Origin: Candidatus Staskawiczbacteria bacterium
Lineage (GTDB): Bacteria > Patescibacteriota > Minisyncoccia > Minisyncoccales > Staskawiczbacteraceae
NCBI GenBank assembly: GCA_041661545.1
Contig: JBAZUH010000001.1
Coordinates: forward strand, 339,877 to 403,876
Direction of reading: 5' to 3'
DNA length: 64,000 nucleotides
In this document: positions 1 to 64,000 of the stretch, piece after piece
Position numbering within the stretch: position 1 is the stretch's first letter
Layout: the number at the start of each line of letters is the position of its first letter
Made by a program: the position numbers and the translations under genes
Notes under the pieces: generated by a model
Told to the model about the DNA's origin: nothing
Databases searched by the model: none
Seen by the model: only the letters and a program-made list of their open reading frames with translations

Positions 1-3000
1 AGTTGCAGAGTTGGCCACATCTTCTTCTGTTGCCACGGCATAAAAACTTGCTGGAGCACTTTGGTTATTATATTCTGTAGCAATCCAATCAGCCGACCGA
101 GCAATAGAAGAAACGCGAATTTCATCAATCCCACCATAATAAGGAGAGGTGCCATCTCCTCTTGCACCAATTTTTACACTACCAACTCCTCCATATGCAG
201 TTACTGCTGTTGATTGTCCAATACTCGCACCATCAACATACCCAATATATTTTGCTGCTGAGACACTCCATACCATAGTTAAGTGATGCCAATTATTATC
301 ATTGATTGTTGCGATATTCCCCAACATAACACTTCTCATCCAAAAAATACCTTGGGCCCCGCCAACATTTGATACAATAAACCAATCTGAGGCATAAGGA
401 CTTACTGCATGACTTTGAGAGACAGCATAACTTGTTCCATTTTGTTTCACCCAAACAGAAGCTGAAAAATCTGAACCACTCAAATTTAAAGTAAGAGATG
501 TAATGTCTGCATAACTAATCCCATTAAAACTACCTGACCCATCCACCTTTCCTAATGTTGCAGTCACTCCATGGTTTGTTCCGTCGTTGTTATTGCTAGT
601 AGAATCAGTAGGATTTGTTGGATCACTTAAATGCCACACTCCTTTGAAATTGTTATCTCCTCCATCATCCCAAACCTTTTGAGCGCCATAAGTAGAATCA
701 GCATCGGGTTCTGTTGCGCCAGAATTTCCATAATACATATAGATATCTGTATCTACAGATGTAGAAAGTACTGGCACTTTAACCCATGCCACTAATGTTC
801 CATCGGCGTATGATTCTACCTCTCTTGCAAGCTCTGTTGTGCCATCGGAAGATGTAAATCTAATATCTGTTCCATTTGTATTTATGTTTGAAAGCCCTGT
901 GAGAGAAACTAAAACTGGAAAGTTTGTTTGATTGGTATTTGGAACTTTTGTTTTATCTATTGTAATCTTTTTTCTGTATGTCCAGCTGTTGTTGTACCAA
1001 TCTAAGGCTGTGATATTAGAAAGAGGGGTAAAACTAACTGTTACTTGCCCATCTCCTCTTTCTACACCAGTGATAGTTGGTTTTCCAGGAACTGTTCTTG
1101 GTGTACTGCTTGTTGGTGGGTCACTTGACGCGCCTGTTCCAGCTGAGTTATATGCAAATACTCTAAAATCATAGGAAGAACCATTTACAAGGTCTACAAC
1201 AGAAATTGTTGTAAGTGGCGATACAGGGTGGCCAAACTGTGTCCAAGTTTCATCAACACTAAGTTTATATTCAATAACATAATTAGTAATTTCTGCACCA
1301 TTATTGGCGGGAGCAGTCCAAGATAAATCAACCTGAGCATTTCCTGGAGTAGCAATAACTTCTGTTGGAATTCCCGGAACTCCTGCTGGCGTTACAGCCT
1401 CAGATGCATCTGAAGTTGGCCCCTGCCCCACTACATTTGTGGCAGTCATTGTAAATGTATATTCTGTTCCGTTTGTTAAACCAGAAACAATAATTGGTGA
1501 GGTACTATTTGAAACTACCACTGAATCTGGATTTGAGGTAACTGTATAATTTGTAATTTCACTTCCGCCATTGGTTGCAGAATTGGCAACATCTTCTTCT
1601 GTTGCCACGGCATAAAAACTAGACGGGTCACTTTGATTGTTGTATTCTGTAGCAATCCAATCAGCAGAGCGAGCAACATCAGAAACGCGATTTTCATCAA
1701 TACCGCCAATCCAATATCTAGCTCCAAGCTGCCCGTCCCAACCTATCATAAATTTTTCCCACAAAACTGATGAAATATTTCCCATTCTTGGGGATATGAC
1801 TCCAGAGAGCGAGCCATTTATATAAAAAGTTACGTTACTACCATTATAAGTATAGGCCACATGACTCCACTGATTGAGAGGAACCGTATCGGTAGAAGCA
1901 TGATAACCAGGGGGTATTGTTCCATAATGATATGTTTGTATTTTTTGATTATCTGTTCTTTGAAAATAATACTCGGATCTCTTAGTAGCAATAGTACCAT
2001 ATGCAACATTTGCTGTAGGATAAATCCATGCCGATTGCGTTATTGTTTCTCCACCAATACTAAGACTCTCGTTGCTTCCCACGTCAAAATACTGACTTCC
2101 ATTATAGGTAGTGGAATATCCTATTTTACCTAGAGCGCCAAAAACAACTGTTCCCAACTGAGTACCAGTGTTTGCATTTAAAGTAGAATCATAAACATAG
2201 GTTGGACCAGCTTCTGACATATGCCACACCCCAGCAAAATTATTACTTCCTCCATCGTCCCAAACTTTTTGGGAGCCGTAAGTAGAATCAACAGCAGGTT
2301 CTGTTGCGCCAGAATTTCCATAATACATATAGATGTCTGTATCAACAGATGTAGAGAGCACTGGTATCTTAACCCATGCTACTAGTGTGCCCGCAGAATA
2401 TGATTCTATCTCTCGTGCAAGCTCTGTTGTGCCATCAGAAGAAGTAAACCTAACATCTGTTGCATTTGCATTTATGTTTGATAATCCGGCTAAAGACACT
2501 AAAACTGGAAAGTTTGTTTGATTGGTATTTGGAACTTTTGTTTTATCTATTGTAATCTTTTTTCTGTAGGTCCAGCTGTTGTTGTACCATGGTGCAGTAG
2601 TAGGATTAGAGAGTAGATCAAAATTAACTGTCACTTGTGTGTCGCCAGCAACAGCGCTGGTGATAGTTGGTTCCCCGGGGATTGTTTTGGGAGTGCTACT
2701 AACAAGCGGTGAACTTGAGCTTCCGCTACCAACAGCATTTACTGCTGTAATTCTAAAATCATAAGAAGTGCCATTAACCAAACCCGTAACAAGAGTATCA
2801 ACTATTGTTGCAGTTTCGGGGTCAGCAGAAATTTGCCAGCTTGCCGGTTCATCTGGGTCACTTGTTAATTTATATTCAATTACATAATCTGTAATTGCAC
2901 TGCCACCATTTGAAGCTGGTGCAGACCAAAAAAGAGAAACTTGCCTGTCTCCATATGTTGGGGTTACCGCTGTTGGTTGTCCTGGAACAGTTGCTGGCGT

Positions 3001-5724
3001 TACAGAACTAGAAGGGTCAGAAGAAGGACCTGTTCCAACAACATTTGTTGCTGTTACAGTAAATGTATATTCTGTTCCGTTTGTTAAACCTGCAACTATA
3101 ATTGGTGAAGATAATCCATTTGCAGTAATTCCTTCTGGGTCAGAAGTAACAGCATAATTTGTAATTTCACTTCCACCGTTGGATCCAGAATTGTCCACAT
3201 CTTCTTCGCTTGCCACGGCATAAAAACTAGCTGGGTCTCTTTGATTATTATATTCTGTAGCAATCCAATCTGTAGAGCGAGCTGAAGCAGATATACGAGT
3301 TTCATCTATACGTCCATTATAATAACCCACGTACCCCCACCCAATATACGAATTTAAACTTGAAGCAACTGCAGCAGCATATGGAGCCGCCTTTACAGTT
3401 ACTGGCACTCCATTTATATACCATATCATTTGCATAGTTGTAAGATTTCTCACTATAACAATATGATTCCAGATATTCAACGCCATTACACCCGACAAAT
3501 GAGATGTATATGGAGACGCATTGCCTCCAGCAGTACCATAATAATAGCTGGCAACACCGTTTGTTTCCTGTGTTATTGTTCCTTCTCCTCCGTAGGCCTT
3601 TGCATATGGATTTCTTCTTACAGAAAAATCATATGGATATACCCACATCTCTATAGTTTGGCTCCCAGTGATTTGTAAAGAAGCAGGATTGAGCAAATTT
3701 ATATAATTATTACTCCCATTAAATACCGCAGCCCCATTCATCTGGCCCGCTATGGCTGTTGGAGGATTTGCCGAGAGAGATCCATTGTTAGCGTTACTAG
3801 TAGAATCTACCGCGGTCATTGTCGAAGCATCACCCATATGCCATACCCCTTTAAAATTATCATCTCCCCCATCATCCCAAACTTTTTGCGAGCCGTAAGT
3901 AGAATCAACAGCTGGTTCTGTTGCACTAGAATTTCCATAATACATATAGATATCTGTATCTACAGACGTAGATAGCACGGGTACCTTAACCCACGCTACT
4001 AGGGTGCCCGCAGAATATGATTCTATTTCTCTTGCAAGCTCTGTTGTGCCATCGGAAGATGTAAATCTAATATCTGTTCCATTTGTATTTATGTTTGAAA
4101 GCCCTGTTAAAGACACTAAAACTGGAAAGTTTGTTTGATTGGTATTTGGAACTTTTGTTTTATCTATTGTAATCTTTTTTCTGTATGTCCAGCTGTTGTT
4201 GTACCATAGTGTAGGAGTAGGATCGTATAGCAAATTAAAATTAATCGTCGCCTGCGTGTCACCAGCAACAGCACTAGTGATAGTAGGTTTCCCGGGAATG
4301 GTTTTGGGGGTTGCTGATGCTGTTGCGCTTGCATCTCCCTGACCAGCACTATTTCTTGCTGACACCCTAAAATCATAAAACAAACCATTTATAAGCCCTA
4401 TTACATCTCCATAAGTATTTGTAGATTCTCCATCAGCAAAAGTTGTCCACTCTACGTCTGTAGTAAGCTTGTAATCAATAACATAATCTGTAATTACAGC
4501 TCCTCCATTGTTTAATGGTGCTGTCCACGACAAGCCAACCTGCGCATTTCCATAAGTTGCAATTAAGTCAGTTGGCGCATCTGGCACCGCAGCTGTTTCC
4601 TCAGCAGAAGATGCAAAATTAGTAAAAGTTGCAGGAGAACTTTGATTATTATATTCAGTTTTTATCCAATCAGCGGAACGTTTAATATTTGAAACCCTTA
4701 ACTCATCAATTACTCCATCAAATGGATATCCGATACCATCTCTACCGTCATTACCTATATAATAATTATTTCCACCATCTCCTATTGTAAAATGTGTAAT
4801 TGCTGTGCCATCTGGATTTCCATTTAAATAAAAAGTTGCCAATTTAGTTGCATTATCAAATGTCACTAAAACATGAGACCATTGATCCGTTGCTACAGCA
4901 GTCTGCCCACTATAAACATATGAACCTGTTGCAGACCAAAAAGATGCCTTCCCGGCATTTAATGTAAACCACCAACCTGATGCAAAATTATTTCCAATAA
5001 TTCCGTCGTAATTAACTTTAGTAATTGGCTTAACCCACGCACTAAATGTTCCATCTGACCCTGTTAATTTCAAACCAGCATTTGCACCAGTAACTAGAGC
5101 ATAACTTAGGTAATTAAAATTCTGTCCAGTATTTATTTGTCCAACTGCTTCAATTGGATCATTCGCCCCTCTTTTATTCGCGTTGTTTAAATAAGAAGTA
5201 CTGTCACTAATAGTAGAAGTGGTAATATCTTTCAAGTGCCACACCCCTTTAAAATTATTACTACCTCCATCATCCCATGTTCCACCAACATTCCATTGAT
5301 CAGCAACTAATGCATTGCCGTAATAAATATAAATATCCGTATCAACAGAAGTGAAAACTGATGGAACTTCTACCCATGCAACCAATTCACCAGTAGAAGG
5401 AACATATTTTTCTACCTCATGATCCAATTTAACACCACCAGTAGTTGTAAAAACAATGTCTCCTCCATCTGCTTGACCAACATGACCACCATTAGCAGAA
5501 TCTTTTAGTGTTACCATTGTGGCACTAATGAGCACTGGAAAATATGCTTGATCAGTATTTTGAACTTTGGTATGATCAATTGTAATTTTTTTTCTATAAA
5601 TCCAATCTGTGTTATACCAAGAATCTACTGCTCTTGCATAATTGATTTGGAAACAAAAAATAACTATAAAAGAAAAAAGAACAGCAAAAGCAACAAAAAT
5701 TCTTATAAATTTATTTTTCTTCAT
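1..5724 (-). CDS. Giant modular secreted/surface protein (N-terminus in window, C-terminus beyond position 1): four tandem modules of DUF2341-like + LamG/concanavalin-A-like lectin + fibronectin type III
   Basis: ATG is the cat at 5722-5724. The reverse translation starts MKKNKFIRIFVAFAVLFSFIVIF (signal/anchor) and stays open for 1908 codons in the frame registered on nt 1-3. It is absent from the ORF track because it has no in-window stop. Recurring motifs: WYNNSWTYRKKITIDKTKVPNTNQTNFPVLV, DIRFTSSDGTTELAREIESY, VAWVKVPVLSTSVDTDIYMYYGN, FKGVWH, ARSADWIATEYNNQ, GGSEITNYVIEYK. Confidence 0.85.
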   Translation of the reverse strand, partial: MKKNKFIRIFVAFAVLFSFIVIFCFQINYARAVDSWYNTDWIYRKKITIDHTKVQNTDQAYFPVLISATMVTLKDSANGGHVGQADGGDIVFTTTGGVKLDHEVEKYVPSTGELVAWVEVPSVFTSVDTDIYIYYGNALVADQWNVGGTWDDGGSNNFKGVWHLKDITTSTISDSTSYLNNANKRGANDPIEAVGQINTGQNFNYLSYALVTGANAGLKLTGSDGTFSAWVKPITKVNYDGIIGNNFASGWWFTLNAGKASFWSATGSYVYSGQTAVATDQWSHVLVTFDNATKLATFYLNGNPDGTAITHFTIGDGGNNYYIGNDGRDGIGYPFDGVIDELRVSNIKRSADWIKTEYNNQSSPATFTNFASSAEETAAVPDAPTDLIATYGNAQVGLSWTAPLNNGGAVITDYVIDYKLTTDVEWTTFADGESTNTYGDVIGLINGLFYDFRVSARNSAGQGDASATASATPKTIPGKPTITSAVAGDTQATINFNLLYDPTPTLWYNNSWTYRKKITIDKTKVPNTNQTNFPVLVSLTGLSNINTNGTDIRFTSSDGTTELAREIESYSAGTLVAWVKVPVLSTSVDTDIYMYYGNSSATEPAVDSTYGSQKVWDDGGDDNFKGVWHMGDASTMTAVDSTSNANNGSLSANPPTAIAGQMNGAAVFNGSNNYINLLNPASLQITGSQTIEMWVYPYDFSVRRNPYAKAYGGEGTITQETNGVASYYYGTAGGNASPYTSHLSGVMALNIWNHIVIVRNLTTMQMIWYINGVPVTVKAAPYAAAVASSLNSYIGWGYVGYYNGRIDETRISASARSTDWIATEYNNQRDPASFYAVASEEDVDNSGSNGGSEITNYAVTSDPEGITANGLSSPIIVAGLTNGTEYTFTVTATNVVGTGPSSDPSSSVTPATVPGQPTAVTPTYGDRQVSLFWSAPASNGGSAITDYVIEYKLTSDPDEPASWQISADPETATIVDTLVTGLVNGTSYDFRITAVNAVGSGSSSSPLVSSTPKTIPGEPTITSAVAGDTQVTVNFDLLSNPTTAPWYNNSWTYRKKITIDKTKVPNTNQTNFPVLVSLAGLSNINANATDVRFTSSDGTTELAREIESYSAGTLVAWVKIPVLSTSVDTDIYMYYGNSGATEPAVDSTYGSQKVWDDGGSNNFAGVWHMSEAGPTYVYDSTLNANTGTQLGTVVFGALGKIGYSTTYNGSQYFDVGSNESLSIGGETITQSAWIYPTANVAYGTIATKRSEYYFQRTDNQKIQTYHYGTIPPGYHASTDTVPLNQWSHVAYTYNGSNVTFYINGSLSGVISPRMGNISSVLWEKFMIGWDGQLGARYWIGGIDENRVSDVARSADWIATEYNNQSDPSSFYAVATEEDVANSATNGGSEITNYTVTSNPDSVVVSNSTSPIIVSGLTNGTEYTFTMTATNVVGQGPTSDASEAVTPAGVPGIPTEVIATPGNAQVDLSWTAPANNGAEITNYVIEYKLSVDETWTQFGHPVSPLTTISVVDLVNGSSYDFRVFAYNSAGTGASSDPPTSSTPRTVPGKPTITGVERGDGQVTVSFTPLSNITALDWYNNSWTYRKKITIDKTKVPNTNQTNFPVLVSLTGLSNINTNGTDIRFTSSDGTTELAREVESYADGTLVAWVKVPVLSTSVDTDIYMYYGNSGATEPDADSTYGAQKVWDDGGDNNFKGVWHLSDPTNPTDSTSNNNDGTNHGVTATLGKVDGSGSFNGISYADITSLTLNLSGSDFSASVWVKQNGTSYAVSQSHAVSPYASDWFIVSNVGGAQGIFWMRSVMLGNIATINDNNWHHLTMVWSVSAAKYIGYVDGASIGQSTAVTAYGGVGSVKIGARGDGTSPYYGGIDEIRVSSIARSADWIATEYNNQSAPASFYAVATEEDVANSAT

Positions 5725-5799
5725 TAATTTATTTATGCTAAACAAATCCTGCGCTTTTTATTATGCAATATTTTCAGTAAATAATATTTATTAATTATA

Positions 5800-6729
5800 C
5801 TACTTTATTGTCTTTTGTTGTAATTTTATCTCTCTTAAAGATAAGCCCATGAATACCACTAACAATAAAAATGTATTAAGTGGAGCTATCCAGAAAGGAA
5901 AATGACTACCAAAAGCCTCTAAAACCATAATACCGCCTAAAAATCCTATAGAATACATTGCGCCATTTTTTAAATAAGCATATTTTGCAATTATATCTAT
6001 TCCCTTAATTGTAAATTCCCTAACTACCAAAGCACCTAAACCATTTCCTAAAAATATTAAAGGAATAGACATTGTAAAAGCAAAAGCTCCAATTACGCCG
6101 TCTATTGAAAAAGTTGCATCTAAAACTTCTAAATACATTATTTTGCTCCACGAGGACATATTTCCAGTTAACATTTGCTTTTCTTTTTCTTCTGCATTCT
6201 TTTTAAAGCCATCAGTAATAAAAAATGCTGTTGACCCTATAACCGCAGACAAAGCTAAAATTGGATCAACTTTTATTGAGTAATAAACTACGGCAGTAAT
6301 AAATAAAGAAGATATCGCATAAAACCAAACAGATTGTTTGTGTATAAATTTTTCAACTAAAAATGCGTATTTTTTTTCTTCTAAAAACAACCATCCTAAA
6401 AATACAAAAAATAAATAAACTCCTCCAGCTAAAAGTAAAATTGCTCGAGATTCTTCTACATAAGCCTCAATTTCTGGCGTTGGATTAAAAACAAATGCCA
6501 CAACTTCAAAAATAGACAATGCAGGGTTTGCTATCCAAACAATTATAAATGGTAAAACCCCCCTAACGGCAAACACTGCTATAATTAAACCCCAAAATAA
6601 AAAAAACTTTCTAAATTTTTGAGGTAAAGTTTTTAAAACACTAGCATTGATAATTGCGTTATCAATGCTAGAAATTATTTCAAAAAGACACAACCCAAAC
6701 ACTACAACTATAATCTGTATTATATCCAT
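5800..6729 (-). CDS. TerC/DUF475-type integral membrane protein
   Basis: 309 aa and polytopic. The N-terminal FEIISSIDNAIINA motif is typical of the TerC/DUF475 family. Confidence 0.7.
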   Translation of the reverse strand: MDIIQIIVVVFGLCLFEIISSIDNAIINASVLKTLPQKFRKFFLFWGLIIAVFAVRGVLPFIIVWIANPALSIFEVVAFVFNPTPEIEAYVEESRAILLLAGGVYLFFVFLGWLFLEEKKYAFLVEKFIHKQSVWFYAISSLFITAVVYYSIKVDPILALSAVIGSTAFFITDGFKKNAEEKEKQMLTGNMSSWSKIMYLEVLDATFSIDGVIGAFAFTMSIPLIFLGNGLGALVVREFTIKGIDIIAKYAYLKNGAMYSIGFLGGIMVLEAFGSHFPFWIAPLNTFLLLVVFMGLSLREIKLQQKTIK

Positions 6730-7187
6730 GTGTCTGAAACTTTTATATTATGCTCTAATATACTATCTTCCTTATCAAACATAAAATCTGCTTCTACCTT
6801 TTTTCCATTTAAAACATGGGGCATCCAATGAATATCATCTGGCCACATATTTTGATATGGAATTTCACTTAAAGAAAACCATTCTGGCTTCATTTCTTCT
6901 GATTCTATTGGTTCGCCTTCCCATTCTTTTGCAATAAACAATGTTACTGTTTGATTCCATTCTGGTTTATTAGCAAATTTAAAATTAAAAATACCGGCTT
7001 TCTCTAGATTTTTAGCTTCTATGCCAACTTCTTCTTTGGCTTCTCTTATAGCAGCATCTATAATTTTTTCTCCAAATTCAACCTTACCTCCTACGCCATT
7101 CCACCTGCCCACACCAAAACCTCGCTTTTTCATAGCTAAAAGAATTTTGTCTTCTTTTAATAATAAACAAAGAGTTGCTTGCTTCAT
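6720..7187 (-). CDS. NUDIX hydrolase (MutT/MTH1-like 8-oxo-dGTP diphosphatase type)
   Basis: Nudix box GGKVEFGEKIIDAAIREAKEEVGIE, preceded by RWNGVGG as in MTH1-like enzymes. Confidence 0.8.
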   Translation of the reverse strand: MKQATLCLLLKEDKILLAMKKRGFGVGRWNGVGGKVEFGEKIIDAAIREAKEEVGIEAKNLEKAGIFNFKFANKPEWNQTVTLFIAKEWEGEPIESEEMKPEWFSLSEIPYQNMWPDDIHWMPHVLNGKKVEADFMFDKEDSILEHNIKVSDTWI

Positions 7188-7196
7188 TAAAATTAT

Positions 7197-7433
7197 TTAT
7201 TTTGATTTTTTCTTGCTGAAATAAAAAATATAAAGTATTTCTAATATTCCTACTGTATTTATTATCAAAAGTGCAATAAACCAGGGCTTGCTTTCATTTC
7301 GTGCTGCCGCCCAAAGAGCAATTCCTTTCCAAATTATTGACCAAATCATTATAACGCTAAACAAAACAAAAAAACCCGCTGGAACTGTTGAATAGCCCAT
7401 CACATTTATAAATTGTTGATATATTGGATCCAT
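7197..7433 (-). CDS. Small membrane protein (DUF5652-like)
   Basis: 78 aa with hydrophobic helices. The motif WKGIALWAAARNESKPWFIALLIINTVGILEILY resembles small CPR membrane proteins. Family assignment is from memory only. Confidence 0.55.
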   Translation of the reverse strand: MDPIYQQFINVMGYSTVPAGFFVLFSVIMIWSIIWKGIALWAAARNESKPWFIALLIINTVGILEILYIFYFSKKKSK

Positions 7434-7456
7434 ATTAATTAAATAATTTAATAATA

Positions 7457-7912
7457 TTAACGATATTTATTTATTTCGTAGCCTGCAACCCCAAAGGATA
7501 CAGCTACATTTAACGATTCTTTTTGCCCCGACATAGGCAAAAATATTATTTTATCTGCTTTTTTTAATATAACCTTAGAAATTCCTTTTACTTCATTACC
7601 CAATATTAAAGCCAACGGAAAACTTGGCTTAAATTTTGTATAATTAATTGCTTTTTTATCTAATTCTAATGCTATTATATTTATTTTACCTTTTTTTAAT
7701 TTGTCTAACAACCTACCAGTTTGCTTAAAATATTCAAACGGAATTCTATTTTCTGCCCCTAGAGCAGTTTTACTAATTTTATGATGTGGCGGTTTTCCGG
7801 TTATTCCACACAAAAATATTTTAGAAACTCCCAAAGCATCGGAAGTTCTAAAAATAGAACCCACATTTTCTAAACTTCTTATATTATCGCAAATCACATA
7901 AAATTCCTTCAT
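7457..7912 (-). CDS. SpoU/TrmH-family RNA 2'-O-methyltransferase
   Basis: Motifs ENVGSIFRTSDALGV, LILGNEVKGIS and SLNVAVS. Confidence 0.8.
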   Translation of the reverse strand: MKEFYVICDNIRSLENVGSIFRTSDALGVSKIFLCGITGKPPHHKISKTALGAENRIPFEYFKQTGRLLDKLKKGKINIIALELDKKAINYTKFKPSFPLALILGNEVKGISKVILKKADKIIFLPMSGQKESLNVAVSFGVAGYEINKYR

Positions 7913-7960
7913 TTTTATATTTTATGCTTTTTACCTCCCAAATACACCTACAACCTAGTT

Positions 7961-10636
7961 TCACCTCGACGCCATCATGGTAGCAAGTTGAGCTTGCAAG
8001 AGTTGTAATACTTGCGTGATCAAAACAATAAGTTGTTGTCTTAGCTCAATAATTAATGTTGCATTGTCTTTTACTATGGGTTTTTGCACGGCCGTTGCGG
8101 GCATACCACCACCAGCAACAATGCAATTTGCACCAGACAAGATGTATCCTGATTCACATGTTGCTGGTCCACAAGTTGGATAAATATTATATGTTACTGT
8201 ATGTTCAATCGTGGGACAGGTCTCCTCTTCTACTAAAAATGTGTGCGAAGAATATGTACCTGTGTAGGTAAAAACTATCTGGCCGTTTTCGTCGGAAGTA
8301 CAGATACCATTATTGCAGTTATCTCCAATAATGGTATCTAGGGCTATTACATTGTCAATTTTAATACTATATGTGGTGCTTGATTTAAGGTCACCAATAG
8401 TATGCATAACATTCTCAGCATTACTAGATGACTCTGTCCATTGTTTATTAGCCAAGTCTGTCCAAGAAGAAACTAAAACATCAACTGAACCTGATTCAGG
8501 AGTAATTTCCATATTAGCAGTTGAAATCGAGGCATTTGAATTAGCTGATATAGAGTTTGTAGTAAAAGTTGTTGTTGAAGCACTATCTATATTAGTAGAA
8601 ATTCCTAAGAAAGGCCTGTTAACTGACGTAAGAACCGTTTGAGTTGTAGTAGCAGAAGTTAAGCTTGGATTTTCTAATTCAATAGTGATGTTATTATTGT
8701 CTGCGGAGTCCGTTGTTGCAGACAGTAAATTAACTTCATCGTTAGAAATAGTTTTAACTGGAACGGCCGAAGCATAAGAATAATTAAAATCTACATAAGA
8801 AGGCAAATCGGGAGTGGATCGCCAGTAGGAGTTTAAACCACCTGACTTTACCGAAAACCAATACCAAGAACGAGGGTAGTCTGCAACCCAATTAATACCT
8901 GAAAAAGATGTGTCATTTTCGGTATAATCAACAACGCTGTCTGCAAATTGGCTTTGATCAACAGTTCCTTCATATGTAGCAAATCTTTGAATACCGACAT
9001 ATCCATTAGTAGCATGGGTTTGTTTATACCAGCTATGAATATCAACTGAATTTAAGTTAGAAAAATAATAATCTGGAATTTCATCAGGGGAGTTTTGAAC
9101 CCAACCCCCACACTGCCACCACTCTTCCTCGGTTGGAGCTGTAGAAACCATAGCTTTAACATCGCCATGGACCAGACTATTTTTCGGCTGACCATGTGTT
9201 GTATTAACATCGCGGAGATAGAATCTCTTTGTAGTGCTATCTGTATCTCCAACTATAAAGGCATAATTTCTTTTTTCATAATTGCCAGAGGTATCTGTAA
9301 CTTTTATTGTTAAAGTATAGACGCCTGATTTTATGACTTCAAAATTACCTTGGACATTATTATCAGCTTCGCTAGTTATGACTACTGTTTCTTGTGGATA
9401 AGTTGCTACTGTATATGTACAATCGTTACAGGCGGTAGAATCAACATTCAACATATCAAAATCAAAAGAAATTGTATCATTTACGGCTATGGTTTGATCA
9501 ATATCTGTAAAAGAAACCATCGTATTGGTTAAGCTGTGTAAAAAAGAATTGGTTACCCATGAATTATTGCTATTTAAATTATAAATGAGTTTTTGGTTAA
9601 AAAGTAAATTATTGCTAGTTAGAGTGTTGGAGGAAGAAGATGAAAGATAGATGCCAATAGAATTTGAATTAACTGTATTGCTAGTTAGGGTGTTGGAGGA
9701 GGAAGAGGCAAGAGAGATGCCACGGTTATTTAAATTGGCCGTATTACCAGTTAGAGTGTTATTCTCGGAAGTAGAGGCAAGAGAGATGCCATAGTAGCTA
9801 TTTGAATTAGCCGTGTTACCAATTAAGTTATTATCGGAAGAGGTGGAGAGAGAGATACCATTTAAGTTGTTTAAATTAGTTGTATTGCTGGTTAATATGT
9901 TGGAGGAGGAGGTGGAGGGAAGATAGATGCCATAATCGTTTGAATTAGCTGTATTGCTAGTTAGGGTGTTGGAGGCGGAGAAAAGAGAAATGCCATAATC
10001 GTTTGAATTAGCCGTATTACCAGTTAGAGTGTTATTGCCGGAGGTGGAAGAAAGATAGATGCCGTGGTTGTTATTTAAATTAGCCGTATTGCTAGTTAAT
10101 ATGTTATTGCCGGAAGAGGAGGAAAGATAGATGCCGATAGTATTTGAATTAACTGTATTGCCATTTAGGGTGTTGGAGGAGGAAGAGGAAAAATAGATGC
10201 CATAAAGACTTGACGTGACATTATTGTTAACTATAGAACCAGAGTTCGCAGAATTAGTATAATAAATACCATATTCAAAATCAGTTATAATAATATCTGT
10301 TGTAGTGACATCGTCATAGCCATCGTTATAAATACCATAATTAGATGTGTCGTCATCTCCGTCAATCGTAAAACCGCCACCATCAATAGTGATGCTGTTT
10401 GAACCAAACAATAATCCATGAGCAGTGCAGTTTAAATTACCCGTTAAAGTATAAGTATAATCAGCTGCTCCTTTTACAGTGTCTCCGCAAACACACACCG
10501 CATCAGTAACACCGTTTAAATCTACATCTCCACAATCAGCCGCAAAGGCTAAATGCGGAAAAGCAAACATTATAGTTAAAATAATAACTACTAAAGAAAA
10601 ACGTACTATTTTATAATCTAAAATATTTTTTACCAT
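7961..10636 (-). CDS. Secreted right-handed parallel beta-helix (PbH1/NosD-like) repeat protein with a large C-terminal non-repeat region
   Basis: Signal peptide ending AFA. There are about 14 tandem ~22-aa units of type NTLTSNTANSNxYGIYLSS. Confidence 0.75.
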   Translation of the reverse strand: MVKNILDYKIVRFSLVVIILTIMFAFPHLAFAADCGDVDLNGVTDAVCVCGDTVKGAADYTYTLTGNLNCTAHGLLFGSNSITIDGGGFTIDGDDDTSNYGIYNDGYDDVTTTDIIITDFEYGIYYTNSANSGSIVNNNVTSSLYGIYFSSSSSNTLNGNTVNSNTIGIYLSSSSGNNILTSNTANLNNNHGIYLSSTSGNNTLTGNTANSNDYGISLFSASNTLTSNTANSNDYGIYLPSTSSSNILTSNTTNLNNLNGISLSTSSDNNLIGNTANSNSYYGISLASTSENNTLTGNTANLNNRGISLASSSSNTLTSNTVNSNSIGIYLSSSSSNTLTSNNLLFNQKLIYNLNSNNSWVTNSFLHSLTNTMVSFTDIDQTIAVNDTISFDFDMLNVDSTACNDCTYTVATYPQETVVITSEADNNVQGNFEVIKSGVYTLTIKVTDTSGNYEKRNYAFIVGDTDSTTKRFYLRDVNTTHGQPKNSLVHGDVKAMVSTAPTEEEWWQCGGWVQNSPDEIPDYYFSNLNSVDIHSWYKQTHATNGYVGIQRFATYEGTVDQSQFADSVVDYTENDTSFSGINWVADYPRSWYWFSVKSGGLNSYWRSTPDLPSYVDFNYSYASAVPVKTISNDEVNLLSATTDSADNNNITIELENPSLTSATTTQTVLTSVNRPFLGISTNIDSASTTTFTTNSISANSNASISTANMEITPESGSVDVLVSSWTDLANKQWTESSSNAENVMHTIGDLKSSTTYSIKIDNVIALDTIIGDNCNNGICTSDENGQIVFTYTGTYSSHTFLVEEETCPTIEHTVTYNIYPTCGPATCESGYILSGANCIVAGGGMPATAVQKPIVKDNATLIIELRQQLIVLITQVLQLLQAQLATMMASR

Positions 10637-10684
10637 TCTCTGAACATTGTCATTTATATATTATTCTATTTTATGCTTTTTATA

Positions 10685-10713
10685 ACAAAAAACAACCCTT
10701 TTTAGAGTTGTTT
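10685..10713 (-). terminator. Intrinsic terminator downstream of sod and the structured repeat
   Basis: Minus strand reads aaacaactctaaaaagggttgtttttt: a 6-bp stem (aacaac/gttgtt) followed by a T-run. Confidence 0.5.
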
Positions 10714-10734
10714 AATCTATAGCAAGACAATAAA

Positions 10735-10915
10735 CTAAGGCGAGGCAATAAACTCAGAGCGAGGCAATGAATTCGAAGCGTGCCCTGCAGGCAATTTTGC
10801 TTGGTCCCGCGAAGCGGGAAAATTGCCGAAGCCTGAGTGAGTTGCGCGCTGGCGCAACGAATGCTAGCGGAGAATCATTGCCGAGCGAAAATTTTATTGC
10901 CGAGCGAAAATTTAT
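10735..10915. repeat. G+C-rich structured intergenic repeat, copy E1 (GCGAGGCAAT...ATTGCCGAGCG family)
   Basis: Shares a ~125-nt core with 36239-36367 (cctgcaggcaattttgcttggtcccgcgaagcgggaaaattgccgaagcctgagtgag identical). Lies in the sod 3'UTR upstream of the terminator. Confidence 0.8.
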
Positions 10916-11535
10916 TTTTGTTCGAATCTTTTTTCTATTTCTGGCCAGTTTACAACATTCCACCAAGCTTTTAAGTAATCTGCACGTACATTTTTGTATT
11001 GCAAATAATAAGCATGTTCCCATAAATCGTTTCCCATAATTGGTTTGTGACCATCGCTAATAGGATTGTCTTGGTTTGCAGTTGAAATAATTTCTAATTC
11101 GCCAGATTTATTTTTAACCAGCCATACCCATCCAGATCCAAATCTTTTTAAGCCCTCATCATTAAATTTTTGTTGAAATTCTGCAAAGCTTCCAAATTGT
11201 TTTTCTATTTCCTCAGCTAATTTACCGCCGGGCACAAGACTGCGCCCGGTTTCGGCGGCAGGGCAAGTAATTTCCCAAAACATTGAGTGATTCACATGCC
11301 CACCGGCGTTATTTCTTACAGCTATGCGTATATCTTCGGGAATATCTTGTAAATTCATTAATAATTCTTCTGAAGATTTTTTAAATAACTCTGGATATTT
11401 CTCAATAGCTGTATTTAAATTATTAACATAAGTTGCATGATGTTTATCATGATGAAGTTTCATAATTTCTTCTGAAATATATGGCTCTAGGGCATTGTAT
11501 GCATATGGTAAATTGGGTAATATATATTTTTCCAT
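10912..11535 (-). CDS. sodA: Fe/Mn superoxide dismutase
   Basis: [36 protein letters not shown] and [18 protein letters not shown]. Confidence 0.9.
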
Positions 11536-11548
11536 AATTGTATTTTTT

Positions 11549-11740
11549 CTAATTTTCGTCTGCGCGAGAACAAGCTGGGCAATGAATTAATAAACGGCTT
11601 GCCATTTTTTCCTTTTTATCTTCACTTACTCTTGAATTACTTAACCAAATTTCAAATTCAGCTGCACATCTACTGCACTGCTCTGCATTTGTTATTATTT
11701 TTTGTTTTGCATATTTTGTTTTCATATCTTTTAGAAACAT
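11549..11740 (-). CDS. Small zinc-ribbon protein (CxxC...CxxC), function unknown
   Basis: 63 aa with CSRC and CPAC pairs. Packed 3 nt downstream of the preceding ORF. Confidence 0.5.
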
Positions 11741-11743
11741 TAG

Positions 11744-12040
11744 TTAGCAACAAGATTCGCCCGAGGGCATTTTAAATTCTTCCCTCTCGCCGTACTCTTG
11801 TTTTTTACCTTTGTGCCATTGTTGAACAGGCCTTATATAGCCTACTACCCTAGAATAAACTTCACAGGGTTGATAATTTGTTAATGCTGGGTTTTTTGCA
11901 TAACAATTATCACATTTTAAAATGTTTATTTTTTCTCCGGAGTTATCATACACTAAATAAACTCCTCCTTGTATTTCTTCGTTATTAATTGATAGTTCTT
12001 TGCCACAATCATGGCATGTATTTTCATTTTTTATTTCCAT
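11744..12040 (-). CDS. Stand-alone NrdD C-terminal-like domain (Zn ribbon plus glycyl-radical motif)
   Basis: 98 aa with CHDC...CDNC followed by YSRVVGYIRPVQQWHKGKKQEYGEREEF. Compare the E. coli NrdD C-terminus RRVCGYLG...FNAGKQEEVKRR. Confidence 0.6.
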   Translation of the reverse strand: MEIKNENTCHDCGKELSINNEEIQGGVYLVYDNSGEKINILKCDNCYAKNPALTNYQPCEVYSRVVGYIRPVQQWHKGKKQEYGEREEFKMPSGESCC

Positions 12041-12057
12041 ATTTTTTTATTATTTTT

Positions 12058-12190
12058 TAAGCGAGGCAGTTAATTTTCAGCGTATTTCAGGACACAAAGT
12101 GCCTGACCAAGCCATTTAGACGCGAAGCGTATCAATGGCGTTAGCAGAAAATTGACTGCCGAGCGATAAAAAGTTTATTACCAAGCGATA
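12058..12190. repeat. G+C-rich structured intergenic repeat, copy E3
   Basis: Outer arms gcgaggcagttaattttc / gaaaattgactgccgagcg pair with one T-G position. The interior differs from E1/E2. Confidence 0.65.
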
Positions 12191-12191
12191 A

Positions 12192-12596
12192 TTATTTACA
12201 ATTCTTGCAAGTGCCGTAAAAATTTATCTTATAACTATTTATTGAGCCGACCTTTACTTTCCTATTTCTTAAAATTGAACACCCAACACATTCATCCATT
12301 ACGTCATATACATTGCCACATTCCTCACATATAAAATGCGCATGATTAGATATATCAGCGTCAAAGTGCACTGTATCTTTAGTATCAATAACTTGAATTT
12401 CTCCCTTTTTTTTAAAATTATTTAAAACCCTATAAACAGTACCTTGGCTTATATTCGGCAATTTCTTTTTAACCTCTTTATATACAATTTCAGCCGTAGG
12501 ATGAGTTTTTACGCTCATTAGATATTTTAAAATAAAACTTTTTTGCGCTGTCATCCTTTCCCCGCTTACAACAGCAGATTTTTTTACATTTATCAT
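12192..12596 (-). CDS. fur: Fur-family (PerR/Fur-like) metalloregulator
   Basis: Winged-helix segment HPTAEIVYKEVKKKLPNISQGTVYRVLNNF, HAHFICEECGNVYDV, and C-terminal CKNC. Confidence 0.8.
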   Translation of the reverse strand: MINVKKSAVVSGERMTAQKSFILKYLMSVKTHPTAEIVYKEVKKKLPNISQGTVYRVLNNFKKKGEIQVIDTKDTVHFDADISNHAHFICEECGNVYDVMDECVGCSILRNRKVKVGSINSYKINFYGTCKNCK

Positions 12597-12669
12597 AATT
12601 TTTTTAAATATTACTATTAATAAAGACTCCTAATTAAATTATATTACTAACAAAACCCCGCGTCAAGCT

Positions 12670-13230
12670 TTACAATCTTATATATGTTGGTTCATTATTC
12701 TTATAAGTATCTAAAATTATTTCTCTTACTTGACTGGCATCTTTAGGATAAAATCTTTTTATATTTGGTAAATTTTTAAGTAAATCTTCTTCATTTTCTT
12801 TTCCCAATAAGTTATGAGACATGCCTTGAAACCTGTAATGTATATTGCCCACTGCTCCTATAAGCTTAACATTTAAATTATCATAACAAATATCGTTTCT
12901 TAACTGTTCGTAGTTCCTCATAATCACAAATGGAACCATAGAATAAACATAAGGCTTCCAACCACTTTTGGCTAATCCTGCGGCTATACCCATAAAAGAT
13001 TGCTCGGTTATTCCTGCATTAATATATTGCTTAGGATATTTTTCTTTAAAAATTTGCATATAAGAAAAACCAACATCTCCCACAATTAGAATAATTTTTT
13101 TATCTTTTTTAACCAGCTCTTCTAAGGTTTCCATAAATACTCCCCTAGAATTTCTGGCTACTTTTTCTTTTACAACTTCTCCGGGCAAACCATTTTCAAA
13201 CCCAGGAAGTGATGATAAATTATCTTTCAT
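12670..13230 (-). CDS. Transketolase-like, pyrimidine-binding (C-terminal) subunit, short form
   Basis: GITEQSFMGIAAGLAKSGWKPYVYS. At 186 aa it appears to lack the usual C-terminal domain. Overlaps the upstream subunit by 11 nt. Confidence 0.7.
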   Translation of the reverse strand: MKDNLSSLPGFENGLPGEVVKEKVARNSRGVFMETLEELVKKDKKIILIVGDVGFSYMQIFKEKYPKQYINAGITEQSFMGIAAGLAKSGWKPYVYSMVPFVIMRNYEQLRNDICYDNLNVKLIGAVGNIHYRFQGMSHNLLGKENEEDLLKNLPNIKRFYPKDASQVREIILDTYKNNEPTYIRL

Positions 13231-14020
13231 TTAATTCTTTTAATGCTTTAATATAATTTTCTTTGTCTATGTTTTTATAATGCCACTCTAATTTTTTTTC
13301 AAAAAATGAAACCCCCTTACCCTTAACTGTTCTAGCAATAATAACTAAAGGTTTTTTTCTTGCACTGCTAAAACTATAATTTATTGCTTTTTCTATTTCT
13401 TTATAATCATGACCATTTATTTCAATTACATCCCAATTAAAAGCTTTCCATTTATCAACTAATGGTTCCATATTTAAAACTTCTTTCGTGGCGCCCATAG
13501 CTTGAAAGTTATTACAGTCTACAATAACAGTTAAATTATTAAGTTTGTGTTGAGCAGCTAAAGCTGCTGACTCCCAGGTAGTTCCACAATCTAGCTCTCC
13601 GTCAGACATTAACACATATGTTTTCCATTTTTCTTCTGATAATTTGGCTGCCAAAGCCATGCCCAATGCTATAGGAAGCCCATGCCCCATAGCTCCTCCG
13701 GCAACTTCTACTCCTCTAATATCTGGTTCAGCCAAACCTATATACTTAGATCCTGGCCTAGCATATGTTTCTAAATCTTCTTTAGGAATAACTCCTTTTT
13801 TAGACAAAAAATAATATAAAGAAGCCGCTGCCCACCCCTTAGATAAAAGGAATCTATCTCTATCTTTGCTAAGATTTTTGTCTATATTTAATTTAGAAAA
13901 TAAAACTGACAAAACATCAATGCAAGAAAAATTTGACCCAATATGAGAAGCTCCAGATAAGTGCACCATTTCTAAAACTTTTTTACGAGCATCATTGGCA
14001 ATTTTTTTATAATCTTTCAT
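13220..14020 (-). CDS. Transketolase-like, thiamine-diphosphate-binding (N-terminal) subunit
   Basis: SGASHIGSNFSCIDVLSVLF, GHGLPIALGMA, and MSDGELDCGTTWESAALAAQHKLNNL. Confidence 0.8.
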   Translation of the reverse strand: MKDYKKIANDARKKVLEMVHLSGASHIGSNFSCIDVLSVLFSKLNIDKNLSKDRDRFLLSKGWAAASLYYFLSKKGVIPKEDLETYARPGSKYIGLAEPDIRGVEVAGGAMGHGLPIALGMALAAKLSEEKWKTYVLMSDGELDCGTTWESAALAAQHKLNNLTVIVDCNNFQAMGATKEVLNMEPLVDKWKAFNWDVIEINGHDYKEIEKAINYSFSSARKKPLVIIARTVKGKGVSFFEKKLEWHYKNIDKENYIKALKELNER

Positions 14021-14030
14021 ATAATTAGTC

Positions 14031-14543
14031 CTATCTAACTATTAATATTCCTATTTGACCTTTCATTCTGTGGTAGCCGTTTCCAACACTACAATAAAAT
14101 TCAAAAGTTCCTTTTTTGTCTGCTGTAAACTCAATTGTATCGCTTTCACCCGTTTTTATTGTTTTTGTTCCAATGCCACCAAAATCAACAAACATTAAAT
14201 TATGAGTTCCGCCGGCATTGGTAAAAATAATTTTTACTTTATCTCCTTGCTTAACTGATATTTCATTTGGAGCAAAATAAAAACTTCCGCCAACAATATT
14301 AAATGTTAAATTAGTTGGTTCGTGGTCATTAATTCCCAGTTTCAACTGAGCTGATTGCTCTGCAGTTAAATCTGCGGGGATATGAGGTTTCATAAAGTCT
14401 TCTTCTATTACTACTGGTTGTTGATTTGTATTATTCTCCAATGAACTTATTTGTTTTTGACTTCCTCCATTAACTAACAAAAAAACAATAGCCACTAGCA
14501 AAAGTGCGATAATGCCCAGCGATATTTTATTTACTTTTTCCAT
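14031..14543 (-). CDS. Membrane-anchored cupredoxin (plastocyanin/azurin-like blue copper protein)
   Basis: N-terminal TM segment. Type-1 Cu ligand pattern: H(NLMF)...CSVGNGYHRMKG. Confidence 0.7.
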   Translation of the reverse strand: MEKVNKISLGIIALLLVAIVFLLVNGGSQKQISSLENNTNQQPVVIEEDFMKPHIPADLTAEQSAQLKLGINDHEPTNLTFNIVGGSFYFAPNEISVKQGDKVKIIFTNAGGTHNLMFVDFGGIGTKTIKTGESDTIEFTADKKGTFEFYCSVGNGYHRMKGQIGILIVR

Positions 14544-14721
14544 ATTTTTATATATTTATTAATTTTATTAATGATAATAATTACTAATTAGATTATATTA
14601 TTATTAAATAACCCTGTCAACCCAACGCTTAATAAAGTTATTCACAGTTGACTGAGTTCCTTATTAATAATAAAATTATATTATCCTTAATAATAACAAT
14701 TATCAACTAAGAATAAATACT

Positions 14722-17247
14722 ATGGAAATTTACGTAACAAAAAGAGACGGCTCAAAAGAAATTTTTGATGCTAACAGAATTAACAAATCTATTGAAAGAG
14801 CTTGTTTTGGATTAGATGATCCTATAAGCAAGGTTGTACAAATTGCTTCAGAAACTCAACTAATGCTTTACAACGGAATAACAACCGAAGAACTAGATTT
14901 TGCAACAATAAATTCTGCTCTACAAAATATTCAAGAAGATACTTCTTATGACAAAGTAGCCACTCGCCTACTTTTAAAAACTGTATATAAAAGAATTTTC
15001 GGGGATTATGGGGAAAATAACAATATTCTTGAAGAAAAATATAAAAAATATTTTGTAGAACACATAAAAAATAATGTTGAGTTGCAAATTTTAGACAAAA
15101 GAATGATAGAGAAGTTTAATTTAGAAGAATTATCAAATTCGCTAAATATTAAAAAAGATGAACTTTTTAAGTACGCAGGCGCGTCAACTCTATTTAATAG
15201 ATATTCAATAAAAGATAGCGAACAAAAACCAATTGAAACTCCCCAGTATTTTTTTATGAGAGTTGCTATGGGCCTTTCATATAACGAAGACAACCCAACC
15301 AAATGGGCTATAGAATTTTATAATAAAATGTCTAACTTAGAATATATAGCCGGAGGGTCTACTAATATTGGAGCTGGAACAACAAGACCAGCTTTATCAA
15401 ATTGTTTTTTATTAGAAATTCAAGATGATATAGAGAATATAGCAAAATCAGTTTCTGATGTAATCAAAATATCTAAATCAACCGGAGGAATTGGGGCCTC
15501 TATTACTAAACTAAGAGCTAGTGGCTCTCCTTTGTCTTCTAACAACACCACCTCATCTGGGCCAACTCCTTTTGCAAAAATCATAGATACTGCTATTAGA
15601 GCTATACAAAGAGGTGGCAAGAAAAAAGGAGCTTTATGTTTTTATATGGAAAATTGGCACATTGATTTTCCAGATTTTTTAATGTGGAAACATAACGCCG
15701 GAGATGATTATCTAAGAATGCGCACTGCCGATACTGCTGTGTTTATATCAGACGAATTTATGAAGCGAGTTAAAAATAAAGACAACTGGTATATGTTTGA
15801 CCCAAAAGAAACTCCCGACTTAAACGAATTATATGGAAAAGCATTTTCAAAAAGATATGTAGAATATATAGAAATGGCTGAAGCTGGAAAATTAAGGGTT
15901 TTTTCAAAAGCACCAGCAGAAGAACAATATAGACAAATTCTTGTAATGCTTCAAGCAACATCACACCCTTGGCTCACATTTAAAGATCCTATTAATGTAA
16001 GGGCTTTAAATAACAATACAGGAACCATTCATATGTCTAACCTTTGCACCGAAATATGCTTGCCCCAAGACAAAGATAATATTGCTGTATGCAATTTAGC
16101 ATCAATAAATATTTCAGCCCACATAGAAAATGCAAAGGTAAACTGGAAAAAATTAGAACAAACAGTAAGGCTATCTGTAAGACAATTAGACAATTTAATA
16201 GATATAAACTTACTACCTATACCAGAAGCTGTAAAATCTGACATAGAAAATAGGGCTATTGGATTGGGAGTTATGGGTTTTTCTGAAGCAGTAGAATTGC
16301 TTAAACTAGGCTATGAAGATGAAGAAACTTTTGAATTAGCTGATAAAATATTTGAATTTATAAGTTATTTTGCCATAGATGAAAGCGCAAATTTGGCTAC
16401 AGCTAGAGGCAGTTATAAAAATTTTCCTGGTTCTGGTTGGTCAAAAGGAAAAGTTCCTTTTGATACAATATCTGATTTAGAAAATGAAAGAGGAGAAAAA
16501 TTAGAATTAGACAAAACAAGCCATGCTACAGAATTAGGATTAGATTGGCAAGAACTAAGAAGAAAAGTTCAAAAAGGAATGAGAAACGCCACTCTTATGG
16601 CTGTAGCGCCCAATGCAAACATTGGATTATTAGCAGGCACTACTCCGGGAATTGACCCTAGGTTTGCCCAAGTATTTTCAAGAAATAAAATATCCGGAAA
16701 ATATTTAGACATAAACCATAATTTAGTTAAAGAATTAAAAGAAATTAAAATATGGGACGAAGTTAAAAAAGAAATTATAGAAAAACAAGGAGATATTTTA
16801 GATATCGAAAAAATACCAGAAAATATCAAAAAAAGATACAAATCTGCTTTTACAACCTCGCCCTATGCTTTTATAGAAATTGCCGCCCGTGCCCAAAAAT
16901 GGGTTGACCAAGCATTATCGCGTAATATGTATTTAGAAACAAGAATTACCGAAGAAATTATGGATATTTATTCAAATGCATGGAAAAAAGGACTAAAAAC
17001 TACTTATTACTTACATATGAAACCTAGGCACACAGCCGAGCAAAGCACTGTGTCTATAAATAAAAGAGAGAAAATGGGAAGAGTAGGTTTTTCCGCCTTC
17101 GCTACGGCTTCCGCCGACGCTAAAGCTTTGGCGGACAAGGGCTCTGTTGAAGATGAGGCTGAATATGAAGCTATCATGGCTAAAGTTTCTGCTACTCGTG
17201 GGCCAGAAGACCCACAAGAAAAGTTTTTATGCGACAGTTGTCAGTAA
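14722..17247 (+). CDS. nrdA: Ribonucleoside-diphosphate reductase alpha subunit (class Ia, ATP-cone)
   Basis: ATP-cone at the N-terminus (YVTKRDGSKEIFDANRINKSIERAC), active-site NLCTEI, and a C-terminal CDSC tail. Confidence 0.9.
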   Translation: MEIYVTKRDGSKEIFDANRINKSIERACFGLDDPISKVVQIASETQLMLYNGITTEELDFATINSALQNIQEDTSYDKVATRLLLKTVYKRIFGDYGENNNILEEKYKKYFVEHIKNNVELQILDKRMIEKFNLEELSNSLNIKKDELFKYAGASTLFNRYSIKDSEQKPIETPQYFFMRVAMGLSYNEDNPTKWAIEFYNKMSNLEYIAGGSTNIGAGTTRPALSNCFLLEIQDDIENIAKSVSDVIKISKSTGGIGASITKLRASGSPLSSNNTTSSGPTPFAKIIDTAIRAIQRGGKKKGALCFYMENWHIDFPDFLMWKHNAGDDYLRMRTADTAVFISDEFMKRVKNKDNWYMFDPKETPDLNELYGKAFSKRYVEYIEMAEAGKLRVFSKAPAEEQYRQILVMLQATSHPWLTFKDPINVRALNNNTGTIHMSNLCTEICLPQDKDNIAVCNLASINISAHIENAKVNWKKLEQTVRLSVRQLDNLIDINLLPIPEAVKSDIENRAIGLGVMGFSEAVELLKLGYEDEETFELADKIFEFISYFAIDESANLATARGSYKNFPGSGWSKGKVPFDTISDLENERGEKLELDKTSHATELGLDWQELRRKVQKGMRNATLMAVAPNANIGLLAGTTPGIDPRFAQVFSRNKISGKYLDINHNLVKELKEIKIWDEVKKEIIEKQGDILDIEKIPENIKKRYKSAFTTSPYAFIEIAARAQKWVDQALSRNMYLETRITEEIMDIYSNAWKKGLKTTYYLHMKPRHTAEQSTVSINKREKMGRVGFSAFATASADAKALADKGSVEDEAEYEAIMAKVSATRGPEDPQEKFLCDSCQ

Positions 17248-17269
17248 AAAATATTAATTACAAAAAATT

Positions 17270-18295
17270 ATGCCACTAATAGGAAAAGCCTCACCAAAAG
17301 ATTATAATATTCATCCTTCTATATACCCTTGGGCCAGAGAATTATATGACCAAGCTATAGCAAACACATGGTACCCCCACGAAATACCATTAAAAGAAGA
17401 TCTAGAAGATTGGGCAACCATGACCGACGACGAAAAATATGCGGTAGAATTTGTAATGTCTTTTTTTAATCCAGCTGAATTAATAGTAAACAGAGTTTTG
17501 GCTTTAGGGGTTTATCCTTATTTAAAATCAGCTGAATGTCATTTATATTTAGCCAAACAAATGTGGGAAGAAGCAAATCATTGCGTGGCCTTTGAATATG
17601 TTTTAGAAACTTTACCAATAGATAGAACAAAAGTTTATGAAGCTCATATGGTTACTCAATCTATGAAAGATAAAGAAGATTATATAAATGATTATGTAAG
17701 CCGTATGACAGAAGATACTTATGACGTTACCACAGTAGAAGGTAAAAAAGATTTTATAAGAAATCTTGTAGCCTATAATATAGTTATGGAAGGAGTTTGG
17801 TTTTATTCTGGATTTATGGTTATGTTATCTTTTAGACAAAGAAATAAATTAAGAAATTTAGGATCTATGATTAATTGGGTTTTAAGAGACGAAAGCTTAC
17901 ATTTAAAATTTGGGATTAATTTAGTTTTAACTTTATTAGAAGAAAACCCAGAAATAGTATCTGCCGAATTTGCAGAAGAAATAAAAAATATAATTATTAA
18001 AGGTGTTGATTTAGAAACTCAATATAATAAAGATTTATTCCCCCGGGGCATTTTAGGATTAAACGCAGATTATGTAAACCAATATGTGCAATATGTAGCC
18101 GACAGAAGAATGGAAGAATTAGGATTTTCTCCACATTATAATGTTACTAATCCGGCTAAATGGATGACAACTGCTACAGATGTTTACGAATTAGTAAATT
18201 TCTTTGAGTCTCAAAATACAAACTACGAAGTGAATTCTAAATCTTATAACCTGCCTGACCGGCAGGCAGGTACCGAAAAACCAAAAGAATCATAA
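17270..18295 (+). CDS. nrdB: Ribonucleoside-diphosphate reductase beta subunit
   Basis: Di-iron ligand segments WEEANHCVAFEYV and RDESLHLKFG. Lies 22 nt after nrdA. Confidence 0.9.
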   Translation: MPLIGKASPKDYNIHPSIYPWARELYDQAIANTWYPHEIPLKEDLEDWATMTDDEKYAVEFVMSFFNPAELIVNRVLALGVYPYLKSAECHLYLAKQMWEEANHCVAFEYVLETLPIDRTKVYEAHMVTQSMKDKEDYINDYVSRMTEDTYDVTTVEGKKDFIRNLVAYNIVMEGVWFYSGFMVMLSFRQRNKLRNLGSMINWVLRDESLHLKFGINLVLTLLEENPEIVSAEFAEEIKNIIIKGVDLETQYNKDLFPRGILGLNADYVNQYVQYVADRRMEELGFSPHYNVTNPAKWMTTATDVYELVNFFESQNTNYEVNSKSYNLPDRQAGTEKPKES

Positions 18296-18296
18296 T

Positions 18297-18325
18297 CAAA
18301 AAACACTCCTCAGGAGTGTTTTTTG
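18297..18325. terminator. Bidirectional intrinsic terminator between nrdB and tgt
   Basis: aaaaaacactcctcaggagtgttttttg: an 8-bp stem flanked by an A-run and a T-run. Confidence 0.75.
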
Positions 18326-18327
18326 AT

Positions 18328-19524
18328 TTAGATTTCGCCTTTTTTTATTTTTTCGCGTATATTTTCTACAAAAGTATTGAAATAATATAAGTTGTGGAAA
18401 GTTAAAAGCTTCATGCCGGTTATTTCGCCTGCTTTTAACAAATGGCAAATATAATCTTTTTTATAATTCAAACAAACATCACAAACACAACCTTTATCTA
18501 AAGGCTCATTTTTATTTAAAAACTTTGTTTGTTTTAAATTTAATTTTCCTTGAGAAGTAAAAGCAATCCCTCGTCTTGCATAATGCGTTGGAACAGTACA
18601 ATCAAAAGTATCGGCACCAGATTTTATAATTGACTCCATATCTTCTAAATAACCTACTCCTAAAAGATGCCTTGGTTTTTTTTCTGGCAATTCGTCTACC
18701 ACCCAGCCTATCATTTCTCCCATTTTCTTTTTATCATTTCCAAATTCTCCGCCAATTCCAAATCCATCAAAGTCCATAGCACCAATTGTTTTGGCGCTTT
18801 CAATTCTTAAATCTTTAAATTTAGACCCCTGAACAATTCCATACAAAGCTTGCTTGGATTTTTTAGCTTTCAAGCAAATTTCTGCCCATTTATGAGTTTT
18901 TTCTAAAGATTTTTTAACATAATCATATTCTGCTAAGGGAGCTGTGCATTCATCAAAAGCAAAAATAATATCTGCCCCTATTTTCTCCTGTATTTTAATA
19001 GATTCTTTGGGGCCAATAAATAATTCATCTCCATTTATTGGCGAACGAAAAATTACCCCGTCGTTATTTATTTTTATTTGCTTTGGCTGTGTACCTGCAC
19101 TAATTGAGCGAGGCAATAAATTTTTTTGAGACGAATGGGCACCGTCAGCAGACGGGTTGAGACGAGAAAAAATTTGATTGCCGAGCGCTAATTTACTACC
19201 CAATCCGTAGTCTGTACCAAAGCCCAAAGAAAAAACCTGATAGCCACCGGAATCTGTCATTAGGGGCTTTTTCCAATTCATAAATTTATGAATTTTACCG
19301 GCTTTTTCTACAATTTTCTCGCCCGGTTTTAAATGTAAATGAAATGTATTAGAAATTAAAATTTGTGATTTTGTTGCTTCTACTTCTTTGCTTTCTAAGG
19401 TTTTTATAACTGCTTGTGTTGCAACCGGAACTAAACACGGCGTTTCAACAACACCGTGCTCTGTTTCTAAAAATCCCAACCTCGCCCTGCTTTTATTAGA
19501 TTTTTTTAATATCTTAAAATTCAT
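18328..19524 (-). CDS. tgt: tRNA-guanine transglycosylase (queuine tRNA-ribosyltransferase) carrying an internal repeat-derived insertion
   Basis: TPCLVPVATQAVIKT, TDSGGYQVFSLG, FAFDECT, and Zn-site CVCDVC...H. There is an extra ~45 aa between GGYQVFSLG and VIFRSPINGD. Confidence 0.9.
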   Translation of the reverse strand: MNFKILKKSNKSRARLGFLETEHGVVETPCLVPVATQAVIKTLESKEVEATKSQILISNTFHLHLKPGEKIVEKAGKIHKFMNWKKPLMTDSGGYQVFSLGFGTDYGLGSKLALGNQIFSRLNPSADGAHSSQKNLLPRSISAGTQPKQIKINNDGVIFRSPINGDELFIGPKESIKIQEKIGADIIFAFDECTAPLAEYDYVKKSLEKTHKWAEICLKAKKSKQALYGIVQGSKFKDLRIESAKTIGAMDFDGFGIGGEFGNDKKKMGEMIGWVVDELPEKKPRHLLGVGYLEDMESIIKSGADTFDCTVPTHYARRGIAFTSQGKLNLKQTKFLNKNEPLDKGCVCDVCLNYKKDYICHLLKAGEITGMKLLTFHNLYYFNTFVENIREKIKKGEI

Positions 19525-19529
19525 TTAAA

Positions 19530-19619
19530 TTATTTATATGATGGAACTAATATTAAGATGCCAATTAAAATTACCATTATTAATCCTAAAACACCTAATA
19601 ACCAAATTTCTTTTTTCAT
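19530..19619 (-). CDS. Possible 29-aa single-TM micropeptide
   Basis: MKKEIWLLGVLGLIMVILIGILILVPSYK; below the ORF-track size cutoff. Sits immediately upstream of tgt on the same strand. Confidence 0.3.
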   Translation of the reverse strand: MKKEIWLLGVLGLIMVILIGILILVPSYK

Positions 19620-19774
19620 AAAATATAATCCGAATGTCATCCAAATAAATCCGAATGCCACGAATTAAATTCATCGTATTCGAAACATTAGAATGATTCG
19701 TAGATTTGTATTGTCTAGATTTATATTACCTGTTAAATGAAAAATATCAAAGGCCTGCCTGCCGGCAGGCAGGC

Positions 19775-19803
19775 TTGACATAGACTCATAAACAAAGTAT
19801 AAT
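19775..19803 (+). promoter_or_regulatory. Consensus sigma-70-type promoter (TTGACA-N17-TATAAT)
   Basis: TTGACA at 19775-19780, a 17-nt spacer, and TATAAT at 19798-19803. The 22-nt palindrome gcctgcctgccggcaggcaggc abuts it directly on the upstream side. Confidence 0.6.
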
Positions 19804-19895
19804 AAAAATAACTAACAAGTCGCAAAACGACCTGCTAGGAATTAAAAAGGTCGTTTTACTATTTATTAGGCACGCGCCTATAAAAGAAACAAAAA

Positions 19896-20075
19896 ATGTT
19901 CGACAGAAACAATAATAATGGAGGTTTTGTCAAAAGAGAGCCTGTTAAAGGAAACTGGAAATGCTCCGAATGCGGAGTAGAAATTACAGAGCTTCCTTTT
20001 GAACCAGCTCCCGACAGACCAATCTATTGCAGAGAATGCTGGTCTAAAAAAAGACCTCCAAGATTCAGCAGATAA
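19896..20075 (+). CDS. Small zinc-ribbon protein (59 aa)
   Basis: MFDRNNNNGGFVKREPVKGNWKCSECGVEITELPFEPAPDRPIYCRECWSKKRPPRFSR. One residue below the ORF-track cutoff. Followed by a terminator at about 20086-20115. Confidence 0.6.
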   Translation: MFDRNNNNGGFVKREPVKGNWKCSECGVEITELPFEPAPDRPIYCRECWSKKRPPRFSR

Positions 20076-20176
20076 TTGAATCGAAAATAATCCCCTTCTT
20101 GGGGGTTATTTTTTTATAAAAAATTTGTATAATTTTTTAATAGTGATACAATAAAAAAAAATAAAGTAAAAAAATA

Positions 20177-20602
20177 ATGAACAAAGAAAAAAAAGATCTT
20201 CTAAAAAAAATACAAAATACTTATTGTAGGTTAAGAGCATCTAAAATAGAAGGCGTAGGAATTTTTGCTATAAGAGATATTCCAAAAGGAATAAATCCAT
20301 TTTACGGAGTAAGAAAAGAAAAATGGATTAAATTTAATAAATCAGAAATAGAAAATTTAGACGAATCTATATTAGAAATGGTTAATAGCTTTTTTGTTGT
20401 TAATAAAGATGGGTCTGTTTACATGTCTGATTGCGGTCTTCATGGGATGAATGTATCTTATTTTTTAAATCATTCTAAAAAACCTAATGTTACAACAAAT
20501 AAAAATGGCGAAAATTTTATTACCTTAAGAAAAATCAAAAAGGGTGAAGAATTGTCAGTTTCATATTCAATTTACGCCCATAATGAAAAATATAAAATTT
20601 AA
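20177..20602 (+). CDS. SET-domain protein (putative protein-lysine methyltransferase)
   Basis: GVGIFAIRDIPKGINPF, NHSKKPNV, and KIKKGEELSVSY. Confidence 0.75.
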   Translation: MNKEKKDLLKKIQNTYCRLRASKIEGVGIFAIRDIPKGINPFYGVRKEKWIKFNKSEIENLDESILEMVNSFFVVNKDGSVYMSDCGLHGMNVSYFLNHSKKPNVTTNKNGENFITLRKIKKGEELSVSYSIYAHNEKYKI

Positions 20603-20604
20603 CT

Positions 20605-21972
20605 ATGAGCAACGAAAATGGTAATGGTAACGGCCATATCAATGGAAACGGAAAAAATAATTTACCAGATGCAAAGGTTTTACCTGAAAAAATAATTAGA
20701 AAATTTTTATTTGTAAGCTGGGAAAGCTTATCAGGAGATTTAGCATGGCAAATTAAAAGAGAGGGCCACGAAGTTAAAATTTATATAAAATCAGAAAAAG
20801 ATAAAGACGTTTACGATGGTTTTTTAGATAAAGTAGATGATTGGAAAAAATATATTGATTGGGCAGATGTTATTGTTTTTGATGATGTGGGATTTGGCCC
20901 AACTGCCGACGAATTAAGAAAATCCGGCAAATTAATTGTTGGCGGATCAGCTTATACAGATAAACTAGAAGAAAATAGAGAATTTGGTCAAGCAGAAATG
21001 AAAAGAGTTGGAATGCTAACGCTTCCCCACTGGGATTTTTCTGATTATGAAACAGCCCTAAAATTTATTGAAGAAAATCCAGGAAGATATGTTTATAAAC
21101 CTTCTGGATTTACCGGCTCTGATGTAAAAGGGCTTTTATTTATTGGCAAAGATGAAGACGGAAAAGATTTGCATGAAATAATAAGATCAAACAAAAAAGT
21201 ATTACAACAACGGGTTAAACAATTCCAACTTCAAAAATTTGCCTCGGGCGTTGAAATAGCAGTTGGTGCATTTTTTAATGGAAACGATTTTATTTATCCG
21301 CTACATGTTAATTTTGAACATAAAAAATTATTTCCAGGAGATATTGGGCCATTTACAGGAGAAATGGGAACTTTAGGTTATTTTTCTGGACCAAATACAA
21401 TATTTAGAACCACTTTAGAAAAAATGCGGGAAGATATAAAAAAATCAGGTTACGTAGGATATGTTGATATAAATTGTATTGCTAACGCCCGAGGAATATA
21501 CCCCCTGGAATTTACCTGTAGGTTTGGATACCCAACAATATCTTTACAAATAGAAGCAATTACTAGCGAATGGGGCGAATTCTTATATAAAATTGCTAAA
21601 GGAGAAAATTACGATTTAAAAACAAAAAAGGGCTTTCAAATATGCGTGGTATGCTCGGTTCCACCATTTCCCTATAATGATAAAGATGAAATGGCCATAT
21701 ATAAAGACCTTTCAATTATTTTTAAAAAACCTAATTTAGACGGCGTGCGTCTTGGAGATGTAAAATTAGTTGATGGAAGCTGGCAAATAGCTGGAGAAAC
21801 CGGCTACTCATTAATAGTAACTGGCGCTGGCACAACCGTAGAAGATGCTAGAAAGCAAGTTTACAGCAGAATAGAAAATATATTGTTACAAAATATGTTT
21901 TATAGAACAGACATAGGAATGGGCTGGAATGAAGATTCTGATAAATTACAAACCTGGGGATATCTTTATTAA
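20605..21972 (+). CDS. ATP-grasp enzyme, PurD (phosphoribosylamine-glycine ligase)-like
   Basis: 455 aa with PurD-like layout (KFLFVSWESLSGDLAWQIKREGHEV, YVYKPSG, and an ATP-grasp core). Starts 3 nt after the SET gene. Confidence 0.6.
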   Translation: MSNENGNGNGHINGNGKNNLPDAKVLPEKIIRKFLFVSWESLSGDLAWQIKREGHEVKIYIKSEKDKDVYDGFLDKVDDWKKYIDWADVIVFDDVGFGPTADELRKSGKLIVGGSAYTDKLEENREFGQAEMKRVGMLTLPHWDFSDYETALKFIEENPGRYVYKPSGFTGSDVKGLLFIGKDEDGKDLHEIIRSNKKVLQQRVKQFQLQKFASGVEIAVGAFFNGNDFIYPLHVNFEHKKLFPGDIGPFTGEMGTLGYFSGPNTIFRTTLEKMREDIKKSGYVGYVDINCIANARGIYPLEFTCRFGYPTISLQIEAITSEWGEFLYKIAKGENYDLKTKKGFQICVVCSVPPFPYNDKDEMAIYKDLSIIFKKPNLDGVRLGDVKLVDGSWQIAGETGYSLIVTGAGTTVEDARKQVYSRIENILLQNMFYRTDIGMGWNEDSDKLQTWGYLY

Positions 21973-21989
21973 CTCGTTTATAAAAAAAC

Positions 21990-22018
21990 AAAAACCCCAA
22001 TATTGGGGTTTTTGTTTT
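21990..22018. terminator. Bidirectional intrinsic terminator
   Basis: aaaaaccccaatattggggtttttg. Confidence 0.7.
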
Positions 22019-22024
22019 GTATTT

Positions 22025-22225
22025 TTAGTTTCTACCTAACTTTGGAAAAACTACTACCAAATAAATTGCTGACAATCCTACCAATACATATACAATATTG
22101 GTTAAAGCTGATCCCTCTCCTAAAAGCATCGTAACCAAGTTCCAACCAAATGCTACCAACAACCAATTTAACCCTCCTACAATTACCAATACTAATGCTA
22201 CTAAATCTAAAGTATTAAATTTCAT
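22025..22225 (-). CDS. DUF378-family small membrane protein
   Basis: LVALVLVIVGGLNWLLVAFGWNLV is typical of DUF378. Confidence 0.7.
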   Translation of the reverse strand: MKFNTLDLVALVLVIVGGLNWLLVAFGWNLVTMLLGEGSALTNIVYVLVGLSAIYLVVVFPKLGRN

Positions 22226-22328
22226 GATTATATTTCGATTTTATAAATTAATTTTAAAATCGACCTTTAGTGCCAACAAATGGCTCTTAATATATTATAC
22301 CACAAAAAATAACGTCAAGTCTTGTAGC

Positions 22329-22826
22329 TCATTCTATAAATAAACTTGCTGTATCACCCACTTTTAATTTTATATTTTCTGCTATGCCCGCGTTAACCTC
22401 TAAAACATACTTAGCTTTTGCTAGCGAGCCAACTGTTGGACATATTAAAACTTTTACCTGCCTGCCGGCAGGCAGGCAGGGCTGAACATTATTAGCAATA
22501 AAAATTATTTTTCTATTTTCGTTTATCCAAATTATATCTAATGGTATTAAAGTATTTTTCATCCAAAAAGGATAAACGCCTTCTTTTTCAAAAATAAAAA
22601 GCATACCCTTGTCTGCATCTAGTTGGTTTCTGTTCATTAGACCTTTTGCTCTTTCTGATTCTGTTTTAGCAATTTCTACAGAAAAACAATTCTCTTTAAA
22701 ACATACTTTGTTGTTTATACTTTGCAAGGTTCCTGGAGACAATAAAATATTAGCTGAATTAAAAAAGATAAAAATTATAATAATAATTATAACTATTAAA
22801 AAAAATATTTCTAATATCATTTTCAT
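22329..22826 (-). CDS. DUF192-domain protein
   Basis: GLMNRNQLDADKGMLFIF and FWMKNTLIPLDIIWI. Contains an in-frame cctgcctgccggcaggcagg palindrome encoding CLPAGRQV. Confidence 0.75.
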   Translation of the reverse strand: MKMILEIFFLIVIIIIIIFIFFNSANILLSPGTLQSINNKVCFKENCFSVEIAKTESERAKGLMNRNQLDADKGMLFIFEKEGVYPFWMKNTLIPLDIIWINENRKIIFIANNVQPCLPAGRQVKVLICPTVGSLAKAKYVLEVNAGIAENIKLKVGDTASLFIE

Positions 22827-22830
22827 ATTA

Positions 22831-23532
22831 TTACTTAGATTTTATTCTTTGCTGTACGTTGCTACTAGTTAATTCTTTTATGGCGTTATTAGCAATCCAT
22901 TTGGAGCTCTTGTAATTTAATGTTTGAATTTTTTTAGCAAGAATTATTGCTTCTTTATTAAGAGATACATTTCTTTTACCAATTTGCCTTAACGCCCAAT
23001 TTACCGCCTTTTTAACAAAGTTTCTCTCATCGTTTGAAGCTTTTTCTATTAAAGGAAAAAACTTTATAAAATCTTGGTCTTTCATTTTTTTATTATGAAC
23101 AGATAAAGTTGCCATTAATGTAAACGCTGTTCTTTTTTCAAACTCTTTTTTTCTTTTACTAAATTCAAAAACTTTTTTATATACAAACTCTGTTTTATCA
23201 AATAGATTTCCACAAACTTGATCTACTATATCCCATGAATCAAAACTTCTAGTCCATTTTTCCATTTGCGCGTTTGTTAATTTTTCTGCATCAGCAACAA
23301 AACCAGCCAATAATCTTGCCTCGTGAATTCCAGAATCCCATAACTCTAAAGCTAAATTATGATCTTTTTTAATAATTTTAGCCATTTTTCTTAACTTTGG
23401 CACAGAAACACCATAAACTTTTGTTTTTGGCCGTATACCAAAACGAGCCATGCCTTCAACATTTTTAGGATTTTTTAAAAATCTTAATTCTTGTAAAATT
23501 TCTTCGTATTTCATATTTATTAATTTTAGCAT
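22831..23532 (-). CDS. DNA alkylation repair protein (AlkD/AlkC-like HEAT repeat)
   Basis: NVEGMARFGIRPKTKVYGVSVPKLRKMAK, IHEARLLAGF, and WIANNAIKEL. Confidence 0.7.
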   Translation of the reverse strand: MLKLINMKYEEILQELRFLKNPKNVEGMARFGIRPKTKVYGVSVPKLRKMAKIIKKDHNLALELWDSGIHEARLLAGFVADAEKLTNAQMEKWTRSFDSWDIVDQVCGNLFDKTEFVYKKVFEFSKRKKEFEKRTAFTLMATLSVHNKKMKDQDFIKFFPLIEKASNDERNFVKKAVNWALRQIGKRNVSLNKEAIILAKKIQTLNYKSSKWIANNAIKELTSSNVQQRIKSK

Positions 23533-23583
23533 CTCAATAGGCTCAGTGTAAATAAAAACCGGCTTTTTGCCAGTTTTTTATGC

Positions 23584-23667
23584 TTATTTTGTTCTTTTAT
23601 TAAGCTTTGTTCTTTTTCTTTTTTTGACTCGTCTACCAAGTCTTTTTTTATTGGCCCAAGTTGGCAT
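23584..23667 (-). CDS. Possible 27-aa highly basic peptide
   Basis: MPTWANKKRLGRRVKKRKRTKLNKRTK, followed on the minus strand by the hairpin aaaaactggcaaaaagccggttttt. Below the track cutoff. Confidence 0.3.
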   Translation of the reverse strand: MPTWANKKRLGRRVKKRKRTKLNKRTK

Positions 23668-23772
23668 AATTTTTATTTTTTAAAAATGATTTTTCGCGAC
23701 CATTTATATTATAAGTATACCACAAATTTAATAAAATTGGTAATAGACTTGAACAAACATAAATGATATAAT

Positions 23773-24510
23773 ATGAATAATATGGATTTTATAATTCTAA
23801 TTTATATAATTTTGGGCTTATTGCCCAGTTCTATCTGGCTTTCTTTTTACTTAAAAAAAGACTTACACCCCGAACCAAAAAGAATGATATTAAAAATATT
23901 CTTTTGGGGCGCCTTAATAACTATTCCTGTTTTTTTTGTACAAATAGGTCTTACTTATTTATTAGGATTAATAAATTTAGGTTCTTTGTTTGAAGATATT
24001 ATATATTGGTTTGTTATAATCGCCTTTTCAGAAGAATATTTTAAATATTTAGTGATTAGAGTTAAAATATTTAACAGTCCTCACCTAGACGAACCTTTAG
24101 ATGCAATGCTTTATATGGTTGTTTCGGCCCTAGGATTTGCTGCAGTAGAAAATATTCTTTATTTATTCTCTCCTGCTGGTAGCATGTCTTTTGATGATAC
24201 AGTGAATAGGGCTATTTTTATGGCTTTAATACGCTTTGTGGGAGCTACATTTTTACATACTCTATGCTCTGCACTTATTGGATATTATCTGGCTATTTCG
24301 TTCTCTAAATCTAAAAAGAAATACCTACCATTTATAACGGGGTCATTTATGGCTGTATTTTTTCACGGACTTTATAATTATTCTTTAATGACATCTAATA
24401 GTAATTTCAAAATAGTTGTTCCTATTGTTATAATATTGGTTCTTGCCACTCTGGTATTCTCAGGATTTTCAAAACTTAAAAAAATGGCCAGCATCTGCAA
24501 AATATCATAA
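23773..24510 (+). CDS. PrsW-family intramembrane metalloprotease
   Basis: Polytopic, with the FSEEYFKY (EExxK) and HGLYN motifs. Confidence 0.7.
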   Translation: MNNMDFIILIYIILGLLPSSIWLSFYLKKDLHPEPKRMILKIFFWGALITIPVFFVQIGLTYLLGLINLGSLFEDIIYWFVIIAFSEEYFKYLVIRVKIFNSPHLDEPLDAMLYMVVSALGFAAVENILYLFSPAGSMSFDDTVNRAIFMALIRFVGATFLHTLCSALIGYYLAISFSKSKKKYLPFITGSFMAVFFHGLYNYSLMTSNSNFKIVVPIVIILVLATLVFSGFSKLKKMASICKIS

Positions 24511-24588
24511 TCTATATAATATAACACCACAACAAAAAACCGCGCTGAGTTTGTCAAAGCACGGTTTTTTATTATAAAACTTTGTTTA

Positions 24589-26241
24589 TTATCTTACGTA
24601 TTTAAACCAAAATATATATATTATTCCTAAAATTATTATAAAAGAAATAATCCAAATAAAATTTACAATAAACCATTCCCCAAAGCTATCTACATTAAAA
24701 TTTTTAAAAGCGCCCAAAAGCCCTGCTGCCGCATAATTATCTAAATTTTCCGTTGACCCGCCAGTTTTTGTGGTAATTGTATTATTTAAACTTGTATTAG
24801 TAGAATTATTTTCTGTGGTCAAATTGTTAGAATCATCTGCAGTGCTATCCTGCGGAGATATTTGATAATTATTCTCTATGTTTTCAACTTCACTATTGCC
24901 AGCAATCTCATTTTTACTAACCTGACTATTATTTTGTAACAACAATTTGTCTTGGCCAGAAACAGTAGCAAATGAATCGCTTTTATATAAAGAAGGCAAA
25001 TTATTGCCACTAGGATCAGCCACATCTGTGCTAACATATAAATAGTATTTTGTATCTAAACTTAAGTCTGAATCTGGTTGCAAGCGGGCTTGTTTTCCCC
25101 CGTTAGCAATTATAACTGTAGCGGGCACCAAAATATCATTAGAATATTTTCTTAATTGGATATTATCATTATTTATAGTTGTTATATCCATATTTTTTGA
25201 GAAATTTATATATGGAATAACATTCAAAGAAATATTTTCTGCACCACCTAATGGATATTGAGATACAACAACAGGAGCTGTGCTATCTGCCGGATTAAAC
25301 ACAACACGTGAGCTATCATTAACATTACCGTAAGAAGCAACCAAATTAACTGTTCCTGGAGTTTTTTTACTCAATAAAGATTTACCAACTCCACCTTCAA
25401 GTGTTACTACCGATGGATTTAATGATCCGCCACCATCTACTGATAAGACTATGTGAGATGAGCTATCATCAACTATATTATCAAATTTATCTTTTCCTGT
25501 AATCTTAATTTCGCTTGAATGGCTAGTATCAACCGGACTTTCTGATAAAATAGATAATTTAGCAATTTTACCTGACACAAATTTTATTGGATCTGATTTC
25601 CCAATTAGTGCTCCCTCTACCTTAACAGTTATTATTTTTGATTCTGCTTTAGTTGATGACAAATTAATAGTTGTAATTCCTGGATCATCTGCTACATCTG
25701 GCTGACTAAGAATATTGTCACTGCCAGAAGTTGAAACACTAACACTAGCGCCTGGAATTATATTTTTATATTTATCTTTACATGTAATTTTTATTACCGC
25801 TAATGATATTCCATCTGCTACAACATTAAGCGGGTCTACAGAAATAGAAGAATTAACAGAGTTTGCTACTCCTGGCGATAATTTTATTGGATTTGAAATA
25901 GCTTTGCCCGCACTAGAACCAAAAATAATCTGAAAAGAATCTGTGCCAGTATATCCTAAATTTTCAAATGTAGCCAAGCCTTTTAAATTAGTAACTTCTG
26001 CCAAACTACCTATTAGCTCGCCCAAACCCGTAGTAACTGCTGTAACAGTAACTCCTCCTACGGGATTATCATTAGCATCTTTTACTAGCAAAACTGGTTG
26101 TTGAGACAAAGCACCGTCAACGCTGTTTGTACTAGATGGCTGAACAGTAATTTTAATCGAATTACTATTTTCTACCGCAAAAACGCTGACATTAAAAAAC
26201 AACGAACCAATTAACACAAATATTAATAAAGGTAATTTCAT
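24589..26241 (-). CDS. Surface protein with bacterial Ig-like (Big/SbsA-type) domains and a C-terminal TM anchor
   Basis: Signal peptide, repeated beta-rich ~90-aa segments, and the C-terminal hydrophobic helix FIWIISFIIILGIIYIFWF. Confidence 0.55.
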   Translation of the reverse strand: MKLPLLIFVLIGSLFFNVSVFAVENSNSIKITVQPSSTNSVDGALSQQPVLLVKDANDNPVGGVTVTAVTTGLGELIGSLAEVTNLKGLATFENLGYTGTDSFQIIFGSSAGKAISNPIKLSPGVANSVNSSISVDPLNVVADGISLAVIKITCKDKYKNIIPGASVSVSTSGSDNILSQPDVADDPGITTINLSSTKAESKIITVKVEGALIGKSDPIKFVSGKIAKLSILSESPVDTSHSSEIKITGKDKFDNIVDDSSSHIVLSVDGGGSLNPSVVTLEGGVGKSLLSKKTPGTVNLVASYGNVNDSSRVVFNPADSTAPVVVSQYPLGGAENISLNVIPYINFSKNMDITTINNDNIQLRKYSNDILVPATVIIANGGKQARLQPDSDLSLDTKYYLYVSTDVADPSGNNLPSLYKSDSFATVSGQDKLLLQNNSQVSKNEIAGNSEVENIENNYQISPQDSTADDSNNLTTENNSTNTSLNNTITTKTGGSTENLDNYAAAGLLGAFKNFNVDSFGEWFIVNFIWIISFIIILGIIYIFWFKYVR

Positions 26242-26337
26242 ATTTTTTGATTGTTTATTATTATAATATTATAACATAAGCAAAGGCTTTACAATATAAC
26301 ATATAAGATTTATCATATAATAATTAACCAAATTAAT

Positions 26338-26574
26338 ATGAATAAACTATTTTTAAAAAATATTAGTATACTATCAGTTATTTTCTTTTTTACTGGGGCT
26401 TCACAAATATATGCAGAAATCCCCGGTAGGTATTTAACAGCTGATGTTGGAGCTGCCGACTTAATGGGAATTGCTTCAAAATATCCCACGCTGTTTTGGT
26501 CTGGATTATTTATTTTTCTTATAATCTGCTTAGGATATGGCATTTATTATCTTGTAAAAAGAAACAAAAAATAA
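26338..26574 (+). CDS. Small secreted/anchored protein
   Basis: Signal-like N-terminus, C-terminal TM plus KRNKK, and the terminator aaaaaaaacaacgtaattaatacgttgtttttt downstream. Preferred over the overlapping minus-strand ORF 26313..26543. Confidence 0.5.
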   Translation: MNKLFLKNISILSVIFFFTGASQIYAEIPGRYLTADVGAADLMGIASKYPTLFWSGLFIFLIICLGYGIYYLVKRNKK

Positions 26575-26645
26575 TTTTAAACTAAATTTATAAAAAAAAC
26601 AACGTAATTAATACGTTGTTTTTTAGACCTGGGAGGCACAATAGT

Positions 26646-27197
26646 TTAACTCTCAAACATATTTTTAATTTCTGCTAAGACAACGGGCAGTTCTTTGAAT
26701 CCGGAGTTTTCGTTAATATGCCCAGCGTTATTCAAAACAATCATCTTTGCGTTAAATCTCTCTGCCATTTTTTGTCCCTGCCACAATGGAACGTGCTCGT
26801 CGTTATCAGAATTTATTAATATAATGTGTTTAGTATTTTCTATAATTTTTTTATCGTTTAAATCTGTGGCAAAAAAATTATCCAATTCTGTAAAATGGAT
26901 TGGCTCAGCAAAACCAGAAACCAATACAACTCCGCCAATTTGAGTATCAAGCGTTTCTAAATATCTTAAAATCGCAATACAACCCAAGCTATGACCCACA
27001 AGATAAGTTTGAGGCGTTGCTTCTCCAACTATTTTTTGCAAATACGAAAGCCATTCGGCTAGTTGAGGGGCTTCGGTGTGGGGCATTGCTGGAACAATAA
27101 CTTCAACCCCTTGCTTTTCTAATTCCTTTTTCAACCAAGGAAACCAGTTTTTAGTTGGGTAGCCCGTATAACCATGAACAATAATAACCTTTTTCAT
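26646..27197 (-). CDS. Alpha/beta serine hydrolase (YdeN/RBBP9-like)
   Basis: VIIVHGYTGYPTKNWFPWL and the nucleophile elbow GHSLGC. Confidence 0.7.
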   Translation of the reverse strand: MKKVIIVHGYTGYPTKNWFPWLKKELEKQGVEVIVPAMPHTEAPQLAEWLSYLQKIVGEATPQTYLVGHSLGCIAILRYLETLDTQIGGVVLVSGFAEPIHFTELDNFFATDLNDKKIIENTKHIILINSDNDEHVPLWQGQKMAERFNAKMIVLNNAGHINENSGFKELPVVLAEIKNMFES

Positions 27198-27231
27198 ATT
27201 TAGAGATTCTTTAATAGCTCTTTACTCCCAA

Positions 27232-27306
27232 AGCTGCGGGACTTGGACTCGAACCAAGATAACATCCTTCAGAGGGACGTGTCCTACCATTAGACGATCC
27301 CGCAGC
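27232..27306 (-). tRNA. tRNA-Gln (anticodon CUG)
   Basis: Reverse strand: GCTGCGGGATCGTCTAATGGTAGGACACGTCCCTCTGAAGGATGTTATCTTGGTTCGAGTCCAAGTCCCGCAGCT. Folds as a cloverleaf with anticodon loop CTCTGAA. Confidence 0.8.
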
Positions 27307-27318
27307 TTTGAAAACAAA

Positions 27319-27561
27319 CTATTGATTTATAATTTTCCTAAACTCATTGCCTCCTTTTAATTTTTTCAAATAGTTTTCCCTTTTCCTAGCTTCTCCTCTT
27401 GTTAGAAAAATTTCATTTTTAATCATAATAAAAGGTCTTCTATTTTTTGTAGATATCACTTGCCCGGTATTATGTTTTTTTATTCTACTATTTAAATTAT
27501 CGGTTTGCCCAATGTAATACCTAGAATCTTTTAAACTTTTTAAAATATAAACAAAATACAT
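27319..27561 (-). CDS. GIY-YIG nuclease-domain protein (80 aa)
   Basis: YFVYILKSLKDSRYYIGQTDNLNSRIKKHN. Confidence 0.8.
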   Translation of the reverse strand: MYFVYILKSLKDSRYYIGQTDNLNSRIKKHNTGQVISTKNRRPFIMIKNEIFLTRGEARKRENYLKKLKGGNEFRKIINQ

Positions 27562-27564
27562 AAT

Positions 27565-27623
27565 GTGTCCTATCCCGCCACAGCGGGACCCCGCTTAGGC
27601 GGGGCCATTAGACGACCTCGCAA
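27565..27623 (-). pseudogene. Duplicated 5' fragment of tRNA-Gln with a 32-nt double-hairpin insert in the D-loop
   Basis: Reverse strand: TTGCGAGGTCGTCTAATGG[ccccgcctaagcggggtcccgctgtggcggga]TAGGACAC. The TCGTCTAATGG...TAGGACAC part is identical to the D-arm of the intact tRNA-Gln. Confidence 0.6.
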
Positions 27624-27634
27624 TACGGTTTGTG

Positions 27635-28564
27635 TTATACCTGTAAGTGTTTTTTGACAACCATTAGGCTAGAAATTACTCCCACTCCTACTCCAAACCC
27701 CAATTGTATTAATATAAATGCCCATAAATTAGTTAAGAAAAATCCAAACATATTAAACCCTGGCAAAATAATGGCCATTTTGCCTGACAATAAGCCAGCT
27801 GATATACCCGATATAAGTATGCAAACTCCAAAAGCAATTAATCCATAAATTACCCCTTGCACCATAAATGGCCCACGAATAAACCAGTCCGAGGCTCCTA
27901 CTATTCTCATTGTATTAATTTCTTCTCCAGAACTTTCTATAGCAAGTTTTATAGTATTGTAAACAACTAATATAGCAAGAAATAATAAAATTACCCCAAT
28001 TATAAGCCCAATCATATTAATATTAGAAGTAATAGAATAAACTTTTTCAATAATATCTTTCTTCTGAGAAAAATCAACGCTATCAACCATGTCGCTAAAA
28101 TTAGAAGTTTGTAAAAGGTTTGCAATTTGAGCATATTGTAGTGGGTCCCCGTTGGTTGTTATGTTTAAAGATGGCAAAAATGGATTTGTTCCTACTTCTT
28201 GCAATGCCTGAGATAAAGTTGAATCAGATTGATGGTTTGTGTTAAATATTTCCAGCGCCTGGTCTTTAGAAACATATTCTATTTTTTTTATATTAGGCGC
28301 TAATTTAAAAATTTCATCTTTTATATTTAAAATTTCTTGTTCGCCAACTCCCTCACTAAAATACGCTGTTATATCTATTCTATCCTGAATTTGTGTGGTT
28401 AAATATCCCATCATATTTTGAAAGAAAAAAAGTCCGGTTACCAACATAATAGTAATAACCAAAACAAAAATAGCAGCAATAGATATGCCTTTATTTCTAC
28501 TAAAGTCTTTTACTGCAAAATTAATTATTCTTTTTAAATTTGTTGAAATCATATTTGTTTTCAA
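27635..28564 (-). CDS. ftsX: Cell-division ABC transporter permease FtsX
   Basis: FtsX topology (N-terminal TM, periplasmic domain, three C-terminal TMs). Directly downstream of ftsE. Confidence 0.8.
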   Translation of the reverse strand: MKTNMISTNLKRIINFAVKDFSRNKGISIAAIFVLVITIMLVTGLFFFQNMMGYLTTQIQDRIDITAYFSEGVGEQEILNIKDEIFKLAPNIKKIEYVSKDQALEIFNTNHQSDSTLSQALQEVGTNPFLPSLNITTNGDPLQYAQIANLLQTSNFSDMVDSVDFSQKKDIIEKVYSITSNINMIGLIIGVILLFLAILVVYNTIKLAIESSGEEINTMRIVGASDWFIRGPFMVQGVIYGLIAFGVCILISGISAGLLSGKMAIILPGFNMFGFFLTNLWAFILIQLGFGVGVGVISSLMVVKKHLQV

Positions 28565-28574
28565 AGTTGTTTAA

Positions 28575-29255
28575 TTAAATAATAAATTTACCTTCTGGCT
28601 CATCTCTTAATATTTTGCCTTTTTCCAAGGTAATAACTCTTTTGCCTAATTTATTTATTACCTCTCGGTCGTGAGTTGCCAAAATAATTGTTTTACCAGT
28701 TTCATTTATTTTTCTTAAAATAGAAATTACTTCGTATGTATTATAAGGATCTAAATTTCCGGTTGGCTCATCGGCAATAATAATATCTGGATGGTTTACA
28801 AGGGCCCTAGCAATTGCTAGGCGTTGTTTTTCTCCACCAGAAAGTTCGTGGGGAAAGCTATCATTTTTATTTTCTAAACCTATAACTTCTAATACTTTAG
28901 GAACTTCTTTTTCTATTTCTTCATTATTTTTTCCCTCCACTTGCATTATATAAGCTACATTTTCATAAACAGTTTTTTTGGGTAATAATTTATAATCTTG
29001 ATGCACCACTCCTGTTCTTCTTCTTATTTCCTGCAATTTATCATTATTTGCTTCGTTTAAATTTATGCCCTCAAAATAAACTTCTCCAGAAGTCGGCTTT
29101 TCTAGGCCTAAAATTAAATACAGCAAAGTTGTTTTCCCCGCCCCAGATTTTCCCACAATAGAAACAAATTCTCCTTGTTGTATTTCAAAAGAGATGTCTT
29201 CAAGAACAGCAATATCGTCTGTATAAACTTTTTCTACTTTATTAAATTTAATCAT
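28575..29255 (-). CDS. ftsE: Cell-division ABC transporter ATPase FtsE
   Basis: Walker A GKSGAGKTT, signature LSGGEKQR, and Walker B IIIADEPT. Confidence 0.85.
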   Translation of the reverse strand: MIKFNKVEKVYTDDIAVLEDISFEIQQGEFVSIVGKSGAGKTTLLYLILGLEKPTSGEVYFEGINLNEANNDKLQEIRRRTGVVHQDYKLLPKKTVYENVAYIMQVEGKNNEEIEKEVPKVLEVIGLENKNDSFPHELSGGEKQRLAIARALVNHPDIIIADEPTGNLDPYNTYEVISILRKINETGKTIILATHDREVINKLGKRVITLEKGKILRDEPEGKFII

Positions 29256-30322
29256 TTTTAAGTTTTATTTCTTCTTCAATAAATTTTTCTAAATCGCCAT
29301 CAAGAACTCCGTCTGCATCTGATGTTTCGTAAAGAGTTCTTAAGTCTTTTACCATTTTATATGGATGTAAAACATAAGACCTTATTTGACTTCCAAAGCG
29401 CACCGAAACATTCTCACCTTTTATTTCTTTTATTTTTTCTACGTGCTGATCTTCTCTTAATTGATACAATTTAGCAATCAAAATTTTCATTGCCTTGTCT
29501 TTGTTCTTTCCTTGCAATCTTTCGGTTTGCGAAGCTACAACTATTCCTGTGGGTATGTGAGTTATTCTTACAGCTGATTCTGTTTTATTAACATATTGTC
29601 CTCCAGGACCAGAAGCCTTAAATGTATCAATTTTTAAGTCATCGGGTTTAATTTCTAATTCAATCTCCTTATCTTTAATTTCTGGCAATATATTTACTAA
29701 TGCAAAAGAAGTATGCCTAAGTTTTTGCGAGTTAAACGGCGAAAGTCTAACTAATCTATGCACCCCAGCTTCTTTTTTTAAAAACCCATAAGCATAATTC
29801 CCTTTTATTTCTATTGTAACAGATTTTGTGCCAATTCTCCCCTCGGGCCCACCACCTTCTCCAAAGGCTTGGTGCAAAACTTCTGCTTTCCAACCTTTGC
29901 CCTCGCAATATCTTTGATACATTCGCAAAAGCATTGTTGACCAATCTTGTGAATCTTGCCCACCAGCCCCAGAAAATATTTCTAATATTACATTATTCTT
30001 ATCATACTTTCCCGAAAGATATGTTTTAAATTCTTGCTTTTCTATTTTTATTTCAATTTCTTTTAAAGCTTCCTGATTTTCTAAAATTTTATAATCGTCT
30101 ATATCTTTTTTTATTTCTTCTAATGCCAATATTTCATTTTTTATTTCCGAAATTTCTTGTTGAACTTCGGTTGCATATTCATTATTATTCCAAAAATTAG
30201 GCTCTAAACATTGCGTTTCTAATTCTTTTAATTTATTTTCTTTTCCAGTTATGTCAAAGACGGTCTCCCAAATTTTGGAGGCGAATCTCAAGCTCTTCAA
30301 TTTGTGGAGTTATATCTACCAT
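29248..30322 (-). CDS. prfB: Peptide chain release factor 2, with programmed +1 frameshift
   Basis: Frame 0 reads MVDITPQIEELEIRLQNLGDRL and ends at CTT TGA C (30259-30253), with a GGGAG SD-like element upstream. The +1 frame continues DITGKENKLKEL. The GGQ motif is SGPGGQYVNK. Confidence 0.85.
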
Positions 30323-30439
30323 AAGTTTACGTAGCGTAGCGATATGTTTTTATAATTTTATCATATTTTAAAAAAAGAAAACAGCCTCAAAGTTTCAGGT
30401 TACCATATGGTAACCTGACAAAATACGACCGTAGTTTTT

Positions 30440-32149
30440 TTAAGCTACTTCTTGTTGGTAGCATTGTTCGCAATAAACAATTTCCGGCCTGGCTGGGTCA
30501 TAAGAAGTCTCAAATTCATTAGTACAGCCGGGTTTCATACAGCTTCTATGCCATAATTTATTTGGATTGATGCGCGCGATGCGTTCTGTATGTCGACAAT
30601 CTGAACAAAGATGCGAAACTGGAAATTTAAAACGACGTAAAAGCGCGAGTTCGGCCGATGTTATTTTAAAAGCCTTCCCACATAAACTACACCCCATAAT
30701 TTCTTTTACTATTGAATCTTCTACGTCTTTAATATCGTCGGGAACCTTATCAGCCGACAATGTTATATTGTGGTTGCTTGTTACCTGGTCACACCATTTC
30801 CAACCATTTTTTAAAACTGCTTCCTTGGAAAGTGGGAAATATTGAATTGCCTGAGATTCATTATACGCAAAAGGGCTTAAGTCGTACGGCAAAAATTCTC
30901 CATAATGCCAAGTCCTGCCAACAGAATCAATATAAGGATTTTTATCCATGTCTTCTATAATACGGGCACGCAAAGCCACATATTCTTCCGCCGAATATTG
31001 TTTATTTAAAATTCTATATCGCTTCTTCTTTTGGTTCATGCAACCAAAAGAGTACTGACATGAAACATTGTACATTCCGTATTCTATCTCCATAGTTCCT
31101 TGATGCCATGCACCACAAGTAAATTTAACAATGTCGGCACCTTCGCCAACAGTGATACAATCAACAATTCGCTGTGCACCATTTCCCCATTCGCTAAGAT
31201 CGTAAATATCTTTAGCCGGTGGCATAGTAATAAATTGACAATATCGAGCGTCTTCCAATTCTCGAGCTTGATAACAATTCAGTGCATTTTTTGCGCGGAA
31301 AACATATTCTCCGGAAACGTTAACGCATTGCGCGTCTTTATGCATATATTTGTTAGGATATCCCAACCAAAATTCATCAACAATTTTTCTTATCTTTGAT
31401 AATTCGTTATAGCTATTAAGTTTATATTCTTTAATTTTTTCTAAATATTCTTCTTTGGTGTATGGTTTATTAAAAATATGATATTTTTTATTTCTTAAAT
31501 TAATACAACCAAAACAATTATCACAACCAATACAGTTTTTTAGAAAATAAGATTCACTGCACTTTGAACAACTCTCAGAAAAAAATAACCTATAACCTGT
31601 GCTGTCAATATCTTGGTACATAAGCTCTGATTCACCAACCATATGGCAATCCATTGAATCCTTAACATGCACCACTATAGTTGAATATAAAACATTTTCA
31701 CAAAAATCAGCATTAAATATCAGATAACAATTCTTAAGACCTCCAGCATGATTAACATAATCGCTATTTATTAATGTTGCATATTCATTTATTAGAGACA
31801 TATGTGGAGTTTTCTTTTGTAATTCAATCATCTGCTCAAAAAAAGAACGGGAAGAATCATATTCTAAAGAATATTCGCCGTCATCCCATTTGTCTGACCA
31901 CCAACATGCAGAACAATAAACCACTAGTTTTGAATCTGGAGAAAAAATTGTCACCATATCTTTGCTGCATAAATCACACTTTCTTTTATAAAGCGTTCTT
32001 TCATTTCGAAACATTATACGTCGTTGAAATCTACAACTTGGGCAAAATGTTGGAGCTGGAACTTTCATTTTTTCATAAAATGCAAAATCATCGGACTCTA
32101 TTATAAAGTCTTGCTTACAATTTTGACAAACTTTTGTTTCTGAATCCAT
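30440..32149 (-). CDS. Cysteine-rich multi-zinc-ribbon protein of unknown function
   Basis: Likely start is MDSETKVCQNCKQDF (ATG at 32149). The track's longer N-terminus runs through tRNA-Thr. CxxC modules occur at both ends (VPAPTFCPSCRFQRR..., FPVSHLCSDCRHTER...). Confidence 0.6.
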   Translation of the reverse strand: MDSETKVCQNCKQDFIIESDDFAFYEKMKVPAPTFCPSCRFQRRIMFRNERTLYKRKCDLCSKDMVTIFSPDSKLVVYCSACWWSDKWDDGEYSLEYDSSRSFFEQMIELQKKTPHMSLINEYATLINSDYVNHAGGLKNCYLIFNADFCENVLYSTIVVHVKDSMDCHMVGESELMYQDIDSTGYRLFFSESCSKCSESYFLKNCIGCDNCFGCINLRNKKYHIFNKPYTKEEYLEKIKEYKLNSYNELSKIRKIVDEFWLGYPNKYMHKDAQCVNVSGEYVFRAKNALNCYQARELEDARYCQFITMPPAKDIYDLSEWGNGAQRIVDCITVGEGADIVKFTCGAWHQGTMEIEYGMYNVSCQYSFGCMNQKKKRYRILNKQYSAEEYVALRARIIEDMDKNPYIDSVGRTWHYGEFLPYDLSPFAYNESQAIQYFPLSKEAVLKNGWKWCDQVTSNHNITLSADKVPDDIKDVEDSIVKEIMGCSLCGKAFKITSAELALLRRFKFPVSHLCSDCRHTERIARINPNKLWHRSCMKPGCTNEFETSYDPARPEIVYCEQCYQQEVA

Positions 32150-32204
32150 GTTTTTATATTTGATGAGTGTTTTGCCACGTGGCAAAACACTCATCTCTAT
32201 TTTT

Positions 32205-32280
32205 TGGAGCCACCTCGCAGAATCGAACTGCGGACCCACACTTTACGAAAGTGTTGCTCTACCAACTGAGCTAAGGTGGC
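32205..32280 (-). tRNA. tRNA-Thr (anticodon CGU), CCA encoded
   Basis: Reverse strand: GCCACCTTAGCTCAGTTGGTAGAGCAACACTTTCGTAAAGTGTGGGTCCGCAGTTCGATTCTGCGAGGTGGCTCCA. Confidence 0.85.
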
Positions 32281-32292
32281 AATTTTATTTTT

Positions 32293-32366
32293 TGGAGCGG
32301 ATAACGGGAATCGAACCCGTGTCTCAACCTTGGGAAGGTTGCGTTCTACCATTGAACCATACCCGC
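32293..32366 (-). tRNA. tRNA-Gly (anticodon CCC), CCA encoded
   Basis: Reverse strand: GCGGGTATGGTTCAATGGTAGAACGCAACCTTCCCAAGGTTGAGACACGGGTTCGATTCCCGTTATCCGCTCCA. Confidence 0.85.
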
Positions 32367-32374
32367 ATTAATAT

Positions 32375-32794
32375 TTAATCTTTGCTTTCAAACCAGCTAA
32401 AAATACCCGTTAACCAACCAAACCAAGAACTTATGCCCCCCAAATTATCTTTTTTTAAATTAACTTCCGCTAATTTAGGAGAATTTACAAACATATATTC
32501 TGTTTCTCCTGGTCTAGTTTGTCCAAATTGCTCATATCCTAATTTTTCTAAATAATCAACACTATTAGAATTAACAATTTCATTTCTTAAGTTTTCACTA
32601 CTATTTTTTATATCTTCAATTTGTTTTTTATAAATACTAATTTCTGCATCTAAATTTCTCTTTTTTTGATATATTCTAATATCTTGAAAAATCATGAATA
32701 AAATAAACAATATAAATAAAACCCCAGCAACTTTAAATAAAAGCTGATTATTGATAAATTTACCCTTTTCTTTTTTATTAAAATCGGCTACCAT
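32375..32794 (-). CDS. FtsB/DivIC-like septum formation initiator (TM plus coiled coil)
   Basis: N-terminal TM followed by heptad-rich segment (IRIYQKKRNLDAEISIYKKQIEDIKN). Confidence 0.5.
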   Translation of the reverse strand: MVADFNKKEKGKFINNQLLFKVAGVLFILFILFMIFQDIRIYQKKRNLDAEISIYKKQIEDIKNSSENLRNEIVNSNSVDYLEKLGYEQFGQTRPGETEYMFVNSPKLAEVNLKKDNLGGISSWFGWLTGIFSWFESKD

Positions 32795-32826
32795 TTAATA
32801 AAGCTATACTATTTAATTTTAAAAAT

Positions 32827-32925
32827 ATGAAGAAAAAAACTTTGTTTAGAGTTACTTGGATAATACTAATAAGTCTTGTTGCCCTTAGCATGATTCTTTT
32901 TTCAGTTGCATCTATTATTTTCTAA
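32827..32925 (+). CDS. Possible 32-aa single-TM micropeptide
   Basis: MKKKTLFRVTWIILISLVALSMILFSVASIIF, followed by the terminator aaaaagactgcttttaaaagcagtctttttt. Confidence 0.35.
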   Translation: MKKKTLFRVTWIILISLVALSMILFSVASIIF

Positions 32926-32997
32926 ATCAATTAAATATTATCATAAAAAGACTGCTTTTAAAAGCAGTCTTTTTTATTTTTAATATCGAATAGATAA

Positions 32998-33540
32998 TTA
33001 GCCCATTCCTATGCTTTTAACAGCTTTTTCATAAGTAGATAAAACTTTCTTGGCTTCTTCGGCTGATAATTTATAGTCTGGGTTATATACTATAAAATTT
33101 CTAACTTCGTGAGCGTGCAACACATCTGGTAAAATTGGGTCTATTAATCTTCCTGCTTTTTGTATAATTTCATCAAAATTAACACCTTCATAGCCCCTAT
33201 TATCTAAAACTTCAGCTAAAAAATCGTCGGCATCAATTATAGATAATTTATAATCTGATTCAGCCCCAGATTCTATTCTTCTTTTAATTCTATTCCATTG
33301 TTTTTCCATTTCTCTTTGACCATATGCTTGCCAGGAAAAAAACTCTGTCATGTCTTCTAAAAATTTATATTGAAGCCATGAAGAGTTAATCATAAAGTAA
33401 ATTACTAAAATTAAAAATAAAAATGCGAATAAAACAAAAACCATTTTCACAGGAAAAAGCGTATCTTGCAATTGCGAAGACGAAATAAAATAAATAAAAT
33501 CTGTAATTCCTAGTGTGTTATAAAAATCTTCCCATGTCAT
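32998..33540 (-). CDS. Membrane-anchored hypothetical protein
   Basis: 180 aa with one TM. TTTACA-N17-TATAAT lies only 8 nt upstream of the ATG, so the mRNA may be leaderless. Confidence 0.6.
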   Translation of the reverse strand: MTWEDFYNTLGITDFIYFISSSQLQDTLFPVKMVFVLFAFLFLILVIYFMINSSWLQYKFLEDMTEFFSWQAYGQREMEKQWNRIKRRIESGAESDYKLSIIDADDFLAEVLDNRGYEGVNFDEIIQKAGRLIDPILPDVLHAHEVRNFIVYNPDYKLSAEEAKKVLSTYEKAVKSIGMG

Positions 33541-33694
33541 ATTTATTTATTATAATTGTACGTTAATAAAATGTAAAGCCACTCCACCCCGCACCATTTT
33601 CATCCGTGTAATAAATAATACAAAATTATATCTGCGAAGCGCCTACGGCTGTCATTGTGGTAATAAAAAATCACCAGTAAAAATGGTGAAGGGG

Positions 33695-33729
33695 TTTCGC
33701 GACGGCAAAGTAAATTTATTCCGTCGCTC
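33695..33729 (-). promoter_or_regulatory. GAGCG-hairpin-CGAAAC motif, copy 1 (3' boundary of island A)
   Basis: Minus strand: ttttttttGAGCGACGG-aataaatttactttg-CCGTCGCGAAAC. The stem sequence differs from copies 2 and 3 by compensatory changes. Confidence 0.55.
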
Positions 33730-33780
33730 AAAAAAAAGAAGCGGCCGGTGTGGTCGCTATGCAAAACATGAGAAAGGAGT

Positions 33781-34041
33781 TTAGGCCGGAATCGCCCTAA
33801 TTTCAGCAGCAAATTGTTCGCGAATTTTCGCCACGGCTTCATCAACCGACTCCTCTACGACGCCTGGGAGCGTATATCCTTCACAATCAATCCAATACTC
33901 CCTCCACCAAGAGGCGTGAATCTGTTCGACAAGAGAATTTCGCAATCCAATCGGATTTGACTTCAGTTCTATAAAGAAAACCCGCTTGTGCCTAGCAGAT
34001 AATCTCCTGAATCTCTTCAACAACCATTCTGAAAGCATCAT
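33781..34041 (-). CDS. Island A orphan protein A2 (86 aa), paralog of A1
   Basis: KRVFFIELKSNPIGLRNSL aligns with RRVFLESLSNPSELRNVI of A1. G+C is visibly above the flanks. Confidence 0.55.
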   Translation of the reverse strand: MMLSEWLLKRFRRLSARHKRVFFIELKSNPIGLRNSLVEQIHASWWREYWIDCEGYTLPGVVEESVDEAVAKIREQFAAEIRAIPA

Positions 34042-34071
34042 GGCTCATTTTCTCCTTTCATTATTCGGTTA

Positions 34072-34395
34072 TCACACTTTTTTGCCACGGGGCGTCCTAG
34101 CAGCCGCTTTTATAGAGTCTACAATATCAGTATCCGCCATTTCTTTGGCAAATCGTTTTTTAAGGGCCGAGATCATTTCGGTTGCATCTTCATGGTGATC
34201 GACCTCTCTAATACGCAGACCCGTCTCTTTTGGAAATACTCGTGCCCAAATGCTTAAAGACCCTGTAATTACATTCCTAAGCTCGCTGGGATTAGACAAA
34301 GACTCCAAAAATACACGTCGCGACTCACCTTGTAATCCTTCATATTTATTCACTATCCACACTACGAATCTCGGTTCCAGTGGTTCCCTTTTCAT
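34072..34395 (-). CDS. Island A orphan protein A1 (107 aa)
   Basis: Candidate TTTACA-N17-TAAATT promoter upstream on the minus strand, after the atpC terminator. Paralogous to A2. Confidence 0.55.
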   Translation of the reverse strand: MKREPLEPRFVVWIVNKYEGLQGESRRVFLESLSNPSELRNVITGSLSIWARVFPKETGLRIREVDHHEDATEMISALKKRFAKEMADTDIVDSIKAAARTPRGKKV

Positions 34396-34499
34396 GATTT
34401 TTTATTCTATGTTGACAAGTTGCTGTGTAAATATAATTTACAGCTTTTTTATCTTTTTGTAAAGCAAAAACCGCCTTTGGGCGGTTTTAAAATTTGATT

Positions 34500-34742
34500 C
34501 TATTCTTCAATTATAACCCTGACTTCGTTATCTGGTTTTATTTCCAAAAATCCGGAAGTTATTGGGAAAAACTGCTCCTGTTTATCTTTATCAATAATTT
34601 TAATAATTCCAGCAGACAACACGCTAATTAACGGCTCGTGTTTATCTAATACAGTTATTTCACCCATTATTGTTTGACAATTAAAACTAGAGGCCTCGCC
34701 CTGAAATAAGACATTTTTTAATGAGTAAATTGATAATTTCAT
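34500..34742 (-). CDS. atpC: F1 ATP synthase epsilon subunit (short, N-terminal beta-sandwich only)
   Basis: Position after atpD, plus GEITVLDKHEPLISVL and GFLEI. Confidence 0.8.
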   Translation of the reverse strand: MKLSIYSLKNVLFQGEASSFNCQTIMGEITVLDKHEPLISVLSAGIIKIIDKDKQEQFFPITSGFLEIKPDNEVRVIIEE

Positions 34743-34748
34743 AGTTTA

Positions 34749-36214
<1,466 letters not shown>

Positions 36215-36238
36215 TTATTTTTGATTTTTAAAATTATA

Positions 36239-36367
36239 AGCGAGGCAGTGAATTCGTAGCGTACCCTGCAGGCAATTTTGCTTGGTCCCGCGAAGCGGGA
36301 AAATTGCCGAAGCCTGAGTGAGCCCGCGCTGGCGGGCGAACGCTAGCGAAGAATCACTGGCGAGCGA
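36239..36367. repeat. G+C-rich structured intergenic repeat, copy E2 (between atpG and atpD)
   Basis: Near-identical core to E1. Differences are paired: ggcaAtgaattc/gaatcaTtgcc in E1 versus ggcaGtgaattc/gaatcaCtggc in E2, and ttgcgcgctggcgcaa versus cccgcgctggcggg. Confidence 0.8.
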
Positions 36368-37330
36368 TTAAGAAAGTGCTTCCGCACCAGCACTAATTTC
36401 TGAAATTTCTGTGGTAATTTTACTTTGTCGTGATTTGTTATATTGTAAATTTAAATTATTTCCTAAGTCAGAAGCATTGTCACTTGCCGTTTTCATGGCC
36501 ATACGTCTTGCTGAATGTTCACTTGCATTAGCTTCTAATATTAAATGGTAAACTTGTATAAAAAATAAATGTTTTGCTAATTTATTTAAAACCTCTTCTG
36601 CTGACGGCTCAATTAAAAAGTCTTTAGAATTGGCTTTGTTAGGCACAAAATTTATATTATGCTCTTTAATTAAATCAGCAAACTTTCCGCGTTCTGGAAT
36701 AATTTCTTTAACTGTGTCGGCTATATGATCAAAATCAATTGGTAAAATTCTTCTTACGTGAGTTTCTTGTTTTAAGGCACTTCTAAAATGAGTTGATACT
36801 ACAACAACCCTATCCCAGCTCTCATTTATATATCCATCTACTAAAAAATCTACTATTGGGTGAATTTGCTCTGTGGTTGTATAGTCACCCACTGATACAA
36901 ACTTTTTAACAACGTTAAAATTTTTCTTTGATAAATAATTAAATGCTTTTTCTCCTACAGCCATATATATATGTTCTTCCCTTGTCGCGCCAGAACCTTT
37001 GGCAGAGGCAGGGTATTCTTTTTGATGTTGTTCAAACTTTCTAAAAACAGAACTATTAAATGCACCAGCCAACCCTTTATCTGAAGAAACTAAAACAAAT
37101 AAAACTTTTTTTACATTTCTTTTATTAAATAATTCCGGCAATTTTGCAGAATCCAAACTAGATATTGTTGCCAAAAAATCAAGTGCCGCAAAAGCATAGG
37201 GCCTGCTGGCAAGTGCTATCTCCTGCGATTTACGCATTTTGGTAGCAGCCACCATTTCCATGGCCTTTGTAATTTTATTTATGTTAGAAACGCTTTTTAA
37301 ACGCTTCTTAATATTCTGCGGTGATTCCAT
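36368..37330 (-). CDS. atpG: F1 ATP synthase gamma subunit
   Basis: IKKRLKSVSNINKITKAMEMVAATKMRK and the C-terminal ITTEISEISAGAEAL. Confidence 0.9.
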   Translation of the reverse strand: MESPQNIKKRLKSVSNINKITKAMEMVAATKMRKSQEIALASRPYAFAALDFLATISSLDSAKLPELFNKRNVKKVLFVLVSSDKGLAGAFNSSVFRKFEQHQKEYPASAKGSGATREEHIYMAVGEKAFNYLSKKNFNVVKKFVSVGDYTTTEQIHPIVDFLVDGYINESWDRVVVVSTHFRSALKQETHVRRILPIDFDHIADTVKEIIPERGKFADLIKEHNINFVPNKANSKDFLIEPSAEEVLNKLAKHLFFIQVYHLILEANASEHSARRMAMKTASDNASDLGNNLNLQYNKSRQSKITTEISEISAGAEALS

Positions 37331-37338
37331 GTTTTCGT

Positions 37339-37413
37339 GTAACGCGTAATGTGTAACATGTAACGCGTAATTTTTTGTTTTTCTGGTTACCGATTACTGT
37401 TTACCGGTTACTC
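37339..37413. repeat. GTAAC/GTTAC inverted 12-mer array, copy X2
   Basis: gtaacgcgtaat appears twice, 21 nt apart, followed by a T-rich spacer and ggttaccgattac / tttaccggttactc. Confidence 0.65.
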
Positions 37414-37421
37414 AATTTATA

Positions 37422-37450
37422 TTGACAAATTTTTATAATGGGTATATTAT
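37422..37450 (+). promoter_or_regulatory. Promoter of island B (TTGACA-N17-TATTAT)
   Basis: TTGACA at 37422-37427, a 17-nt spacer, and TATTAT at 37445-37450. Confidence 0.55.
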
Positions 37451-37498
37451 TTTGATACGAGCAATTCCGCTCTTTCCCAACTTTAACCGGAGACAATC

Positions 37499-37681
37499 AT
37501 GAAAGTCAAATATGTCTTGGTCGTAAAAAGTCGCGATGGAACATACGTCGTAGACGAACATGAAATATACGGCGATGATGCCATGCAACGCGCCCTATCA
37601 GCTACAACAACTCTCATCCAAAGCTGGGTTATCCGTGACAGAAAGAAATTCGTTTCGCTCACAATCACCTCACACGAATAA
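37499..37681 (+). CDS. Island B orphan protein B1 (60 aa)
   Basis: First ORF after the promoter. G+C is higher than in the atp genes and the strand is opposite to them. Confidence 0.5.
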   Translation: MKVKYVLVVKSRDGTYVVDEHEIYGDDAMQRALSATTTLIQSWVIRDRKKFVSLTITSHE

Positions 37682-37699
37682 ATCAGAAGGACCAAAATC

Positions 37700-37861
37700 A
37701 TGAATCATATCCTTAGTATATTCGCTCTCGTTGTATTTACAATCGGAGCAATCTTTTTAACAGTGAATAACACCTCCATAGCGACGCTTTGCTTCTCAAT
37801 TTCTGCCGCGATCATGAGCTTTGCCTGCTATTTCAAACTTGATGATAGGCCAAAATCATGA
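37700..37861 (+). CDS. Island B small membrane protein B2 (53 aa)
   Basis: MNHILSIFALVVFTIGAIFLTVNNTSIATLCFSISAAIMSFACYFKLDDRPKS has two hydrophobic helices. Its stop overlaps the B3 start (ATGA). Below the track cutoff. Confidence 0.45.
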   Translation: MNHILSIFALVVFTIGAIFLTVNNTSIATLCFSISAAIMSFACYFKLDDRPKS

Positions 37862-38067
37862 AAGAACTAATCGGAAAGCTTGTCAGAATAACCCTTTCCG
37901 CGCCCAGTGGAAATAACATCGTAACCTATGAAGGGTGGGTTTGTTGTGTTGAAGGAAGCATGGTTAAGTTAAAAGGCATGGTGGTCCTCAGTCAAGGCAG
38001 GATGGATTGCAATCCAACATGGTTCAACACTACTTCAAAGGACCTCCGGACCATAGAAGAGCAATAA
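37858..38067 (+). CDS. Island B orphan protein B3 (69 aa), possibly a small beta-barrel (Sm-like pattern)
   Basis: LIGKLVRITLSAPSGNNIVTYEGWVCCVEGSMVKLKG loosely fits an Sm1-type hydrophobic pattern. This is a speculative call. Confidence 0.45.
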   Translation: MKELIGKLVRITLSAPSGNNIVTYEGWVCCVEGSMVKLKGMVVLSQGRMDCNPTWFNTTSKDLRTIEEQ

Positions 38068-38102
38068 TCCCATACATAACCTTGCGATTAATCGCTCGGC
38101 TC

Positions 38103-38130
38103 GCCACGCACGTTCGTGGCTCTTTTTTTT
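38103..38130 (+). terminator. Intrinsic terminator of island B
   Basis: gccacgcacgttcgtggc followed by a T-run. Confidence 0.65.
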
Positions 38131-38167
38131 GAGCGCGAAATTTATTTTTTCTTTAATCGCGCGAAAC
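38131..38167 (+). promoter_or_regulatory. GAGCG-hairpin-CGAAAC motif, copy 2
   Basis: ttttttttGAGCGCG-aaatttattttttctttaat-CGCGCGAAAC. Confidence 0.55.
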
Positions 38168-38200
38168 TCGTCCGAAGCCCTTGGCGAAGGAGGGTTAATC

Positions 38201-39754
38201 CTAATTTTTTTCTATAAAAGAACTGATAACTTTCTTGATTTTTTCTTCTAACTCATCGCTAATTTTCTTTTCTGTTCTTATTTCATCAACAATATCTTTA
38301 TGTAAATTTTCAAAATATTCAATATATTTTACCTCAATTTCTTTCATTTGTTTTGGTTCAAATTTTTCAAAATAATCATTTAAGGCAGCATACAAAACCA
38401 AAACTTGTTTTTCAAAAGCCATTGGGGCTAAATCTGATTGCTTTAAAATTTCAGTAACAATTTTACCTTTGTTAATTCTCTTTTTTGTTGTTTCATCAAC
38501 GTCACTGGCAAATTGAACGAAGGTTTGCAATTCTCTAAATTGAGCAAGCTCTAACCTTAATTTTCCGGCAACTTTTTTCATTGCCTTTGTTTGAGCATCA
38601 CCTCCAACGCGAGAAACCGACAAACCAATGTTAACAGCTGGCCTTGTTCCTTGATAAAACAAATCACTTTCCAAATAAATTTGCCCGTCTGTAATAGAAA
38701 TAACGTTTGTTGGAATATAAGCTGTAACATCGCCCAACTGTGTTTCAATAATTGGTAAAGCAGTTAAACTGCCACCTCCTTTTTCTTTAGAAAGTCTTGC
38801 AGCTCTTTCTAATAAGCGGGAATGTAAGTAAAATACATCTCCAGGATAAGCTTCACGTCCTGGTGGTCTTCTTAAAAGTAATGAAATTTGTCTGTAAGCC
38901 CATGCGTGCTTAGACAAGTCGTCGTAAACTGCAACGGCATCTTTTTTATTATCACGAAAATATTCTCCAATAGCACATCCTGCAAATGGTGCTAAATACC
39001 AAAAAGCTGCTGGAGTCGAAGCACTTGCTGAAACCACAACTGTATAAGGCAATGCGCCATGTTTTTTTAATGTTTCAACAATTTTTGCAACTTTAGATTC
39101 TTTTTGACCAATAGCAACATAAATACAAACTGGAGGATTTTTTGGATTATCTTGAATTTGGTTAATTATAACATCCAAGGCAACTGCGGTTTTTCCGGTT
39201 CCCCTGTCTCCAATAATTAATTCTCTTTGACCTCTACCAATTGGAATCATACTATCAATGGCTTTAATTCCTGTATGCAAAGGCGTGTTAACAGATTCTC
39301 TGCCAATAACATTTGGCGCATCGTTTTCCAAGAAATTTAAAACTGGTTTCTCCTTTTCAGAAAAAATTGGACCCTTGCCATCTAAAGGATTTCCTAATGG
39401 ATCAATAACTCTGCCCAATAAATGTTCACCAACAGGTATAGAAAGAATTTGTTTTGTTCTTTTTACAGTTTGACCTGATTTAATTAAAGAACCGTCACCC
39501 AAAATTAAGGCTCCAACAGAATCTTCTTCCAAGTTAAAGGCGACAGCCTTAACTTGCCTCGCCGAAGCTTTAGCGGAGGCGGGTTCTCCATCAATTTCCA
39601 CTATCAAAACTTCTTGGGATTGAACATTGGTTAAGCCCGATATTTTGGCAATACCATCGCCAACTTCAGATATTTTTCCAATTTCTTCCCATTCTGAGTT
39701 GTCTTTATATCCTTCAATGGCTTGCTTAATTTTTTCTATTATTTCTTGGCTCAT
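38201..39754 (-). CDS. atpA: F1 ATP synthase alpha subunit (with a small repeat-derived N-terminal insertion)
   Basis: Walker [10 protein letters not shown] and ITDGQIYLE. The segment [16 protein letters not shown] is encoded by gcctcgccgaagctttagcggaggcggg. Confidence 0.95.
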
Positions 39755-40140
39755 AATATGTTATTTAATTTACTTTGCATAGAAGCGTCAAATTGCTGTG
39801 AATTATTAATTATTATTTTGATGCCTGCTATTAATTGGGGGTTAATTTTTTCTTTAACAATGTCTCCTTTATTAATAACTTTTTCCAAAACTTTCTTTTG
39901 ACTTGTAGTTATTGCTCTAGCAGTTTCAAAGGTAATTTTGCGCTTACCTTGTTTGGCTAAAAGCAAATTTTCTGCTAATTCTAAAATTTCTTTTGACCTG
40001 CCTATTTGCCCGTTCTTTTCTAAAAATTTAACAAAATTATTTACTATTTTCTTTTCCTCGGTTGCAGAAACTCCCCCTTTCTTAGAAAGAATTTCCGCTA
40101 AGGCTTTAGCATATAATTTTGTTTTATTTTGTTTCGCCAT
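39751..40140 (-). CDS. atpH: F1 ATP synthase delta subunit (short)
   Basis: Position between atpF and atpA, and the start [10 protein letters not shown]. Confidence 0.7.
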
Positions 40141-40636
40141 TTTTTACACCTTCAACAGCTTTTTTAATAAGTGCTTCGTCAACGGCTTCGGGTTTTAATT
40201 CAACTGTTTTCACAATGGTTTTTTTGATCAGCTCAACTGCATTTTTCATTACTAGTTCATTTGCCTGTTCTTGTTGCTTTTTGTAATTGTCTTGAATTTC
40301 TTTTTGCAATTTAATTTGGTTTTCCTCCGACTTTTTTTGAAGCTCGTGTTCTAAAAGTTTTGCTTTATTTTCGGTTGCTTTTATTATATTTATTGATGCA
40401 CTTTCGGCTTCTTTTATTTTGGCTTTACTTATAGCATCAACTTCTTTTAACCTAACACCTGCTTCTTCTGCCTTATCTAAACCTTCTTTAATTTTTTTGT
40501 TTCTTTCTTTTAAAATTTTCAAAACTGGGTTGTAAACAAAAAACTTCAAGACTATTAAAATCAAGACAAAATTTACCAATTGGCTTATAAAAAGCTTCCA
40601 ATCTATTCCAAATTGCTCTATAAATGCGTTTTCCAT
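40124..40636 (-). CDS. atpF: Fo ATP synthase subunit b
   Basis: N-terminal TM plus a long charged helix. Position is consistent. Confidence 0.8.
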   Translation of the reverse strand: MENAFIEQFGIDWKLFISQLVNFVLILIVLKFFVYNPVLKILKERNKKIKEGLDKAEEAGVRLKEVDAISKAKIKEAESASINIIKATENKAKLLEHELQKKSEENQIKLQKEIQDNYKKQQEQANELVMKNAVELIKKTIVKTVELKPEAVDEALIKKAVEGVKNGETK

Positions 40637-40652
40637 TAATTTAAACTATTTT

Positions 40653-40880
40653 TTATGTGAACTTTAAGATTAAAGCTATAACTAATGCATAAATACCCAA
40701 AGCTTCAGCAAAAGCAATTGCTAAAATCATGTTTGTTTGAATTTTAGAAGTTGCTTCTGGGTTTCTTGCTATTCCACCCAATGCTGCAGCTCCAATCATA
40801 CCAACGGCTATTGCTGGAGCAAATACTCCAACACCAATTGTTATGGCTGTTGCTAATAATTTCATTGATTCTGCGTCCAT
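40653..40880 (-). CDS. atpE: Fo ATP synthase subunit c
   Basis: 75-aa hairpin proteolipid: GAAALGGIARNP...AFAEALGIYALVIA. Confidence 0.9.
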   Translation of the reverse strand: MDAESMKLLATAITIGVGVFAPAIAVGMIGAAALGGIARNPEATSKIQTNMILAIAFAEALGIYALVIALILKFT

Positions 40881-41007
40881 GTTTTTATTTTTTCTGAATT
40901 TCTAATACAAATTATAAGCTTTATTGGGATTGGTCGCCTATGATTTGTTTTATAAAATTCGGAATTAAATTATTTTTTTTATTAATTTATTATTTAATCG
41001 GGTGAAT

Positions 41008-41742
41008 TTAATGTTCGGTTGCGTGTGATGTAATGCTTGAAGACAAAAATACCAGTGTTAGCATGGCAAAAATAAAAGCCTGAATTGCTCCAAAAAATAT
41101 TTCTAACATCATAAATGGAATTGGCACTATATATGGTAGTAAGAAAAACATAATTATCAATAGTACTTCTCCAGCAAAAATATTTCCAAACAACCTAAAA
41201 GAAAACGATATTATTCTAGAAATTTCAGATAACAACTCTAGCACTCCTACAAAAAAGTTGATTGGATTAGAAAAATTTAAAAACTTCTTTAAATGCGTAA
41301 AAAATCCCAATACCACAACTCCAAAAAAGTTTGTACAAAAAACAGAAATAATAGCTAGTGCCAAGGTAAAGTTTAAATCAGCTGCTGGCGACCTCAACAA
41401 TGGTATGCCCGCTTCTCCGTGCTTTAAAATAAAAGAGCCAACTCCCGGTAAAAGCCCCAACCAATTGGACATTAATACAAAAATAAATATTGTTGCAATA
41501 AGCGGTAAATATTTTTCTGCAGCTACCCTTGTGCCCAAAACCGACTCCATTATGCCTAAAAGTGCCTCTAGGCCCATTTCCACTATGCCTTGCACTTTGC
41601 CAGGAACTAATTTAATTTTACTCTTAAAAGTTATAGAAAAAATTATTAAAAGCAAAGAAACAATTATAGCCAAAATTAGGCCGTTTGTAATATTAAAATT
41701 TCCTATACTGAATATTTCTTCAGCCTTTAATGATATTTCCAT
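41008..41742 (-). CDS. atpB: Fo ATP synthase subunit a
   Basis: SFSFRLFGNIFAGE motif in a polytopic protein. Confidence 0.9.
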   Translation of the reverse strand: MEISLKAEEIFSIGNFNITNGLILAIIVSLLLIIFSITFKSKIKLVPGKVQGIVEMGLEALLGIMESVLGTRVAAEKYLPLIATIFIFVLMSNWLGLLPGVGSFILKHGEAGIPLLRSPAADLNFTLALAIISVFCTNFFGVVVLGFFTHLKKFLNFSNPINFFVGVLELLSEISRIISFSFRLFGNIFAGEVLLIIMFFLLPYIVPIPFMMLEIFFGAIQAFIFAMLTLVFLSSSITSHATEH

Positions 41743-41817
41743 TGCTCTTTGATAATTAAAAAATCAAGTCTATTATATATTAGATTTTCTAATCGTGCAA
41801 GAGAAACAAAAAATTTA

Positions 41818-42165
41818 CTATATAACTTTTACCGGCGTACGTTTTAATTCTTTGTTTATTATAATATAATCTGGGATTGTTTTCGACACTAGCGCCCAAA
41901 ATCTTTTAGAGTGGTTTAATTCGCCCAAGTGGCAAAGCTCGTGAACAATTAAATAATCTGCCAAGGCCGGCCTTAAATAAATAATTTTATAATTAAAATT
42001 TAAATTTCCACGCGAGGAACAACTTCCCCACCTTGTGCTGGTATTTTTAATAGCAATTCTATTTACTTTAAAACCATAAAATTTATTAAAATAATTTATT
42101 CTTTCTGTTGCAAACCTTCTGGCCTGTTCTCTTTTTTTAACAGTAAATCGCCTAAACTTTTTCAT
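41818..42165 (-). CDS. YgjP/DUF45-type (M48-like) metallopeptidase, short
   Basis: RWGSCSSRGNLNFNYKII, and HELCHLGELNHSKRFW (HExxH). Confidence 0.75.
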   Translation of the reverse strand: MKKFRRFTVKKREQARRFATERINYFNKFYGFKVNRIAIKNTSTRWGSCSSRGNLNFNYKIIYLRPALADYLIVHELCHLGELNHSKRFWALVSKTIPDYIIINKELKRTPVKVI

Positions 42166-42277
42166 AAAACTATTCTACCATAAGCTACAAGTCTTGAAAA
42201 TATTTATTTTATTTAGTAATATAGATTTAAACATTCCGGTGTTAAGCTTCAGGCTGACTATGGAGTGTAAACAATTT

Positions 42278-42571
42278 TCCGGTGTAGCTCAATGGTAGAG
42301 CAACTCCCTGTCAATTAGGCAGCCTTCTGCAGGAATGCAGAATGAAAAATGAGGTGAAATCGGGGAAACCCTTTTGGGGCAATCCCGAGCCAAGCCCATT
42401 TTAAAAATGGGAAGGTGTAGAGACTATCCTTTACGGAGTACTAAAAATATAAAATTATATTTTTGGGAAGCGCCTCGCGCCCAGAACGGGCGATGATATA
42501 GTCCACCCCTAAAAGTAATTTTAGGACAATGTGTAAGGAGTGGGTTCTTGGTTCGAGTCCAGGCACCGGAG
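42278..42571 (+). tRNA. tRNA-Asn (anticodon GUU) interrupted by a group I intron in the anticodon loop
   Basis: Exon 1 is TCCGGTGTAGCTCAATGGTAGAGCAACTCCCTGT (ends 42311). Exon 2 is TAAGGAGTGGGTTCTTGGTTCGAGTCCAGGCACCGGAG (starts 42534). The ligated anticodon loop is CUGUUAA, with U1-A72 and G73 as in bacterial tRNA-Asn. Confidence 0.8.
42312..42533 (+). ncRNA. Group I intron (IC3-like), 222 nt, no ORF
   Basis: P1 pairs ctgt|c with ggcag, giving U-G at the splice site. The core gaaatcggggaaaccc...cccgagccaagc...gaaggtgtagagactat closely matches my recollection of the Azoarcus/cyanobacterial tRNA introns (GCCGAGCCAAGC...GAAGGUGUAGAGACUA). The intron ends in G. Confidence 0.8.
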
Positions 42572-42661
42572 CTTTAAAATAAAAACCAAGAGTATTGCCC
42601 TTGGCTTTTGTTTTGTGATAAAATATATCTAATATTTAATAATTAAAATTATTTAAAAAAT

Positions 42662-43237
42662 ATGGATTTAAATTTAAATTTATTAGTAGGGACTTTAACG
42701 GGGCTTACTATTATTTTTTTTCTTAGTAGAGTGGCAAATGAACGAAATCAAAAACCAGAAAAATTAGGCGGAGAAACAATACTAAAACCGTCCAGATTGT
42801 TTTATTATTTAGGAGTTCTTTCGATTATAATTGGGGCGTCTATGTGGTTATTTTTCATTTCAGATACAAATAGAACGAACCAAGCAATAATAGTTATATC
42901 ATTAATTTCAGCGTTTTTTTTATTATCAGGAACCTATCTTTGCGCATATGTAATAAGATATTTTGTCAAATATTCTGAAAAAGGAATCGTTTATCGAGGA
43001 TTGTTTGGCAAAACTAAAGAAATGGATTGGTCAGACGTAAAAAAGATAACTTTTAGCGATATTTCCACATATTTAAAACTGAAGAATGGCCCAATAGTTA
43101 TCAATATATATCCAATGACAAAGGGTTTTGATTCGTTCATAAACAAACTAAAAGAAAAGATTAGCCCCCAATTGTATCAGGAGGCGTTAGATAAAATGGA
43201 AAAAATGATGAAAAAGAGACCAGAAATTTGGTCTTAG
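42662..43237 (+). CDS. Hypothetical membrane protein (191 aa)
   Basis: Three predicted TM helices followed by a soluble tail. Confidence 0.6.
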   Translation: MDLNLNLLVGTLTGLTIIFFLSRVANERNQKPEKLGGETILKPSRLFYYLGVLSIIIGASMWLFFISDTNRTNQAIIVISLISAFFLLSGTYLCAYVIRYFVKYSEKGIVYRGLFGKTKEMDWSDVKKITFSDISTYLKLKNGPIVINIYPMTKGFDSFINKLKEKISPQLYQEALDKMEKMMKKRPEIWS

Positions 43238-43284
43238 AGTTAAAGCATTATATCTTAATCGATTCATAATTTATTAGCATAGAA

Positions 43285-43351
43285 GTTCTGAAATCGGACC
43301 AGCTAGCAAGCCACGGTTTTTTAAAACCACTTCCAAGTGAAGTGGTTTTTT
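43285..43351 (+). repeat. Intergenic TTCTGAAATCG motif plus terminator, copy 1
   Basis: gttctgaaatcggaccagctagcaagcc followed by aaaaccacttccaagtgaagtggtttttt. Confidence 0.6.
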
Positions 43352-43380
43352 AGTATAATTAAATAATTAAATTATTTCTT

Positions 43381-44796
43381 GTGCAAATGAACAATAAATC
43401 TATTCTCAACCAAGTTTTAATTATATCTATTATTATTTTTTTTATTAATATATTTGGATTTATAATTTCCGTGATTAAGTTTAATGCCGACATTACTAAT
43501 TTAAACACGAATATAATAGACTATCCTATTCCTATATTAATTACATTTCTATTATTGCTAGTATCAGTGACTATTACACCTCTTATCGCTGCAACATGTT
43601 ATACAATCAAATATTTACTTGCCGAAGCAGCTATAAACAACAAAATCTTATACATAATAAAAATTATACTTATAGTTTTAATATTCCCTTTATTTATATT
43701 TATAAAAACGATAATTCAAACCATCAAAAAGTTTAAGTTAATGGGCTTTAAGACAACTCTTCAATCCATAACTTTTAAAAAATGCTTGAAAGTAATATCT
43801 GCCTTGATAATAGTAATATTTATTGTCTTTCCTATTTGGACTATATATTATGGGGTCGTTATAGCAATTATTACACAAGATTATGATGTGGAAATTTACG
43901 TCTCGGGTGAATCAAATTCAATGTACCCTACTTTCGGAAGAGAAGTAATAGATAATAGCGATATAAGTTCTTCCCCCAACATGAAACCGTATAAAAAAAA
44001 TACGCCCGTAGGACGGGGCGATATTGTAGATTTTGAGTTTAAAAATGATGACGGCGTAAGGATGCTTATTAAAAGAATAATAGCTATAGAAAATGATAAG
44101 ATTGAATTAAGGGCGGGAATAGTATATCTCAACGGAAATCAATTGTCCGAGCCTTATACATACAAGCCAAGGTCAACATTCGGAAGTTTTTTTCTTAAAG
44201 ATTGCAATGCTATTATTGTCCCCGCAGGTTACGTATTTGTTATGGGTGATAATCGTATGGCAAGTGGAGACTCTAGAGAATTTGGATTTGTTAAAATTAG
44301 CTCAATAAAACATATAATTTCTATAAAAAATCAAATCGGAGTATTGGATAAATACTGGAGAGACACAACAAATGATTTTTCTGAGCAAGCAAAATTTAAA
44401 TTAGATAAAAATGCCTACCTAGATGAATTAAATAAAATTAGACGAAATAATAAAATAAATGAGCTAATATATGATTATAGATTAGCAATATCTGCACAAA
44501 AAATCGGTGAATTATCAGGTTTTGATAGTCTATCCAATGAAGATTTATTAGATTACGCTTTAACCACTATGAAAGAATATGGAAACTATAATGTTGATTA
44601 CTACTATTATGCCATATTTGACGGTCCCGCCACTCCTCAAATGTTAATTGACTCAATAAAATCATCGGAAACCACGAGTTCTGTTCTATTAGAAGATAAA
44701 AATATTTCTGACATAGGTATTGCAGAAATTGAAATAATTACAAATGGTTGTCCAGTGCAAAAAATAATACAATTGGTTGCTTCTGAAATACGATAA
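43381..44796 (+). CDS. lepB: Signal peptidase I (S26) fused to an N-terminal polytopic region and a C-terminal extra domain
   Basis: Catalytic GESNSMYPTF (Ser), IKRIIAIENDKI (Lys), and GDNRMASGDSREFG. Confidence 0.75.
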   Translation: MQMNNKSILNQVLIISIIIFFINIFGFIISVIKFNADITNLNTNIIDYPIPILITFLLLLVSVTITPLIAATCYTIKYLLAEAAINNKILYIIKIILIVLIFPLFIFIKTIIQTIKKFKLMGFKTTLQSITFKKCLKVISALIIVIFIVFPIWTIYYGVVIAIITQDYDVEIYVSGESNSMYPTFGREVIDNSDISSSPNMKPYKKNTPVGRGDIVDFEFKNDDGVRMLIKRIIAIENDKIELRAGIVYLNGNQLSEPYTYKPRSTFGSFFLKDCNAIIVPAGYVFVMGDNRMASGDSREFGFVKISSIKHIISIKNQIGVLDKYWRDTTNDFSEQAKFKLDKNAYLDELNKIRRNNKINELIYDYRLAISAQKIGELSGFDSLSNEDLLDYALTTMKEYGNYNVDYYYYAIFDGPATPQMLIDSIKSSETTSSVLLEDKNISDIGIAEIEIITNGCPVQKIIQLVASEIR

Positions 44797-44865
44797 CTCT
44801 TGCCTGACCGCTATAATATCAAATCTATATTTTTCTAAATTTTTTATAGCACCGCCCAACACAAA

Positions 44866-44942
44866 GTTCTGAAATCGTCCCACTTAGTGAGCTAAGTCAA
44901 GTCGTAAATCAATAAGCCACCTTTTAATTGAGGTGGTTTTTT
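44866..44942 (+). repeat. Intergenic TTCTGAAATCG motif plus terminator, copy 2
   Basis: gttctgaaatcgtcccacttagtgagc followed by aagccaccttttaattgaggtggtttttt. Confidence 0.6.
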
Positions 44943-44990
44943 GATATGATTAAATAATATAATTAAATATAAAAAAAATTCAAGAAAAAT

Positions 44991-45272
44991 ATGCCTTCTT
45001 TAATTTTCATTATCACATTAGCAATAGCGATTTTAGTTGGTATCCTAATAGGTATTTTAGATAGAAAAAAATTTATTAAAAATAAACTATTAGTGAATGT
45101 CTTGCCTGCGTCTAAAAAATTGAATTTAACTATTTGGCTTCTATTCATCGGAGGTCTTGCTATTATAATTTTAGGTATTGTAAGAGATATTAAAATTTTG
45201 GTAGATATAGGAAGTATTTCTTTCGGCATTTCGTTATTTCTATATTTTTTGTTTAGGAAGCAACTCCTTTAA
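44991..45272 (+). CDS. Small membrane protein (93 aa)
   Basis: Three hydrophobic helices. Preferred over the antisense ORF 44963..45229. Confidence 0.5.
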   Translation: MPSLIFIITLAIAILVGILIGILDRKKFIKNKLLVNVLPASKKLNLTIWLLFIGGLAIIILGIVRDIKILVDIGSISFGISLFLYFLFRKQLL

Positions 45273-45416
45273 TCTATTTTATTTAAAAAAATAAGTAATT
45301 AATTCTTAAACAAACTTGCAAAACTGATGTGTTTTTTATAATCTCGGCATCAAAATTATCGCCTCTCGGCCTCTAATTCTGGTTACAACAACTTCCATGA
45401 TGCGGAGTATATATTA

Positions 45417-45446
45417 AAAGCCACCTTTTAATTGGGGTGGTTTTTT
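45417..45446 (+). terminator. Terminator hairpin nearly identical to the one at 44914-44942
   Basis: aaagccaccttttaattggggtggtttttt. Confidence 0.6.
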
Positions 45447-45460
45447 GGTAGAGTAAAAAT

Positions 45461-46045
45461 ATGAAAATAGTTGGCATTTCTGGAAGTCCGAGAAAAAAGA
45501 ATACAAATTATATGTTAGAAACCGTACTTGATGCAACGGGTTTTGACTACGATTTGATTCTCCTTAAAGATAAAAAGATTAAACCCTGCAATGCTTGTGG
45601 CGGATGTTATAAATCTCATAAATGTATTGTTAAAGACGATATGCAAAAAATATATAATAAAATCCTTGACGCCGATATCCTGGTTTTAGGAAGCCCCACA
45701 TATTTTGATAATGTTTCGGCTATTATGAAGTCCTTTATGGACAGATGTCTACCACTTTATCTTTCAGAGGAACTTAAAAGTAAAAAAGTGGCGCTATTGT
45801 CAGTTGGTAATTTTAAGGAAGGCGAAATAATCAAAAATTCAGAAAAGGCAATAAAAAATCCGAATTTAGAAAAAGAAATGAATAATAGTGTCAAAAAGTG
45901 TATTAATGCTATGGAAAATTTTTGTGAAATACTGGGATTGAAATTAGTTGGTAGTGTTATAGCTATAAACGGAAACGCTAAATCAAAACATGATGAATTG
46001 GTTAAATTAGGAAAGAATTTACAAAAACTTTCTAATATCGTATGA
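45461..46045 (+). CDS. Flavodoxin-like NADPH-dependent FMN reductase / iron-sulfur flavoprotein
   Basis: KIVGISGSPRKKNTNYML, CNACGGCYKSHKC, and LVLGSPTYFDNVS. Confidence 0.75.
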   Translation: MKIVGISGSPRKKNTNYMLETVLDATGFDYDLILLKDKKIKPCNACGGCYKSHKCIVKDDMQKIYNKILDADILVLGSPTYFDNVSAIMKSFMDRCLPLYLSEELKSKKVALLSVGNFKEGEIIKNSEKAIKNPNLEKEMNNSVKKCINAMENFCEILGLKLVGSVIAINGNAKSKHDELVKLGKNLQKLSNIV

Positions 46046-46082
46046 CATTTATTCTAAATTATACAAGTCTATCCACCTTAAA

Positions 46083-46146
46083 CTTCTGAAATCGTCCCAC
46101 CCAACAAGCCAGAACCAAAAAAGAGTCGCAAAGACTCTTTTTTGTT
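46083..46146 (+). repeat. Intergenic TTCTGAAATCG motif plus terminator, copy 3
   Basis: cttctgaaatcgtcccacccaacaagcc followed by aaaagagtcgcaaagactctttttt. Confidence 0.6.
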
Positions 46147-46155
46147 TTTAATAGG

Positions 46156-47016
46156 TTATTTTATGTTGCGTAGAATACTGAAGATGTCTGCCGCTCGGTT
46201 AGGCATATAAAGAGCGGCAATGGCAATAGGCCTACCATTTACTGTAAAAACAGAATCAAAAGTGTTTTTAGCTTCATCTAAATATCCTGATTTTCCACCA
46301 ACAAAATTATTCATATAATAAAAACCGTTTCCATTTTTAAATTTTAGCATTTTTCCGGTTTGGTCGGGCAACCAAAAATCATTATTTTTGGTAATTTCAA
46401 GAATTTGTGGATGTTTCTTATAAATATATGAAATTAGTTTAGCCAAATCTGTTGCCGTTGATTTATTTTTTATATTTAATCCATTGGTATCGTAATAAAC
46501 AGTTTTAGACATTCCCAATTTTTTTGCTTTTTGATTCATCAACTTAATAAACTTTGTTTTGCCCAAAAAATATGACAAAGCTTCTGCTGAATCGTTAGAT
46601 GACTGAATTAAAGTTGCTTTTAAAAGGTCGCTTGCTGTTATTTTTAACCCTTCATATAAAGCAGGTGTTTGGCCATCGGGCAAAAGCATTTTTTCTGTTA
46701 AAACAATTTTCTTTTTCATATTAATATTTTCCAATGTCACAACAGCGCTCATTAATTTGGCAACAGAAGCCATTGGAAACTTTTCATTAGCATTTTTAGC
46801 TAAAAGCACTTTGCCAGTGGCAATGTCTACTGCAATATATGCGCCCGCAACCGGAGTTTCATACAAATTATAATTTTTATTCATTGCCTGAAGAAGAAGA
46901 ATTTCGTTTTGTAAAATTTCTAGCTGTTGCTCTGGTAAAGGCGTTAGGGCATCTGCATTTTGACTAAAAACAATAGCTACAAAGATAAATATCGTAAAGA
47001 AAAATTTTTGTTTCAT
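46156..47016 (-). CDS. D-alanyl-D-alanine carboxypeptidase (S11, PBP5-like)
   Basis: SVAKLM (SxxK), SSND (SxN), and GGKSGY (KTG-like). Confidence 0.8.
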   Translation of the reverse strand: MKQKFFFTIFIFVAIVFSQNADALTPLPEQQLEILQNEILLLQAMNKNYNLYETPVAGAYIAVDIATGKVLLAKNANEKFPMASVAKLMSAVVTLENINMKKKIVLTEKMLLPDGQTPALYEGLKITASDLLKATLIQSSNDSAEALSYFLGKTKFIKLMNQKAKKLGMSKTVYYDTNGLNIKNKSTATDLAKLISYIYKKHPQILEITKNNDFWLPDQTGKMLKFKNGNGFYYMNNFVGGKSGYLDEAKNTFDSVFTVNGRPIAIAALYMPNRAADIFSILRNIK

Positions 47017-47165
47017 ATATTTCTTTATGACACAATTTTAAAATAAAAACCAATAAAAAAACTATAAAAACGTTGACCTTTTATAAAAATTATTGACATA
47101 AATTGTTAGAGTGATAGCATTATATTAATTGAGCAAGTTGCTCATTTACAAAAAGGGGGGACAAA

Positions 47166-47387
47166 ATGGAAATTCATACACGTATACGACTGCCAAATCA
47201 CAAATATAAGCGCATAATACATAATGAGGTGCAAGCACGAGAAACTGTTGCACGCAGTGCTTGCCCTCACAAAGAAGACGCGGAGCGTTTGAGAAGTGGT
47301 AAGATGTTCTGCACCTTGCTCAATAGAACAGTAAAAATACGCAATAGTTGTTGCCGTTGCAGTGACTGTCGTAATTTTCATTCTTAA
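47166..47387 (+). CDS. Island C: possible basic Cys-rich 73-aa protein (or a non-coding transcript)
   Basis: aaaaggggggacaaaATG is an unusually strong SD for this window. TTGACA lies at 47093-47098 with TGaTAGCAT. The C-terminus is CCRCSDC. No family is recognised. Confidence 0.35.
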   Translation: MEIHTRIRLPNHKYKRIIHNEVQARETVARSACPHKEDAERLRSGKMFCTLLNRTVKIRNSCCRCSDCRNFHS

Positions 47388-47481
47388 TTTTAGGATAACC
47401 AACTTATTCATGGCTAGTTAGCATCTGCTTTCTTAGCCTTCTTTTTTTGTATGGAAATTATGATATCATAGATAAATATCT

Positions 47482-48225
47482 ATGAAAAAAATATACTTAA
47501 TTATTATATTAATAATTATTGTGGTTTTAGGTATTTATATAAACCGCAGTTATGCTTATATTTATAATAAAACAAGCCAAGATAATTTGCTAAGCCCAGA
47601 TAAAAGCCAAACATATATAATAGAATCTATGAAAAATGATAAAGATTTAATTTATGTAGCCGTGGGCGACAGTTTAACTGCCGGCGTAGGAGTTGATAAT
47701 TACAAAGAATCATACCCATATTTATTGTCAGAAAAAATGTCTGGAGAGGGCAATATAATTTTAAAAAATAGATCTATTCCTGGCTTTACAACAGGCAATC
47801 TTAAAAATGAACTACTATCATTGGCTATTTTAGATAAACCAAATATTGTTACCTTATTAATTGGAGTTAATGATATTCACAATCAAATTTCTAAAAAAGA
47901 TTTTGAAGAAAATTATGATGAAATTTTAAAAGAACTTACTACAAAAACCACTGCTAAAATTTATTTAATAAATATTCCTTATATTGGTTCTAGCAAACTA
48001 ATTCTACCCCCTTATAATTTATATTTTGACTTTGAAACTAAACAATTTAACAAAATTATTGAAAATTTAGCACAAAAATATAATTTAACATACATAAACT
48101 TATATTCTGCGTCTAAAACAGAATTTGAAAAATCTGATTCATATTATGCAAAAGACTTGTTTCACCCATCGGCCAAGGGTTATGCTATGTGGGCCAATAT
48201 AATATTCGCAAACATATATAAATAA
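47482..48225 (+). CDS. SGNH/GDSL hydrolase
   Basis: VAVGDSLTAG, GVNDI, and DLFHPS blocks. Confidence 0.8.
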   Translation: MKKIYLIIILIIIVVLGIYINRSYAYIYNKTSQDNLLSPDKSQTYIIESMKNDKDLIYVAVGDSLTAGVGVDNYKESYPYLLSEKMSGEGNIILKNRSIPGFTTGNLKNELLSLAILDKPNIVTLLIGVNDIHNQISKKDFEENYDEILKELTTKTTAKIYLINIPYIGSSKLILPPYNLYFDFETKQFNKIIENLAQKYNLTYINLYSASKTEFEKSDSYYAKDLFHPSAKGYAMWANIIFANIYK

Positions 48226-48226
48226 A

Positions 48227-49336
48227 ATGATAATTTCAATAAATAACGCATTTGAAGCTACAATAATCTTTAATATTATTTTGGGCATAATTTTGCTTTT
48301 ATCTTTGCGTAAAAAAAACGACAAAGGAATTTTTCCTATTTCGCTAAGTCAAGAATTAAAGGGCATTGCAATTTTGCTTGTTGTATTTTCTCATGTGGGG
48401 TATTTCTTGGTTACAGATAACAGATTTTTATTTCCCTTGTCGGATTTAGCTGGCGTAGGAGTTGATTTATTTTTGTTTCTTTCTGGGTTAGGGCTAACTG
48501 CTAGTGCTTTTAAAAATAAACTACCAATATTAAATTTTTATCATAAACATTTCTTAAAATTATTTACCCCTCTTTGGCTAACTTTAATTGGCCTTTTAAC
48601 ATTAGATTTTTTTGTTTTAAAAATAACTTATTCTTGGCAATTTATTGCAAAATCCTTTTTGGGAATTTTTACTACGGCCGACATATATAAAGACATAGAT
48701 TCTCCATTATGGTATTTTACTTTAATATTATTTTATTATCTTGTTTTTCCAATTTTCTTTTCTAAAAAAAGGCCGTGGTTGTCAGCCATTATAATTTATG
48801 CTGTTAGTTATATAATTTTATACTTAAACATACCAGCTATATATAACGTATCGTTTTTCCACGAAAAACATATTATAGCCTTTCCTTTGGGCATGATAAT
48901 TTCTTGGATTTTTTACCAGCTAGCAGATAAAAATAAAATAAATATAAATAAATATGCATCTATAATTGGACGTTATACATTAATAGCTATGCTAATAGCA
49001 TTTATTTTTTATTCCCACTCTTATTTTAGACAACTAACCAACCCAGACCAAATTCAATTTGCTAGTATTGCCACAGTATTGGCCATTATTATTATATTTA
49101 TGGCAAAAAAGTTTGAATTTAAATTATTAAGCTTAATTGGTGTATACTCTTACGAAATTTATCTTTTGCACTGGCCAATTATGTATAGATATGATTTTAT
49201 TTATCAATATTTGCCCGCTTGGTTGGCTACGCTAATTTATATTCCAGTTTTAATAACTATTGCCTGGCTATTTAAAAAACTTGTTGATTTAATTTTAAAT
49301 AGAAAAAAACCATCTAAAAATGAGATGAAGGATTGA
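48227..49336 (+). CDS. Acyltransferase family 3 (membrane O-acyltransferase)
   Basis: LKGIAILLVVFSHVG, in a polytopic protein. Confidence 0.75.
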   Translation: MIISINNAFEATIIFNIILGIILLLSLRKKNDKGIFPISLSQELKGIAILLVVFSHVGYFLVTDNRFLFPLSDLAGVGVDLFLFLSGLGLTASAFKNKLPILNFYHKHFLKLFTPLWLTLIGLLTLDFFVLKITYSWQFIAKSFLGIFTTADIYKDIDSPLWYFTLILFYYLVFPIFFSKKRPWLSAIIIYAVSYIILYLNIPAIYNVSFFHEKHIIAFPLGMIISWIFYQLADKNKININKYASIIGRYTLIAMLIAFIFYSHSYFRQLTNPDQIQFASIATVLAIIIIFMAKKFEFKLLSLIGVYSYEIYLLHWPIMYRYDFIYQYLPAWLATLIYIPVLITIAWLFKKLVDLILNRKKPSKNEMKD

Positions 49337-49446
49337 CTTTTTCATTTTTTTGGGTAAACTCTAGATAAGTACTTTGACAAGAGGAAATCGCTTTGCCGAG
49401 TGGCAAACGCGTATTTTGACTTATTGTCAGGGTAACCCACAAACCA

Positions 49447-50763
49447 ATGACGACCATGAAGAACCAACCGACAACCATGAAAACAAGGCTATGTTTCCTC
49501 AATGTACAACCCCACTGCCTTTTGGTGGGACAACCCGGCGGCTTCGCAACGGCAGAAGACTTCCACCGGTTCGCCGCCGAATGCGGGTTCACGGGCATCA
49601 CCATGCCCACCGGATTCGTGGACATCGATCAGGCCATTTCCAGCTCGTCATACCGGGACGATTTCCAAGCAAACCTGATCGGCTGTGGCCTCACCGACGG
49701 TTTGGTGCGGATGGAAATGCACGTGGACGGCCAAAATGTCTGCGTGGCGCCCTACCGGGTCAAGCGCACGGGGCACTTCGTGAGCCCCGACTTCGCCACC
49801 ACGAATGTGGCGAACATGGAAGGCCTGGCCAAGGACAATTTGTTCAAGGCCATCGATGCATCGGCCGCCTTCGGGTTCAAATACTTGCCCGGTTTCTGCG
49901 GTGGACGCGGGTTCGCTGCCGCCATGGCAAAATGGCCGGCATGGCCCAAGCATCTCCCAGCGTGGGTGATGGGGTTGCTGGCTCTCAAGTGGCAACCAAT
50001 CCTGGAATATGCAGCCGACAGGGGCGTGACCATCACATTCGAATTCGGTCACCCCGAAAACGACCTGCTAACCGGCGCCAACTTCGTGCTCTTCTACAGC
50101 ATGCTGTCGGACAAAGCCAAACTTGGTGTTGGCATCAACGCAGATGCCTCGCACTTCCTCAACATCGGCATCAACCCGATGCCTCACCTGGACAAGGCCG
50201 CCGAAACCGGTTGCAAATTTACTAACCATTTCAAGTGGGGCGCTTCGGTGGACCGGGGGGATGGCACTGCCTCCACTTACGGCGGGTGGACCAACTGGTC
50301 GCAATCGTCCACGACGTTCTTCACCTTCGCCACTGTGGGGCCCGACTGGCTCGCCCGCGAGTTCTACGAGTTCCTCCTGGCGATGACCAGGAAACAGGGC
50401 GACGAATGCTTCGACGTTGTTTATGAAGGCGAAGATGCCACCATCATCAACCCCAAGCAAGCCATGCAGATTGGTGCCGCCAACTGTCGTGCAGCCATCA
50501 CCGGCGATCGCTTTATCAAGCTGAACGGCGTTGTGGACGAGGAAGATTTCGTTATGACCACTCCGATGGAGGTGAACGATGTCGCACTCTATTTCCCCGG
50601 CGGACGTTTGCTGGAACTTGAATCCTGGGCCGGCGGACCCTTTGACCAGGCCTTTGATAGCCCGCTCAAGCCCTATGATCTGCTCGAAATGGACTGCCAT
50701 GAAGTCACGGCTTGCCGGCAGTTGCTAGCTGACACCGGCCACGAAGCCGAAGCAGAGGCGTGA
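49447..50763 (+). CDS. Island D: xylose-isomerase-like TIM-barrel (sugar phosphate isomerase/epimerase superfamily) protein, 438 aa, strongly G+C-rich
   Basis: ITFEFGHPENDLL and GINADASHF resemble the metal-ligand strands of the AP-endonuclease-2/xylose-isomerase-like fold. A hand count gives 39/60 G+C at 49561-49620 versus 16/60 at 49141-49200. Confidence 0.6.
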   Translation: MTTMKNQPTTMKTRLCFLNVQPHCLLVGQPGGFATAEDFHRFAAECGFTGITMPTGFVDIDQAISSSSYRDDFQANLIGCGLTDGLVRMEMHVDGQNVCVAPYRVKRTGHFVSPDFATTNVANMEGLAKDNLFKAIDASAAFGFKYLPGFCGGRGFAAAMAKWPAWPKHLPAWVMGLLALKWQPILEYAADRGVTITFEFGHPENDLLTGANFVLFYSMLSDKAKLGVGINADASHFLNIGINPMPHLDKAAETGCKFTNHFKWGASVDRGDGTASTYGGWTNWSQSSTTFFTFATVGPDWLAREFYEFLLAMTRKQGDECFDVVYEGEDATIINPKQAMQIGAANCRAAITGDRFIKLNGVVDEEDFVMTTPMEVNDVALYFPGGRLLELESWAGGPFDQAFDSPLKPYDLLEMDCHEVTACRQLLADTGHEAEAEA

Positions 50764-50789
50764 CCACGCTCGCTGCTCAACAAACCCAA

Positions 50790-50825
50790 GCCTGGGGAAC
50801 ACGATGTTCCCTGGGCACTTTTTTT
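50790..50825 (+). terminator. Strong intrinsic terminator of island D
   Basis: gcctggggaaca-cga-tgttccctgggc forms a 12-bp stem including G-U pairs, followed by ac and ttttttt. Confidence 0.75.
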
Positions 50826-50870
50826 ACATAAATATGCAATATAAATATAAAATGTTATAATTCTAATATT

Positions 50871-52229
50871 ATGAAGCAAAAAGAAGCTTTCGATATATTA
50901 AAATCTGGATATAATACTTTTTTAACAGGCCCGCCAGGAAGCGGGAAAACTTTTTTATTAAACAATTATATTAAATATTTAAAAAAGAATAACGTGGTTG
51001 TTTCTATAACTGCCAGCACGGGAATTGCCGCCACTCATATGGGCGGGGTTACTTTGCATTCTTGGAGTGGACTGGGAATTCGCGATGAGTTGGATGATTC
51101 AGAAGTGAAAAAAGCTTGCGAACGTGGATATATAAGAAAAAGGATAAAAAATACAGGAGTTTTAATTATTGACGAAATTTCTATGATAAAAGCTTCACAG
51201 TTTGAGGCTGTAAATAAAATTTGCCAATATATAAAAAGAAGCCCAAGGCCATTTGGTGGCATACAAGTTGTATGCTCGGGAGATTTTTTTCAACTTCCAC
51301 CAGTTTATAAAAATGAAAAACCTAAAAGCATAATTCAGGGCGAACTTTTTAATCCAGAACAGAACAAACCAACGTTTGTTACCGAATCTGGAGCTTGGAA
51401 AAGTTTAGATATGAAAGTTTGTTATTTAGATGAACAATATAGAACAAAAGATAAACAACTAACTAAAATTTTAAATCATATAAGAGAAGACCAGGCCGAG
51501 AAATCAAAAAAGCTACTTTTTGATACGCATAAAAATAAAAATGAGCAAAAACGTATTTTGACAAAATTATATACCCACAATATTGATGTAGATACAATAA
51601 ATTATAACGAATTAAATAAAATAAAAGGCAAAGAATATTATTATCAAATGACTTCTCGCGGGAACCCAATAGTTTCTGATATTTTGAAAAAAAGTTGTTT
51701 AGCTCCTGAAAAATTAATTTTAAAGGAAGGTGCGCATGTTATGTTTATAAAAAATAATTTTGAAGCAGGTTATGTAAACGGCACTCAAGGAAAAGTTGTT
51801 GGTTTTGTTGCCGCTGATTTGCCAGTTATACAAACAGAAGAAGGTAAAAAAATAACCGTTACTTATGCTGATTGGACCATTGAAGAAGATAAATCTATTA
51901 TTGCTGGCATTTCACAAATTCCATTAAGATTAGCTTGGGCTATTACTGTGCATAAAAGTCAGGGGATGAATTTAGATTCAGCAGAAATGGATTTATCAAA
52001 ATGTTTTTTGCCCGGCATGGGATATGTGGCTTTGTCACGTTTAAAATCACTAAAAGGATTAAATTTATTGGGCATAAATAATTTAGCTTTTTGTGTAAAC
52101 CAAAAAGCTATAGAAGTAGATAAAAATTTTAAAAAATTATCTAAAGAATCGTCTGCTGAACTAAAAAAGATATCTTCTGGAGATATCAGCAAGCGTCAAA
52201 AACTGTTTATAAAATACCTCGGCGGGTAA
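50871..52229 (+). CDS. Pif1/RecD-family SF1B DNA helicase
   Basis: GPPGSGKTF, IIDEISMI, GDFFQLPPV, and ITVHKSQG. Confidence 0.85.
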   Translation: MKQKEAFDILKSGYNTFLTGPPGSGKTFLLNNYIKYLKKNNVVVSITASTGIAATHMGGVTLHSWSGLGIRDELDDSEVKKACERGYIRKRIKNTGVLIIDEISMIKASQFEAVNKICQYIKRSPRPFGGIQVVCSGDFFQLPPVYKNEKPKSIIQGELFNPEQNKPTFVTESGAWKSLDMKVCYLDEQYRTKDKQLTKILNHIREDQAEKSKKLLFDTHKNKNEQKRILTKLYTHNIDVDTINYNELNKIKGKEYYYQMTSRGNPIVSDILKKSCLAPEKLILKEGAHVMFIKNNFEAGYVNGTQGKVVGFVAADLPVIQTEEGKKITVTYADWTIEEDKSIIAGISQIPLRLAWAITVHKSQGMNLDSAEMDLSKCFLPGMGYVALSRLKSLKGLNLLGINNLAFCVNQKAIEVDKNFKKLSKESSAELKKISSGDISKRQKLFIKYLGG

Positions 52230-52235
52230 AGCCCA

Positions 52236-52262
52236 CCAAAAAAACCGCCTCATCGGCGGTTT
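52236..52262. terminator. Hairpin terminator shared by the Pif1 gene and island E
   Basis: aaaaaaaccgcctcatcggcggtt. The A-run gives a T-run on the minus strand. Confidence 0.55.
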
Positions 52263-52431
52263 AATTTCAACTATGAACTGACAACTAATAGTTACAAGCT
52301 CAAGTGTTGGGAGGAACTTATCGCGTTCCTCCATATTTTGTGGCAAGCCACACGTCAGGATTAGAACCTGAAGATATTCGAGAATATGGTCTCAATACCT
52401 ATGCCGGCTTTTTCAAAAGCCGTAAAACGAA

Positions 52432-52953
52432 TTACCTGGTGGCAAAAACCTTGCCCTTGCCCACCCCAAGCATAAAGATTTTGCTATCGTCGGAGAACTC
52501 GTACCCGCAGGAGAACGTAGTCCCTGTAGGGTTCGGAACAAATTTCCAGCTCCACGCCGAAAACTGGCGCCGACAAATTGGCAAAGGATTTAGCCCCAGG
52601 CGATAGCATTCCCTCATCCAAATAGCACTAGGAAGCACCGGGAATGTTGTCATCCACTCCTTGCTATTCGGGAATCCTATCGGTACCCACTCACCGAGGT
52701 CGGAAGGATTGACGATGGCGACAACCGGTTCGATCCCCCTCCAACTGTTGCCTTCCGAGACAAGTTCAAACGGCCCTGACCCTAATGGACCAGATTCTCG
52801 TCTCAGGGTAAATCCGTGCTCAAGACAGCCTCCTTTACCGAGATACTCGTCAGCGATGTCCACAAGACCAATGAGGTATAGGTCAAGTTCCATCTGCCAG
52901 GAGGTGTAATAGCGGGGAACAGAGCCACCGATGTGATAGAGTAGCGTTTTCAT
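52432..52953 (-). CDS. Island E orphan protein (173 aa from ATG 52953; the track ORF starts at GTG 52998)
   Basis: MKTLLYHIGGSVPRYYTSWQMELDLYLIG... No family is recognised. G+C is elevated. Confidence 0.55.
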   Translation of the reverse strand: MKTLLYHIGGSVPRYYTSWQMELDLYLIGLVDIADEYLGKGGCLEHGFTLRRESGPLGSGPFELVSEGNSWRGIEPVVAIVNPSDLGEWVPIGFPNSKEWMTTFPVLPSAIWMRECYRLGLNPLPICRRQFSAWSWKFVPNPTGTTFSCGYEFSDDSKIFMLGVGKGKVFATR

Positions 52954-53152
52954 GTTTTCAGTCTTTCTGCACTCTCTAACGGGGAGTTTTCCGCTCACTT
53001 CTGTTGTCTTTTTTAAACAGTTGGTAAAGCCTAGTAAGTGGCTCCCTGAATTCGTAGTGAACGCAGGTTACTGTTCCCTGCTCTAGCAAGGCGCAAAAAC
53101 CTGCATTCACTAACTATGTTTTCAAATTACTATCAATTTATCCTATATATTT

Positions 53153-53181
53153 ATTATACCACCATTAAGCGACCTTGTCAA
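53153..53181 (-). promoter_or_regulatory. Consensus promoter of island E (TTGACA-N17-TATAAT on the minus strand)
   Basis: tgtcaa at 53176-53181 and attata at 53153-53158, with a 17-nt spacer. About 190 nt of leader follow, containing a 15-bp stem at 53055-53112. Confidence 0.6.
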
Positions 53182-53207
53182 GCCTTTCTGACTCGCAAAA
53201 TAACCTA

Positions 53208-53253
53208 CAAAAAAAGTCGCGTTTTTGACGGCCGTCAAAAACGCGACTTTTTT
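53208..53253. terminator. Perfect palindromic bidirectional terminator, copy 1
   Basis: aaaaaaaGTCGCGTTTTTGACGGCCGTCAAAAACGCGACtttttt. A 30-nt core is repeated at 61172-61207. Confidence 0.75.
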
Positions 53254-53257
53254 ATAT

Positions 53258-54391
53258 TTATGCTTCGCTAATTAAAATAGACGTTATTTGATCAAATATT
53301 GTGTGGGGCATATATAACTCTTTCATTTTATCTTTCACATCAATGTGAACTGTTTTGCCCATCATGCTGTCTATTTTTTCATAAACTAATTTTACAGAAT
53401 CAAAATTTATAATCCAATCATTTAATCCTAAATTATTAAATGTTTCAGAAACTCCCATATTATAGTTAACCATTGCCGGCGTGCCAGAAGCTATAGATTC
53501 TTTGGCAACATTTCCATAGGTTTCAAAATGAGAAGGGCTAATAACCACCCCCATATTTTTATAAAATGACGCTAAGTCCTTGTTATTTTTTGGTTTATGA
53601 AACGTAACTACTTTAGAAAGTCTTTTGTATATTTTATTATTCTTATCTAAATCAGTAATAATATTTACCACAAACTTATTTCCATTTTTATTATTATAAT
53701 TTGCTAAATTTTCACAAAAACGAACATTTTTTATTCCTGTCCATCTGCTTACTATTCCTATATTTATTTTGTCTATTTGATTTTCTTCTTCAAAAAAATG
53801 AGCTGAAACAGGATTTGGAATAACAGCTGATTTTTTAACTTTATGTTTAAAAACTTCTTTTTCAACAACGTTTTTTGTAATTTCTGATGGAAAAATATAA
53901 AACATATTCTTTTTATCAAAAGATCTTTCCATATCTAAAAATATTTTTCTTTGCCTTTTGCCCCAATTTTGAACTTCTTTCATTAATACGCCGTGATAAT
54001 GCAAAACTGCTGGAACGTTTTCTCGTTCTGAAGCCAAAAGCAAACACCAAGGCATAAAATATGTTCCATTTATTAAAACTAAATCTGGTTTTTCTTTTTT
54101 TATAGCTTTTTGATATGCCAATATTACTTGCTCATAAGCTAATTCTACTTCTGCTAAATTTTTTGCCTTATTTACAATTTTTGCAATATCGGGAACATTA
54201 ACCCCAATAGATACGGTGCTAGTTTTATTAGTGCTAATTTTTTTATATGTTTTTCTATTTTTATTTAATACAGTAACTGCTGTAATATTTAAATTATTAC
54301 CCTTACTTTTTTCAATAAAATCCATAAAAGACAAAACCACCTGAGCAATTCCGGCAGTATGGGCAAATTTTATGTTTGTTAATACTTTCAT
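53258..54391 (-). CDS. Glycosyltransferase family 4 (GT-B)
   Basis: SHFETYGNVAKESIASGTPAMV (E-x7-E region). Confidence 0.75.
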   Translation of the reverse strand: MKVLTNIKFAHTAGIAQVVLSFMDFIEKSKGNNLNITAVTVLNKNRKTYKKISTNKTSTVSIGVNVPDIAKIVNKAKNLAEVELAYEQVILAYQKAIKKEKPDLVLINGTYFMPWCLLLASERENVPAVLHYHGVLMKEVQNWGKRQRKIFLDMERSFDKKNMFYIFPSEITKNVVEKEVFKHKVKKSAVIPNPVSAHFFEEENQIDKINIGIVSRWTGIKNVRFCENLANYNNKNGNKFVVNIITDLDKNNKIYKRLSKVVTFHKPKNNKDLASFYKNMGVVISPSHFETYGNVAKESIASGTPAMVNYNMGVSETFNNLGLNDWIINFDSVKLVYEKIDSMMGKTVHIDVKDKMKELYMPHTIFDQITSILISEA

Positions 54392-54476
54392 ATTATAAAA
54401 AAACTAGACCTTTCGCGGCCCAAGCTCTAATAAACTTGTTTATTGTATATATTAATTATATCAAATTTATTTCACT

Positions 54477-54507
54477 TTGTCAATATGTTCTTCTACCTTG
54501 ATATAAT
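54477..54507 (+). promoter_or_regulatory. Promoter of island F (TTGTCA with extended -10 TGaTATAAT)
   Basis: TTGTCA at 54477-54482 and TGATATAAT at 54499-54507. The spacer is 19 nt, so function would rest on the extended -10. Confidence 0.45.
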
Positions 54508-54619
54508 TATTAATCAATGATAGAAATAATTTAGTATAGTAGGAACAGGATTCCTTGCTATTGAAATTTCGCCGAAAGCGAAACAACTTTGTTGCCAAAC
54601 TACCAACTAATCGAACACC

Positions 54620-54805
54620 ATGAAAACCACAGAAATACCGCCGCCACAATTGGGTATCCCCGTTTCTAAAGCCGCAGAGAAAAAAATGAAAGTAACAATG
54701 CGTCGATGGACGCGTACCAATGTACGAGAAATGGGAAATGCATTCGACCCAAAAAAAACGGCTTCGGTAAGAGCAACTCCGCAAGAGCTAATTAGCTTCG
54801 AATAG
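54620..54805 (+). CDS. Island F orphan basic protein (61 aa)
   Basis: MKTTEIPPPQLGIPVSKAAEKKMKVTMRRWTRTNVREMG... Has a CA-rich leader, a terminator immediately downstream, and elevated G+C. Confidence 0.45.
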   Translation: MKTTEIPPPQLGIPVSKAAEKKMKVTMRRWTRTNVREMGNAFDPKKTASVRATPQELISFE

Positions 54806-54829
54806 AGCTAAAAAGCTGCAACAGTCTTT

Positions 54830-54861
54830 AACCGCAGGTTTCACCTCGCGGTTCTTTTTTT
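54830..54861 (+). terminator. Intrinsic terminator of island F
   Basis: aaccgcaggtttcacctcgcggtt followed by a T-run. Confidence 0.65.
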
Positions 54862-54896
54862 GAGCGCGTAATATAACTTCATTAAACGCGCGAAAC
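54862..54896 (+). promoter_or_regulatory. GAGCG-hairpin-CGAAAC motif, copy 3
   Basis: tttttttGAGCGCG-taatataacttcattaaa-CGCGCGAAAC. Confidence 0.55.
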
Positions 54897-54948
54897 CTCG
54901 CCGAAGCGGGATGCCCTTTGGACCGCGAAGGCGGGTGCATGTAGTGAT

Positions 54949-54977
54949 TTGACATTTTGGGAATTTTAGGATATAAT
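54949..54977 (+). promoter_or_regulatory. Perfect consensus promoter upstream of the DEAD-box helicase gene
   Basis: TTGACA at 54949-54954, a 17-nt spacer, and TATAAT at 54972-54977. Confidence 0.65.
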
Positions 54978-55150
54978 AAATATACTCTGAGTTGTGAAAT
55001 GGATTAAAAACGATTTATTTAGTTTTTGAGCGAAACGAAGCAAAAATTTTGAGGCATACACGTCGTGTTCTGTCGATAAATTTTTGCAAAGTCGCAGCCG
55101 AAAACGAAACGTAAAGAGTTAAATCTATTTCATAATTCAGAGTATTCAAA

Positions 55151-56410
55151 ATGATAAACGAAAAAATACAAACTCCCCTATCTAACACAGCCGAAATTAC
55201 TTTTGGTGGTCTTGGTATAGCTCCAAAAATTTTAGATACTATTATAAGGTTGGGCTTTAAAACTCCAACCTCTATTCAGCACAAAGCAATTCCAGTTGCG
55301 GTTGAAGGAAAAGATATAATTGGGATAGCTCAAACCGGCACAGGAAAAACTTTGGCTTTTGGAATTCCGCTAATTCAACAAATTCTAAAAAATAACGGCA
55401 AAGGATTAATTATTTTGCCCACTCGTGAGCTAGCTATACAAGTTAACGAAACTATACAAAAAATAGGAAGAGATTTTGGCATAAAAACTGTTGTATTAAT
55501 TGGAGGAACCCATATTAGACCACAAATGAGAGAGCTTTCTTTTAACCCTCATATTGTAATTGGAACTCCAGGAAGAATTAATGACCATATTCAGCAAAGA
55601 ACTTTGCGATTAGATAGAGTTTCGGTTTTAGTTTTGGATGAGGCCGATAGAATGTTTGATATGGGATTTGCTCCTCAAATATCAAAAATATTGCAGTCTG
55701 TGCCAAAAGAAAGGCAAACAATGTTATTTTCTGCAACTATGCCAGATCAAATAGTAAAAATTGCCACTTTTCATATGAAACTACCTGTTAGAGTAGAAAT
55801 AGCAAGAGCAGGAACTACTGCAGAAAACATAGAACATGAATTGTTTGTTGTTAGAAAAGAACAAAAATTTGCATTATTAAAAAAATTATTAGAAGAATAT
55901 AAAGGAAGTGTTTTAGTGTTTTTAAGGGTTAAACATAATGCAAGAAAAATTTGCGACCATTTGCGTGTAGCCAGAATAACTGCAGCTGAAATACACTCAA
56001 ACAGATCTTTAAATCAAAGAAAAGAGGCTTTAGAGGGTTTTAAAACCGGTAGATTTAGAGTTTTAGTGGCAACAGACATTGCTTCAAGAGGCATAGATGT
56101 AAAAAATATAGAATTAGTAATTAACTATGATTTGCCAGAAAATGCAGAAGATTATGTGCATAGAATTGGCAGAACCGGCAGGGCAGGCATGTCGGGAAAA
56201 GCAATATCATTTGCAACGCCAGATCAAGGTTCTGTTGTTAGAGAAATTGAAATGTTAACTAGAATTAATTTACCAATTTCAAAATTGCCCGATGATTTAC
56301 CAGTTGTTGCAAGTCAACCTTCAACTACTTTTAATAAACCTGGTCGCTCACAACAAAGAAATAGACCATCGGGTAGATTTAACCATGGCAAACGAAGATA
56401 TCAAAGATAA
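55151..56410 (+). CDS. DEAD-box ATP-dependent RNA helicase
   Basis: Q-motif region, AQTGTGKT, VLDEAD, SAT, and HRIGRTGRAG. Confidence 0.9.
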   Translation: MINEKIQTPLSNTAEITFGGLGIAPKILDTIIRLGFKTPTSIQHKAIPVAVEGKDIIGIAQTGTGKTLAFGIPLIQQILKNNGKGLIILPTRELAIQVNETIQKIGRDFGIKTVVLIGGTHIRPQMRELSFNPHIVIGTPGRINDHIQQRTLRLDRVSVLVLDEADRMFDMGFAPQISKILQSVPKERQTMLFSATMPDQIVKIATFHMKLPVRVEIARAGTTAENIEHELFVVRKEQKFALLKKLLEEYKGSVLVFLRVKHNARKICDHLRVARITAAEIHSNRSLNQRKEALEGFKTGRFRVLVATDIASRGIDVKNIELVINYDLPENAEDYVHRIGRTGRAGMSGKAISFATPDQGSVVREIEMLTRINLPISKLPDDLPVVASQPSTTFNKPGRSQQRNRPSGRFNHGKRRYQR

Positions 56411-57644
56411 ATATGATGTTGCTATTATTGGTGCAGGACCAGCTGGCATAATGGCAGCTGGCAAAGCATCTAGCCTTGGCTTAAAAGTAATTTTAATAGA
56501 AAAAAATTCTAGCCTTGGCAAAAAATTACTTTTAACCGGAAATAGCAGGTGCAACTTAACAAACGCTGAATTTAATTTAAAAAATTTAATTTCAAATTAT
56601 AACAAAGGCGCGGAATTTTTATTCCACGTTTTTTCTGTTTTTGGACCAAAAGAAACAATAGAATTTTTTAGTAATTTAGGTTTAAAAACTAAAATTGAAA
56701 AATCTAATAGAGTTTTTCCTACAAGTGATAGCTCTAAAGAAGTTTTAGAAACCCTTAAAAAATATCTTGAAAATAATAAAGTAAACATTTTATACAATTC
56801 TGAAATAAAAAAAATTGTTAAAAACGGCAAAAGTATTGAAAAAATAATCTTACAAGATAAAGAGATTAGGGCTAAAAAATATATTTTAACAACTGGAGGC
56901 AAGTCATACCCATTAACTGGTTCTAATGGAGCGGGCTATGAACTAGCAAAAAAATTAGGACACACTATTGTGCCACTATCACCCGCATTAGCTCCAATAA
57001 AATTAAAAAATAGTTGGATAAAAAATTTACAAGGCATAAGTTTAAAAAATGTTGCAATAAATATTTTATCAAACAATAAAAAATATTCTGGTGGGCAGGG
57101 AGAAATTATGTTTACTCATTCTGGAATAAGCGGGCCTGCTATTATGAATATAAGCGATAAAGTTGGAGAACTGCTTGAAAAAAGCGAAACTAAAATATGT
57201 TTAGATTTTTTTCCGCTTTTAAGCCAGCAAGAAGTTTTAAATAATTTTGAAGAATTATTAAAAAAATATCCTAAAAAAACAATCAAAAATATATTAGCAG
57301 AACTTTTACCAGAAAAATTTTCCGAAATTATGCTTTATATTTTAGGCATAGACAGAGAAAAAATAGCCAATAATATGTCTAAAATAGAAAAACAAAAAAT
57401 AACAAAAGTTTTAAAAGGCTTTGAAGTTGAGGTAGAAAATGTTGCCGGCTTTGAGCAAGCTATAGTTACAAAAGGAGGAATTTCTTTAAAAGAAATAGAC
57501 CATAAAACAATGAAGTCTAAAATAATTGATAATTTATTTTTTGCCGGAGAAATTATTGATATTAATGGAAAAACTGGCGGGTTTAATTTGCAGGCTTGTT
57601 GGAGCACGGGATATATAGCAGGGCAAAGTTGTTTAAAAAATTAA
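56385..57644 (+). CDS. HI0933/YhiN-like FAD-dependent oxidoreductase
   Basis: Likely start is MANEDIKDKYDVAIIGAGPAGIMAAG (ATG 56385). Also LLLTGNSRCNLTN. The track ORF start at 56292 overlaps the helicase. Confidence 0.75.
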   Translation: MANEDIKDKYDVAIIGAGPAGIMAAGKASSLGLKVILIEKNSSLGKKLLLTGNSRCNLTNAEFNLKNLISNYNKGAEFLFHVFSVFGPKETIEFFSNLGLKTKIEKSNRVFPTSDSSKEVLETLKKYLENNKVNILYNSEIKKIVKNGKSIEKIILQDKEIRAKKYILTTGGKSYPLTGSNGAGYELAKKLGHTIVPLSPALAPIKLKNSWIKNLQGISLKNVAINILSNNKKYSGGQGEIMFTHSGISGPAIMNISDKVGELLEKSETKICLDFFPLLSQQEVLNNFEELLKKYPKKTIKNILAELLPEKFSEIMLYILGIDREKIANNMSKIEKQKITKVLKGFEVEVENVAGFEQAIVTKGGISLKEIDHKTMKSKIIDNLFFAGEIIDINGKTGGFNLQACWSTGYIAGQSCLKN

Positions 57645-57705
57645 AATTGTATATTTTTTAATAAAATAGTAAAATTAAAAAATATATTTCACTAAAAATA
57701 AAAAC

Positions 57706-59082
57706 ATGTTTGATTTTGAAAAAATAATTAAAGCAATTGCCGAGGCCCCATCAAGAGTTTTAGACAAAACTGTAGACGTTATTATAAAAGATGAAAAAGC
57801 TCTTATTAAAGCCAAGCCATTCAGAAAAGCTGAAGAATATATAGATGTTTTGGGGCCTGGCCTTGTAACTGGTGCAGCCGACGACGACCCATCTGGTATT
57901 GCTACATACTCTCAAGCAGGAGCTCAATATGGATTTCAATTAATCTGGTTATCTTTATTTACATTTCCATTTATGGCAATGGTTCAAGAAATGTGCGCCA
58001 GAATTGGAATAGTAACCGGCCGAGGATTGGCCGGCAATATTAGACATAATTATTCTAGAAAAATACTTTTATTTATTGTTTTAATTCTTTTTTTAGCTAA
58101 TACTCTAAACATTGCTGCTAACTTAGGAGCTATGGCAGCAGCAACAAAACTTTTAATACCAGAAATTAATTTTATATGGTGTATTACTGTTTTTGCTTTA
58201 ATTATTTTATTTTTACAAATTTTTACAACTTATGCCCAATATTCAAAAATATTAAAATATTTAACCTTAGGACTTTTTGCATATGTGTTTACTGCATTTT
58301 CAGTTAATTTAGACTGGCGGGAAGTGTTTAGTCATATGATTGTTCCTTCAATAACTTTTAGCAAAGAACAAATTTTCTTATTATGTGCTATTTTGGGTAC
58401 AACTATTTCACCATATCTTTTTTTCTGGCAAACTTCTCAAGAGGTTGAAGAACAAATTCTTAAAGGAGAACTTACTATTAAACTACGCGAAGAAAATGTT
58501 ACGCCTAGAGAAATTCACGATATGAGAAAAGATACGTGGTCAGGAATGTTTTTTTCTAATGCTATAATGTTTTTTATTATTGCTGCTTGCGCGGGAACTC
58601 TTTATGCCAACGGAATTACAAATATTGAAACTGCCAGCCAAGCCGCCGAAGCAATTAAACCTTTTGCCGGCGAACTTACTTATTTCTTTTTTGCTTTAGG
58701 AATTGTAGGAACAGGTCTTCTTGCTATTCCAACAATGGCCGGGTCTGTTGCCTATGCTACAGCAGAAAGTTTTGGGTGGAAACAAGGATTATATCATAAA
58801 CTTAAAGATGCCAGGGCTTTTTATGGAATTATAATTATATCAATGCTGGTGGCTACTATTGCAAACTATTTTCATATAGATCCTATTAAAGGTCTTATTT
58901 ATTCTGCTGTTGCAAATGGATTAGTTGCGCCCGTTGTGCTTTTCTTTATTGTTCGCATAAGCTCTAATAAACAGATAATGGGAGAAAAGAAAAATCACCC
59001 ATTTATTACTGCTTGCGGATGGTTAACTACAATTGTTATGGCAATAGTGGGCTTTGCAACAATTTCAATAATATTTTTTTAG
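57706..59082 (+). CDS. NRAMP-related divalent metal cation transporter
   Basis: GPGLVTGAADDDPSGIATYSQAGAQYGF, with about 11 TM helices. Confidence 0.8.
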   Translation: MFDFEKIIKAIAEAPSRVLDKTVDVIIKDEKALIKAKPFRKAEEYIDVLGPGLVTGAADDDPSGIATYSQAGAQYGFQLIWLSLFTFPFMAMVQEMCARIGIVTGRGLAGNIRHNYSRKILLFIVLILFLANTLNIAANLGAMAAATKLLIPEINFIWCITVFALIILFLQIFTTYAQYSKILKYLTLGLFAYVFTAFSVNLDWREVFSHMIVPSITFSKEQIFLLCAILGTTISPYLFFWQTSQEVEEQILKGELTIKLREENVTPREIHDMRKDTWSGMFFSNAIMFFIIAACAGTLYANGITNIETASQAAEAIKPFAGELTYFFFALGIVGTGLLAIPTMAGSVAYATAESFGWKQGLYHKLKDARAFYGIIIISMLVATIANYFHIDPIKGLIYSAVANGLVAPVVLFFIVRISSNKQIMGEKKNHPFITACGWLTTIVMAIVGFATISIIFF

Positions 59083-59260
59083 AAAAATATAGTAAAGTAA
59101 AATTTAAACATTACCACTTGTATATTTTGATATAGGTGCTATAATGTAATAGTAAGTTTCTTATTGTTTTCGTAAGGTTAGTAAGCCTGAAGAAAGATAA
59201 GAGGATAGGTTCACTCGAACCTGTGGTCGGCTTACTAATATTAAAATAACATATAAGAAA

Positions 59261-59584
59261 ATGGCAAAGAAATTATACGTAGGCGGATTGTCATACGGCA
59301 CATCCGAAGCTACATTAAGGTCAACATTCGAACAAGCAGGAACAGTTGAATCTGCAACAATCATCATAGATAAGATGACAAACAGATCAAAAGGTTTTGG
59401 CTTTGTAGAAATGTCTACAGACGAAGAAGCTCAAAAAGCTATTGAATTGTTTAACGGAAAAGAATTAGAAGGAAGAAATCTTACCGTAAACGAAGCCAAA
59501 CCAATGGAACCAAGAGCTCCAAGAACCGGAGGAGGATTCGGTGGAGGAAGCAGAGGTGGATTTGGTGGCGGAAACAGATACTAA
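59261..59584 (+). CDS. RRM-type RNA-binding protein with a Gly/Arg-rich tail
   Basis: RNP2 LYVGGL, RNP1 KGFGFVEM, and a GGFGGGSRGGFGGGNRY tail. Confidence 0.9.
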   Translation: MAKKLYVGGLSYGTSEATLRSTFEQAGTVESATIIIDKMTNRSKGFGFVEMSTDEEAQKAIELFNGKELEGRNLTVNEAKPMEPRAPRTGGGFGGGSRGGFGGGNRY

Positions 59585-59640
59585 TCCTGCGAAGCTTAGG
59601 ATAATCCTGAGCTAGTCGAAGGATATTCAGTTATCATTAG

Positions 59641-59671
59641 AAAAACTACCCCGTAAAAAGGGTAGTTTTTT
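59641..59671 (+). terminator. Intrinsic terminator after the RRM gene
   Basis: aaaaactaccccgtaaaaagggtagtttttt. Confidence 0.75.
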
Positions 59672-59775
59672 GTTACACAACAAGCTTGACATTATAATTA
59701 AATTATGATAAAAGCAATTTAGCAAAGCGAGTAGCACTTACTCGCCCTTTACAATCAAACCAACCACCTACCAAT

Positions 59776-59994
59776 ATGTTCTACACCCCTCTTTATCGTT
59801 GTAACCAGTGCGGTTCAATTCAGTTGCGCACTCCCATAGAAGCGGAAAATGTTGTGCAGCTTGAGGAGAAATTGCCATCAATTCCGCGAATCATCATCCA
59901 TCGCTGTACATGGATTGGTTGCACTACTAAACCCTCAGGAACTTTGGGAGTTTGCGAACTCATTGCATTCCAACCCGAAGACCTCAAAGACTAA
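59776..59994 (+). CDS. Island G protein G1 (72 aa, Cys-containing, possible zinc ribbon)
   Basis: CNQCGS...HRCTWIGC. TTGACA lies at 59686-59691 upstream, and the leader is CA-rich (aaccaaccacctaccaatATG). Confidence 0.5.
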   Translation: MFYTPLYRCNQCGSIQLRTPIEAENVVQLEEKLPSIPRIIIHRCTWIGCTTKPSGTLGVCELIAFQPEDLKD

Positions 59995-60020
59995 CTACCA
60001 ACCCCGTCAAACCAACCGAA

Positions 60021-60296
60021 ATGAAAATAATTATTCTTTCGCTGATATTGAATTCTGTCAGCGCAGTTTTCGCGCTGACCCATGGCTACATTGCCTGGGC
60101 AGTGTGGTTTGAATTATTCACCATTTTATCGGCGGTGGTTCTGATAAACGCAATCTTTGCGCGTTATTCTAAGAAAGCTCGACCCCGCATTACGTACCTA
60201 AAATCATGTGCTTTGGCTCTGTATTCGTTCTTGGGATCTCTGAGCCTAATTGCCTTCTGGGCCATGATCGCATGGCGAGCATGGCACGCGATGTAG
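60021..60296 (+). CDS. Island G membrane protein G2 (91 aa, three TM helices)
   Basis: MKIIILSLILNSVSAVFALTHGYIAWAVWFELFTILSAVVLINAIF... This is an internal ATG of the track ORF 59952..60296, preceded by caaaccaaccgaa. Confidence 0.5.
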   Translation: MKIIILSLILNSVSAVFALTHGYIAWAVWFELFTILSAVVLINAIFARYSKKARPRITYLKSCALALYSFLGSLSLIAFWAMIAWRAWHAM

Positions 60297-60315
60297 AACC
60301 AAACCAACTAAACCG

Positions 60316-60450
60316 ATGAACTTCAAATTCTGGGTCATCATTGGCGTCTGTGCGATTATTGCATGGACATGCGTCGCGTGGTACAGCAACCAAGACCCCC
60401 GGCGCAAGCAACTCAATCCTCCGGAAACCGAAAACACGACCACGCCATGA
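60316..60450 (+). CDS. Island G micro-membrane protein G3 (44 aa)
   Basis: MNFKFWVIIGVCAIIAWTCVAWYSNQDPRRKQLNPPETENTTTP. Its stop overlaps the G4 start (ATGA). Below the track cutoff. Confidence 0.4.
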   Translation: MNFKFWVIIGVCAIIAWTCVAWYSNQDPRRKQLNPPETENTTTP

Positions 60451-60944
60451 GACCAACGAAAACCATGCATTGCAATACATGCGGAGAAACATTTCAAATA
60501 AGGGAGGGCGAAAGTTGCATGTGTCCCTTCTGCCTTGGAGTCAGAAGGCAAAAAACGTTCATAACTGAACCGACCAAAACCTTGGAAACCACGATTAAAA
60601 TTCTGTTTGTCATTTTTGCTATTGTTGCTGCCATTGCTACTGGCGTCGTCGAAGGTTCCAGAGAAAGATCGTCAACGGCATACCAGTTTAAATGGGTGAA
60701 TGATGATAAAGGATGGGAAATCTCCGACCCTGACAGTCTTCCCCAGTCAATCACCAGTCCTTATGGATTCCTCCATGGGTGGGTAACTTATGGAAGATCG
60801 CACACCCTAGTAATCCCGCACTCATGGTTCGGCGACAAGGAGGTCCGCGTCCATTTCTGGGACAACACTCCCAAACAAGTGCAAGCGGAAATCGTGGACG
60901 AAATACCTGAATGGTTGGAAACCGAAACCACGACCACGCCATGA
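60447..60944 (+). CDS. Island G protein G4 (165 aa: zinc ribbon + TM + extracytoplasmic domain)
   Basis: CNTCGETF...CPFC, then the TM segment ILFVIFAIVAAIATGVV. Ends ETETTTTP on the same 28-nt junction sequence as G3. Confidence 0.5.
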   Translation: MRPTKTMHCNTCGETFQIREGESCMCPFCLGVRRQKTFITEPTKTLETTIKILFVIFAIVAAIATGVVEGSRERSSTAYQFKWVNDDKGWEISDPDSLPQSITSPYGFLHGWVTYGRSHTLVIPHSWFGDKEVRVHFWDNTPKQVQAEIVDEIPEWLETETTTTP

Positions 60945-61120
60945 AAAAGCTACCAGATACCGACAAAACGTTAGCCAAATTCTTCCTAGGATTATCCGAC
61001 GAACAAATCGGGCAATTCGTGCGCAGAATTCTTACCGGGAAAAAGCCGAAGGCCGAAAAAATACGGCCACGCAAAAAAGGCTCGAGAAAACCCAAAACCA
61101 AAAGAGGCAAACCCCTCTAA
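60941..61120 (+). CDS. Island G basic protein G5 (59 aa)
   Basis: MKKLPDTDKTLAKFFLGLSDEQIGQFVRRILTGKKPKAEKIRPRKKGSRKPKTKRGKPL. ATGA-coupled to G4. Confidence 0.45.
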   Translation: MKKLPDTDKTLAKFFLGLSDEQIGQFVRRILTGKKPKAEKIRPRKKGSRKPKTKRGKPL

Positions 61121-61171
61121 CATGCCAAAGTTAATTCTGCGGCTCTTTTTTTGCATAAGCATCCGCAAAAA

Positions 61172-61207
61172 TAGTAGCGTTTTTGACGGCCGTCAAAAAC
61201 GCGACTA
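61172..61207. terminator. Palindromic bidirectional terminator, copy 2
   Basis: tagtaGCGTTTTTGACGGCCGTCAAAAACGCgacta. The core is identical to 53216-53247. Confidence 0.7.
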
Positions 61208-61243
61208 TTTTTGAGGGATGCATAAATGTTTCCTTAATACTCT

Positions 61244-61272
61244 TTGACATTACGCAAATTTTAGCGTATAAT
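61244..61272 (+). promoter_or_regulatory. Perfect consensus promoter of typA
   Basis: TTGACA at 61244-61249, a 17-nt spacer, and TATAAT at 61267-61272. Confidence 0.65.
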
Positions 61273-61303
61273 TATTGTTATTATATACGACTATACATAA
61301 TAA

Positions 61304-63133
61304 ATGGAAAACATAAGAAACATTGCTATTATTGCTCACGTTGACCATGGAAAAACCACACTAGTGGACGCGCTTTTGCGTCAAAGTAAAACTGAAATGA
61401 AAAAAGAAGTGGCTGCTCAAGAAATGATAATGGACAGCAACGAGCTAGAAAGAGAAAGAGGAATTACAATTTTCTCTAAAAATGCTTCTGTGCAATACAA
61501 TGGAGTAAAAATAAATATTATTGACACTCCCGGTCACGCGGATTTTGGCGGTGAAGTTGAAAGAGTTTTAAATATGGCCGATGGATGCTTACTTTTAATT
61601 GATGCAAAAGAGGGCCCAATGCCTCAAACAAGATTTGTTTTAAAAAAGGCTTTAGAAATGGGCCATAAAATTATTGTTGTTGTAAATAAAATTGATAAAC
61701 CAGGTGCCAGAGCAGAATTTGCATTAGAGGCAACCTTTGAATTATTTTTAGAATTAGGAGCTGGTGACCACAGTTTAGATTTTCCTGTTTTATATGCTTC
61801 TGGTAGAGATGGAAAAGCAGGCCTTGAAGCTGATTTGTCAAAAATGACAGATATTACTCCTGTTTTTGAAGCAATTGTAGAACACATTCCCTCACCTATT
61901 GCTGACATAAATAAACCATTGCAAATGTTAGTTACTTCTATTGCTCCAGATGACTTTAAAGGTAGAATTGCAATTGGAAGAATTCACAATGGAGTTATGA
62001 AAAATGGACAAGAAATTGTTCATATAAATAGAGAAGGAGTTTCTGTAAAAAGTAAAATAACTTCTTTAATGACTTTTGCAGGATTAGGCAGAATTGAAAC
62101 AGCAGAAACAAAAGCCGGAGATATTGTAGCAATTGCTGGAATTGAAGATGTGACTATTGGAGAAACAATTGCCGACCCAAATAGTCCAGAAGCATTGCCA
62201 GTGATTAACATAGACGAACCAACTGTAAAAATGACTTTTATGGTTAACGACTCCCCTTTTGCCGGAAAAGAAGGCGAATTTTCTACAACAAGACAAATTA
62301 GACAAAGATTATTTAAAGAGTTAGAAACAGATGTTTCTTTAAAAGTTGAAGAAAATGATAAAAACCAATGGATTGTTTGTGGCAGAGGAGAATTACATTT
62401 AGCTATTTTAATTGAAAGAATGAGACGAGAAGGTTTTGAATTTCAAGTTTCAAGACCACAAGTTATTTTACGTGAAATAAATGGAAAAACAATGACTCCC
62501 TATGAAAAAATATTTATTGAAGTGCCCGAGCAATATCAAGGAGTTGTAATGCAAAAAATGGGAGTAAGACGGGGTGAATTAAAAGAAATGAGAAACCACA
62601 ATGGAATTTCTTTTTTAGAATTTATAATTCCAACAAGAGGATTGTTTGGATATAGAAACGAATTTTTAACAGATACAAAAGGTTTGGGAATAATTAATAC
62701 TATATTTTTTGAATATATGCCTGATTTGGGCAACTGGAAAGAAAGAGACAATGGTTCTTTAATTTCTACTGAAACCGGAGAAACAAGATTATATGGTTTA
62801 AAAAATGTTCAAGACAGGGGAGTATTATTTATTGGGCCAGCTGTAACAGTTTATGAAGGCCAAGTTGTAGGACAAAACTCAAGACCAAATGATATAAGAG
62901 TAAATGTTTGTAGAGAAAAACAACTTTCTAATATGAGATCTAAGGGAGAAAAAAATAGAGAGCACTTTAATGTTCCAAAATTAATGAATTTAGAAGATTC
63001 TTTAGAATATATTGGAGATGACGAACTTGTAGAAGTAACACCAAAAAATATTAGAATTAGAAAAATGCACTTAAAAGAAGTTGATGCCAAGCGTGCCGAA
63101 AGATCTGAGGCCGGCGTAAAATTCGACTACTAA
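61304..63133 (+). CDS. typA: Translational GTPase TypA/BipA
   Basis: IAIIAHVDHGKTTLVDALL, DTPGHADFGGEVER, and NKIDK. Length is 609 aa. Confidence 0.95.
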   Translation: MENIRNIAIIAHVDHGKTTLVDALLRQSKTEMKKEVAAQEMIMDSNELERERGITIFSKNASVQYNGVKINIIDTPGHADFGGEVERVLNMADGCLLLIDAKEGPMPQTRFVLKKALEMGHKIIVVVNKIDKPGARAEFALEATFELFLELGAGDHSLDFPVLYASGRDGKAGLEADLSKMTDITPVFEAIVEHIPSPIADINKPLQMLVTSIAPDDFKGRIAIGRIHNGVMKNGQEIVHINREGVSVKSKITSLMTFAGLGRIETAETKAGDIVAIAGIEDVTIGETIADPNSPEALPVINIDEPTVKMTFMVNDSPFAGKEGEFSTTRQIRQRLFKELETDVSLKVEENDKNQWIVCGRGELHLAILIERMRREGFEFQVSRPQVILREINGKTMTPYEKIFIEVPEQYQGVVMQKMGVRRGELKEMRNHNGISFLEFIIPTRGLFGYRNEFLTDTKGLGIINTIFFEYMPDLGNWKERDNGSLISTETGETRLYGLKNVQDRGVLFIGPAVTVYEGQVVGQNSRPNDIRVNVCREKQLSNMRSKGEKNREHFNVPKLMNLEDSLEYIGDDELVEVTPKNIRIRKMHLKEVDAKRAERSEAGVKFDY

Positions 63134-63270
63134 AATAATCGCTCGGCAACAAACTTTTATTTTCGCTCGCCAAATCAAATTTTTGCTCGTCGGGGGAATG
63201 TCCCCAAGGCGATTGCCCCTCCTCCAAAAATTTATTTGGCTCGCTACAATAGTTTATTGCCTCACTTTAA
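63134..63270. repeat. G+C-rich structured repeat, copy E4 (inverted relative to E1-E3; in the typA 3'UTR)
   Basis: Begins aatcgctcggcaacaaac and ends gtttattgcctcac, which are the family arms in reverse orientation. Confidence 0.65.
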
Positions 63271-63299
63271 AAACCACATTTAAATTAGTGTGGTTTTTT
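63269..63299 (+). terminator. Intrinsic terminator after typA and the repeat
   Basis: aaaaaccacatttaaattagtgtggtttttt. Confidence 0.7.
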
Positions 63300-63405
63300 G
63301 CTTGTCCTGAGCGAAGTCGAAGGATTGACAATTTTGCAAAAAGTCATAAGATATAATTACTCAAACAAAATAGCTTTTTGACAACCAACCAACGGAAACA
63401 ACACC

Positions 63406-63981
63406 ATGAGCATGAACCTAAAAAGCATTACTTATGTAAGCGTGATTGCAGTTGGTATAACCAGCATGTTTAGCAAGAAGGACTCAACCATAGCGATTAT
63501 AGGCTTAGTGTTGGCAATTATTGGTCTACTCATCCTTCTATGGGATATTCTTAGATCCAAGCCAAATAGTAACTCCAAGCAAATAACCTATGGCCAGTTT
63601 CTTGATACCATGGGCGATGTGGCGGAGGACTTTCCAAGCGCAAACGCATTTTTCCAAATGCTATATATCACCATTACTGGCTATCAATGGGAAATCCGCA
63701 GTGCGACACCCGTAGGTACAGAACACGTCAAACATTTCGTTGACATCATGCACCGAGATTTTTGGGAATTGATAAGCGAAGGAGATGCCGTAGGAGCTCT
63801 GCAATCGGAAGCGGGCGCATTCTTATGCGCTGTTCGCAATAAGTGCGTTGAGCTGGGCATTGATGTCGGTGGCATCAATTTTAACCCCCCGCTATCACCC
63901 AGAGAAACGCCTCTCACAAGTGGCAATAAAGATCTAACATTGGCCGACATATCGGTAGTTAACGACCACCCTGGAGACTGA
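63406..63981 (+). CDS. Island H membrane-anchored orphan protein (191 aa)
   Basis: Two N-terminal TM helices and a G+C-richer soluble domain. TTGACA lies at 63325-63330 and the leader is CA-rich (caaccaaccaacggaaacaacaccATG). Confidence 0.55.
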   Translation: MSMNLKSITYVSVIAVGITSMFSKKDSTIAIIGLVLAIIGLLILLWDILRSKPNSNSKQITYGQFLDTMGDVAEDFPSANAFFQMLYITITGYQWEIRSATPVGTEHVKHFVDIMHRDFWELISEGDAVGALQSEAGAFLCAVRNKCVELGIDVGGINFNPPLSPRETPLTSGNKDLTLADISVVNDHPGD

Positions 63982-64000
63982 ACTTTAAGCTTTACCCAGA

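Follow-up and report, generated by a model that had tools for sequence, protein, structure and literature searches.

YPAL repeats reportedly insert close behind stop codons (De Gregorio et al. 2006). REPs, for their part, adjoin the 3' ends of open reading frames (ORFs), supply stop codons, contain G-T pairs and also occur as in-frame intragenic copies, and their mismatches are required for RAYT cleavage (PMC3733652). The G+C-rich hairpin repeats described here come from a window, i.e., the whole stretch of 64,000 nucleotides analysed, of a Candidatus Staskawiczbacteria genome (CPR/Patescibacteria; 34% GC). They are a real family of small palindromic DNA elements, undescribed before now and apparently mobile, whose range is limited to Candidatus Staskawiczbacteria and a small number of related Patescibacteria. 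Searches with the family in Rfam, as the initial annotation had proposed, and in plasmid, phage and viral contigs returned no match. The DNA of relatives that was compared amounts to about 1 Mb (loci labelled L followed by a number).

The initial annotation had placed five copies in the window (here E1 to E5), and all five were located there (Table 1); its grouping of E1, E2, E3, E4 and the copy inside tgt into one repeat family was supported. In the window, ANTGCCGAGCG occurs 7 times at <=1 mismatch versus 1.18 expected, none of 100 shuffles reaching 7, and the 5 exact matches of GCGAGGCANT all fall within elements. The anatomy comprises arms, a handle mismatch, a covarying stem and an exchangeable core. 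The arms (about 20 nt, inverted) end as 5'-A-GCGA-GGCAAT...ATTGCC-GAGC-GA-3', the consensus being built on 53 left and 52 right arms with an A at position -1 in 51/53, and the two arm ends are not exact complements of each other. Folded as a single strand, they form a GC clamp, a symmetric 2x2 CGAG/CGAG mismatch and an A/U-rich covarying stem; the mismatch, which reads as tandem G.A on one strand and as C.T/T.C on the other, is the sole universal strand-specific feature. Between the arms stands a G+C-rich hairpin core that can be exchanged, its types A, B and C being unrelated, and copies are frequently nested, LLRR and LRR arrangements being common.

Table 1. Repeat copies, neighbouring genes and associated hairpins in the window.
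Feature	Position	Strand	Remarks
Terminator-like hairpin + T-run	10690..10713	-	3' of E1 on gene strand
E1 outer element (GCGAGGCAAT ... ATTGCCGAGCG)	10740..10906	+	fold -72 kcal/mol
E1 inner element	10759..10887	+	complete A-type copy, concentric within outer arms
Fe/Mn superoxide dismutase (SOD) gene	10912-11535	minus	Sod_Fe_N/Sod_Fe_C match
NrdD-like gene (98 aa)	11744-12040	minus	E3 neighbour
E3	12061..12165	+	A-superfamily variant, between Fur and NrdD-like genes
Extra degenerate right arm (ATTACCAAGCG)	12177..12187	+	outside E3
Fur gene	12192-12596	minus	E3 neighbour
tgt	18328-19524	minus	holds E5
E5	19108..19187	+	copy inside tgt
atpD	34832-36202	minus	E2 neighbour
E2	36240..36366	+	A-type copy, atpG-atpD spacer, 1 nt past atpG stop codon
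atpG	36368-37330	minus	E2 neighbour
typA/bipA gene	61304-63133	plus	E4 neighbour
E4 outer element (GTGAGGCAAT ... GTTGCCGAGCG on minus strand)	63140..63265	-	6 nt past typA/bipA stop codon
E4 inner element (GCGAGCCAAAT ... ATTTGGCGAGCG)	63164..63244	-	covarying handle
Hairpin (ACCACA..TGTGGT) + T-run	63269..63300	+	directly after E4; terminator-like on both strands, by eye

Within the window, E1 lies 5 nt past the superoxide dismutase stop codon, antisense to that gene, and lies in its 3'UTR since a terminator-like hairpin is found downstream on the gene strand. Its inner element, with A-type relatives at L142:434-562, L145:5141-5251 and in L256, holds a third handle-like hairpin (GCAGGCAATTTTG...AAAATTGCCGAAGC at 10787-10832) as well as a CGCGAAGCG mini-hairpin. 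The close relatives of E3 are L142:1979-2083 and L146:1496-1602; the extra right arm beside it (nhmmer right-arm match at 12168-12191, 11.6 bits) ends 4 nt from the Fur stop codon and completes an LRR arrangement, as also seen in L143, L169 and L192. The C-terminus of AtpG beside E2 is full length, and the handle variant of the E4 inner element recurs in L169:6615 and L301:5164. The location of copies in transcribed spacers or 3'UTRs, as previously claimed, agrees with the terminator-like hairpin 3' of E1, with the one seen by eye 3' of E4 (its 10-nt loop was not flagged by a terminator scan allowing loops of 3-8 nt) and with the intercistronic position of E2 and E3. As for E5, its location inside tgt stood and, beyond that claim, the copy is a translated in-frame insertion, read as ...LALGNQIFSRLNPSADGAHSSQKNLLPRS... 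within a surface-loop insertion of Tgt that is absent from solved Tgt structures.

Regarding base pairing, E1 and E2 have in common the 57-nt core quoted in the initial annotation, their differences being paired (CAAT/ATTG versus CAGT/ACTG, TTGCGC..GCGCAA versus CCCGC..GCGGG), the E2 handle carrying one G.G mismatch (ACTGGCGAGCG). Over 41 distinct arm pairs, the stem of the handle shows covariation (G-C to A-T or C-G, A-T to G-C); GCGA/GAGC is uniform across them, but detection demanded <=1 mismatch to GCGA/GAGC. In the B-type alignment (10 members), the paired state holds in 96.5% of cells and 9/32 pairs are changed on both sides, compared with 3.3 in shuffles and 1-4 in slid controls; with 0/500 shuffles reaching 9, this test on relatives bears out the compensatory substitutions that had been proposed. 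T-G pairs on the GCGAGG-first strand, reported for E3 and E4, hold for these two copies and for the arms family-wide (32 versus 7 wobble pairs), but not for the cores, where the mRNA-sense strand is favoured (31 versus 65); with the handles removed, G.U pairs show no overall strand preference (66 versus 78). The strand argument built on T-G pairs fails to generalise across the family.

Respective to genes, the position of the elements is narrowly defined. In the related DNA, the CGCTCGG end lies 0-6 nt past the upstream stop codon (mode 3), a spacing that persists even when the distance to the next called gene is 100-1700 nt, and the C-termini of element-bearing genes show no truncation. The constant orientation claimed earlier is recovered, all 5 copies of the window being antisense, as are 41/44 complete copies of the ~1 Mb of related DNA (binomial p ~2e-9), and 0/~38 copies stand behind a gene of the locus-minority strand, though 20% of genes are minority-strand (P ~2.5e-4). 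This bias may be linked to replication or to transcription.

The elements are gained and lost between close relatives, nest in one another, occupy post-stop sites or in-frame permissive loops and keep one orientation. At orthologous gene ends, an element is mostly missing or has another core type, e.g., 1 filled and about 20 empty for SOD, 1 filled and about 35 empty for Fur and, for atpG, 11 empty ends, a B-type copy in L190 and the A-type copy of the window. L297/L300 are filled and L287, with a C-terminus 97% identical, is empty; the closest relative, L328, has neither E1 nor E3. In-frame copies are found in three genes (Tgt, MnmA, IscS-like), with B-type cores in two reading frames plus a C-type in mnmA, and with E5/C-like and B-type cores at one site in tgt, where other core types than that of E5 occupy L236/L243, L248 and L265. 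The hairpin is kept in coding-region copies over long divergence, the L328 ortholog of E5 exhibiting a U-A to C-G double change. Near-identical copies sit at separate loci of one genome (L157:4419 versus L157:6807; also L156 versus L179), and density ranges from about 15 complete copies over roughly 750 kb of tgt loci to 5 over 8 kb in L157. Relatives being about 77-82% identical in DNA with spacers not alignable, the element ends are approximate and the comparison defines no target site. No target-site duplication was detected, which is consistent with single-stranded transposition. Because of the sites that are empty or hold another core, the near-identical copies at different loci, the nesting and the in-frame copies in three genes, a MITE/REP-like mobile element is favoured among the options initially listed beside antisense RNA and DNA cruciforms; antisense RNA genes are unlikely for want of promoter room at in-gene and intercistronic copies.

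It is thus fairly probable that the repeats constitute a non-autonomous palindromic mobile DNA family, REP/REPIN-, RPE- and MITE-like, whose copies probably move in the form of folded single-stranded DNA. The handle in its folded state, including the invariant mismatch, would be the recognition and cleavage site of a trans-acting ssDNA enzyme, the likeliest candidate being a HUH Y1 transposase of the RAYT/TIRYT type, abundantly encoded in the lineage. Among 8000 candidates scored, 6338 Y1 homologues reached E<=1e-5, those named being mostly Staskawiczbacteria or Parcubacteria, and Y1_Tnp genes lie at L275:11176-11892 and L286:15147-15845. Each sampled RAYT-like gene is bordered by inverted hairpin repeats, REPtron fashion; in the five inspected, these hairpins differ from the family's arms, i.e., (T)TAGAGGCCCG(A/T)CCTCTA(A) in L275, L322 and L330, TGGAGGACGGGCCTCCA in L316 and AAACTCAGACGTTTAACGTCTGAGTTT in L286, and about 1 Mb of DNA yielded no transposase gene bordered by arms of the AGCGAGGCAAT kind. 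Strand-specific insertion into ssDNA would give both the orientation bias and the lack of target duplications, and selection would purge all insertions but those just past a stop, within older copies or in tolerant loops. Insertion into the lagging-strand template (IS608-like) would predict the mRNA-sense strand as active, whereas the arm wobbles and the G.A handle favour the opposite strand, which would speak against the ssDNA model. Secondarily, cotranscribed copies may act as mRNA 3' hairpins.

Such a role may also be taken as primary, the repeats then being host-beneficial cis-acting mRNA structures, i.e., 3'UTR or intercistronic stabilisers, processing or insulator hairpins tuning the upstream gene, with mobility as the mode of arrival only. 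The tight post-stop spacing and the upkeep of the hairpin in coding regions, stable even in old in-gene copies, could reflect host function instead; likewise in keeping are cotranscription 0-6 nt past stops and before terminators, the 41/44 orientation, the core wobbles on the sense strand (65 versus 31) and the UUCG, UACG or UGCG sense-strand loops of B and C cores. Roles of this kind are shown for some REP, ERIC and YPAL repeats. REPs beside 3' ends were proposed as RNA elements (PMC3733652). This explanation is nonetheless rather unlikely: most relatives' orthologs are without the element, so no gene depends on it; unrelated cores stand at one gene end across genomes; on the sense strand, the handle becomes a U.C/C.U mismatch and arm wobbles become A.C (32 versus 7); a role as 3' stabiliser would be meaningless for copies that are nested or lie within coding regions; and Rfam holds no match. 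Very improbable are attC-style folded ssDNA recombination sites, at which a tyrosine recombinase acting on the bottom strand would swap genes or cores as cassettes. Like attC, the elements are folded imperfect palindromes (about 35-170 nt) directly behind ORF stops, whose ends and one unpaired feature are conserved while the centre varies, and which keep one orientation relative to ORFs; they form gene-element-gene-element runs (four or five within 8 kb in L157; in L142, four within the first 4.5 kb), and cores substitute for one another at one site. On the contrary, the ends are GGCAAT/ATTGCC and not the R-box consensus RYYYAAC/GTTRRRY, the sites lie outside cassette arrays and are flanked by core housekeeping genes whose order is conserved (atpG-atpD, SOD, typA, Fur), the element alone and not gene plus element varies in presence, in-frame copies occur within genes, and no integrase was found among the scanned window proteins. 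Small antisense RNA or other structured ncRNA genes transcribed from the GCGAGG-first strand, on which whole elements fold 3-12 kcal/mol better in the window, the handle is a stable tandem G.A, C(GAA)G loops recur and arm wobbles are favoured, are unlikely in the extreme, since flanks of 1-6 nt and 15-40 nt, intercistronic spacers and ORFs are too tight for promoters, a minus-strand hairpin and T-run (63269-63300, by eye) sits just upstream of E4 antisense-wise, the strand preference vanishes with the handles removed, cores are mutually unrelated, relatives' sites are empty and Rfam has nothing similar.

Rickettsia palindromic elements (RPEs), reported by Ogata et al. 2000, resemble the family as short palindromic repeats of a small A+T-rich genome, both intergenic and in-frame in genes for functional proteins, to which they contribute a loop peptide, with several coexisting families and no known transposase (PMC3733652). 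In contrast to RPEs, with which it has no sequence similarity, the Staskawiczbacteria family belongs to a different phylum (CPR), has one handle around interchangeable cores with common concentric nesting, and is found 93% in one orientation, 0-6 nt past stops. Similarly to MITEs (YPAL and ERIC in Yersinia, Correia/NEMIS, Coxiella QMITEs), elements are non-coding, of about 70-170 bp with terminal inverted repeats of 15-30 bp, cotranscribed with the upstream gene and capable of folding as RNA hairpins, polymorphic in presence/absence and occasionally intragenic (PMC2759123, PMC10969869, PMC5896051); unlike MITEs, they have no detected target-site duplication and no known parent insertion sequence, their terminal repeats consistently differ at two positions (GA versus TC) and their orientation bias is strong. 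From REPs and REPINs the family differs in having no GTAG or CGTC tag, in arms that are not themselves small palindromes, so that elements do not represent REP doublets, and in that no cognate transposase was found, sampled RAYT-like genes carrying other hairpins. With the REP/REPIN-RAYT and TIR-TIRYT systems it nevertheless shares imperfect palindromes in which conserved mismatches matter, stem G-T pairs, in-frame intragenic copies, patchy spread among relatives and, for REPINs, long hairpins of similar size (PMC3733652, PMC3337134). Like REPs, its copies lie mostly at ORF 3' ends, supplying the stop codon in L170 and L301, and RAYT-like genes with inverted hairpins on both sides occur in the Staskawiczbacteria lineage.

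All five repeat copies reported by the initial annotation (E1 to E5, placed by adjoining gene in the table) are present, and the analysis was extended to ~990 kb, comprising the window, loci from A+T-rich genomes and 80 metagenome loci around tgt, the loci of related DNA being designated by L-numbers. In the window, the right-end motif ANTGCCGAGCG (at most one mismatch) occurs seven times for 1.18 expected, a count reached in 0 of 100 shuffles, and the five exact matches of the left-end motif every one lie within an element. Common to all copies are the ends 5'-(A)GCGA-GGCA(A/G)T ... A(T/C)TGCC-GAGC-G(A)-3', which upon folding form two G-C pairs, a symmetric 2x2 loop reading CGAG on both sides and a long A/U-rich stem, collectively named the handle, which encloses a G+C-rich core. 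This loop corresponds to tandem G.A on the GCGAGG-first strand of the element and to C.T/T.C on the opposite, mRNA-sense strand. The conserved inverted ends, as derived from 53 left and 52 right arms, span ~20 nt, i.e., AGCGAGGCAAT-R-AA-Y-TTTTT and AAAAA-K-TT-N-ATTGCCGAGCG-A, are complementary save at the GA/GA positions, and have an A at -1 in 51/53 left arms.

The interiors belong to types recurring across different genomes, namely A, B and C. The 57-nt core formerly quoted as near-identical is common to E1 and E2, whose differences in the outer stem and one inner hairpin are compensated, as had been proposed; E3, E4 and the tgt copy retain the ends only, in keeping with the view that E3 and E4 combine conserved arms with differing interiors. 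Element sizes range from 35 to 170 nt, the smallest being a 35-nt hairpin in L256. Concentric copies are frequent, with E1 and E4 both arranged left-left-right-right and a third handle-like hairpin held in the E1 interior; the module is doubled in some copies as AGCGAGCGAGG...CCGAGCGAGCT (L147, L156), and surplus right arms are encountered in E3, L143, L169 and L192.

Covariation, which the initial annotation had put forward as a check, is strong in the B-type alignment: pairing holds in 96.5% of cells, and 9 of 32 pairs have substitutions on both sides versus 3.3 in shuffles (0/500) and 1-4 in slid controls. The handle stem also covaries, from GGCAAT/ATTGCC to GCCAAT/ATTGGC, AGCAAT/ATTGCT, GGTAAT/ATTACC or GGCAGT/ACTGCC. 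Taken whole, the window elements fold better on the GCGAGG-first strand; once the handle loops are removed, there is no overall strand preference (G.U 66 vs. 78), and the idea of one consistently better folded strand was rejected. Wobble pairs lie mostly on the GCGAGG-first strand in the arms (32 vs. 7) and mostly on the mRNA-sense strand in the cores (65 vs. 31), so that the former claim of T-G pairs on a single strand holds for the arms and is reversed for the cores. C(GAA)G loops recur on the GCGAGG-first strand and UNCG loops on the mRNA-sense strand. Owing to the common ancestry of the copies, the p-values of these structural comparisons are overstated. For the split between arms and cores, one possibility is that the arms are constrained at the DNA level and that deamination bias or an RNA-level constraint acts on the cores.

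With respect to gene context, the GCGAGG-first strand is antisense to the adjacent gene in 41 of 44 complete copies (93%; p ~2e-9), which substantiates the constant orientation first noticed in the window. On the gene strand, the CGCTCGG end is located 0-6 nt past the stop codon, with a mode of 3, and this spacing is kept even where 100-1700 nt remain to the next called gene; the true exceptions in orientation (L159, L170 and L301) still abut a stop codon, by the opposite end. The proteins encoded upstream of elements are full length relative to their orthologues, with agreeing C-termini, and gene truncation by the element was thus rejected. Terminator-like hairpins are found downstream of E1 and E4 (by eye for E4), and E2 and E3 lie within operons, as expected from the description of the copies as residing in 3'UTRs or spacers upstream of terminators; on these grounds, a role of the elements themselves as intrinsic terminators, in which a G+C-rich hairpin runs directly into a T-run on the transcribed strand, was rejected. 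Although 20% of genes are on the minority strand of their locus, none of these precedes a correctly oriented copy (P ~2.5e-4). Hence, the direction of replication, and not the adjacent gene, may be what orientation follows, which is a hint only from loci of 8-21 kb. The GC skew of the window merely mirrors gene strand, and around the strand switch at ~42 kb, none of the proteins of the window that were scanned matched DnaA. The strict placement after stop codons together with the 93% bias makes the family a good system for discerning replication, transcription or selection as the cause of orientation. As exemplified by the RNase P RNA of L157, RNA genes that escaped annotation account for part of some long spacers following elements.

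Elements of the family, core types and associated features in the window and in related loci
Feature	Position (strand)	Description
E1	end of SOD gene	type A core; 5 nt after stop codon
E2	atpG-atpD spacer	type A core; 1 nt after stop codon
E3	end of Fur gene	more distant type A core; 4 nt after stop codon
E4	end of typA/bipA gene	6 nt after stop codon
E5	inside tgt	core resembling type C
Type B core		~91-97 nt
Type C core		~77-84 nt
RAYT-like Y1_Tnp gene	L275:11176-11892	PF01797, E 1.9e-9
RAYT-like Y1_Tnp gene	L286:15147-15845	
Inverted short hairpins flanking Y1 gene	L275:11143-11951	
Inverted short hairpins flanking Y1 gene	L286:15030-15900	
Inverted short hairpins flanking Y1 genes	L316, L322, L330	
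Perfect hairpin	L322 ~3790-3840	~190 nt upstream of Y1_Tnp
Bacterial RNase P RNA	L157:6965-7398	88 bits, below Rfam gathering score of 100; 76 nt from an element
Spurious ORF on E1	window 10754-11023 (minus)	~90 aa; overlaps SOD gene end
Spurious ORF on E1	window 10767-11039 (plus)	~90 aa; overlaps SOD gene end
Giant gene, 3' part	window 1-5745 (minus)	apparent ORF desert; at least 1915 aa, running off the window; repeated LamG-like, fibronectin type III and DUF2341 domains
G+C-rich island	window 49483-50825	reaching ~72% GC versus 34% GC for the genome
ORF of the island	window 49447-50763 (plus)	438 aa; weak xylose-isomerase-like TIM-barrel match; many overlapping antisense ORFs
Loop-less palindrome	window 53210-53253	perfect; A/T-rich context
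Loop-less palindrome	window 61163-61216	93% complementary; A/T-rich context

The tiny genomes of CPR/Patescibacteria are generally regarded as containing little mobile DNA. At orthologous sites, the family exhibits presence/absence polymorphism with most sites empty, e.g., one filled and ~20 empty at the SOD gene end, or one filled and ~35 empty at the Fur gene end, bearing in mind that degenerate remnants may escape detection, such as TCGCTCGCC straight after the Fur stop codon in L301. The end of atpG has an A-type element in the window, a B-type element in L190 and none in eleven relatives. A filled site in L297 and L300 is matched by an empty one in L287 at 97% identity of the C-terminus. 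Of the relatives obtained, L328 is the closest, with 86% identity in Tgt; it is devoid of E1 and E3 and has kept the tgt copy. Near-identical copies occur at separate loci of one genome (L157:4419 and L157:6807; L156 and L179). Regarding target-site duplication, no direct repeat of 4-6 nt was found above permuted flanks (best 3-mer 7 observed vs. 2 expected), and the filled/empty alignments, with flanks 77-82% identical and spacers not alignable, gave no insertion junction. Insertion into pre-existing hairpins was rejected, the complementarity of the flanks being only weakly above permutation (z ~-1.9). As occupancy varies between close relatives, the elements provide polymorphic markers for strain tracking in metagenomes; since copies create spurious antisense ORFs, they may also complicate assembly or gene calling.

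Within genes, one copy is that in Tgt, where residues 102-150 align with three residues of the solved Tgt structures; in most relatives, Tgt is 380 aa long without the insert and shows GSKILKKEQERGES in place of GSKLALGN...LLPRS in the window. The "empty" 24-aa loop hardly folds, at ~-0.3 to -10 kcal/mol in most alleles, and the expanded alleles at -25 to -53 kcal/mol. This one site harbours differing types depending on the genome, i.e., B-type in L236 and L243, and E5/C-like types in the window, L328, L248, L251 and L265, the handles in L248 and L265 being different and fully Watson-Crick. In MnmA, a single nucleotide position after GHYAR holds B-type copies in two reading frames and also a C-type copy, and an IscS-like gene bears a short in-frame copy. 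From these different types at one in-gene site, occupied sites seem to be re-invaded or replaced, which agrees with the nesting. Without exception, copies within genes have the gene-sense orientation, which offers more open frames per element (mean ~1.6 vs. 0.9). By adding 10-40 residues to conserved enzymes (Tgt, MnmA and the IscS-like protein), the elements constitute a concrete source of lineage-specific protein insertions in CPR/Patescibacteria. The same surface loop of Tgt in L289, L284, L310, L282 and L292 carries other strongly folding insertions (33-43 aa, up to -52 kcal/mol), with unrelated peptides and no recognisable handle, and is therefore an insertion hot spot common to several families of palindromic elements.

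When 185,579 species genomes were scanned with a two-ended pattern, the genuine matches (A+T-rich DNA, extended stems) among those listed were all in CPR assemblies, mostly Staskawiczbacteria, with a few labelled Patescibacteria group, "uncultured bacterium" or Saccharibacteria, and the remainder of those listed were chance matches in G+C-rich genomes. The tgt loci have ~15 complete copies over ~750 kb, whereas L157 has five over 8 kb; for the window and the element-rich loci that were sampled (L142/L145, L157), the density is around one copy every 2-13 kb. A fragment of a known insertion sequence, plasmid or phage was rejected, since blastn matched E1 to none of 72,556 plasmids and 50,697 phages; in IMG/VR viral contigs, the loose two-end pattern gave 120 matches, none with a stem continuing past the pattern, and the strict arm pattern gave 0. 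Integron attC sites possess R''/R' boxes (RYYYAAC ... GTTRRRY) in promoterless cassette arrays beside intI, and were rejected for elements that have no R boxes and sit in housekeeping operons. Rfam 15 at gathering score returned 3 tRNAs only in the window, and no match at E<=5 overlaps an element in five element-rich loci; the Rfam search suggested by the initial annotation thus gave no RNA family on the elements. The hammerhead core consists of CUGANGA ... GAAA with an A15.1-U16.1 pair, which the A-type junction resembles (CUGAGUGAG...CGAAC/U); a hammerhead was rejected considering one extra base, a C or U at the A15.1 position (hence no A15.1-U16.1 pair) and no Rfam match.

Elsewhere in the window, the giant gene product is probably a surface protein, and the ORF of the G+C-rich island looks like a foreign gene. 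The two loop-less palindromes, sharing GCGTTTTTGACGG|CCGTCAAAAACGCGAC, have the look of either a further family of small repeats or bidirectional terminators in common.

Altogether, the results show a family of palindromes that relatives have gained or lost, that nest in one another, that favour certain positions and one orientation, and that genes tolerate in frame. Mechanistically, the element would be mobilised in trans in the form of a folded single strand, with the handle mismatch as putative recognition feature, in parallel to the mismatches of REP hairpins needed by RAYT for cleavage (PMC3733652). As supporting context, relatives encode RAYT-like Y1_Tnp proteins, which have thousands of homologues. 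The five RAYT-like genes inspected are each flanked by inverted hairpins, with the handle in none; they are the only two Y1_Tnp genes in 990 kb and three further RAYT homologues (P0176, P0144 and P0189). The flanks of P0238 have nothing handle-like. No arm-flanked Y1_Tnp gene was found in the window or the 990 kb searched for arms. A search for an autonomous partner gave no ORF enclosed by a left and a right arm spaced 0.26-6 kb, other than between complete elements that are neighbours. The decisive link is missing because none of the flanking hairpins is the handle. It is an unlikely though conceivable reading that the handle is the substrate of a mobilisation system new to CPR and distinct from RAYT/REP, which would insert strand-specifically at a few nucleotides from stop codons and into existing copies, swap cores in a cassette-like manner and possibly be a general source of lineage-specific protein insertions in Patescibacteria.

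The hairpins at the Y1 genes read (T)TAGAGGCCCG(A/T)CCTCTA(A) in L275, L322 and L330, TGGAGGACGGGCCTCCA in L316, and AAACTCAGACGTTTAACGTCTGAGTTT in L286, where one copy is in frame within the transposase gene itself. The perfect hairpin of L322, GCCTCGCATAATATAC-TTTC-GTATATTATGCGAGGC, ends with the GCGAGGC heptamer also seen in the handle, is followed by a second G+C-rich hairpin and may be related to the family. In L316-L321, the RAYT-like gene is immediately downstream of a reverse-transcriptase gene, which in L316-L319 and L321 is called as 171 aa only. In L320, the reverse transcriptase has its full length of 340 aa and a bAvd gene as partner, an arrangement typical of diversity-generating retroelements.

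Respective to known systems, IS200/IS605-type single-strand transposons carry distinct subterminal hairpins at each end, insert beside an invariant target of 4-5 nt without duplicating it, and are oriented by the lagging-strand template; the strand bias of the family and its lack of detected duplication fit with this. MITEs have terminal inverted repeats of ~15-30 bp and an expected target-site duplication; the family shares such terminal repeats (arms of ~20 nt) and the presence/absence polymorphism, and no duplication was detected in the permuted-flank test or the diverged filled/empty pairs. A REPIN or REPtron comprises two inverted REPs together with their cognate RAYT gene, which is present once and bordered by these repeats; the elements also form long hairpins, but their arms are not themselves palindromes. 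In behaviour, the family is akin to MITEs such as YPAL and ERIC (PMC2759123, PMC10969869, PMC5896051) and, as 3'-proximal imperfect palindromes with functional mismatches, to REP/REPIN (PMC3733652, PMC3337134). REP sensu stricto, i.e., an imperfect palindrome of 20-40 bp with a GTAG or CGTC tetranucleotide at one end (PMC3733652), was rejected since the elements have no such tag, end in AGCGAGG / CCGAGCGA and measure 35-170 nt, GTAG being found only within some B and C core loops and variable there. A full-text literature search returned no paper linking CPR/Patescibacteria with RAYT, REPIN or MITE terms. As in RPEs, in-frame copies are found in conserved genes, absent from orthologues and encoding a loop peptide; the likeness is in behaviour only, i.e., in-frame insertions in a reduced A+T-rich genome, and the family, without sequence homology to RPEs, is hence not a member, but the parallel suggests that reduced, A+T-rich genomes have repeatedly been colonised in the same manner.

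Follow-up and report, generated by a model that had tools for sequence, protein, structure and literature searches.

Rickettsia is the best-known source of in-frame 'protein-coding palindromes', with more scattered cases among other bacterial MITEs and in the mitochondria of yeasts. The REP/BIME sequences of proteobacteria are imperfect palindromes of 20–40 nt located in transcribed spacers, often at a very short distance from stop codons; many are clustered or nested, and they show no target duplication. REPs are extragenic by definition, and should be accompanied by a RAYT gene and have a conserved GTAG head. Rickettsia palindromic elements (RPEs), in the summary that PMC10969869 gives of Ogata et al. 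(2000 and 2002), are non-autonomous palindromic repeats of roughly 100–150 bp. A MITE, by definition, has a parent insertion sequence and target-site duplications (PMC10969869). No description of such elements in bacteria of the Candidate Phyla Radiation (CPR) was found.

G+C-rich hairpins in frame in housekeeping genes

The DNA analysed (the window, 64,000 nt) belongs to a Candidatus Staskawiczbacteria member of the CPR, which has a tiny genome of 34% GC. Five of its genes, nrdA (14722–17247, + strand), nrdB (17270–18295, +), tgt (18328–19524, −), a DUF192 gene (22329–22826, −) and atpA (38201–39754, −), had been said in an earlier note, made by inspection of the DNA, to carry extra G+C-rich segments in frame. 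All the sequences quoted there were found where it had placed them, the five segments all form hairpins, and each is missing from some close orthologs, relative to which the net gain is 18–20 residues in tgt, nine in atpA, seven each in nrdB and DUF192, and six in nrdA. For each segment, the window also contains intergenic repeats of the same family. Filled and clean empty alleles were found among orthologs with 80–87% protein identity for tgt, atpA, nrdB, the DUF192 gene and the superoxide dismutase (SOD) gene. The note had set its claim against the possibility of lineage-wide ancestral loops with no similarity to the intergenic repeats; in ortholog alignments the segments were patchy, present in some close relatives and absent from others, and are thus not loops of that kind, and they have nucleotide sequence in common with the intergenic repeats. 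The observation of in-frame palindromic segments in housekeeping genes is confirmed.

A scan for perfect stems, which is too strict and misses most elements, detected nine G+C-rich hairpins in the window compared with 1.15 ± 1.0 in first-order Markov simulations. A census of G+C-rich islands was too unspecific, as many are conserved motifs or come from higher-GC relatives; in the window, those in the DEAD-box helicase, Nramp and transketolase genes are merely conserved motifs. The comparison with relatives covered 30 gene families in the window and 63 related loci (∼0.94 Mb around two anchor genes).

The segments are very probably copies of at least three families (F1, F2 and F3) of small, non-autonomous, hairpin-forming repeats which have spread through Staskawiczbacteria genomes. 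F1 lies chiefly in transcribed spacers, right after a stop codon. Intragenic copies would persist only when their length is a multiple of three, they bring no stop into the host frame and they fall in an insertion-tolerant loop; those surviving would then be translated as Gly/Ser/Ala/Pro-rich surface peptides. Such a filter would account for the repeated hits of different elements on the same few loops. We infer that the copies are translated, surface-located, nearly neutral and mobile. No transposase, RAYT or other mobility gene was found in any window ORF.

The long family F1 in tgt, in mnmA and behind stop codons

F1 elements are 68–150 nt long, and ∼19 copies were found in roughly 0.94 Mb, those of the window being one in tgt and four between genes. 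Conserved 20-nt termini (CGCTCGGCAAy...rTTGCCTCGC) are common to the ∼19 copies and form imperfect terminal inverted repeats around a variable, hairpin-forming interior: GGCAAyMAAmTTTTTT pairs with AAAAArTTTrTTGCC, the outermost CGCTCG and CCTCGC pair imperfectly, and the terminal stem shows AU↔GC compensatory changes. The flanks are AT-rich (TAA/TTA-like).

The tgt element (19105–19190, core 19108–19187, − strand) encodes ALGNQIFSRLNPSADGAHSSQKNLLPRS and has termini identical to those of the intergenic copies. It is absent from most orthologs, and three relatives (L002, L004 and L046) retain short remnants with both termini. The element is not a simple insertion: its 85 nt stand in place of a ∼33-nt AT-rich loop of the 'empty' alleles. 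Only part of the ∼45 extra residues formerly ascribed to Tgt, relative to an E. coli-like protein, can be credited to the element (18–20 net), since ∼27 form an older loop common to all Parcubacteria-type orthologs, where the stretch from QVFSLG to FRSP measures 47–49 residues. Residues 102–150 stand where a 375-aa bacterial Tgt of solved structure has ∼3 residues; an AlphaFold2 model built on a 28-sequence alignment reached a pLDDT of 50, too poor to use. The insert is carried by independent assemblies from NCBI, JGI, ENA and Logan, and an exact database look-up of the window Tgt returned no record. In a database census of host proteins, a 56-aa tandem query of the element peptide matched one protein, a 96-aa DUF5679 protein carrying the peptide; the sole match of a full HMMER scan with 31 aa was an irrelevant low-complexity protein.

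The 80-nt element recurs in the mnmA gene of two relatives with an empty tgt (L006 and L013), in the same frame and phase. These copies are 86–94% identical to that of the window, compared with 77–82% for tgt coding DNA. The recurrence in tgt and mnmA is the strongest evidence obtained; the high identity among copies could reflect constraint or gene conversion instead of recent movement. The peptide, xLGN(Q/E)IFSRLNPSADGAHS..KNLLPR, is the same in both genes, and all the coding F1 copies (7/7) share a single orientation and phase and read xLGN...LLPR. The loci of L023 and L036 contain one F1 subfamily in two settings, within mnmA and between genes.

Nine of the 12 intergenic F1 copies start 0–10 nt past the stop codon of a co-oriented gene, in sense orientation, and lie upstream of a terminator-like site where one was seen. 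Nesting is common. In the window, a nested pair occupies the 3′ untranslated region of the SOD gene (10739–10911, −), starting 5 nt past the stop codon and preceding a terminator-like site (10713–10690); it folds at −72 kcal/mol and is 96% identical over 84 nt to 36239–36322. The latter positions belong to an F1 element (36239–36367, −) that starts 1 nt past the atpG stop codon and fills the atpG–atpD spacer. This spacer, just 12–46 nt long in most relatives and filled by different palindromes in L086 and L044, is a hot spot with three different elements. Two further nested elements lie 4 nt past the stop codon of a fur-like gene (12060–12187, −) and 6 nt past that of bipA (63139–63266, +).

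Such positions, and a terminal stem maintained by compensatory changes, would also suit elements that are mainly functional RNA or DNA hairpins (3′-end stabilisers, intercistronic processing signals or stop-codon-proximal regulators like E. coli REP), with the coding copies as by-products or as a means of translation pausing. This reading, which is compatible with mobility, appears somewhat unlikely. Element copies are indeed more conserved than host DNA, but they are patchy among close relatives and unrelated hairpins appear at the same place, which fits opportunistic colonisation better than conserved function. The sense strand of the inserts contains the stable-tetraloop motif CTTCGG 10 times and its complement four times, a weak bias; in L003, one copy between genes lies antisense to those around it; and the orientation bias is inseparable from replication direction because the gene strand switches near 42 kb of the window, coinciding with a change in GC skew.

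As to how dispersed repeats of this kind might have moved, inspection by eye of all F1 and F2 junctions revealed no consistent direct repeat and no convincing target-site duplication. A search of the window and related loci for a parent insertion sequence with F1 termini, paired 0.3–4 kb apart, returned chance pairs only. The F1 terminus is absent from viral contigs, and no Rfam model matched any element at a permissive threshold (E ≤ 1).

Short hairpins of the F2 and F3 families

The hairpins of F2 and F3 consist of G+C only and are 18–36 nt long. F2, CCTGCCTGCCGGCAGGCAGG, is found in nrdB, in the DUF192 gene and between genes at 19753–19774, directly upstream of a TTGACA-17-TATAAT motif; 8/13 F2 copies are inside ORFs, and identical 20-nt sequences occur at unrelated loci. 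The palindromes that had been pointed out in nrdB and DUF192 proved to be in-frame 21-nt inserts. That of nrdB (18250–18270, +; LPDRQAG) is shared by the window, L002 and L003 and missing from L005; the tail of the product is ∼14 aa longer than that of Chlamydia R2c (PDB 1syy). That of DUF192 (22455–22475, −; LPAGRQV) is an exact insertion between TGC and AAA, which 10 of 12 orthologs lack. A different hairpin, also of 21 nt, occupies this nucleotide position in L007, and the two could be one diverged old insert rather than two events. The short F2 inserts have no target-site duplication and sit at C/A junctions.

In atpA, the insert described in the N-terminal beta-barrel is a 27-nt F3 hairpin (39557–39583, −; PASAKASAR), absent from five orthologs of 82–86% identity; the barrel has 12 extra residues relative to all solved alpha subunits, and two other lineages bear different G+C-rich hairpins in the same loop. 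Both termini of this copy, CCTCGCCGAAGC...GrAGGCGGG, are common to two F3-like elements, one 6 nt past the atpA stop codon (38157–38193, −) and the other intergenic (54886–54938), which resembles a longer relative of the atpA insert; these two have CGCGCGAAAC..TCGyCGAAGC..GAAGGnGGG in common. The nrdA segment (17092–17135, +), in the C-terminal linker, contains one or more F3-like hairpins. The extra palindrome claimed for it exists and is missing from L005, but only 18 nt (17101–17118, ATASAD) are specific to the window genome, the hairpin TCCGCC..GGCGGA being present in the two closest orthologs and absent from a third; there is just one hairpin, TCCGCCTTCACTAAAGTTTCGGCGGA, in each of L002 and L003. 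The 18 nt look like a partial tandem duplication. Not listed in the earlier note was an F3-like segment in atpG (36980–37015, −; YPASAKGSGATR), a small window-specific extension in the gamma-subunit alignment; in relatives, atpG carries many different palindromic inserts at five sites or more. An unclassified double G+C hairpin lies 13 nt past the ftsX stop codon (27567–27621).

The DUF192 insert lengthens host CTGC to CTGCCTGCCTGC, after which comes the complement of the latter. Together with the duplication-like 18 nt of nrdA and the repeated hits on the same sites, this would suit hairpins born in place at fragile AT-rich sites, through slippage during replication, template switching or repair synthesis, instead of by dispersal. 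The F2 20-mer was also found in viral contigs (38–68% GC, most >55%), and can therefore arise or exist independently; these contigs being unrelated and mostly of such high GC, it was dismissed as information on CPR elements. A local origin is nevertheless very unlikely, given that identical 20-nt and 80-nt sequences occur in unrelated loci, in different genes and genomes, and for F1, whose termini are conserved around differing interiors, it is largely refuted.

Insertion hot spots and census across relatives

Spread of small repeats filtered by what proteins tolerate, the explanation preferred here, would leave different elements in the same loops. A G+C-rich palindrome missed earlier lies in the interdomain loop of SOD (11223–11268, −; net +4 aa), a site empty in five orthologs and falling in a gap of the PDB alignment; L030, L028, L035 and L032 have other inserts in this loop, including SAKASAAE in L030. 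In all, three different elements were found in the AtpA loop, five in the SOD loop and at least eight in the mnmA loop. In alignments with solved homologs, the coding inserts sit in gaps that separate conserved blocks.

The census yielded 73 minority insertions of ≥4 aa, with a mean GC of 57% (37.6% in coding DNA) and a mean folding energy of −11.8 kcal/mol, compared with −5.0 kcal/mol for 219 random same-length segments (P = 3e-9). The encoded peptides are 47% G+S+A+P versus 23% in window proteins. Their in-frame nature was borne out: all 73 keep the frame and contain no stops, and among 374 gene-locus pairs a palindrome was found in none of the seven that were broken. That the segments are ordinary lineage-specific loops, their G+C richness and palindromy being accidental, is hardly credible: the ∼27 aa of the Tgt loop are lineage-wide and some window islands are conserved motifs, but ortholog alignments with filled and empty close relatives, the sequence in common with intergenic repeats and the strong enrichment in GC and predicted folding stability refute it. 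Nor is it at all probable that the inserts are left untranslated, whether by RNA removal or by ribosome bypass as in the mitochondrial GC-cluster 'byp' elements of Magnusiomyces, which are likewise G+C-rich hairpins in an AT-rich genome (PMC8811140), since bypass or splicing would impose no constraint on frame, stops or phase, whereas the inserts are all multiples of three without a host-frame stop and the F1 coding copies are always in the same phase.

Implications

Several unrelated families behaving likewise in a CPR lineage point to a recurrent outcome in small AT-rich genomes. The proteins hit include ATP synthase alpha and gamma, both ribonucleotide reductase subunits, Tgt, MnmA and SOD. 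Palindromes may explain many of the odd Gly/Ser/Ala-rich 'CPR-specific insertions' in conserved proteins; such insertions would then be poor phylogenetic or functional markers, and the inserts would serve as natural maps of insertion-tolerant loops. The question raised is what moves hairpins of 20–130 nt in genomes apparently without transposases. A quite unlikely answer is an active insertion system, new to science, in Staskawiczbacteria, perhaps in many Parcubacteria, that would place sense-oriented hairpins into transcribed DNA, behind stop codons and in specific loops, via recognition of single-stranded DNA or RNA hairpins and not by a classical cut-and-paste transposase. If true, the turnover of surface loops on ATP synthase, ribonucleotide reductase and tRNA-modifying enzymes would contribute greatly to the variation of proteins in these ultra-small symbionts.

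Comparison with known systems

MITEs such as ERIC, BOX, Correia and those of Anabaena are also small, have terminal inverted repeats, lack a transposase and occasionally form in-frame fusions with host ORFs (PMC10969869). F1 has the terminal inverted repeats, but a parent insertion sequence was not found in the window or related loci. With REP/BIME the elements have in common imperfect palindromes near stop codons in transcribed spacers, and nesting; the size of F2 and F3 fits a REP, but a strictly extragenic class does not accommodate the F2 copies within ORFs. Neither a RAYT gene nor a GTAG head was seen here, and no Y1 (IS200/IS605-like) transposase Pfam domain was found in any window ORF.

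The GC clusters of yeast mitochondria are, like the elements described here, short G+C-rich palindromes in a genome very rich in A+T, located chiefly in transcribed intergenic DNA, with fast-diverging loops, merging and nesting, and strain-variable in-frame insertions, e.g. in var1 (PMC8811140). They differ in being organellar and in their AG/TAG terminal repeats, taken as target duplications (PMC8811140), whereas no terminal duplication was recognised here. The related byps, which interrupt the frame or bring stops, are skipped by the ribosome (PMC8811140); none of the 73 inserts does either.

The likeness to RPEs, proposed in the earlier note, holds for behaviour and apparently not for descent: the presence of one F1 subfamily in frame in tgt and mnmA of different genomes is the defining behaviour of RPEs, but evidence of homology was not found, and the elements do not appear to be members of the RPE families, the resemblance being functional only. 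As RPEs are summarised in PMC10969869, both kinds of element occupy intergenic DNA as well as in-frame sites within unrelated housekeeping genes, use one reading frame that yields a recognisable family peptide, comprise several families per genome and inhabit an AT-rich reduced genome. The host phylum here is CPR/Patescibacteria, no sequence relationship is known, and F2 and F3 are well below the RPE size range given in that summary, while F1 extends from below it to its upper end. Unlike RPEs, the F1 copies cluster directly behind stop codons, and the same loops have been struck repeatedly by different elements.

Extent of the inserts in the window genes

Staskawiczbacteria belong to the Parcubacteria group of the Candidate Phyla Radiation (CPR). 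The G+C content of the window is 34%, and an earlier note had claimed that several of its housekeeping genes (tgt, atpA, nrdA, nrdB and a DUF192 gene) carry extra in-frame segments encoded by G+C-rich palindromes. The gene identities were correct, the sequences quoted for the segments lie where the note had placed them, and comparison with close orthologs, among which both filled (insert-containing) and empty alleles were found, established that the segments are indeed extra. The observation of in-frame palindromic inserts was confirmed, although their extent had to be corrected in two cases, tgt and nrdA.

In the case of tgt, ∼45 extra amino acids had been proposed. Residues 102–150 of Tgt occupy the place of ∼3 residues in a 375-aa bacterial Tgt of solved structure. 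Most of 28 Tgt orthologs (79–91% identity) are 380 aa long and bear the loop GSKIL-KKEQERGESIKENAQP, which is replaced by ALGNQIFSRLNPSADGAHSSQKNLLPRS in a subset that includes the window protein. At the DNA level, the 85-nt element stands where the empty allele has ∼33 AT-rich bases. Comparison of orthologs and DNA thus showed that ∼27 of the extra amino acids belong to an older, group-wide loop, the element contributing a net 18–20. Short remnants bearing both termini of the element were present in the tgt genes of three related loci (L002, L004 and L046). The element contains stop codons in four of its six reading frames. Further polymorphic G+C-rich inserts occur at other sites of Tgt in relatives (proteins P0006, P0055, P0065, P0119, P0026, P0010 and P0102 of alignment A1; loci L008, L014, L030, L034 and L044), for example HSASSGQAKKS after CLK, SAKGSGGP/FAKGYGG, ACLPAG, SLRQGFGGQAG and an N-terminal extension.

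The segment claimed in nrdA is a hairpin insert, but its extent was smaller than proposed: a single hairpin, missing in L005, is common to the window, L002 and L003, and the window alone has a further 18 nt, which look like a partial duplication. The NrdA tail could not be aligned with solved structures. The NrdB tail is ∼14 aa longer than that of the solved Chlamydia R2c; its gene bears a 21-nt insert, CTGCCTGACCGGCAGGCAGGT, which L005 lacks. AtpA has 12 additional residues in its N-terminal beta-barrel compared with solved structures (+27 nt relative to five empty-site orthologs), and the same loop holds different G+C-rich hairpins in two other lineages. In the DUF192 gene, an exact 21-nt insert lies between TGC and AAA and is lacking in 10 of 12 orthologs, while L007 bears a different 21-nt hairpin at the identical position.

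Census of inserts across related loci

Thirty gene families of the window were aligned with those of 63 related loci (∼0.94 Mb in total), and insertions of ≥4 aa were collected where only a minority of the sequences carried them. This yielded 73 minority insertions in 12 gene families and 38 loci, and added two inserts in the window, in the SOD gene (11223–11268) and atpG (36980–37015). The insert DNA had a mean G+C content of 57%, as against 37.6% in the background of coding DNA; 67% of the inserts reached at least 55%. Together with their 9-nt flanks, the inserts had a mean folding energy of –11.8 kcal/mol, as opposed to –5.0 for 219 length-matched random segments (P = 3 × 10–9); the corresponding z-scores were –1.7 and –0.3 (P = 2 × 10–6). 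Gly, Ser, Ala and Pro make up 47% of the insert peptides, versus 23% of the window's proteins. The same motifs recur in unrelated genes (SAKGSGG/FAKGYGG/SAKAS; LPAQAG/LPSRQAG), as does an exact 20-nt palindrome encoding DRSMG; PSTGSG (CCCTTCGACAGGCTCAGGG) was found in Tgt, AtpG, SOD and a SpoU methylase. The reading frame was broken in only 7 of 374 gene-locus pairs, and a palindrome was involved in none of the seven. G+C-rich islands in the DEAD-box helicase, Nramp and transketolase genes were considered as candidate elements and rejected, being ordinary conserved motifs.

The hexamer CTTCGG, which corresponds in RNA to the very stable cUUCGg tetraloop, occurs 10 times on the sense strand of the 73 inserts and four times on the complement. 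Its density in the inserts is ∼3 per kb, as opposed to 0.1 per kb in coding DNA of the window.

Three repeat families with intergenic copies

The proposed likeness to intergenic repeats was borne out for all three kinds of insert: the long palindromic family F1 and the short G+C-rich hairpin families F2 and F3 all have intergenic copies. The F1 termini, CGCTCGGCAAy...rTTGCCTCGC, are common to the tgt element and to four long window hairpins (10739–10911, 12060–12187, 36239–36367 and 63139–63266) with folding energies of –38 to –72 kcal/mol and frequent nesting. The terminal stem of F1 showed compensatory changes between AU and GC pairs. F2 (CCTGCCTGCCGGCAGGCAGG) is present in nrdB, the DUF192 gene and the intergenic stretch 19753–19774, and 8 of its 13 occurrences across relatives are within ORFs. 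For F3, the atpA insert has both ends (CCTCGCCGAAGC ... GrAGGCGGG) in common with the intergenic stretch 54886–54938, which resembles 38157–38193, directly behind atpA. No Rfam family matched the F1, F2 or F3 elements.

The exact F2 20-mer was also found in 35 stretches of viral contigs (L161–L195), mostly of high G+C content and some with several copies (six in one 29.5-kb contig); the palindrome is thus repeated in unrelated genomes rich in G+C as well. Another dispersed hairpin family, possibly of bidirectional terminators, is represented by the 46-nt perfect-stem palindrome AAAAAGTCGCGTTTTTGACGGCCGTCAAAAACGCGACTTTTT, which the window contains twice (53208–53253 and 61168–61213). Near-identical terminator-like hairpins, AAGCCACC..GGTGGTTTTTTG, form a family at positions 43323, 44914, 45418 and 63267.

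The same element in different genes

The 80-nt tgt element has copies within mnmA of L006 and L013, in the same phase and encoding SLGNEIFSRLNPSADGAHSPRKNLLPR; in both genomes tgt is empty. The four tgt-type copies are 86–94% identical to one another, compared with 77–82% for the tgt coding DNA of the same genomes. The mnmA loop concerned (GHYAR|..|LLKG) is a hot spot. Unoccupied in L008 and L041, it holds F1 elements with differing interiors in L006 (19817–19896), L013 (12378–12459), L023 (9937–10028), L033 (20050–20117) and L036 (6060–6150), and other palindromes in L012, L029 and L053. In L023 and L036 the mnmA F1 subfamily is also present in a nearby intergenic region. All seven F1 coding copies agree in orientation and phase.

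Another long palindromic element, which has the termini CCCACTAACTTTGGG (L025, 1746–1816; L017, 12185–12199), was seen in frame within Tgt in one genome and within a SpoU-type methylase in another. An exact 20-nt palindrome, CCCATAGACCGGTCTATGGG, is common to the Tgt of L025 and the AtpD of L040. The F1 peptide LANQIFSRLNPSSDGAHSPQKNLLAR is part of the called N-terminus of P0121 (96 aa, DUF5679; ENA contig of 2,038 bp), giving the tgt-type element a third host context, although the element may lie in the 5′ untranslated region instead.

Placement of F1 behind stop codons

Nine of 12 intergenic F1 copies begin 0–10 nt past the stop codon of a same-strand gene; in the window, such copies directly follow bipA, atpG, fur and sod, the last lying between the stop codon and a terminator-like site. 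The atpG–atpD spacer, 12–46 nt long in most relatives, is expanded by F1 to 169 nt in the window; in L086 and L044, different palindromes enlarge it. The placement of F1 behind stop codons is like that of E. coli REP elements; a role at the RNA level, a mechanism of strand-specific insertion or a combination of the two may account for it. The cumulative GC skew has its minimum at ∼42000, a possible replication origin, with genes on the minus strand to its left and on the plus strand to its right. On either side, the F1 elements lie on the same strand as the genes; as the change in gene orientation coincides with that in GC skew near 42 kb, transcription and replication are inseparable here.

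Other features of the window

A 438-aa ORF (49447–50763) of 55–61% G+C in a neighbourhood of 25–35% looks like a recent horizontal acquisition. It weakly resembles a xylose-isomerase-like TIM barrel, its best solved relative being a 2-hydroxy-3-keto-glucal hydratase (E = 2.7 × 10–17), and adjoins a Pif1-like helicase gene (50871–52229). A second G+C-rich patch lies at 52500–52800. Positions 1–5800 hold 3–4 tandem units of ∼1.6 kb each, 60–87% identical, probably part of one very large repetitive gene extending past the left end of the window. An 891-aa NosD/beta-helix protein (7961–10636) has internal coding tandem repeats of 63–69 nt. Transketolase is split between two ORFs (12670–14020), which encode its N-terminal, thiamine-diphosphate-binding part and its pyrimidine-binding part, respectively, and a 98-aa ORF (11744–12040) matches only the C-terminal end of the anaerobic ribonucleotide reductase NrdD.

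Mechanism and comparison with known systems

No ORF of the window contained a transposase-like domain, no autonomous parent element for the repeats was found in the window or the related loci, and no consistent target duplication was seen at the element junctions. The best-supported reading is that non-autonomous hairpin repeats would insert, or be copied, throughout transcribed DNA, selection then removing those coding copies that break the frame, introduce a stop codon or disturb the fold. Strict frame conservation suggests that the inserts are translated, and their position in alignment gaps with solved homologs points to surface loops.

A full-text search, of incomplete coverage and hence providing absence of evidence only, returned no prior description of palindromic elements, MITEs or REPs for CPR, Patescibacteria or Staskawiczbacteria. 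The resemblance to Rickettsia palindromic elements (RPEs) proposed in the earlier note is supported in the sense that the elements work like RPEs, but not as family membership. Their behaviour also matches that of GC clusters inserted in frame in yeast mitochondrial genomes; there is no evidence of a shared origin with either system. The shortness of the F2 and F3 families, the position next to stop codons and the recurrent colonisation of particular loops go beyond what has been described for those two systems.

Follow-up and report, generated by a model that had tools for sequence, protein, structure and literature searches.

Palindromic and hairpin-forming DNA elements have been described from several sources. 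The SDR elements of heterocyst-forming cyanobacteria reportedly measure 21-27 nt. Rickettsia palindromic elements (RPE) are imperfect palindromes of 100-150 bp that are confined to Rickettsia, and the GC clusters of fungal mitochondria, the double-hairpin elements and the byp elements are organellar, with byp elements being skipped by ribosomal bypassing. The cyanobacterial SDR repeats are the known kind closest to the sequence described here; SDR elements and SDR5/HIP1 insertion are attested in PMC3116915 (ref 43) and PMC4390886.

The window, meaning the whole 64-kb stretch of DNA that was analysed, belongs to a Candidatus Staskawiczbacteria (CPR) genome and contains the 20-mer CCTGCCTGCCGGCAGGCAGG (PAL) as exact copies at 19754-19773 and 22457-22476 and, at 18250-18270, as a 21-nt variant with one additional A, CCTGCCTG-A-CCGGCAGGCAGG. 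The arms of PAL are (CCTG)2 and (CAGG)2, and members of the family differ at the centre, where 0 to 5 central bases are present. The three-fold recurrence noted in a preliminary description of this DNA is real. Shuffles of the window are expected to hold 0 copies of the 20-mer; the 8-mer CCTGCCTG occurs seven times, every time within the three PAL sites, against an expectation of 0.68. The contexts given there were also correct (the nrdB tail reading NLPDRQAG, an intergenic copy adjoining a promoter, and a DUF192 gene reading CLPAGRQV). The motif had been called G+C-only in a genome of roughly 30% G+C; PAL is 80% G+C, and the window was measured at 34%. Its description as a perfect palindrome applies to 19753-19774 and 22457-22476, the nrdB copy being an interrupted palindrome. 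The features of the three sites are as follows.

17270-18295, plus strand: nrdB, class I ribonucleotide reductase small subunit, host of copy 1 (PF00268, E 2.9e-75)
18250-18270: 21-nt PAL variant in the nrdB tail, splitting an Asn codon (AA/C) and encoding LPDRQAG
19753-19774: 22-nt perfect palindrome, intergenic, directly upstream of the cTTGACA -35 element
19775-19803, plus strand: sigma-70-type promoter TTGACA-N17-TATAAT (12/12 match) of a zf_Tbcl_2 zinc-ribbon gene (19896-20075)
22329-22826, minus strand: DUF192 gene, host of copy 3 (PF02643, E 1e-33)
22457-22476: exact 20-nt PAL in the DUF192 gene, between bases 2 and 3 of a Cys codon (QPC/K)
22437-22456, minus strand: stretch just downstream of the DUF192 copy with a putative +1 base, which would restore the frame (net +21 nt)

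The three copies span 4.2 kb of the window (p = 0.0125 for three random points, a post hoc value), and no free half-sites were found in it. All three are predicted to form hairpins, with stabilities of -16.7 to -21.9 kcal/mol and z of about -4. None of the six frames of PAL contains a stop codon, and no transposase, reverse transcriptase or integrase was found among the window ORFs. A PAL-like string at 56175 was rejected as a relic of the element; it encodes motif VI of a DEAD-box helicase (HRIGRTGRAG) and is unrelated.

Each of the three copies is missing from the matching site in relatives. The nrdB copy (predicted RNA hairpin, -16.7 kcal/mol) lies in a tail that is hypervariable after ...YEVNxKA among 120 homologs, and the net gain from PAL is 21 nt. 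The empty allele, present at L163 and L164, reads TAC AAC/ACC GAT AAA CCA AAA GAG TAA (a slash marks the junction), while loci L165 to L170 carry a filled but decayed allele, AAC ATG CCT ACC AAG CAG GCA GGC ACC. In one of these relatives, L165, which is 92% identical, the left arm is gone and the gene is unchanged. The intergenic copy has a predicted hairpin of -20.6 kcal/mol; at L165 and L122 the cTTGACA-N17-TATAAT promoter and the leader are kept without PAL. As judged from these alleles, the zf_Tbcl_2 promoter is older than the insertion and lies outside the element. The copy pushes back the sequence that would otherwise adjoin the -35 element, and an incidental effect on the promoter may follow.

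The DUF192 copy (predicted hairpin, -21.9 kcal/mol) is read as LPAGRQ. Orthologs are mostly 158 aa long with QPC-K, as is the nearest syntenic relative, which is also empty, and the empty site reads TG/Y AAA. Among the 120 best homologs, 108 alleles are empty and 12 are filled, all at one codon boundary; shared ancestry could be part of the cause, because the 150-aa tree is poorly resolved. A metagenome pattern scan for a strain-level empty DUF192 allele gave no match, nor did it return the source contig. The DNA of five filled alleles was compared, and the DUF192 alleles retain their arms at synonymous positions. In the L122 allele, which is also similar to a sibling palindrome family, both arms have changed complementarily (CCCGCC...GGCGGG). 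The stretch just downstream reads T AAAAGTTTTAATATGTCCA in the window, T AAAAGTTTAATTTGT at L121 and AAAAGTTTAATTTGTCCA in the empty allele at L278, and past PAL the window protein has VKVLIC, compared with KSLIC. From this alignment, we infer that the additional base compensates for the 20-nt insertion. The CAGG at 22477-22480 was rejected as part of the element, since it belongs to the host codons for Pro and Cys (CCC TGC, minus strand).

A comparison of the orthologous nrdB and DUF192 sequences had been proposed in the preliminary description; relatives carry the empty alleles AAC/ACC and TG/Y AAA. Target-site duplications were also looked for, and none was seen at nrdB or DUF192, the two sites with comparable filled and empty alleles. 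On these alignments, the copies in the window are read as three separate insertion events of differing ages, and the mobility of PAL is inferred from such patterns.

Beyond the window, the exact 20-mer was found in at least 120 species genomes and in 35 viral contigs, with a range of at least 10 phyla plus viruses; the genome counts and the taxonomic range are lower bounds, and scan order may bias them. Carriers among the matches listed include CPR, Bacteroidota (cultured isolates too), Omnitrophota, PVC, Nitrospirota, Desulfobacterota, Bdellovibrionota, Elusimicrobia and Chloroflexi; the cultured Bacteroidota belong to Winogradskyella, Flagellimonas, Longitalea, Aquiflexum and Flavivirga. No cyanobacteria were among the listed hosts, and no PAL was found in E. 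coli assemblies (28 Gb), PLSDB plasmids or cultured phages. Two matched control palindromes, one arm-swapped and one permuted, gave 0 matches. Related CPR contigs hold about six PAL-family sites in 430 kb, or about 1 per 70 kb. Flanks are unrelated from site to site across about 160 unique PAL sites. An all-against-all ORF comparison of about 155 loci found no neighbour protein family common to them, so a linked enzyme gene was rejected; the largest ORF cluster comprised eight related viral contigs. No Rfam 15 covariance model matched at any PAL site, and no occurrence of the core sequence was found in the literature searched.

At low-GC loci, 12 of 71 sites fall in long ORFs, which make up 79% of bases (depleted, p = 5e-29). 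Tandem repeats of period 7-9, scored after deletion of PAL, hold 33 of 167 sites and only 2.75% of bases. Flanking inverted repeats of at least 6 nt were observed 16 times (2.9 expected) and flanking direct repeats of at least 5 nt 17 times (2.6 expected); direct repeats that abut PAL are confined to a minority of the sites and are for the most part due to the tandem repeats. The base at -1 is a purine at 69% of sites and T at 9%, and the insertion point is usually a purine/pyrimidine step. PAL is enriched within other PAL copies, with nested cases at L018, L021, L028, L042 and L150, and also where loop meets stem in existing hairpins, among them tRNA D-loops and one tRNA variable loop. At L148, a single contig contains hairpin-repeat families with both empty and filled members, the filled ones having PAL at the loop/stem junction. 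An intact tRNA-Met with PAL as an extra arm is present at L152, the only intact case; most other PAL-bearing tRNA-like sequences are 5' tRNA fragments beside intact tRNAs. PAL as a tRNA intron was rejected, as most of these sequences are not restored by its removal.

Where PAL lies within genes, ORFs read through it in frame and deletion of the 20-mer shortens them; splicing and byp-like ribosomal skipping were rejected on this basis. The usual peptide is xLPAGRQx, and the coding copies of the window form LPxxRQ-type loops in variable regions. Among high-GC viral contigs, variants of 18 and 21 nt are more frequent in ORFs, as a trend only (p = 0.10). GatB (L104) was set aside as a clean coding case because it is ambiguous, the corresponding loop natively having GRQ in Thermotoga GatB.

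Combined, these results point to PAL as probably an ultra-small (20-22 bp), non-coding and non-autonomous palindromic insertion element, of which the window would hold three insertions of different ages. As a 20-nt insertion breaks the reading frame, genic copies would persist only where a loop or tail is permissive and the net length is a multiple of three, which an 18- or 21-nt variant, or one base gained close by, would provide. The copying step would take place on single-stranded, structured DNA, either by a sequence-specific factor acting in trans or by template-switching during replication, with a copy already present as the source. The arms would be held in perfect complementarity by intra-hairpin template switching (quasi-palindrome correction). 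Older copies decay. The three copies in the window are explicable without any regulatory role. The low copy number, unusual for a selfish repeat, is a point against this explanation.

The preliminary description had offered two interpretations, a mobile or copy-pasted hairpin and a binding site for a dimeric factor. The former is supported by the empty matching sites in relatives and by the scatter of the 20-mer over unrelated sites in many phyla; the latter is unsupported, because the positions are not conserved among orthologs, the nrdB copy lost its left arm in L165 with the gene unaltered, and the promoter exists in relatives without PAL. An operator, a centromere-like site or another dimeric-protein site selected at each location would suit the perfect dyad, the low copy number of about 1 per 70 kb, the clustering of three copies in the window, the adjoining promoter and the conservation of sequence across phyla. 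It is nevertheless very unlikely, given that orthologous positions are empty or decayed even in close relatives, that pseudo-tRNA fragments, tandem repeats, hairpin apices and other PAL copies all harbour sites, and that neighbour genes differ between loci. A functional reading, in which the hairpin is selected in place, as RNA or DNA, to serve as a terminator, an insulator, a stabiliser of mRNA or an RNase site, could draw on the predicted stabilities, on the intergenic copy, which fits the terminator pattern on the minus strand, and on the DUF192 alleles with their synonymous arm positions and the complementary change at L122. We regard it as quite unlikely: T-runs or A-runs adjoin 17% of PAL sites compared with 21% of random positions, so that a terminator is rejected, and termination would be harmful at the two genic copies of the window. 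Copies are also missing in relatives, Rfam models did not match at PAL sites, complementary arm changes can be produced by intra-hairpin template switching without selection, and the L122 allele resembles the sibling family.

Formation of PAL de novo at each site, through CCTG/CAGG slippage and fold-back or quasi-palindrome template switching with no transfer between sites, would account for the repeated composition of the arms, the variable centre, the association with slippage-prone tandem repeats and the host codons CCC TGC at DUF192, which lengthen the CCTG run. This origin is unlikely, as the exact 20-mer recurs at more than 160 unrelated sites when neither control palindrome matched once, the empty sites AAC/ACC and TG/Y AAA offer no CCTG seed, and free half-sites are lacking in the window. 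That lack also argues against PAL as the abutted terminal inverted repeats of a larger transposon whose ends are CCTGCCTGCC...GGCAGGCAGG, or as the footprint that its excision left. PAL does resemble two 10-bp inverted repeats placed head to head, and L148 has two PAL-containing 80-nt inverted repeats around 1.35 kb; there, however, PAL is an insert within a hairpin family that has empty members, no transposase is common to PAL loci, and target duplication was not seen at nrdB or DUF192, leaving this origin highly improbable. Finally, an identical sequence in many unrelated assemblies could be expected if an adapter, a linker or another artefact of sequencing or assembly were the source. Almost no credence is due to this, considering the contiguous host sequence on either side with frames kept, the diverged orthologous copies in independent data sets, the isolate genomes that carry PAL and its absence from the 28 Gb of E. 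coli assemblies, PLSDB and cultured phages.

Within the insertion-element explanation, an identical sequence in different phyla is difficult to account for unless a conserved sequence-specific factor or frequent horizontal transfer is involved. A more speculative proposal, advanced here tentatively, is that PAL is the substrate of a sequence-specific system (protein or RNA-guided) that inserts it into single-stranded hairpin loops. CPR, Bacteroidota, PVC, Omnitrophota and other phyla, together with their viruses, would share this system or pass it on repeatedly. PAL would then be the smallest cross-phylum mobile DNA known and would belong to a broader group of G+C-rich mini-palindromes, along with TCCGCCAGCTGGCGGA, CCGATAGCTATCGG and GTCCGCCGCGGCGGAC. 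More generally, the data suggest that PAL is among the smallest mobile DNA elements known. If it truly moves, PAL lowers the size limit of cross-phylum mobile DNA, points to a recombination- or replication-linked activity on hairpin loops that leaves no duplication, and bears on how SDRs, single REPs and mitochondrial GC clusters spread. Its consequences include LPAGRQ-type peptides in proteins, extra arms in tRNA genes, and frameshifts followed by compensating changes, and it marks recent strain-level insertions in streamlined CPR genomes. Since cultured Bacteroidota carry PAL, experiments are possible.

Compared with known systems, PAL shares with parS, operators and uptake sequences the short conserved dyad and, with parS, few copies and conservation across phyla; it differs from all of these in that its positions are unconserved and decaying and lie in pseudo-tRNAs, repeats and other PAL copies. 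Unlike MITEs and other IS-derived elements, it has no internal segment and no target duplication at nrdB or DUF192. The mitochondrial GC clusters and byp elements are likewise short G+C-rich hairpin inserts in A+T-rich genomes, coding regions included, although genic PAL copies, in contrast to byp, are translated through in frame. RPE resemble PAL as palindromic selfish DNA placed in frame at permissive gene sites, where a peptide loop is added, but PAL, at 20 bp, is smaller. The tgt gene of the window contains a separate 99-nt hairpin insert (19093-19191) that is nearer to RPE in form.

REP and REPIN sequences (RAYT, Y1 HUH) are also short hairpin palindromes (20-40 bp), non-autonomous and without target duplication, and single-stranded DNA action is presumed for them as for PAL. 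PAL, however, is without a GTAG or CGTC tag, its flanks showing just the -1 purine preference; no RAYT gene is present among the window ORFs and none is common to the loci examined; and PAL is low-copy, not lineage-specific, also genic, and has a single perfect hairpin as its unit. The resemblance to SDR elements, compared by description rather than by sequence, extends furthest: they too are reportedly very small (20-22 nt for PAL and 21-27 nt for SDR), hairpin-forming, located within heptamer-type tandem repeats and self-nested, with precise insertion points in other palindromes or hairpins and no associated gene. Unlike SDR, PAL is a perfect G+C-rich palindrome and low-copy (about 1 per 70 kb), occurs in frame within genes too, and is identical across at least 10 phyla and viruses, whereas SDR elements belong to one cyanobacterial subgroup.

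The repeated 20-base palindrome (PAL) is present in the window, part of a Candidatus Staskawiczbacteria (CPR) genome, as two exact 20-mers, CCTGCCTGCCGGCAGGCAGG, and one 21-nt form with one added A, CCTGCCTG-A-CCGGCAGGCAGG, which bears out both the three-fold occurrence and the contexts given in the preliminary description:

18250-18270, 21-nt form, in the C-terminal tail of nrdB (ORF 17270-18295, PF00268)
19754-19773, exact 20-mer, intergenic (tgt on the minus strand to one side, a zinc-ribbon gene on the plus strand to the other), within a 22-nt palindrome (19753-19774)
22457-22476, exact 20-mer, inside the DUF192 gene (22329-22826, minus strand, PF02643)

The description of a perfect palindrome holds for the intergenic and DUF192 copies, whereas the nrdB copy is interrupted; PAL is 80% G+C rather than G+C-only, and the window measures 34% G+C. 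Chance was rightly considered unlikely: shuffles expect 0 occurrences of the 20-mer and 0.68 of the 8-mer CCTGCCTG, which occurs 7 times in the 64-kb window, always inside the three PAL sites. Stable RNA hairpins are predicted at the three copies (-16.7, -20.6 and -21.9 kcal/mol; z about -4). The third CAGG, at 22477-22480, represents the Pro-Cys codons of the host DUF192 gene, and a PAL-like string at 56175 codes for DEAD-box motif VI and was set aside as unrelated.

Comparison with orthologs of nrdB and DUF192, as had been proposed, revealed empty sites in relatives, identifying the copies as insertions; the target-site duplications that were also to be sought are absent between filled and empty alleles at both coding sites. 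Across 120 homologs, the nrdB tail is hypervariable past ...YEVNxKA. The empty site in a 90%-identical homolog (L163/L164) reads TAC AAC|ACC GAT AAA CCA AAA GAG TAA, and the filled site in the window reads AA[CCTGCCTGACCGGCAGGCAGG]T ACC. In loci L165-L170, whose nrdB homolog is 92% identical, this 21-nt insert is also present, its left arm decayed (ATG CCT ACC AAG CAG GCA GGC); the nrdB insertion is therefore older than the divergence of L165 from the window lineage, after which the insert has decayed freely in one lineage.

Most DUF192 orthologs have 158 aa and read QPC-K, and 12 of the 120 best homologs contain inserts at exactly the QPC|K boundary, with the peptides LPAGRQV, LPAGQAG, LPASWAG, LPAQAG (four times) and decayed forms. 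These homologs are scattered on a poorly resolved neighbour-joining tree. At the DNA level, the inserts in all five filled alleles recovered split the Cys codon after its second base (TG|Y AAA). The window allele has a 20-mer; among the L-numbered loci, which carry homologs, L121 has a 21-mer containing an internal A, L124 and L126 have 18-mers centred on CG or CA, and L122 has a CCCGCC...GGCGGG form. The window allele combines the plain 20-mer with one additional base about 10 nt downstream (AAAAGTTTTAATATG, vs AAAAGTTTAATTTG in other alleles; VKVLIC vs KSLIC in the protein), whereas the frame in L121 is restored by the A within the palindrome, so the likeliest account of the two alleles is that each was inserted independently at one point. 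The window copy is young, since DUF192 is 158 aa long in the closest syntenic relative, whose nrdB is 92% identical. Metagenomes supplied 76 more distant orthologs, one of them with PAL and two with an unrelated insert in the loop that PAL occupies, which is evidently permissive.

The intergenic palindrome adjoins a TTGACA-N17-TATAAT promoter, previously called perfect and confirmed at 12 of 12 positions. The cTTGACA-N17-TATAAT sequence and its downstream leader are kept without PAL in L165 and L122; PAL was therefore inserted just upstream of a pre-existing -35 hexamer, and all three window copies are insertions. The leader of the zf_Tbcl_2 gene (window 19806-19890; L165 4140-4225; L122 12230-12115, minus strand) is conserved with two hairpins, aaacgacct...aggtcgttt and a second, gggcgcgtgccc in L165 vs aggcacgcgcct in the window, whose arm sequence varies among relatives with self-complementarity kept. 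This leader may be a cis-regulatory RNA.

PAL reaches well beyond the window. A scan of one genome per GTDB species returned at least 120 PAL-bearing stretches.

PAL loci among the matches listed, with groups assigned by record title
CPR/Patescibacteria: about 36
Bacteroidota, including cultured isolates: about 38
"Gammaproteobacteria"/Pseudomonadota MAGs: 12
Omnitrophota: 10
Planctomycetota/PVC: 8
Delta-type/Bdellovibrionota: 6
Unclassified: 4
Thermodesulfovibrionales: 3
Ignavibacteria, Chloroflexi, Elusimicrobia: 1 each

The cultured Bacteroidota comprise Winogradskyella, Flagellimonas, Longitalea, Flavivirga, Aquiflexum, Agriterribacter and Aestuariivivens; Bacillota, Actinomycetota, Cyanobacteria and Archaea have none among the matches listed, where scan order may bias the result. 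IMG/VR contains 35 PAL-bearing stretches and 0 matches to either of two compositionally matched control palindromes, GGCAGGCAGGCCTGCCTGCC with its arms exchanged and CCGTCCGTCCGGACGGACGG with a permuted sequence. By BLAST, exact PAL is absent from 50,697 cultured phage records, 72,556 plasmids and 5,426 complete E. coli genomes, and the literature searched gave no match to the sequence. In 430 kb of CPR contigs selected solely for DUF192 presence, there are about 6 PAL-family sites, roughly one per 70 kb.

The flanks vary between sites, and the same centre variants are repeated in unrelated viral contigs: CG (an 18-mer), ACCGG and CCGGA (21-mers, as in window nrdB and L121) and no centre. A decayed PAL, ACCTGCCCTCTCGGCAGGCAGG, lies inside a further gene, the SpoU methylase gene, of a related Staskawiczbacteria genome (L122 15365-15384). 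Additionally, PAL loci unrelated to one another contain G+C-rich sibling palindromes with unrelated flanks, TCCGCCAGCTGGCGGA at 10 sites and CCGATAGCTATCGG at 3 (L011, L015, L016, L032, L040 with two sites, L108, L110, L291, L295; also L052, L062, L070), suggesting a wider class of mini-palindromes; one, at L040:4469, caps a longer hairpin.

Other palindromes were observed in the window itself. G+C-rich intergenic hairpins at 27574-27610 (CCCGC-CACA-GCGGG then CCCCGC-TTAG-GCGGGG), 36320-36339 (GCCCGC-GCTG-GCGGGC) and 42469-42500 (CGCCC-AGAAC-GGGCG) are either terminators or other mini-palindromes in this A+T-rich genome. An approximately 44-nt palindrome, AAAAAAGTCGCGTTTTTGACGGCCGTCAAAAACGCGACTTTTTT, has two intergenic copies 8 kb apart (53210-53253 and 61163-61216) and represents another family of small palindromic repeats, possibly bidirectional terminators. 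The TGT protein of the window has 398 aa where relatives have 380, an excess of 18 aa. Within its gene (tgt, 18328-19524, minus strand), a 99-nt imperfect palindrome at 19093-19191, with a predicted hairpin of -23.9 kcal/mol, takes the place of about 45 nt; it is translated in frame, is single-copy in the window and resembles an RPE insert in form.

Within low-GC loci, 12 of 71 PAL sites lie in ORFs of at least 150 codons, which cover 79% of bases (p = 5e-29), a depletion expected of a frameshifting insert. Copies in genes are translated through, mostly in the frame xLPAGRQx, and none of the six frames of PAL contains a stop codon; the 18- and 21-nt variants are commoner in long ORFs than 20-mers, only as a trend in the viral set (p = 0.10). 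Tandem repeats of period 7-9 host 33 of 167 sites vs 2.75% of bases (PAL removed first). Flanking inverted repeats of at least 6 nt (16 observed vs 2.9 expected) and direct repeats of at least 5 nt (17 vs 2.6, mostly reflecting the tandem repeats) are enriched, position -1 is a purine at 69% of sites and T at 9%, and PAL is nested in PAL at L018, L021, L028, L042 and L150.

In the viral contig L148, the hairpin family CCCCATCCTTGC-GGTTTTT-GCAAGGGTGGG has empty, PAL-filled and GTCCGCCGCGGCGGAC-filled members; PAL occupies the loop/stem junction, and GTCCGCCGCGGCGGAC, a different palindrome, occupies the apex. Members without and with PAL also occur in another family, GCCCC-GTAG-GGGC. The viral contig itself, IMGVR_UViG_3300037242_000417 (L148, L155, L156), is repeat-dense with at least 6 PAL copies. 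PAL also interrupts the D-arm hairpin of tRNA-like 5' fragments at five sites, and in an intact viral tRNA-Met(cat) gene (L152 2175-2310) it forms an extra arm in the variable loop (ARAGORN: 92 nt with PAL, 72 nt without). In a related contig (L129 8500-8660), the T-arm after PAL is deleted. Combined, the statistics and the L148 families demonstrate a preference for structured DNA, which is probably single-stranded.

At most 8 of about 155 PAL loci have any one protein family in common, and Rfam has nothing at the PAL sites. Window ORFs of at least 130 aa are ordinary CPR genes (including ATP synthase, RF, FtsEX, RNR, TGT, SOD, Fur and transketolase), with no transposase, reverse transcriptase, integrase or RAYT among them. 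Elsewhere, window 1-5700 has no listed ORFs; a 1.6-kb repeat (40% G+C) is arrayed there in tandem about 3.5 times, and the region is probably a giant gene for a repetitive surface protein, encoded on the minus strand and running off the left end. A higher-GC island (48000-52300, 37-42% G+C) with a PIF1-like helicase (50871-52229) and overlapping ORFs (49374-50763) may be horizontally acquired.

As read from sequence, filled and empty alleles establish the insertion of PAL itself, and it behaves as a non-autonomous, ultra-small palindromic insertion element. A sequence-specific trans-acting activity might insert it, which would account for exactly this 20-mer, and not the control palindromes, recurring across phyla. 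Alternatively, replication template-switching from existing copies could do so, which fits the local clustering: three copies within 4.2 kb of the window (P = 0.0125, post hoc) and pairs 33-3,571 nt apart at L031, L036, L049, L104, L106, L128 and L134. Template switching within a hairpin, which is well known to generate quasi-palindrome mutations, would need no selection to preserve arm complementarity and could explain the complementary arm changes of L122.

The earlier suggestion of a copy-pasted hairpin is thus supported by the filled and empty alleles and by the same 20-mer in many phyla, while the companion suggestion, a binding site for a dimeric factor, is improbable, the orthologous positions in relatives being empty or decayed. 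A functional hairpin is also unlikely, with two window copies inside genes, relatives lacking the copies and no Rfam match. Little weight is given to a purely local de novo origin, as more than 160 unrelated sites share the exact 20-mer, the control palindromes have no sites and the empty alleles lack a CCTG seed, or to a transposon footprint, as the window has no separate half-sites, the loci share no transposase and the coding sites are free of target duplication. An artefact is very unlikely for a sequence that is read in frame within genes, has diverged orthologous copies in independent data sets and is found in cultured isolates. PAL behaves like mobile DNA, as a cross-phylum mini-element.

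PAL does not have the defining properties of REP/RAYT elements, MITEs or terminators (a T-run or A-run adjoins 17% of sites vs 21% of random positions, arguing against a general intrinsic terminator), nor of bypass elements, as translation runs through the coding copies. Among described repeats, PAL comes closest to a poorly understood kind, the SDRs of Nostoc and its relatives, reportedly 21-27 nt long and hairpin-forming, which are said to be embedded in heptameric tandem repeats, self-nested and presumably mobile. PAL resembles them in anatomy and target contexts, but it is a perfect G+C-rich palindrome, low-copy, identical across many phyla and in viruses, and also translated inside genes. 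The SDR paper (Elhai et al. 2008) and an SDR5 insertion in HIP1 are attested in PMC3116915 and PMC4390886.
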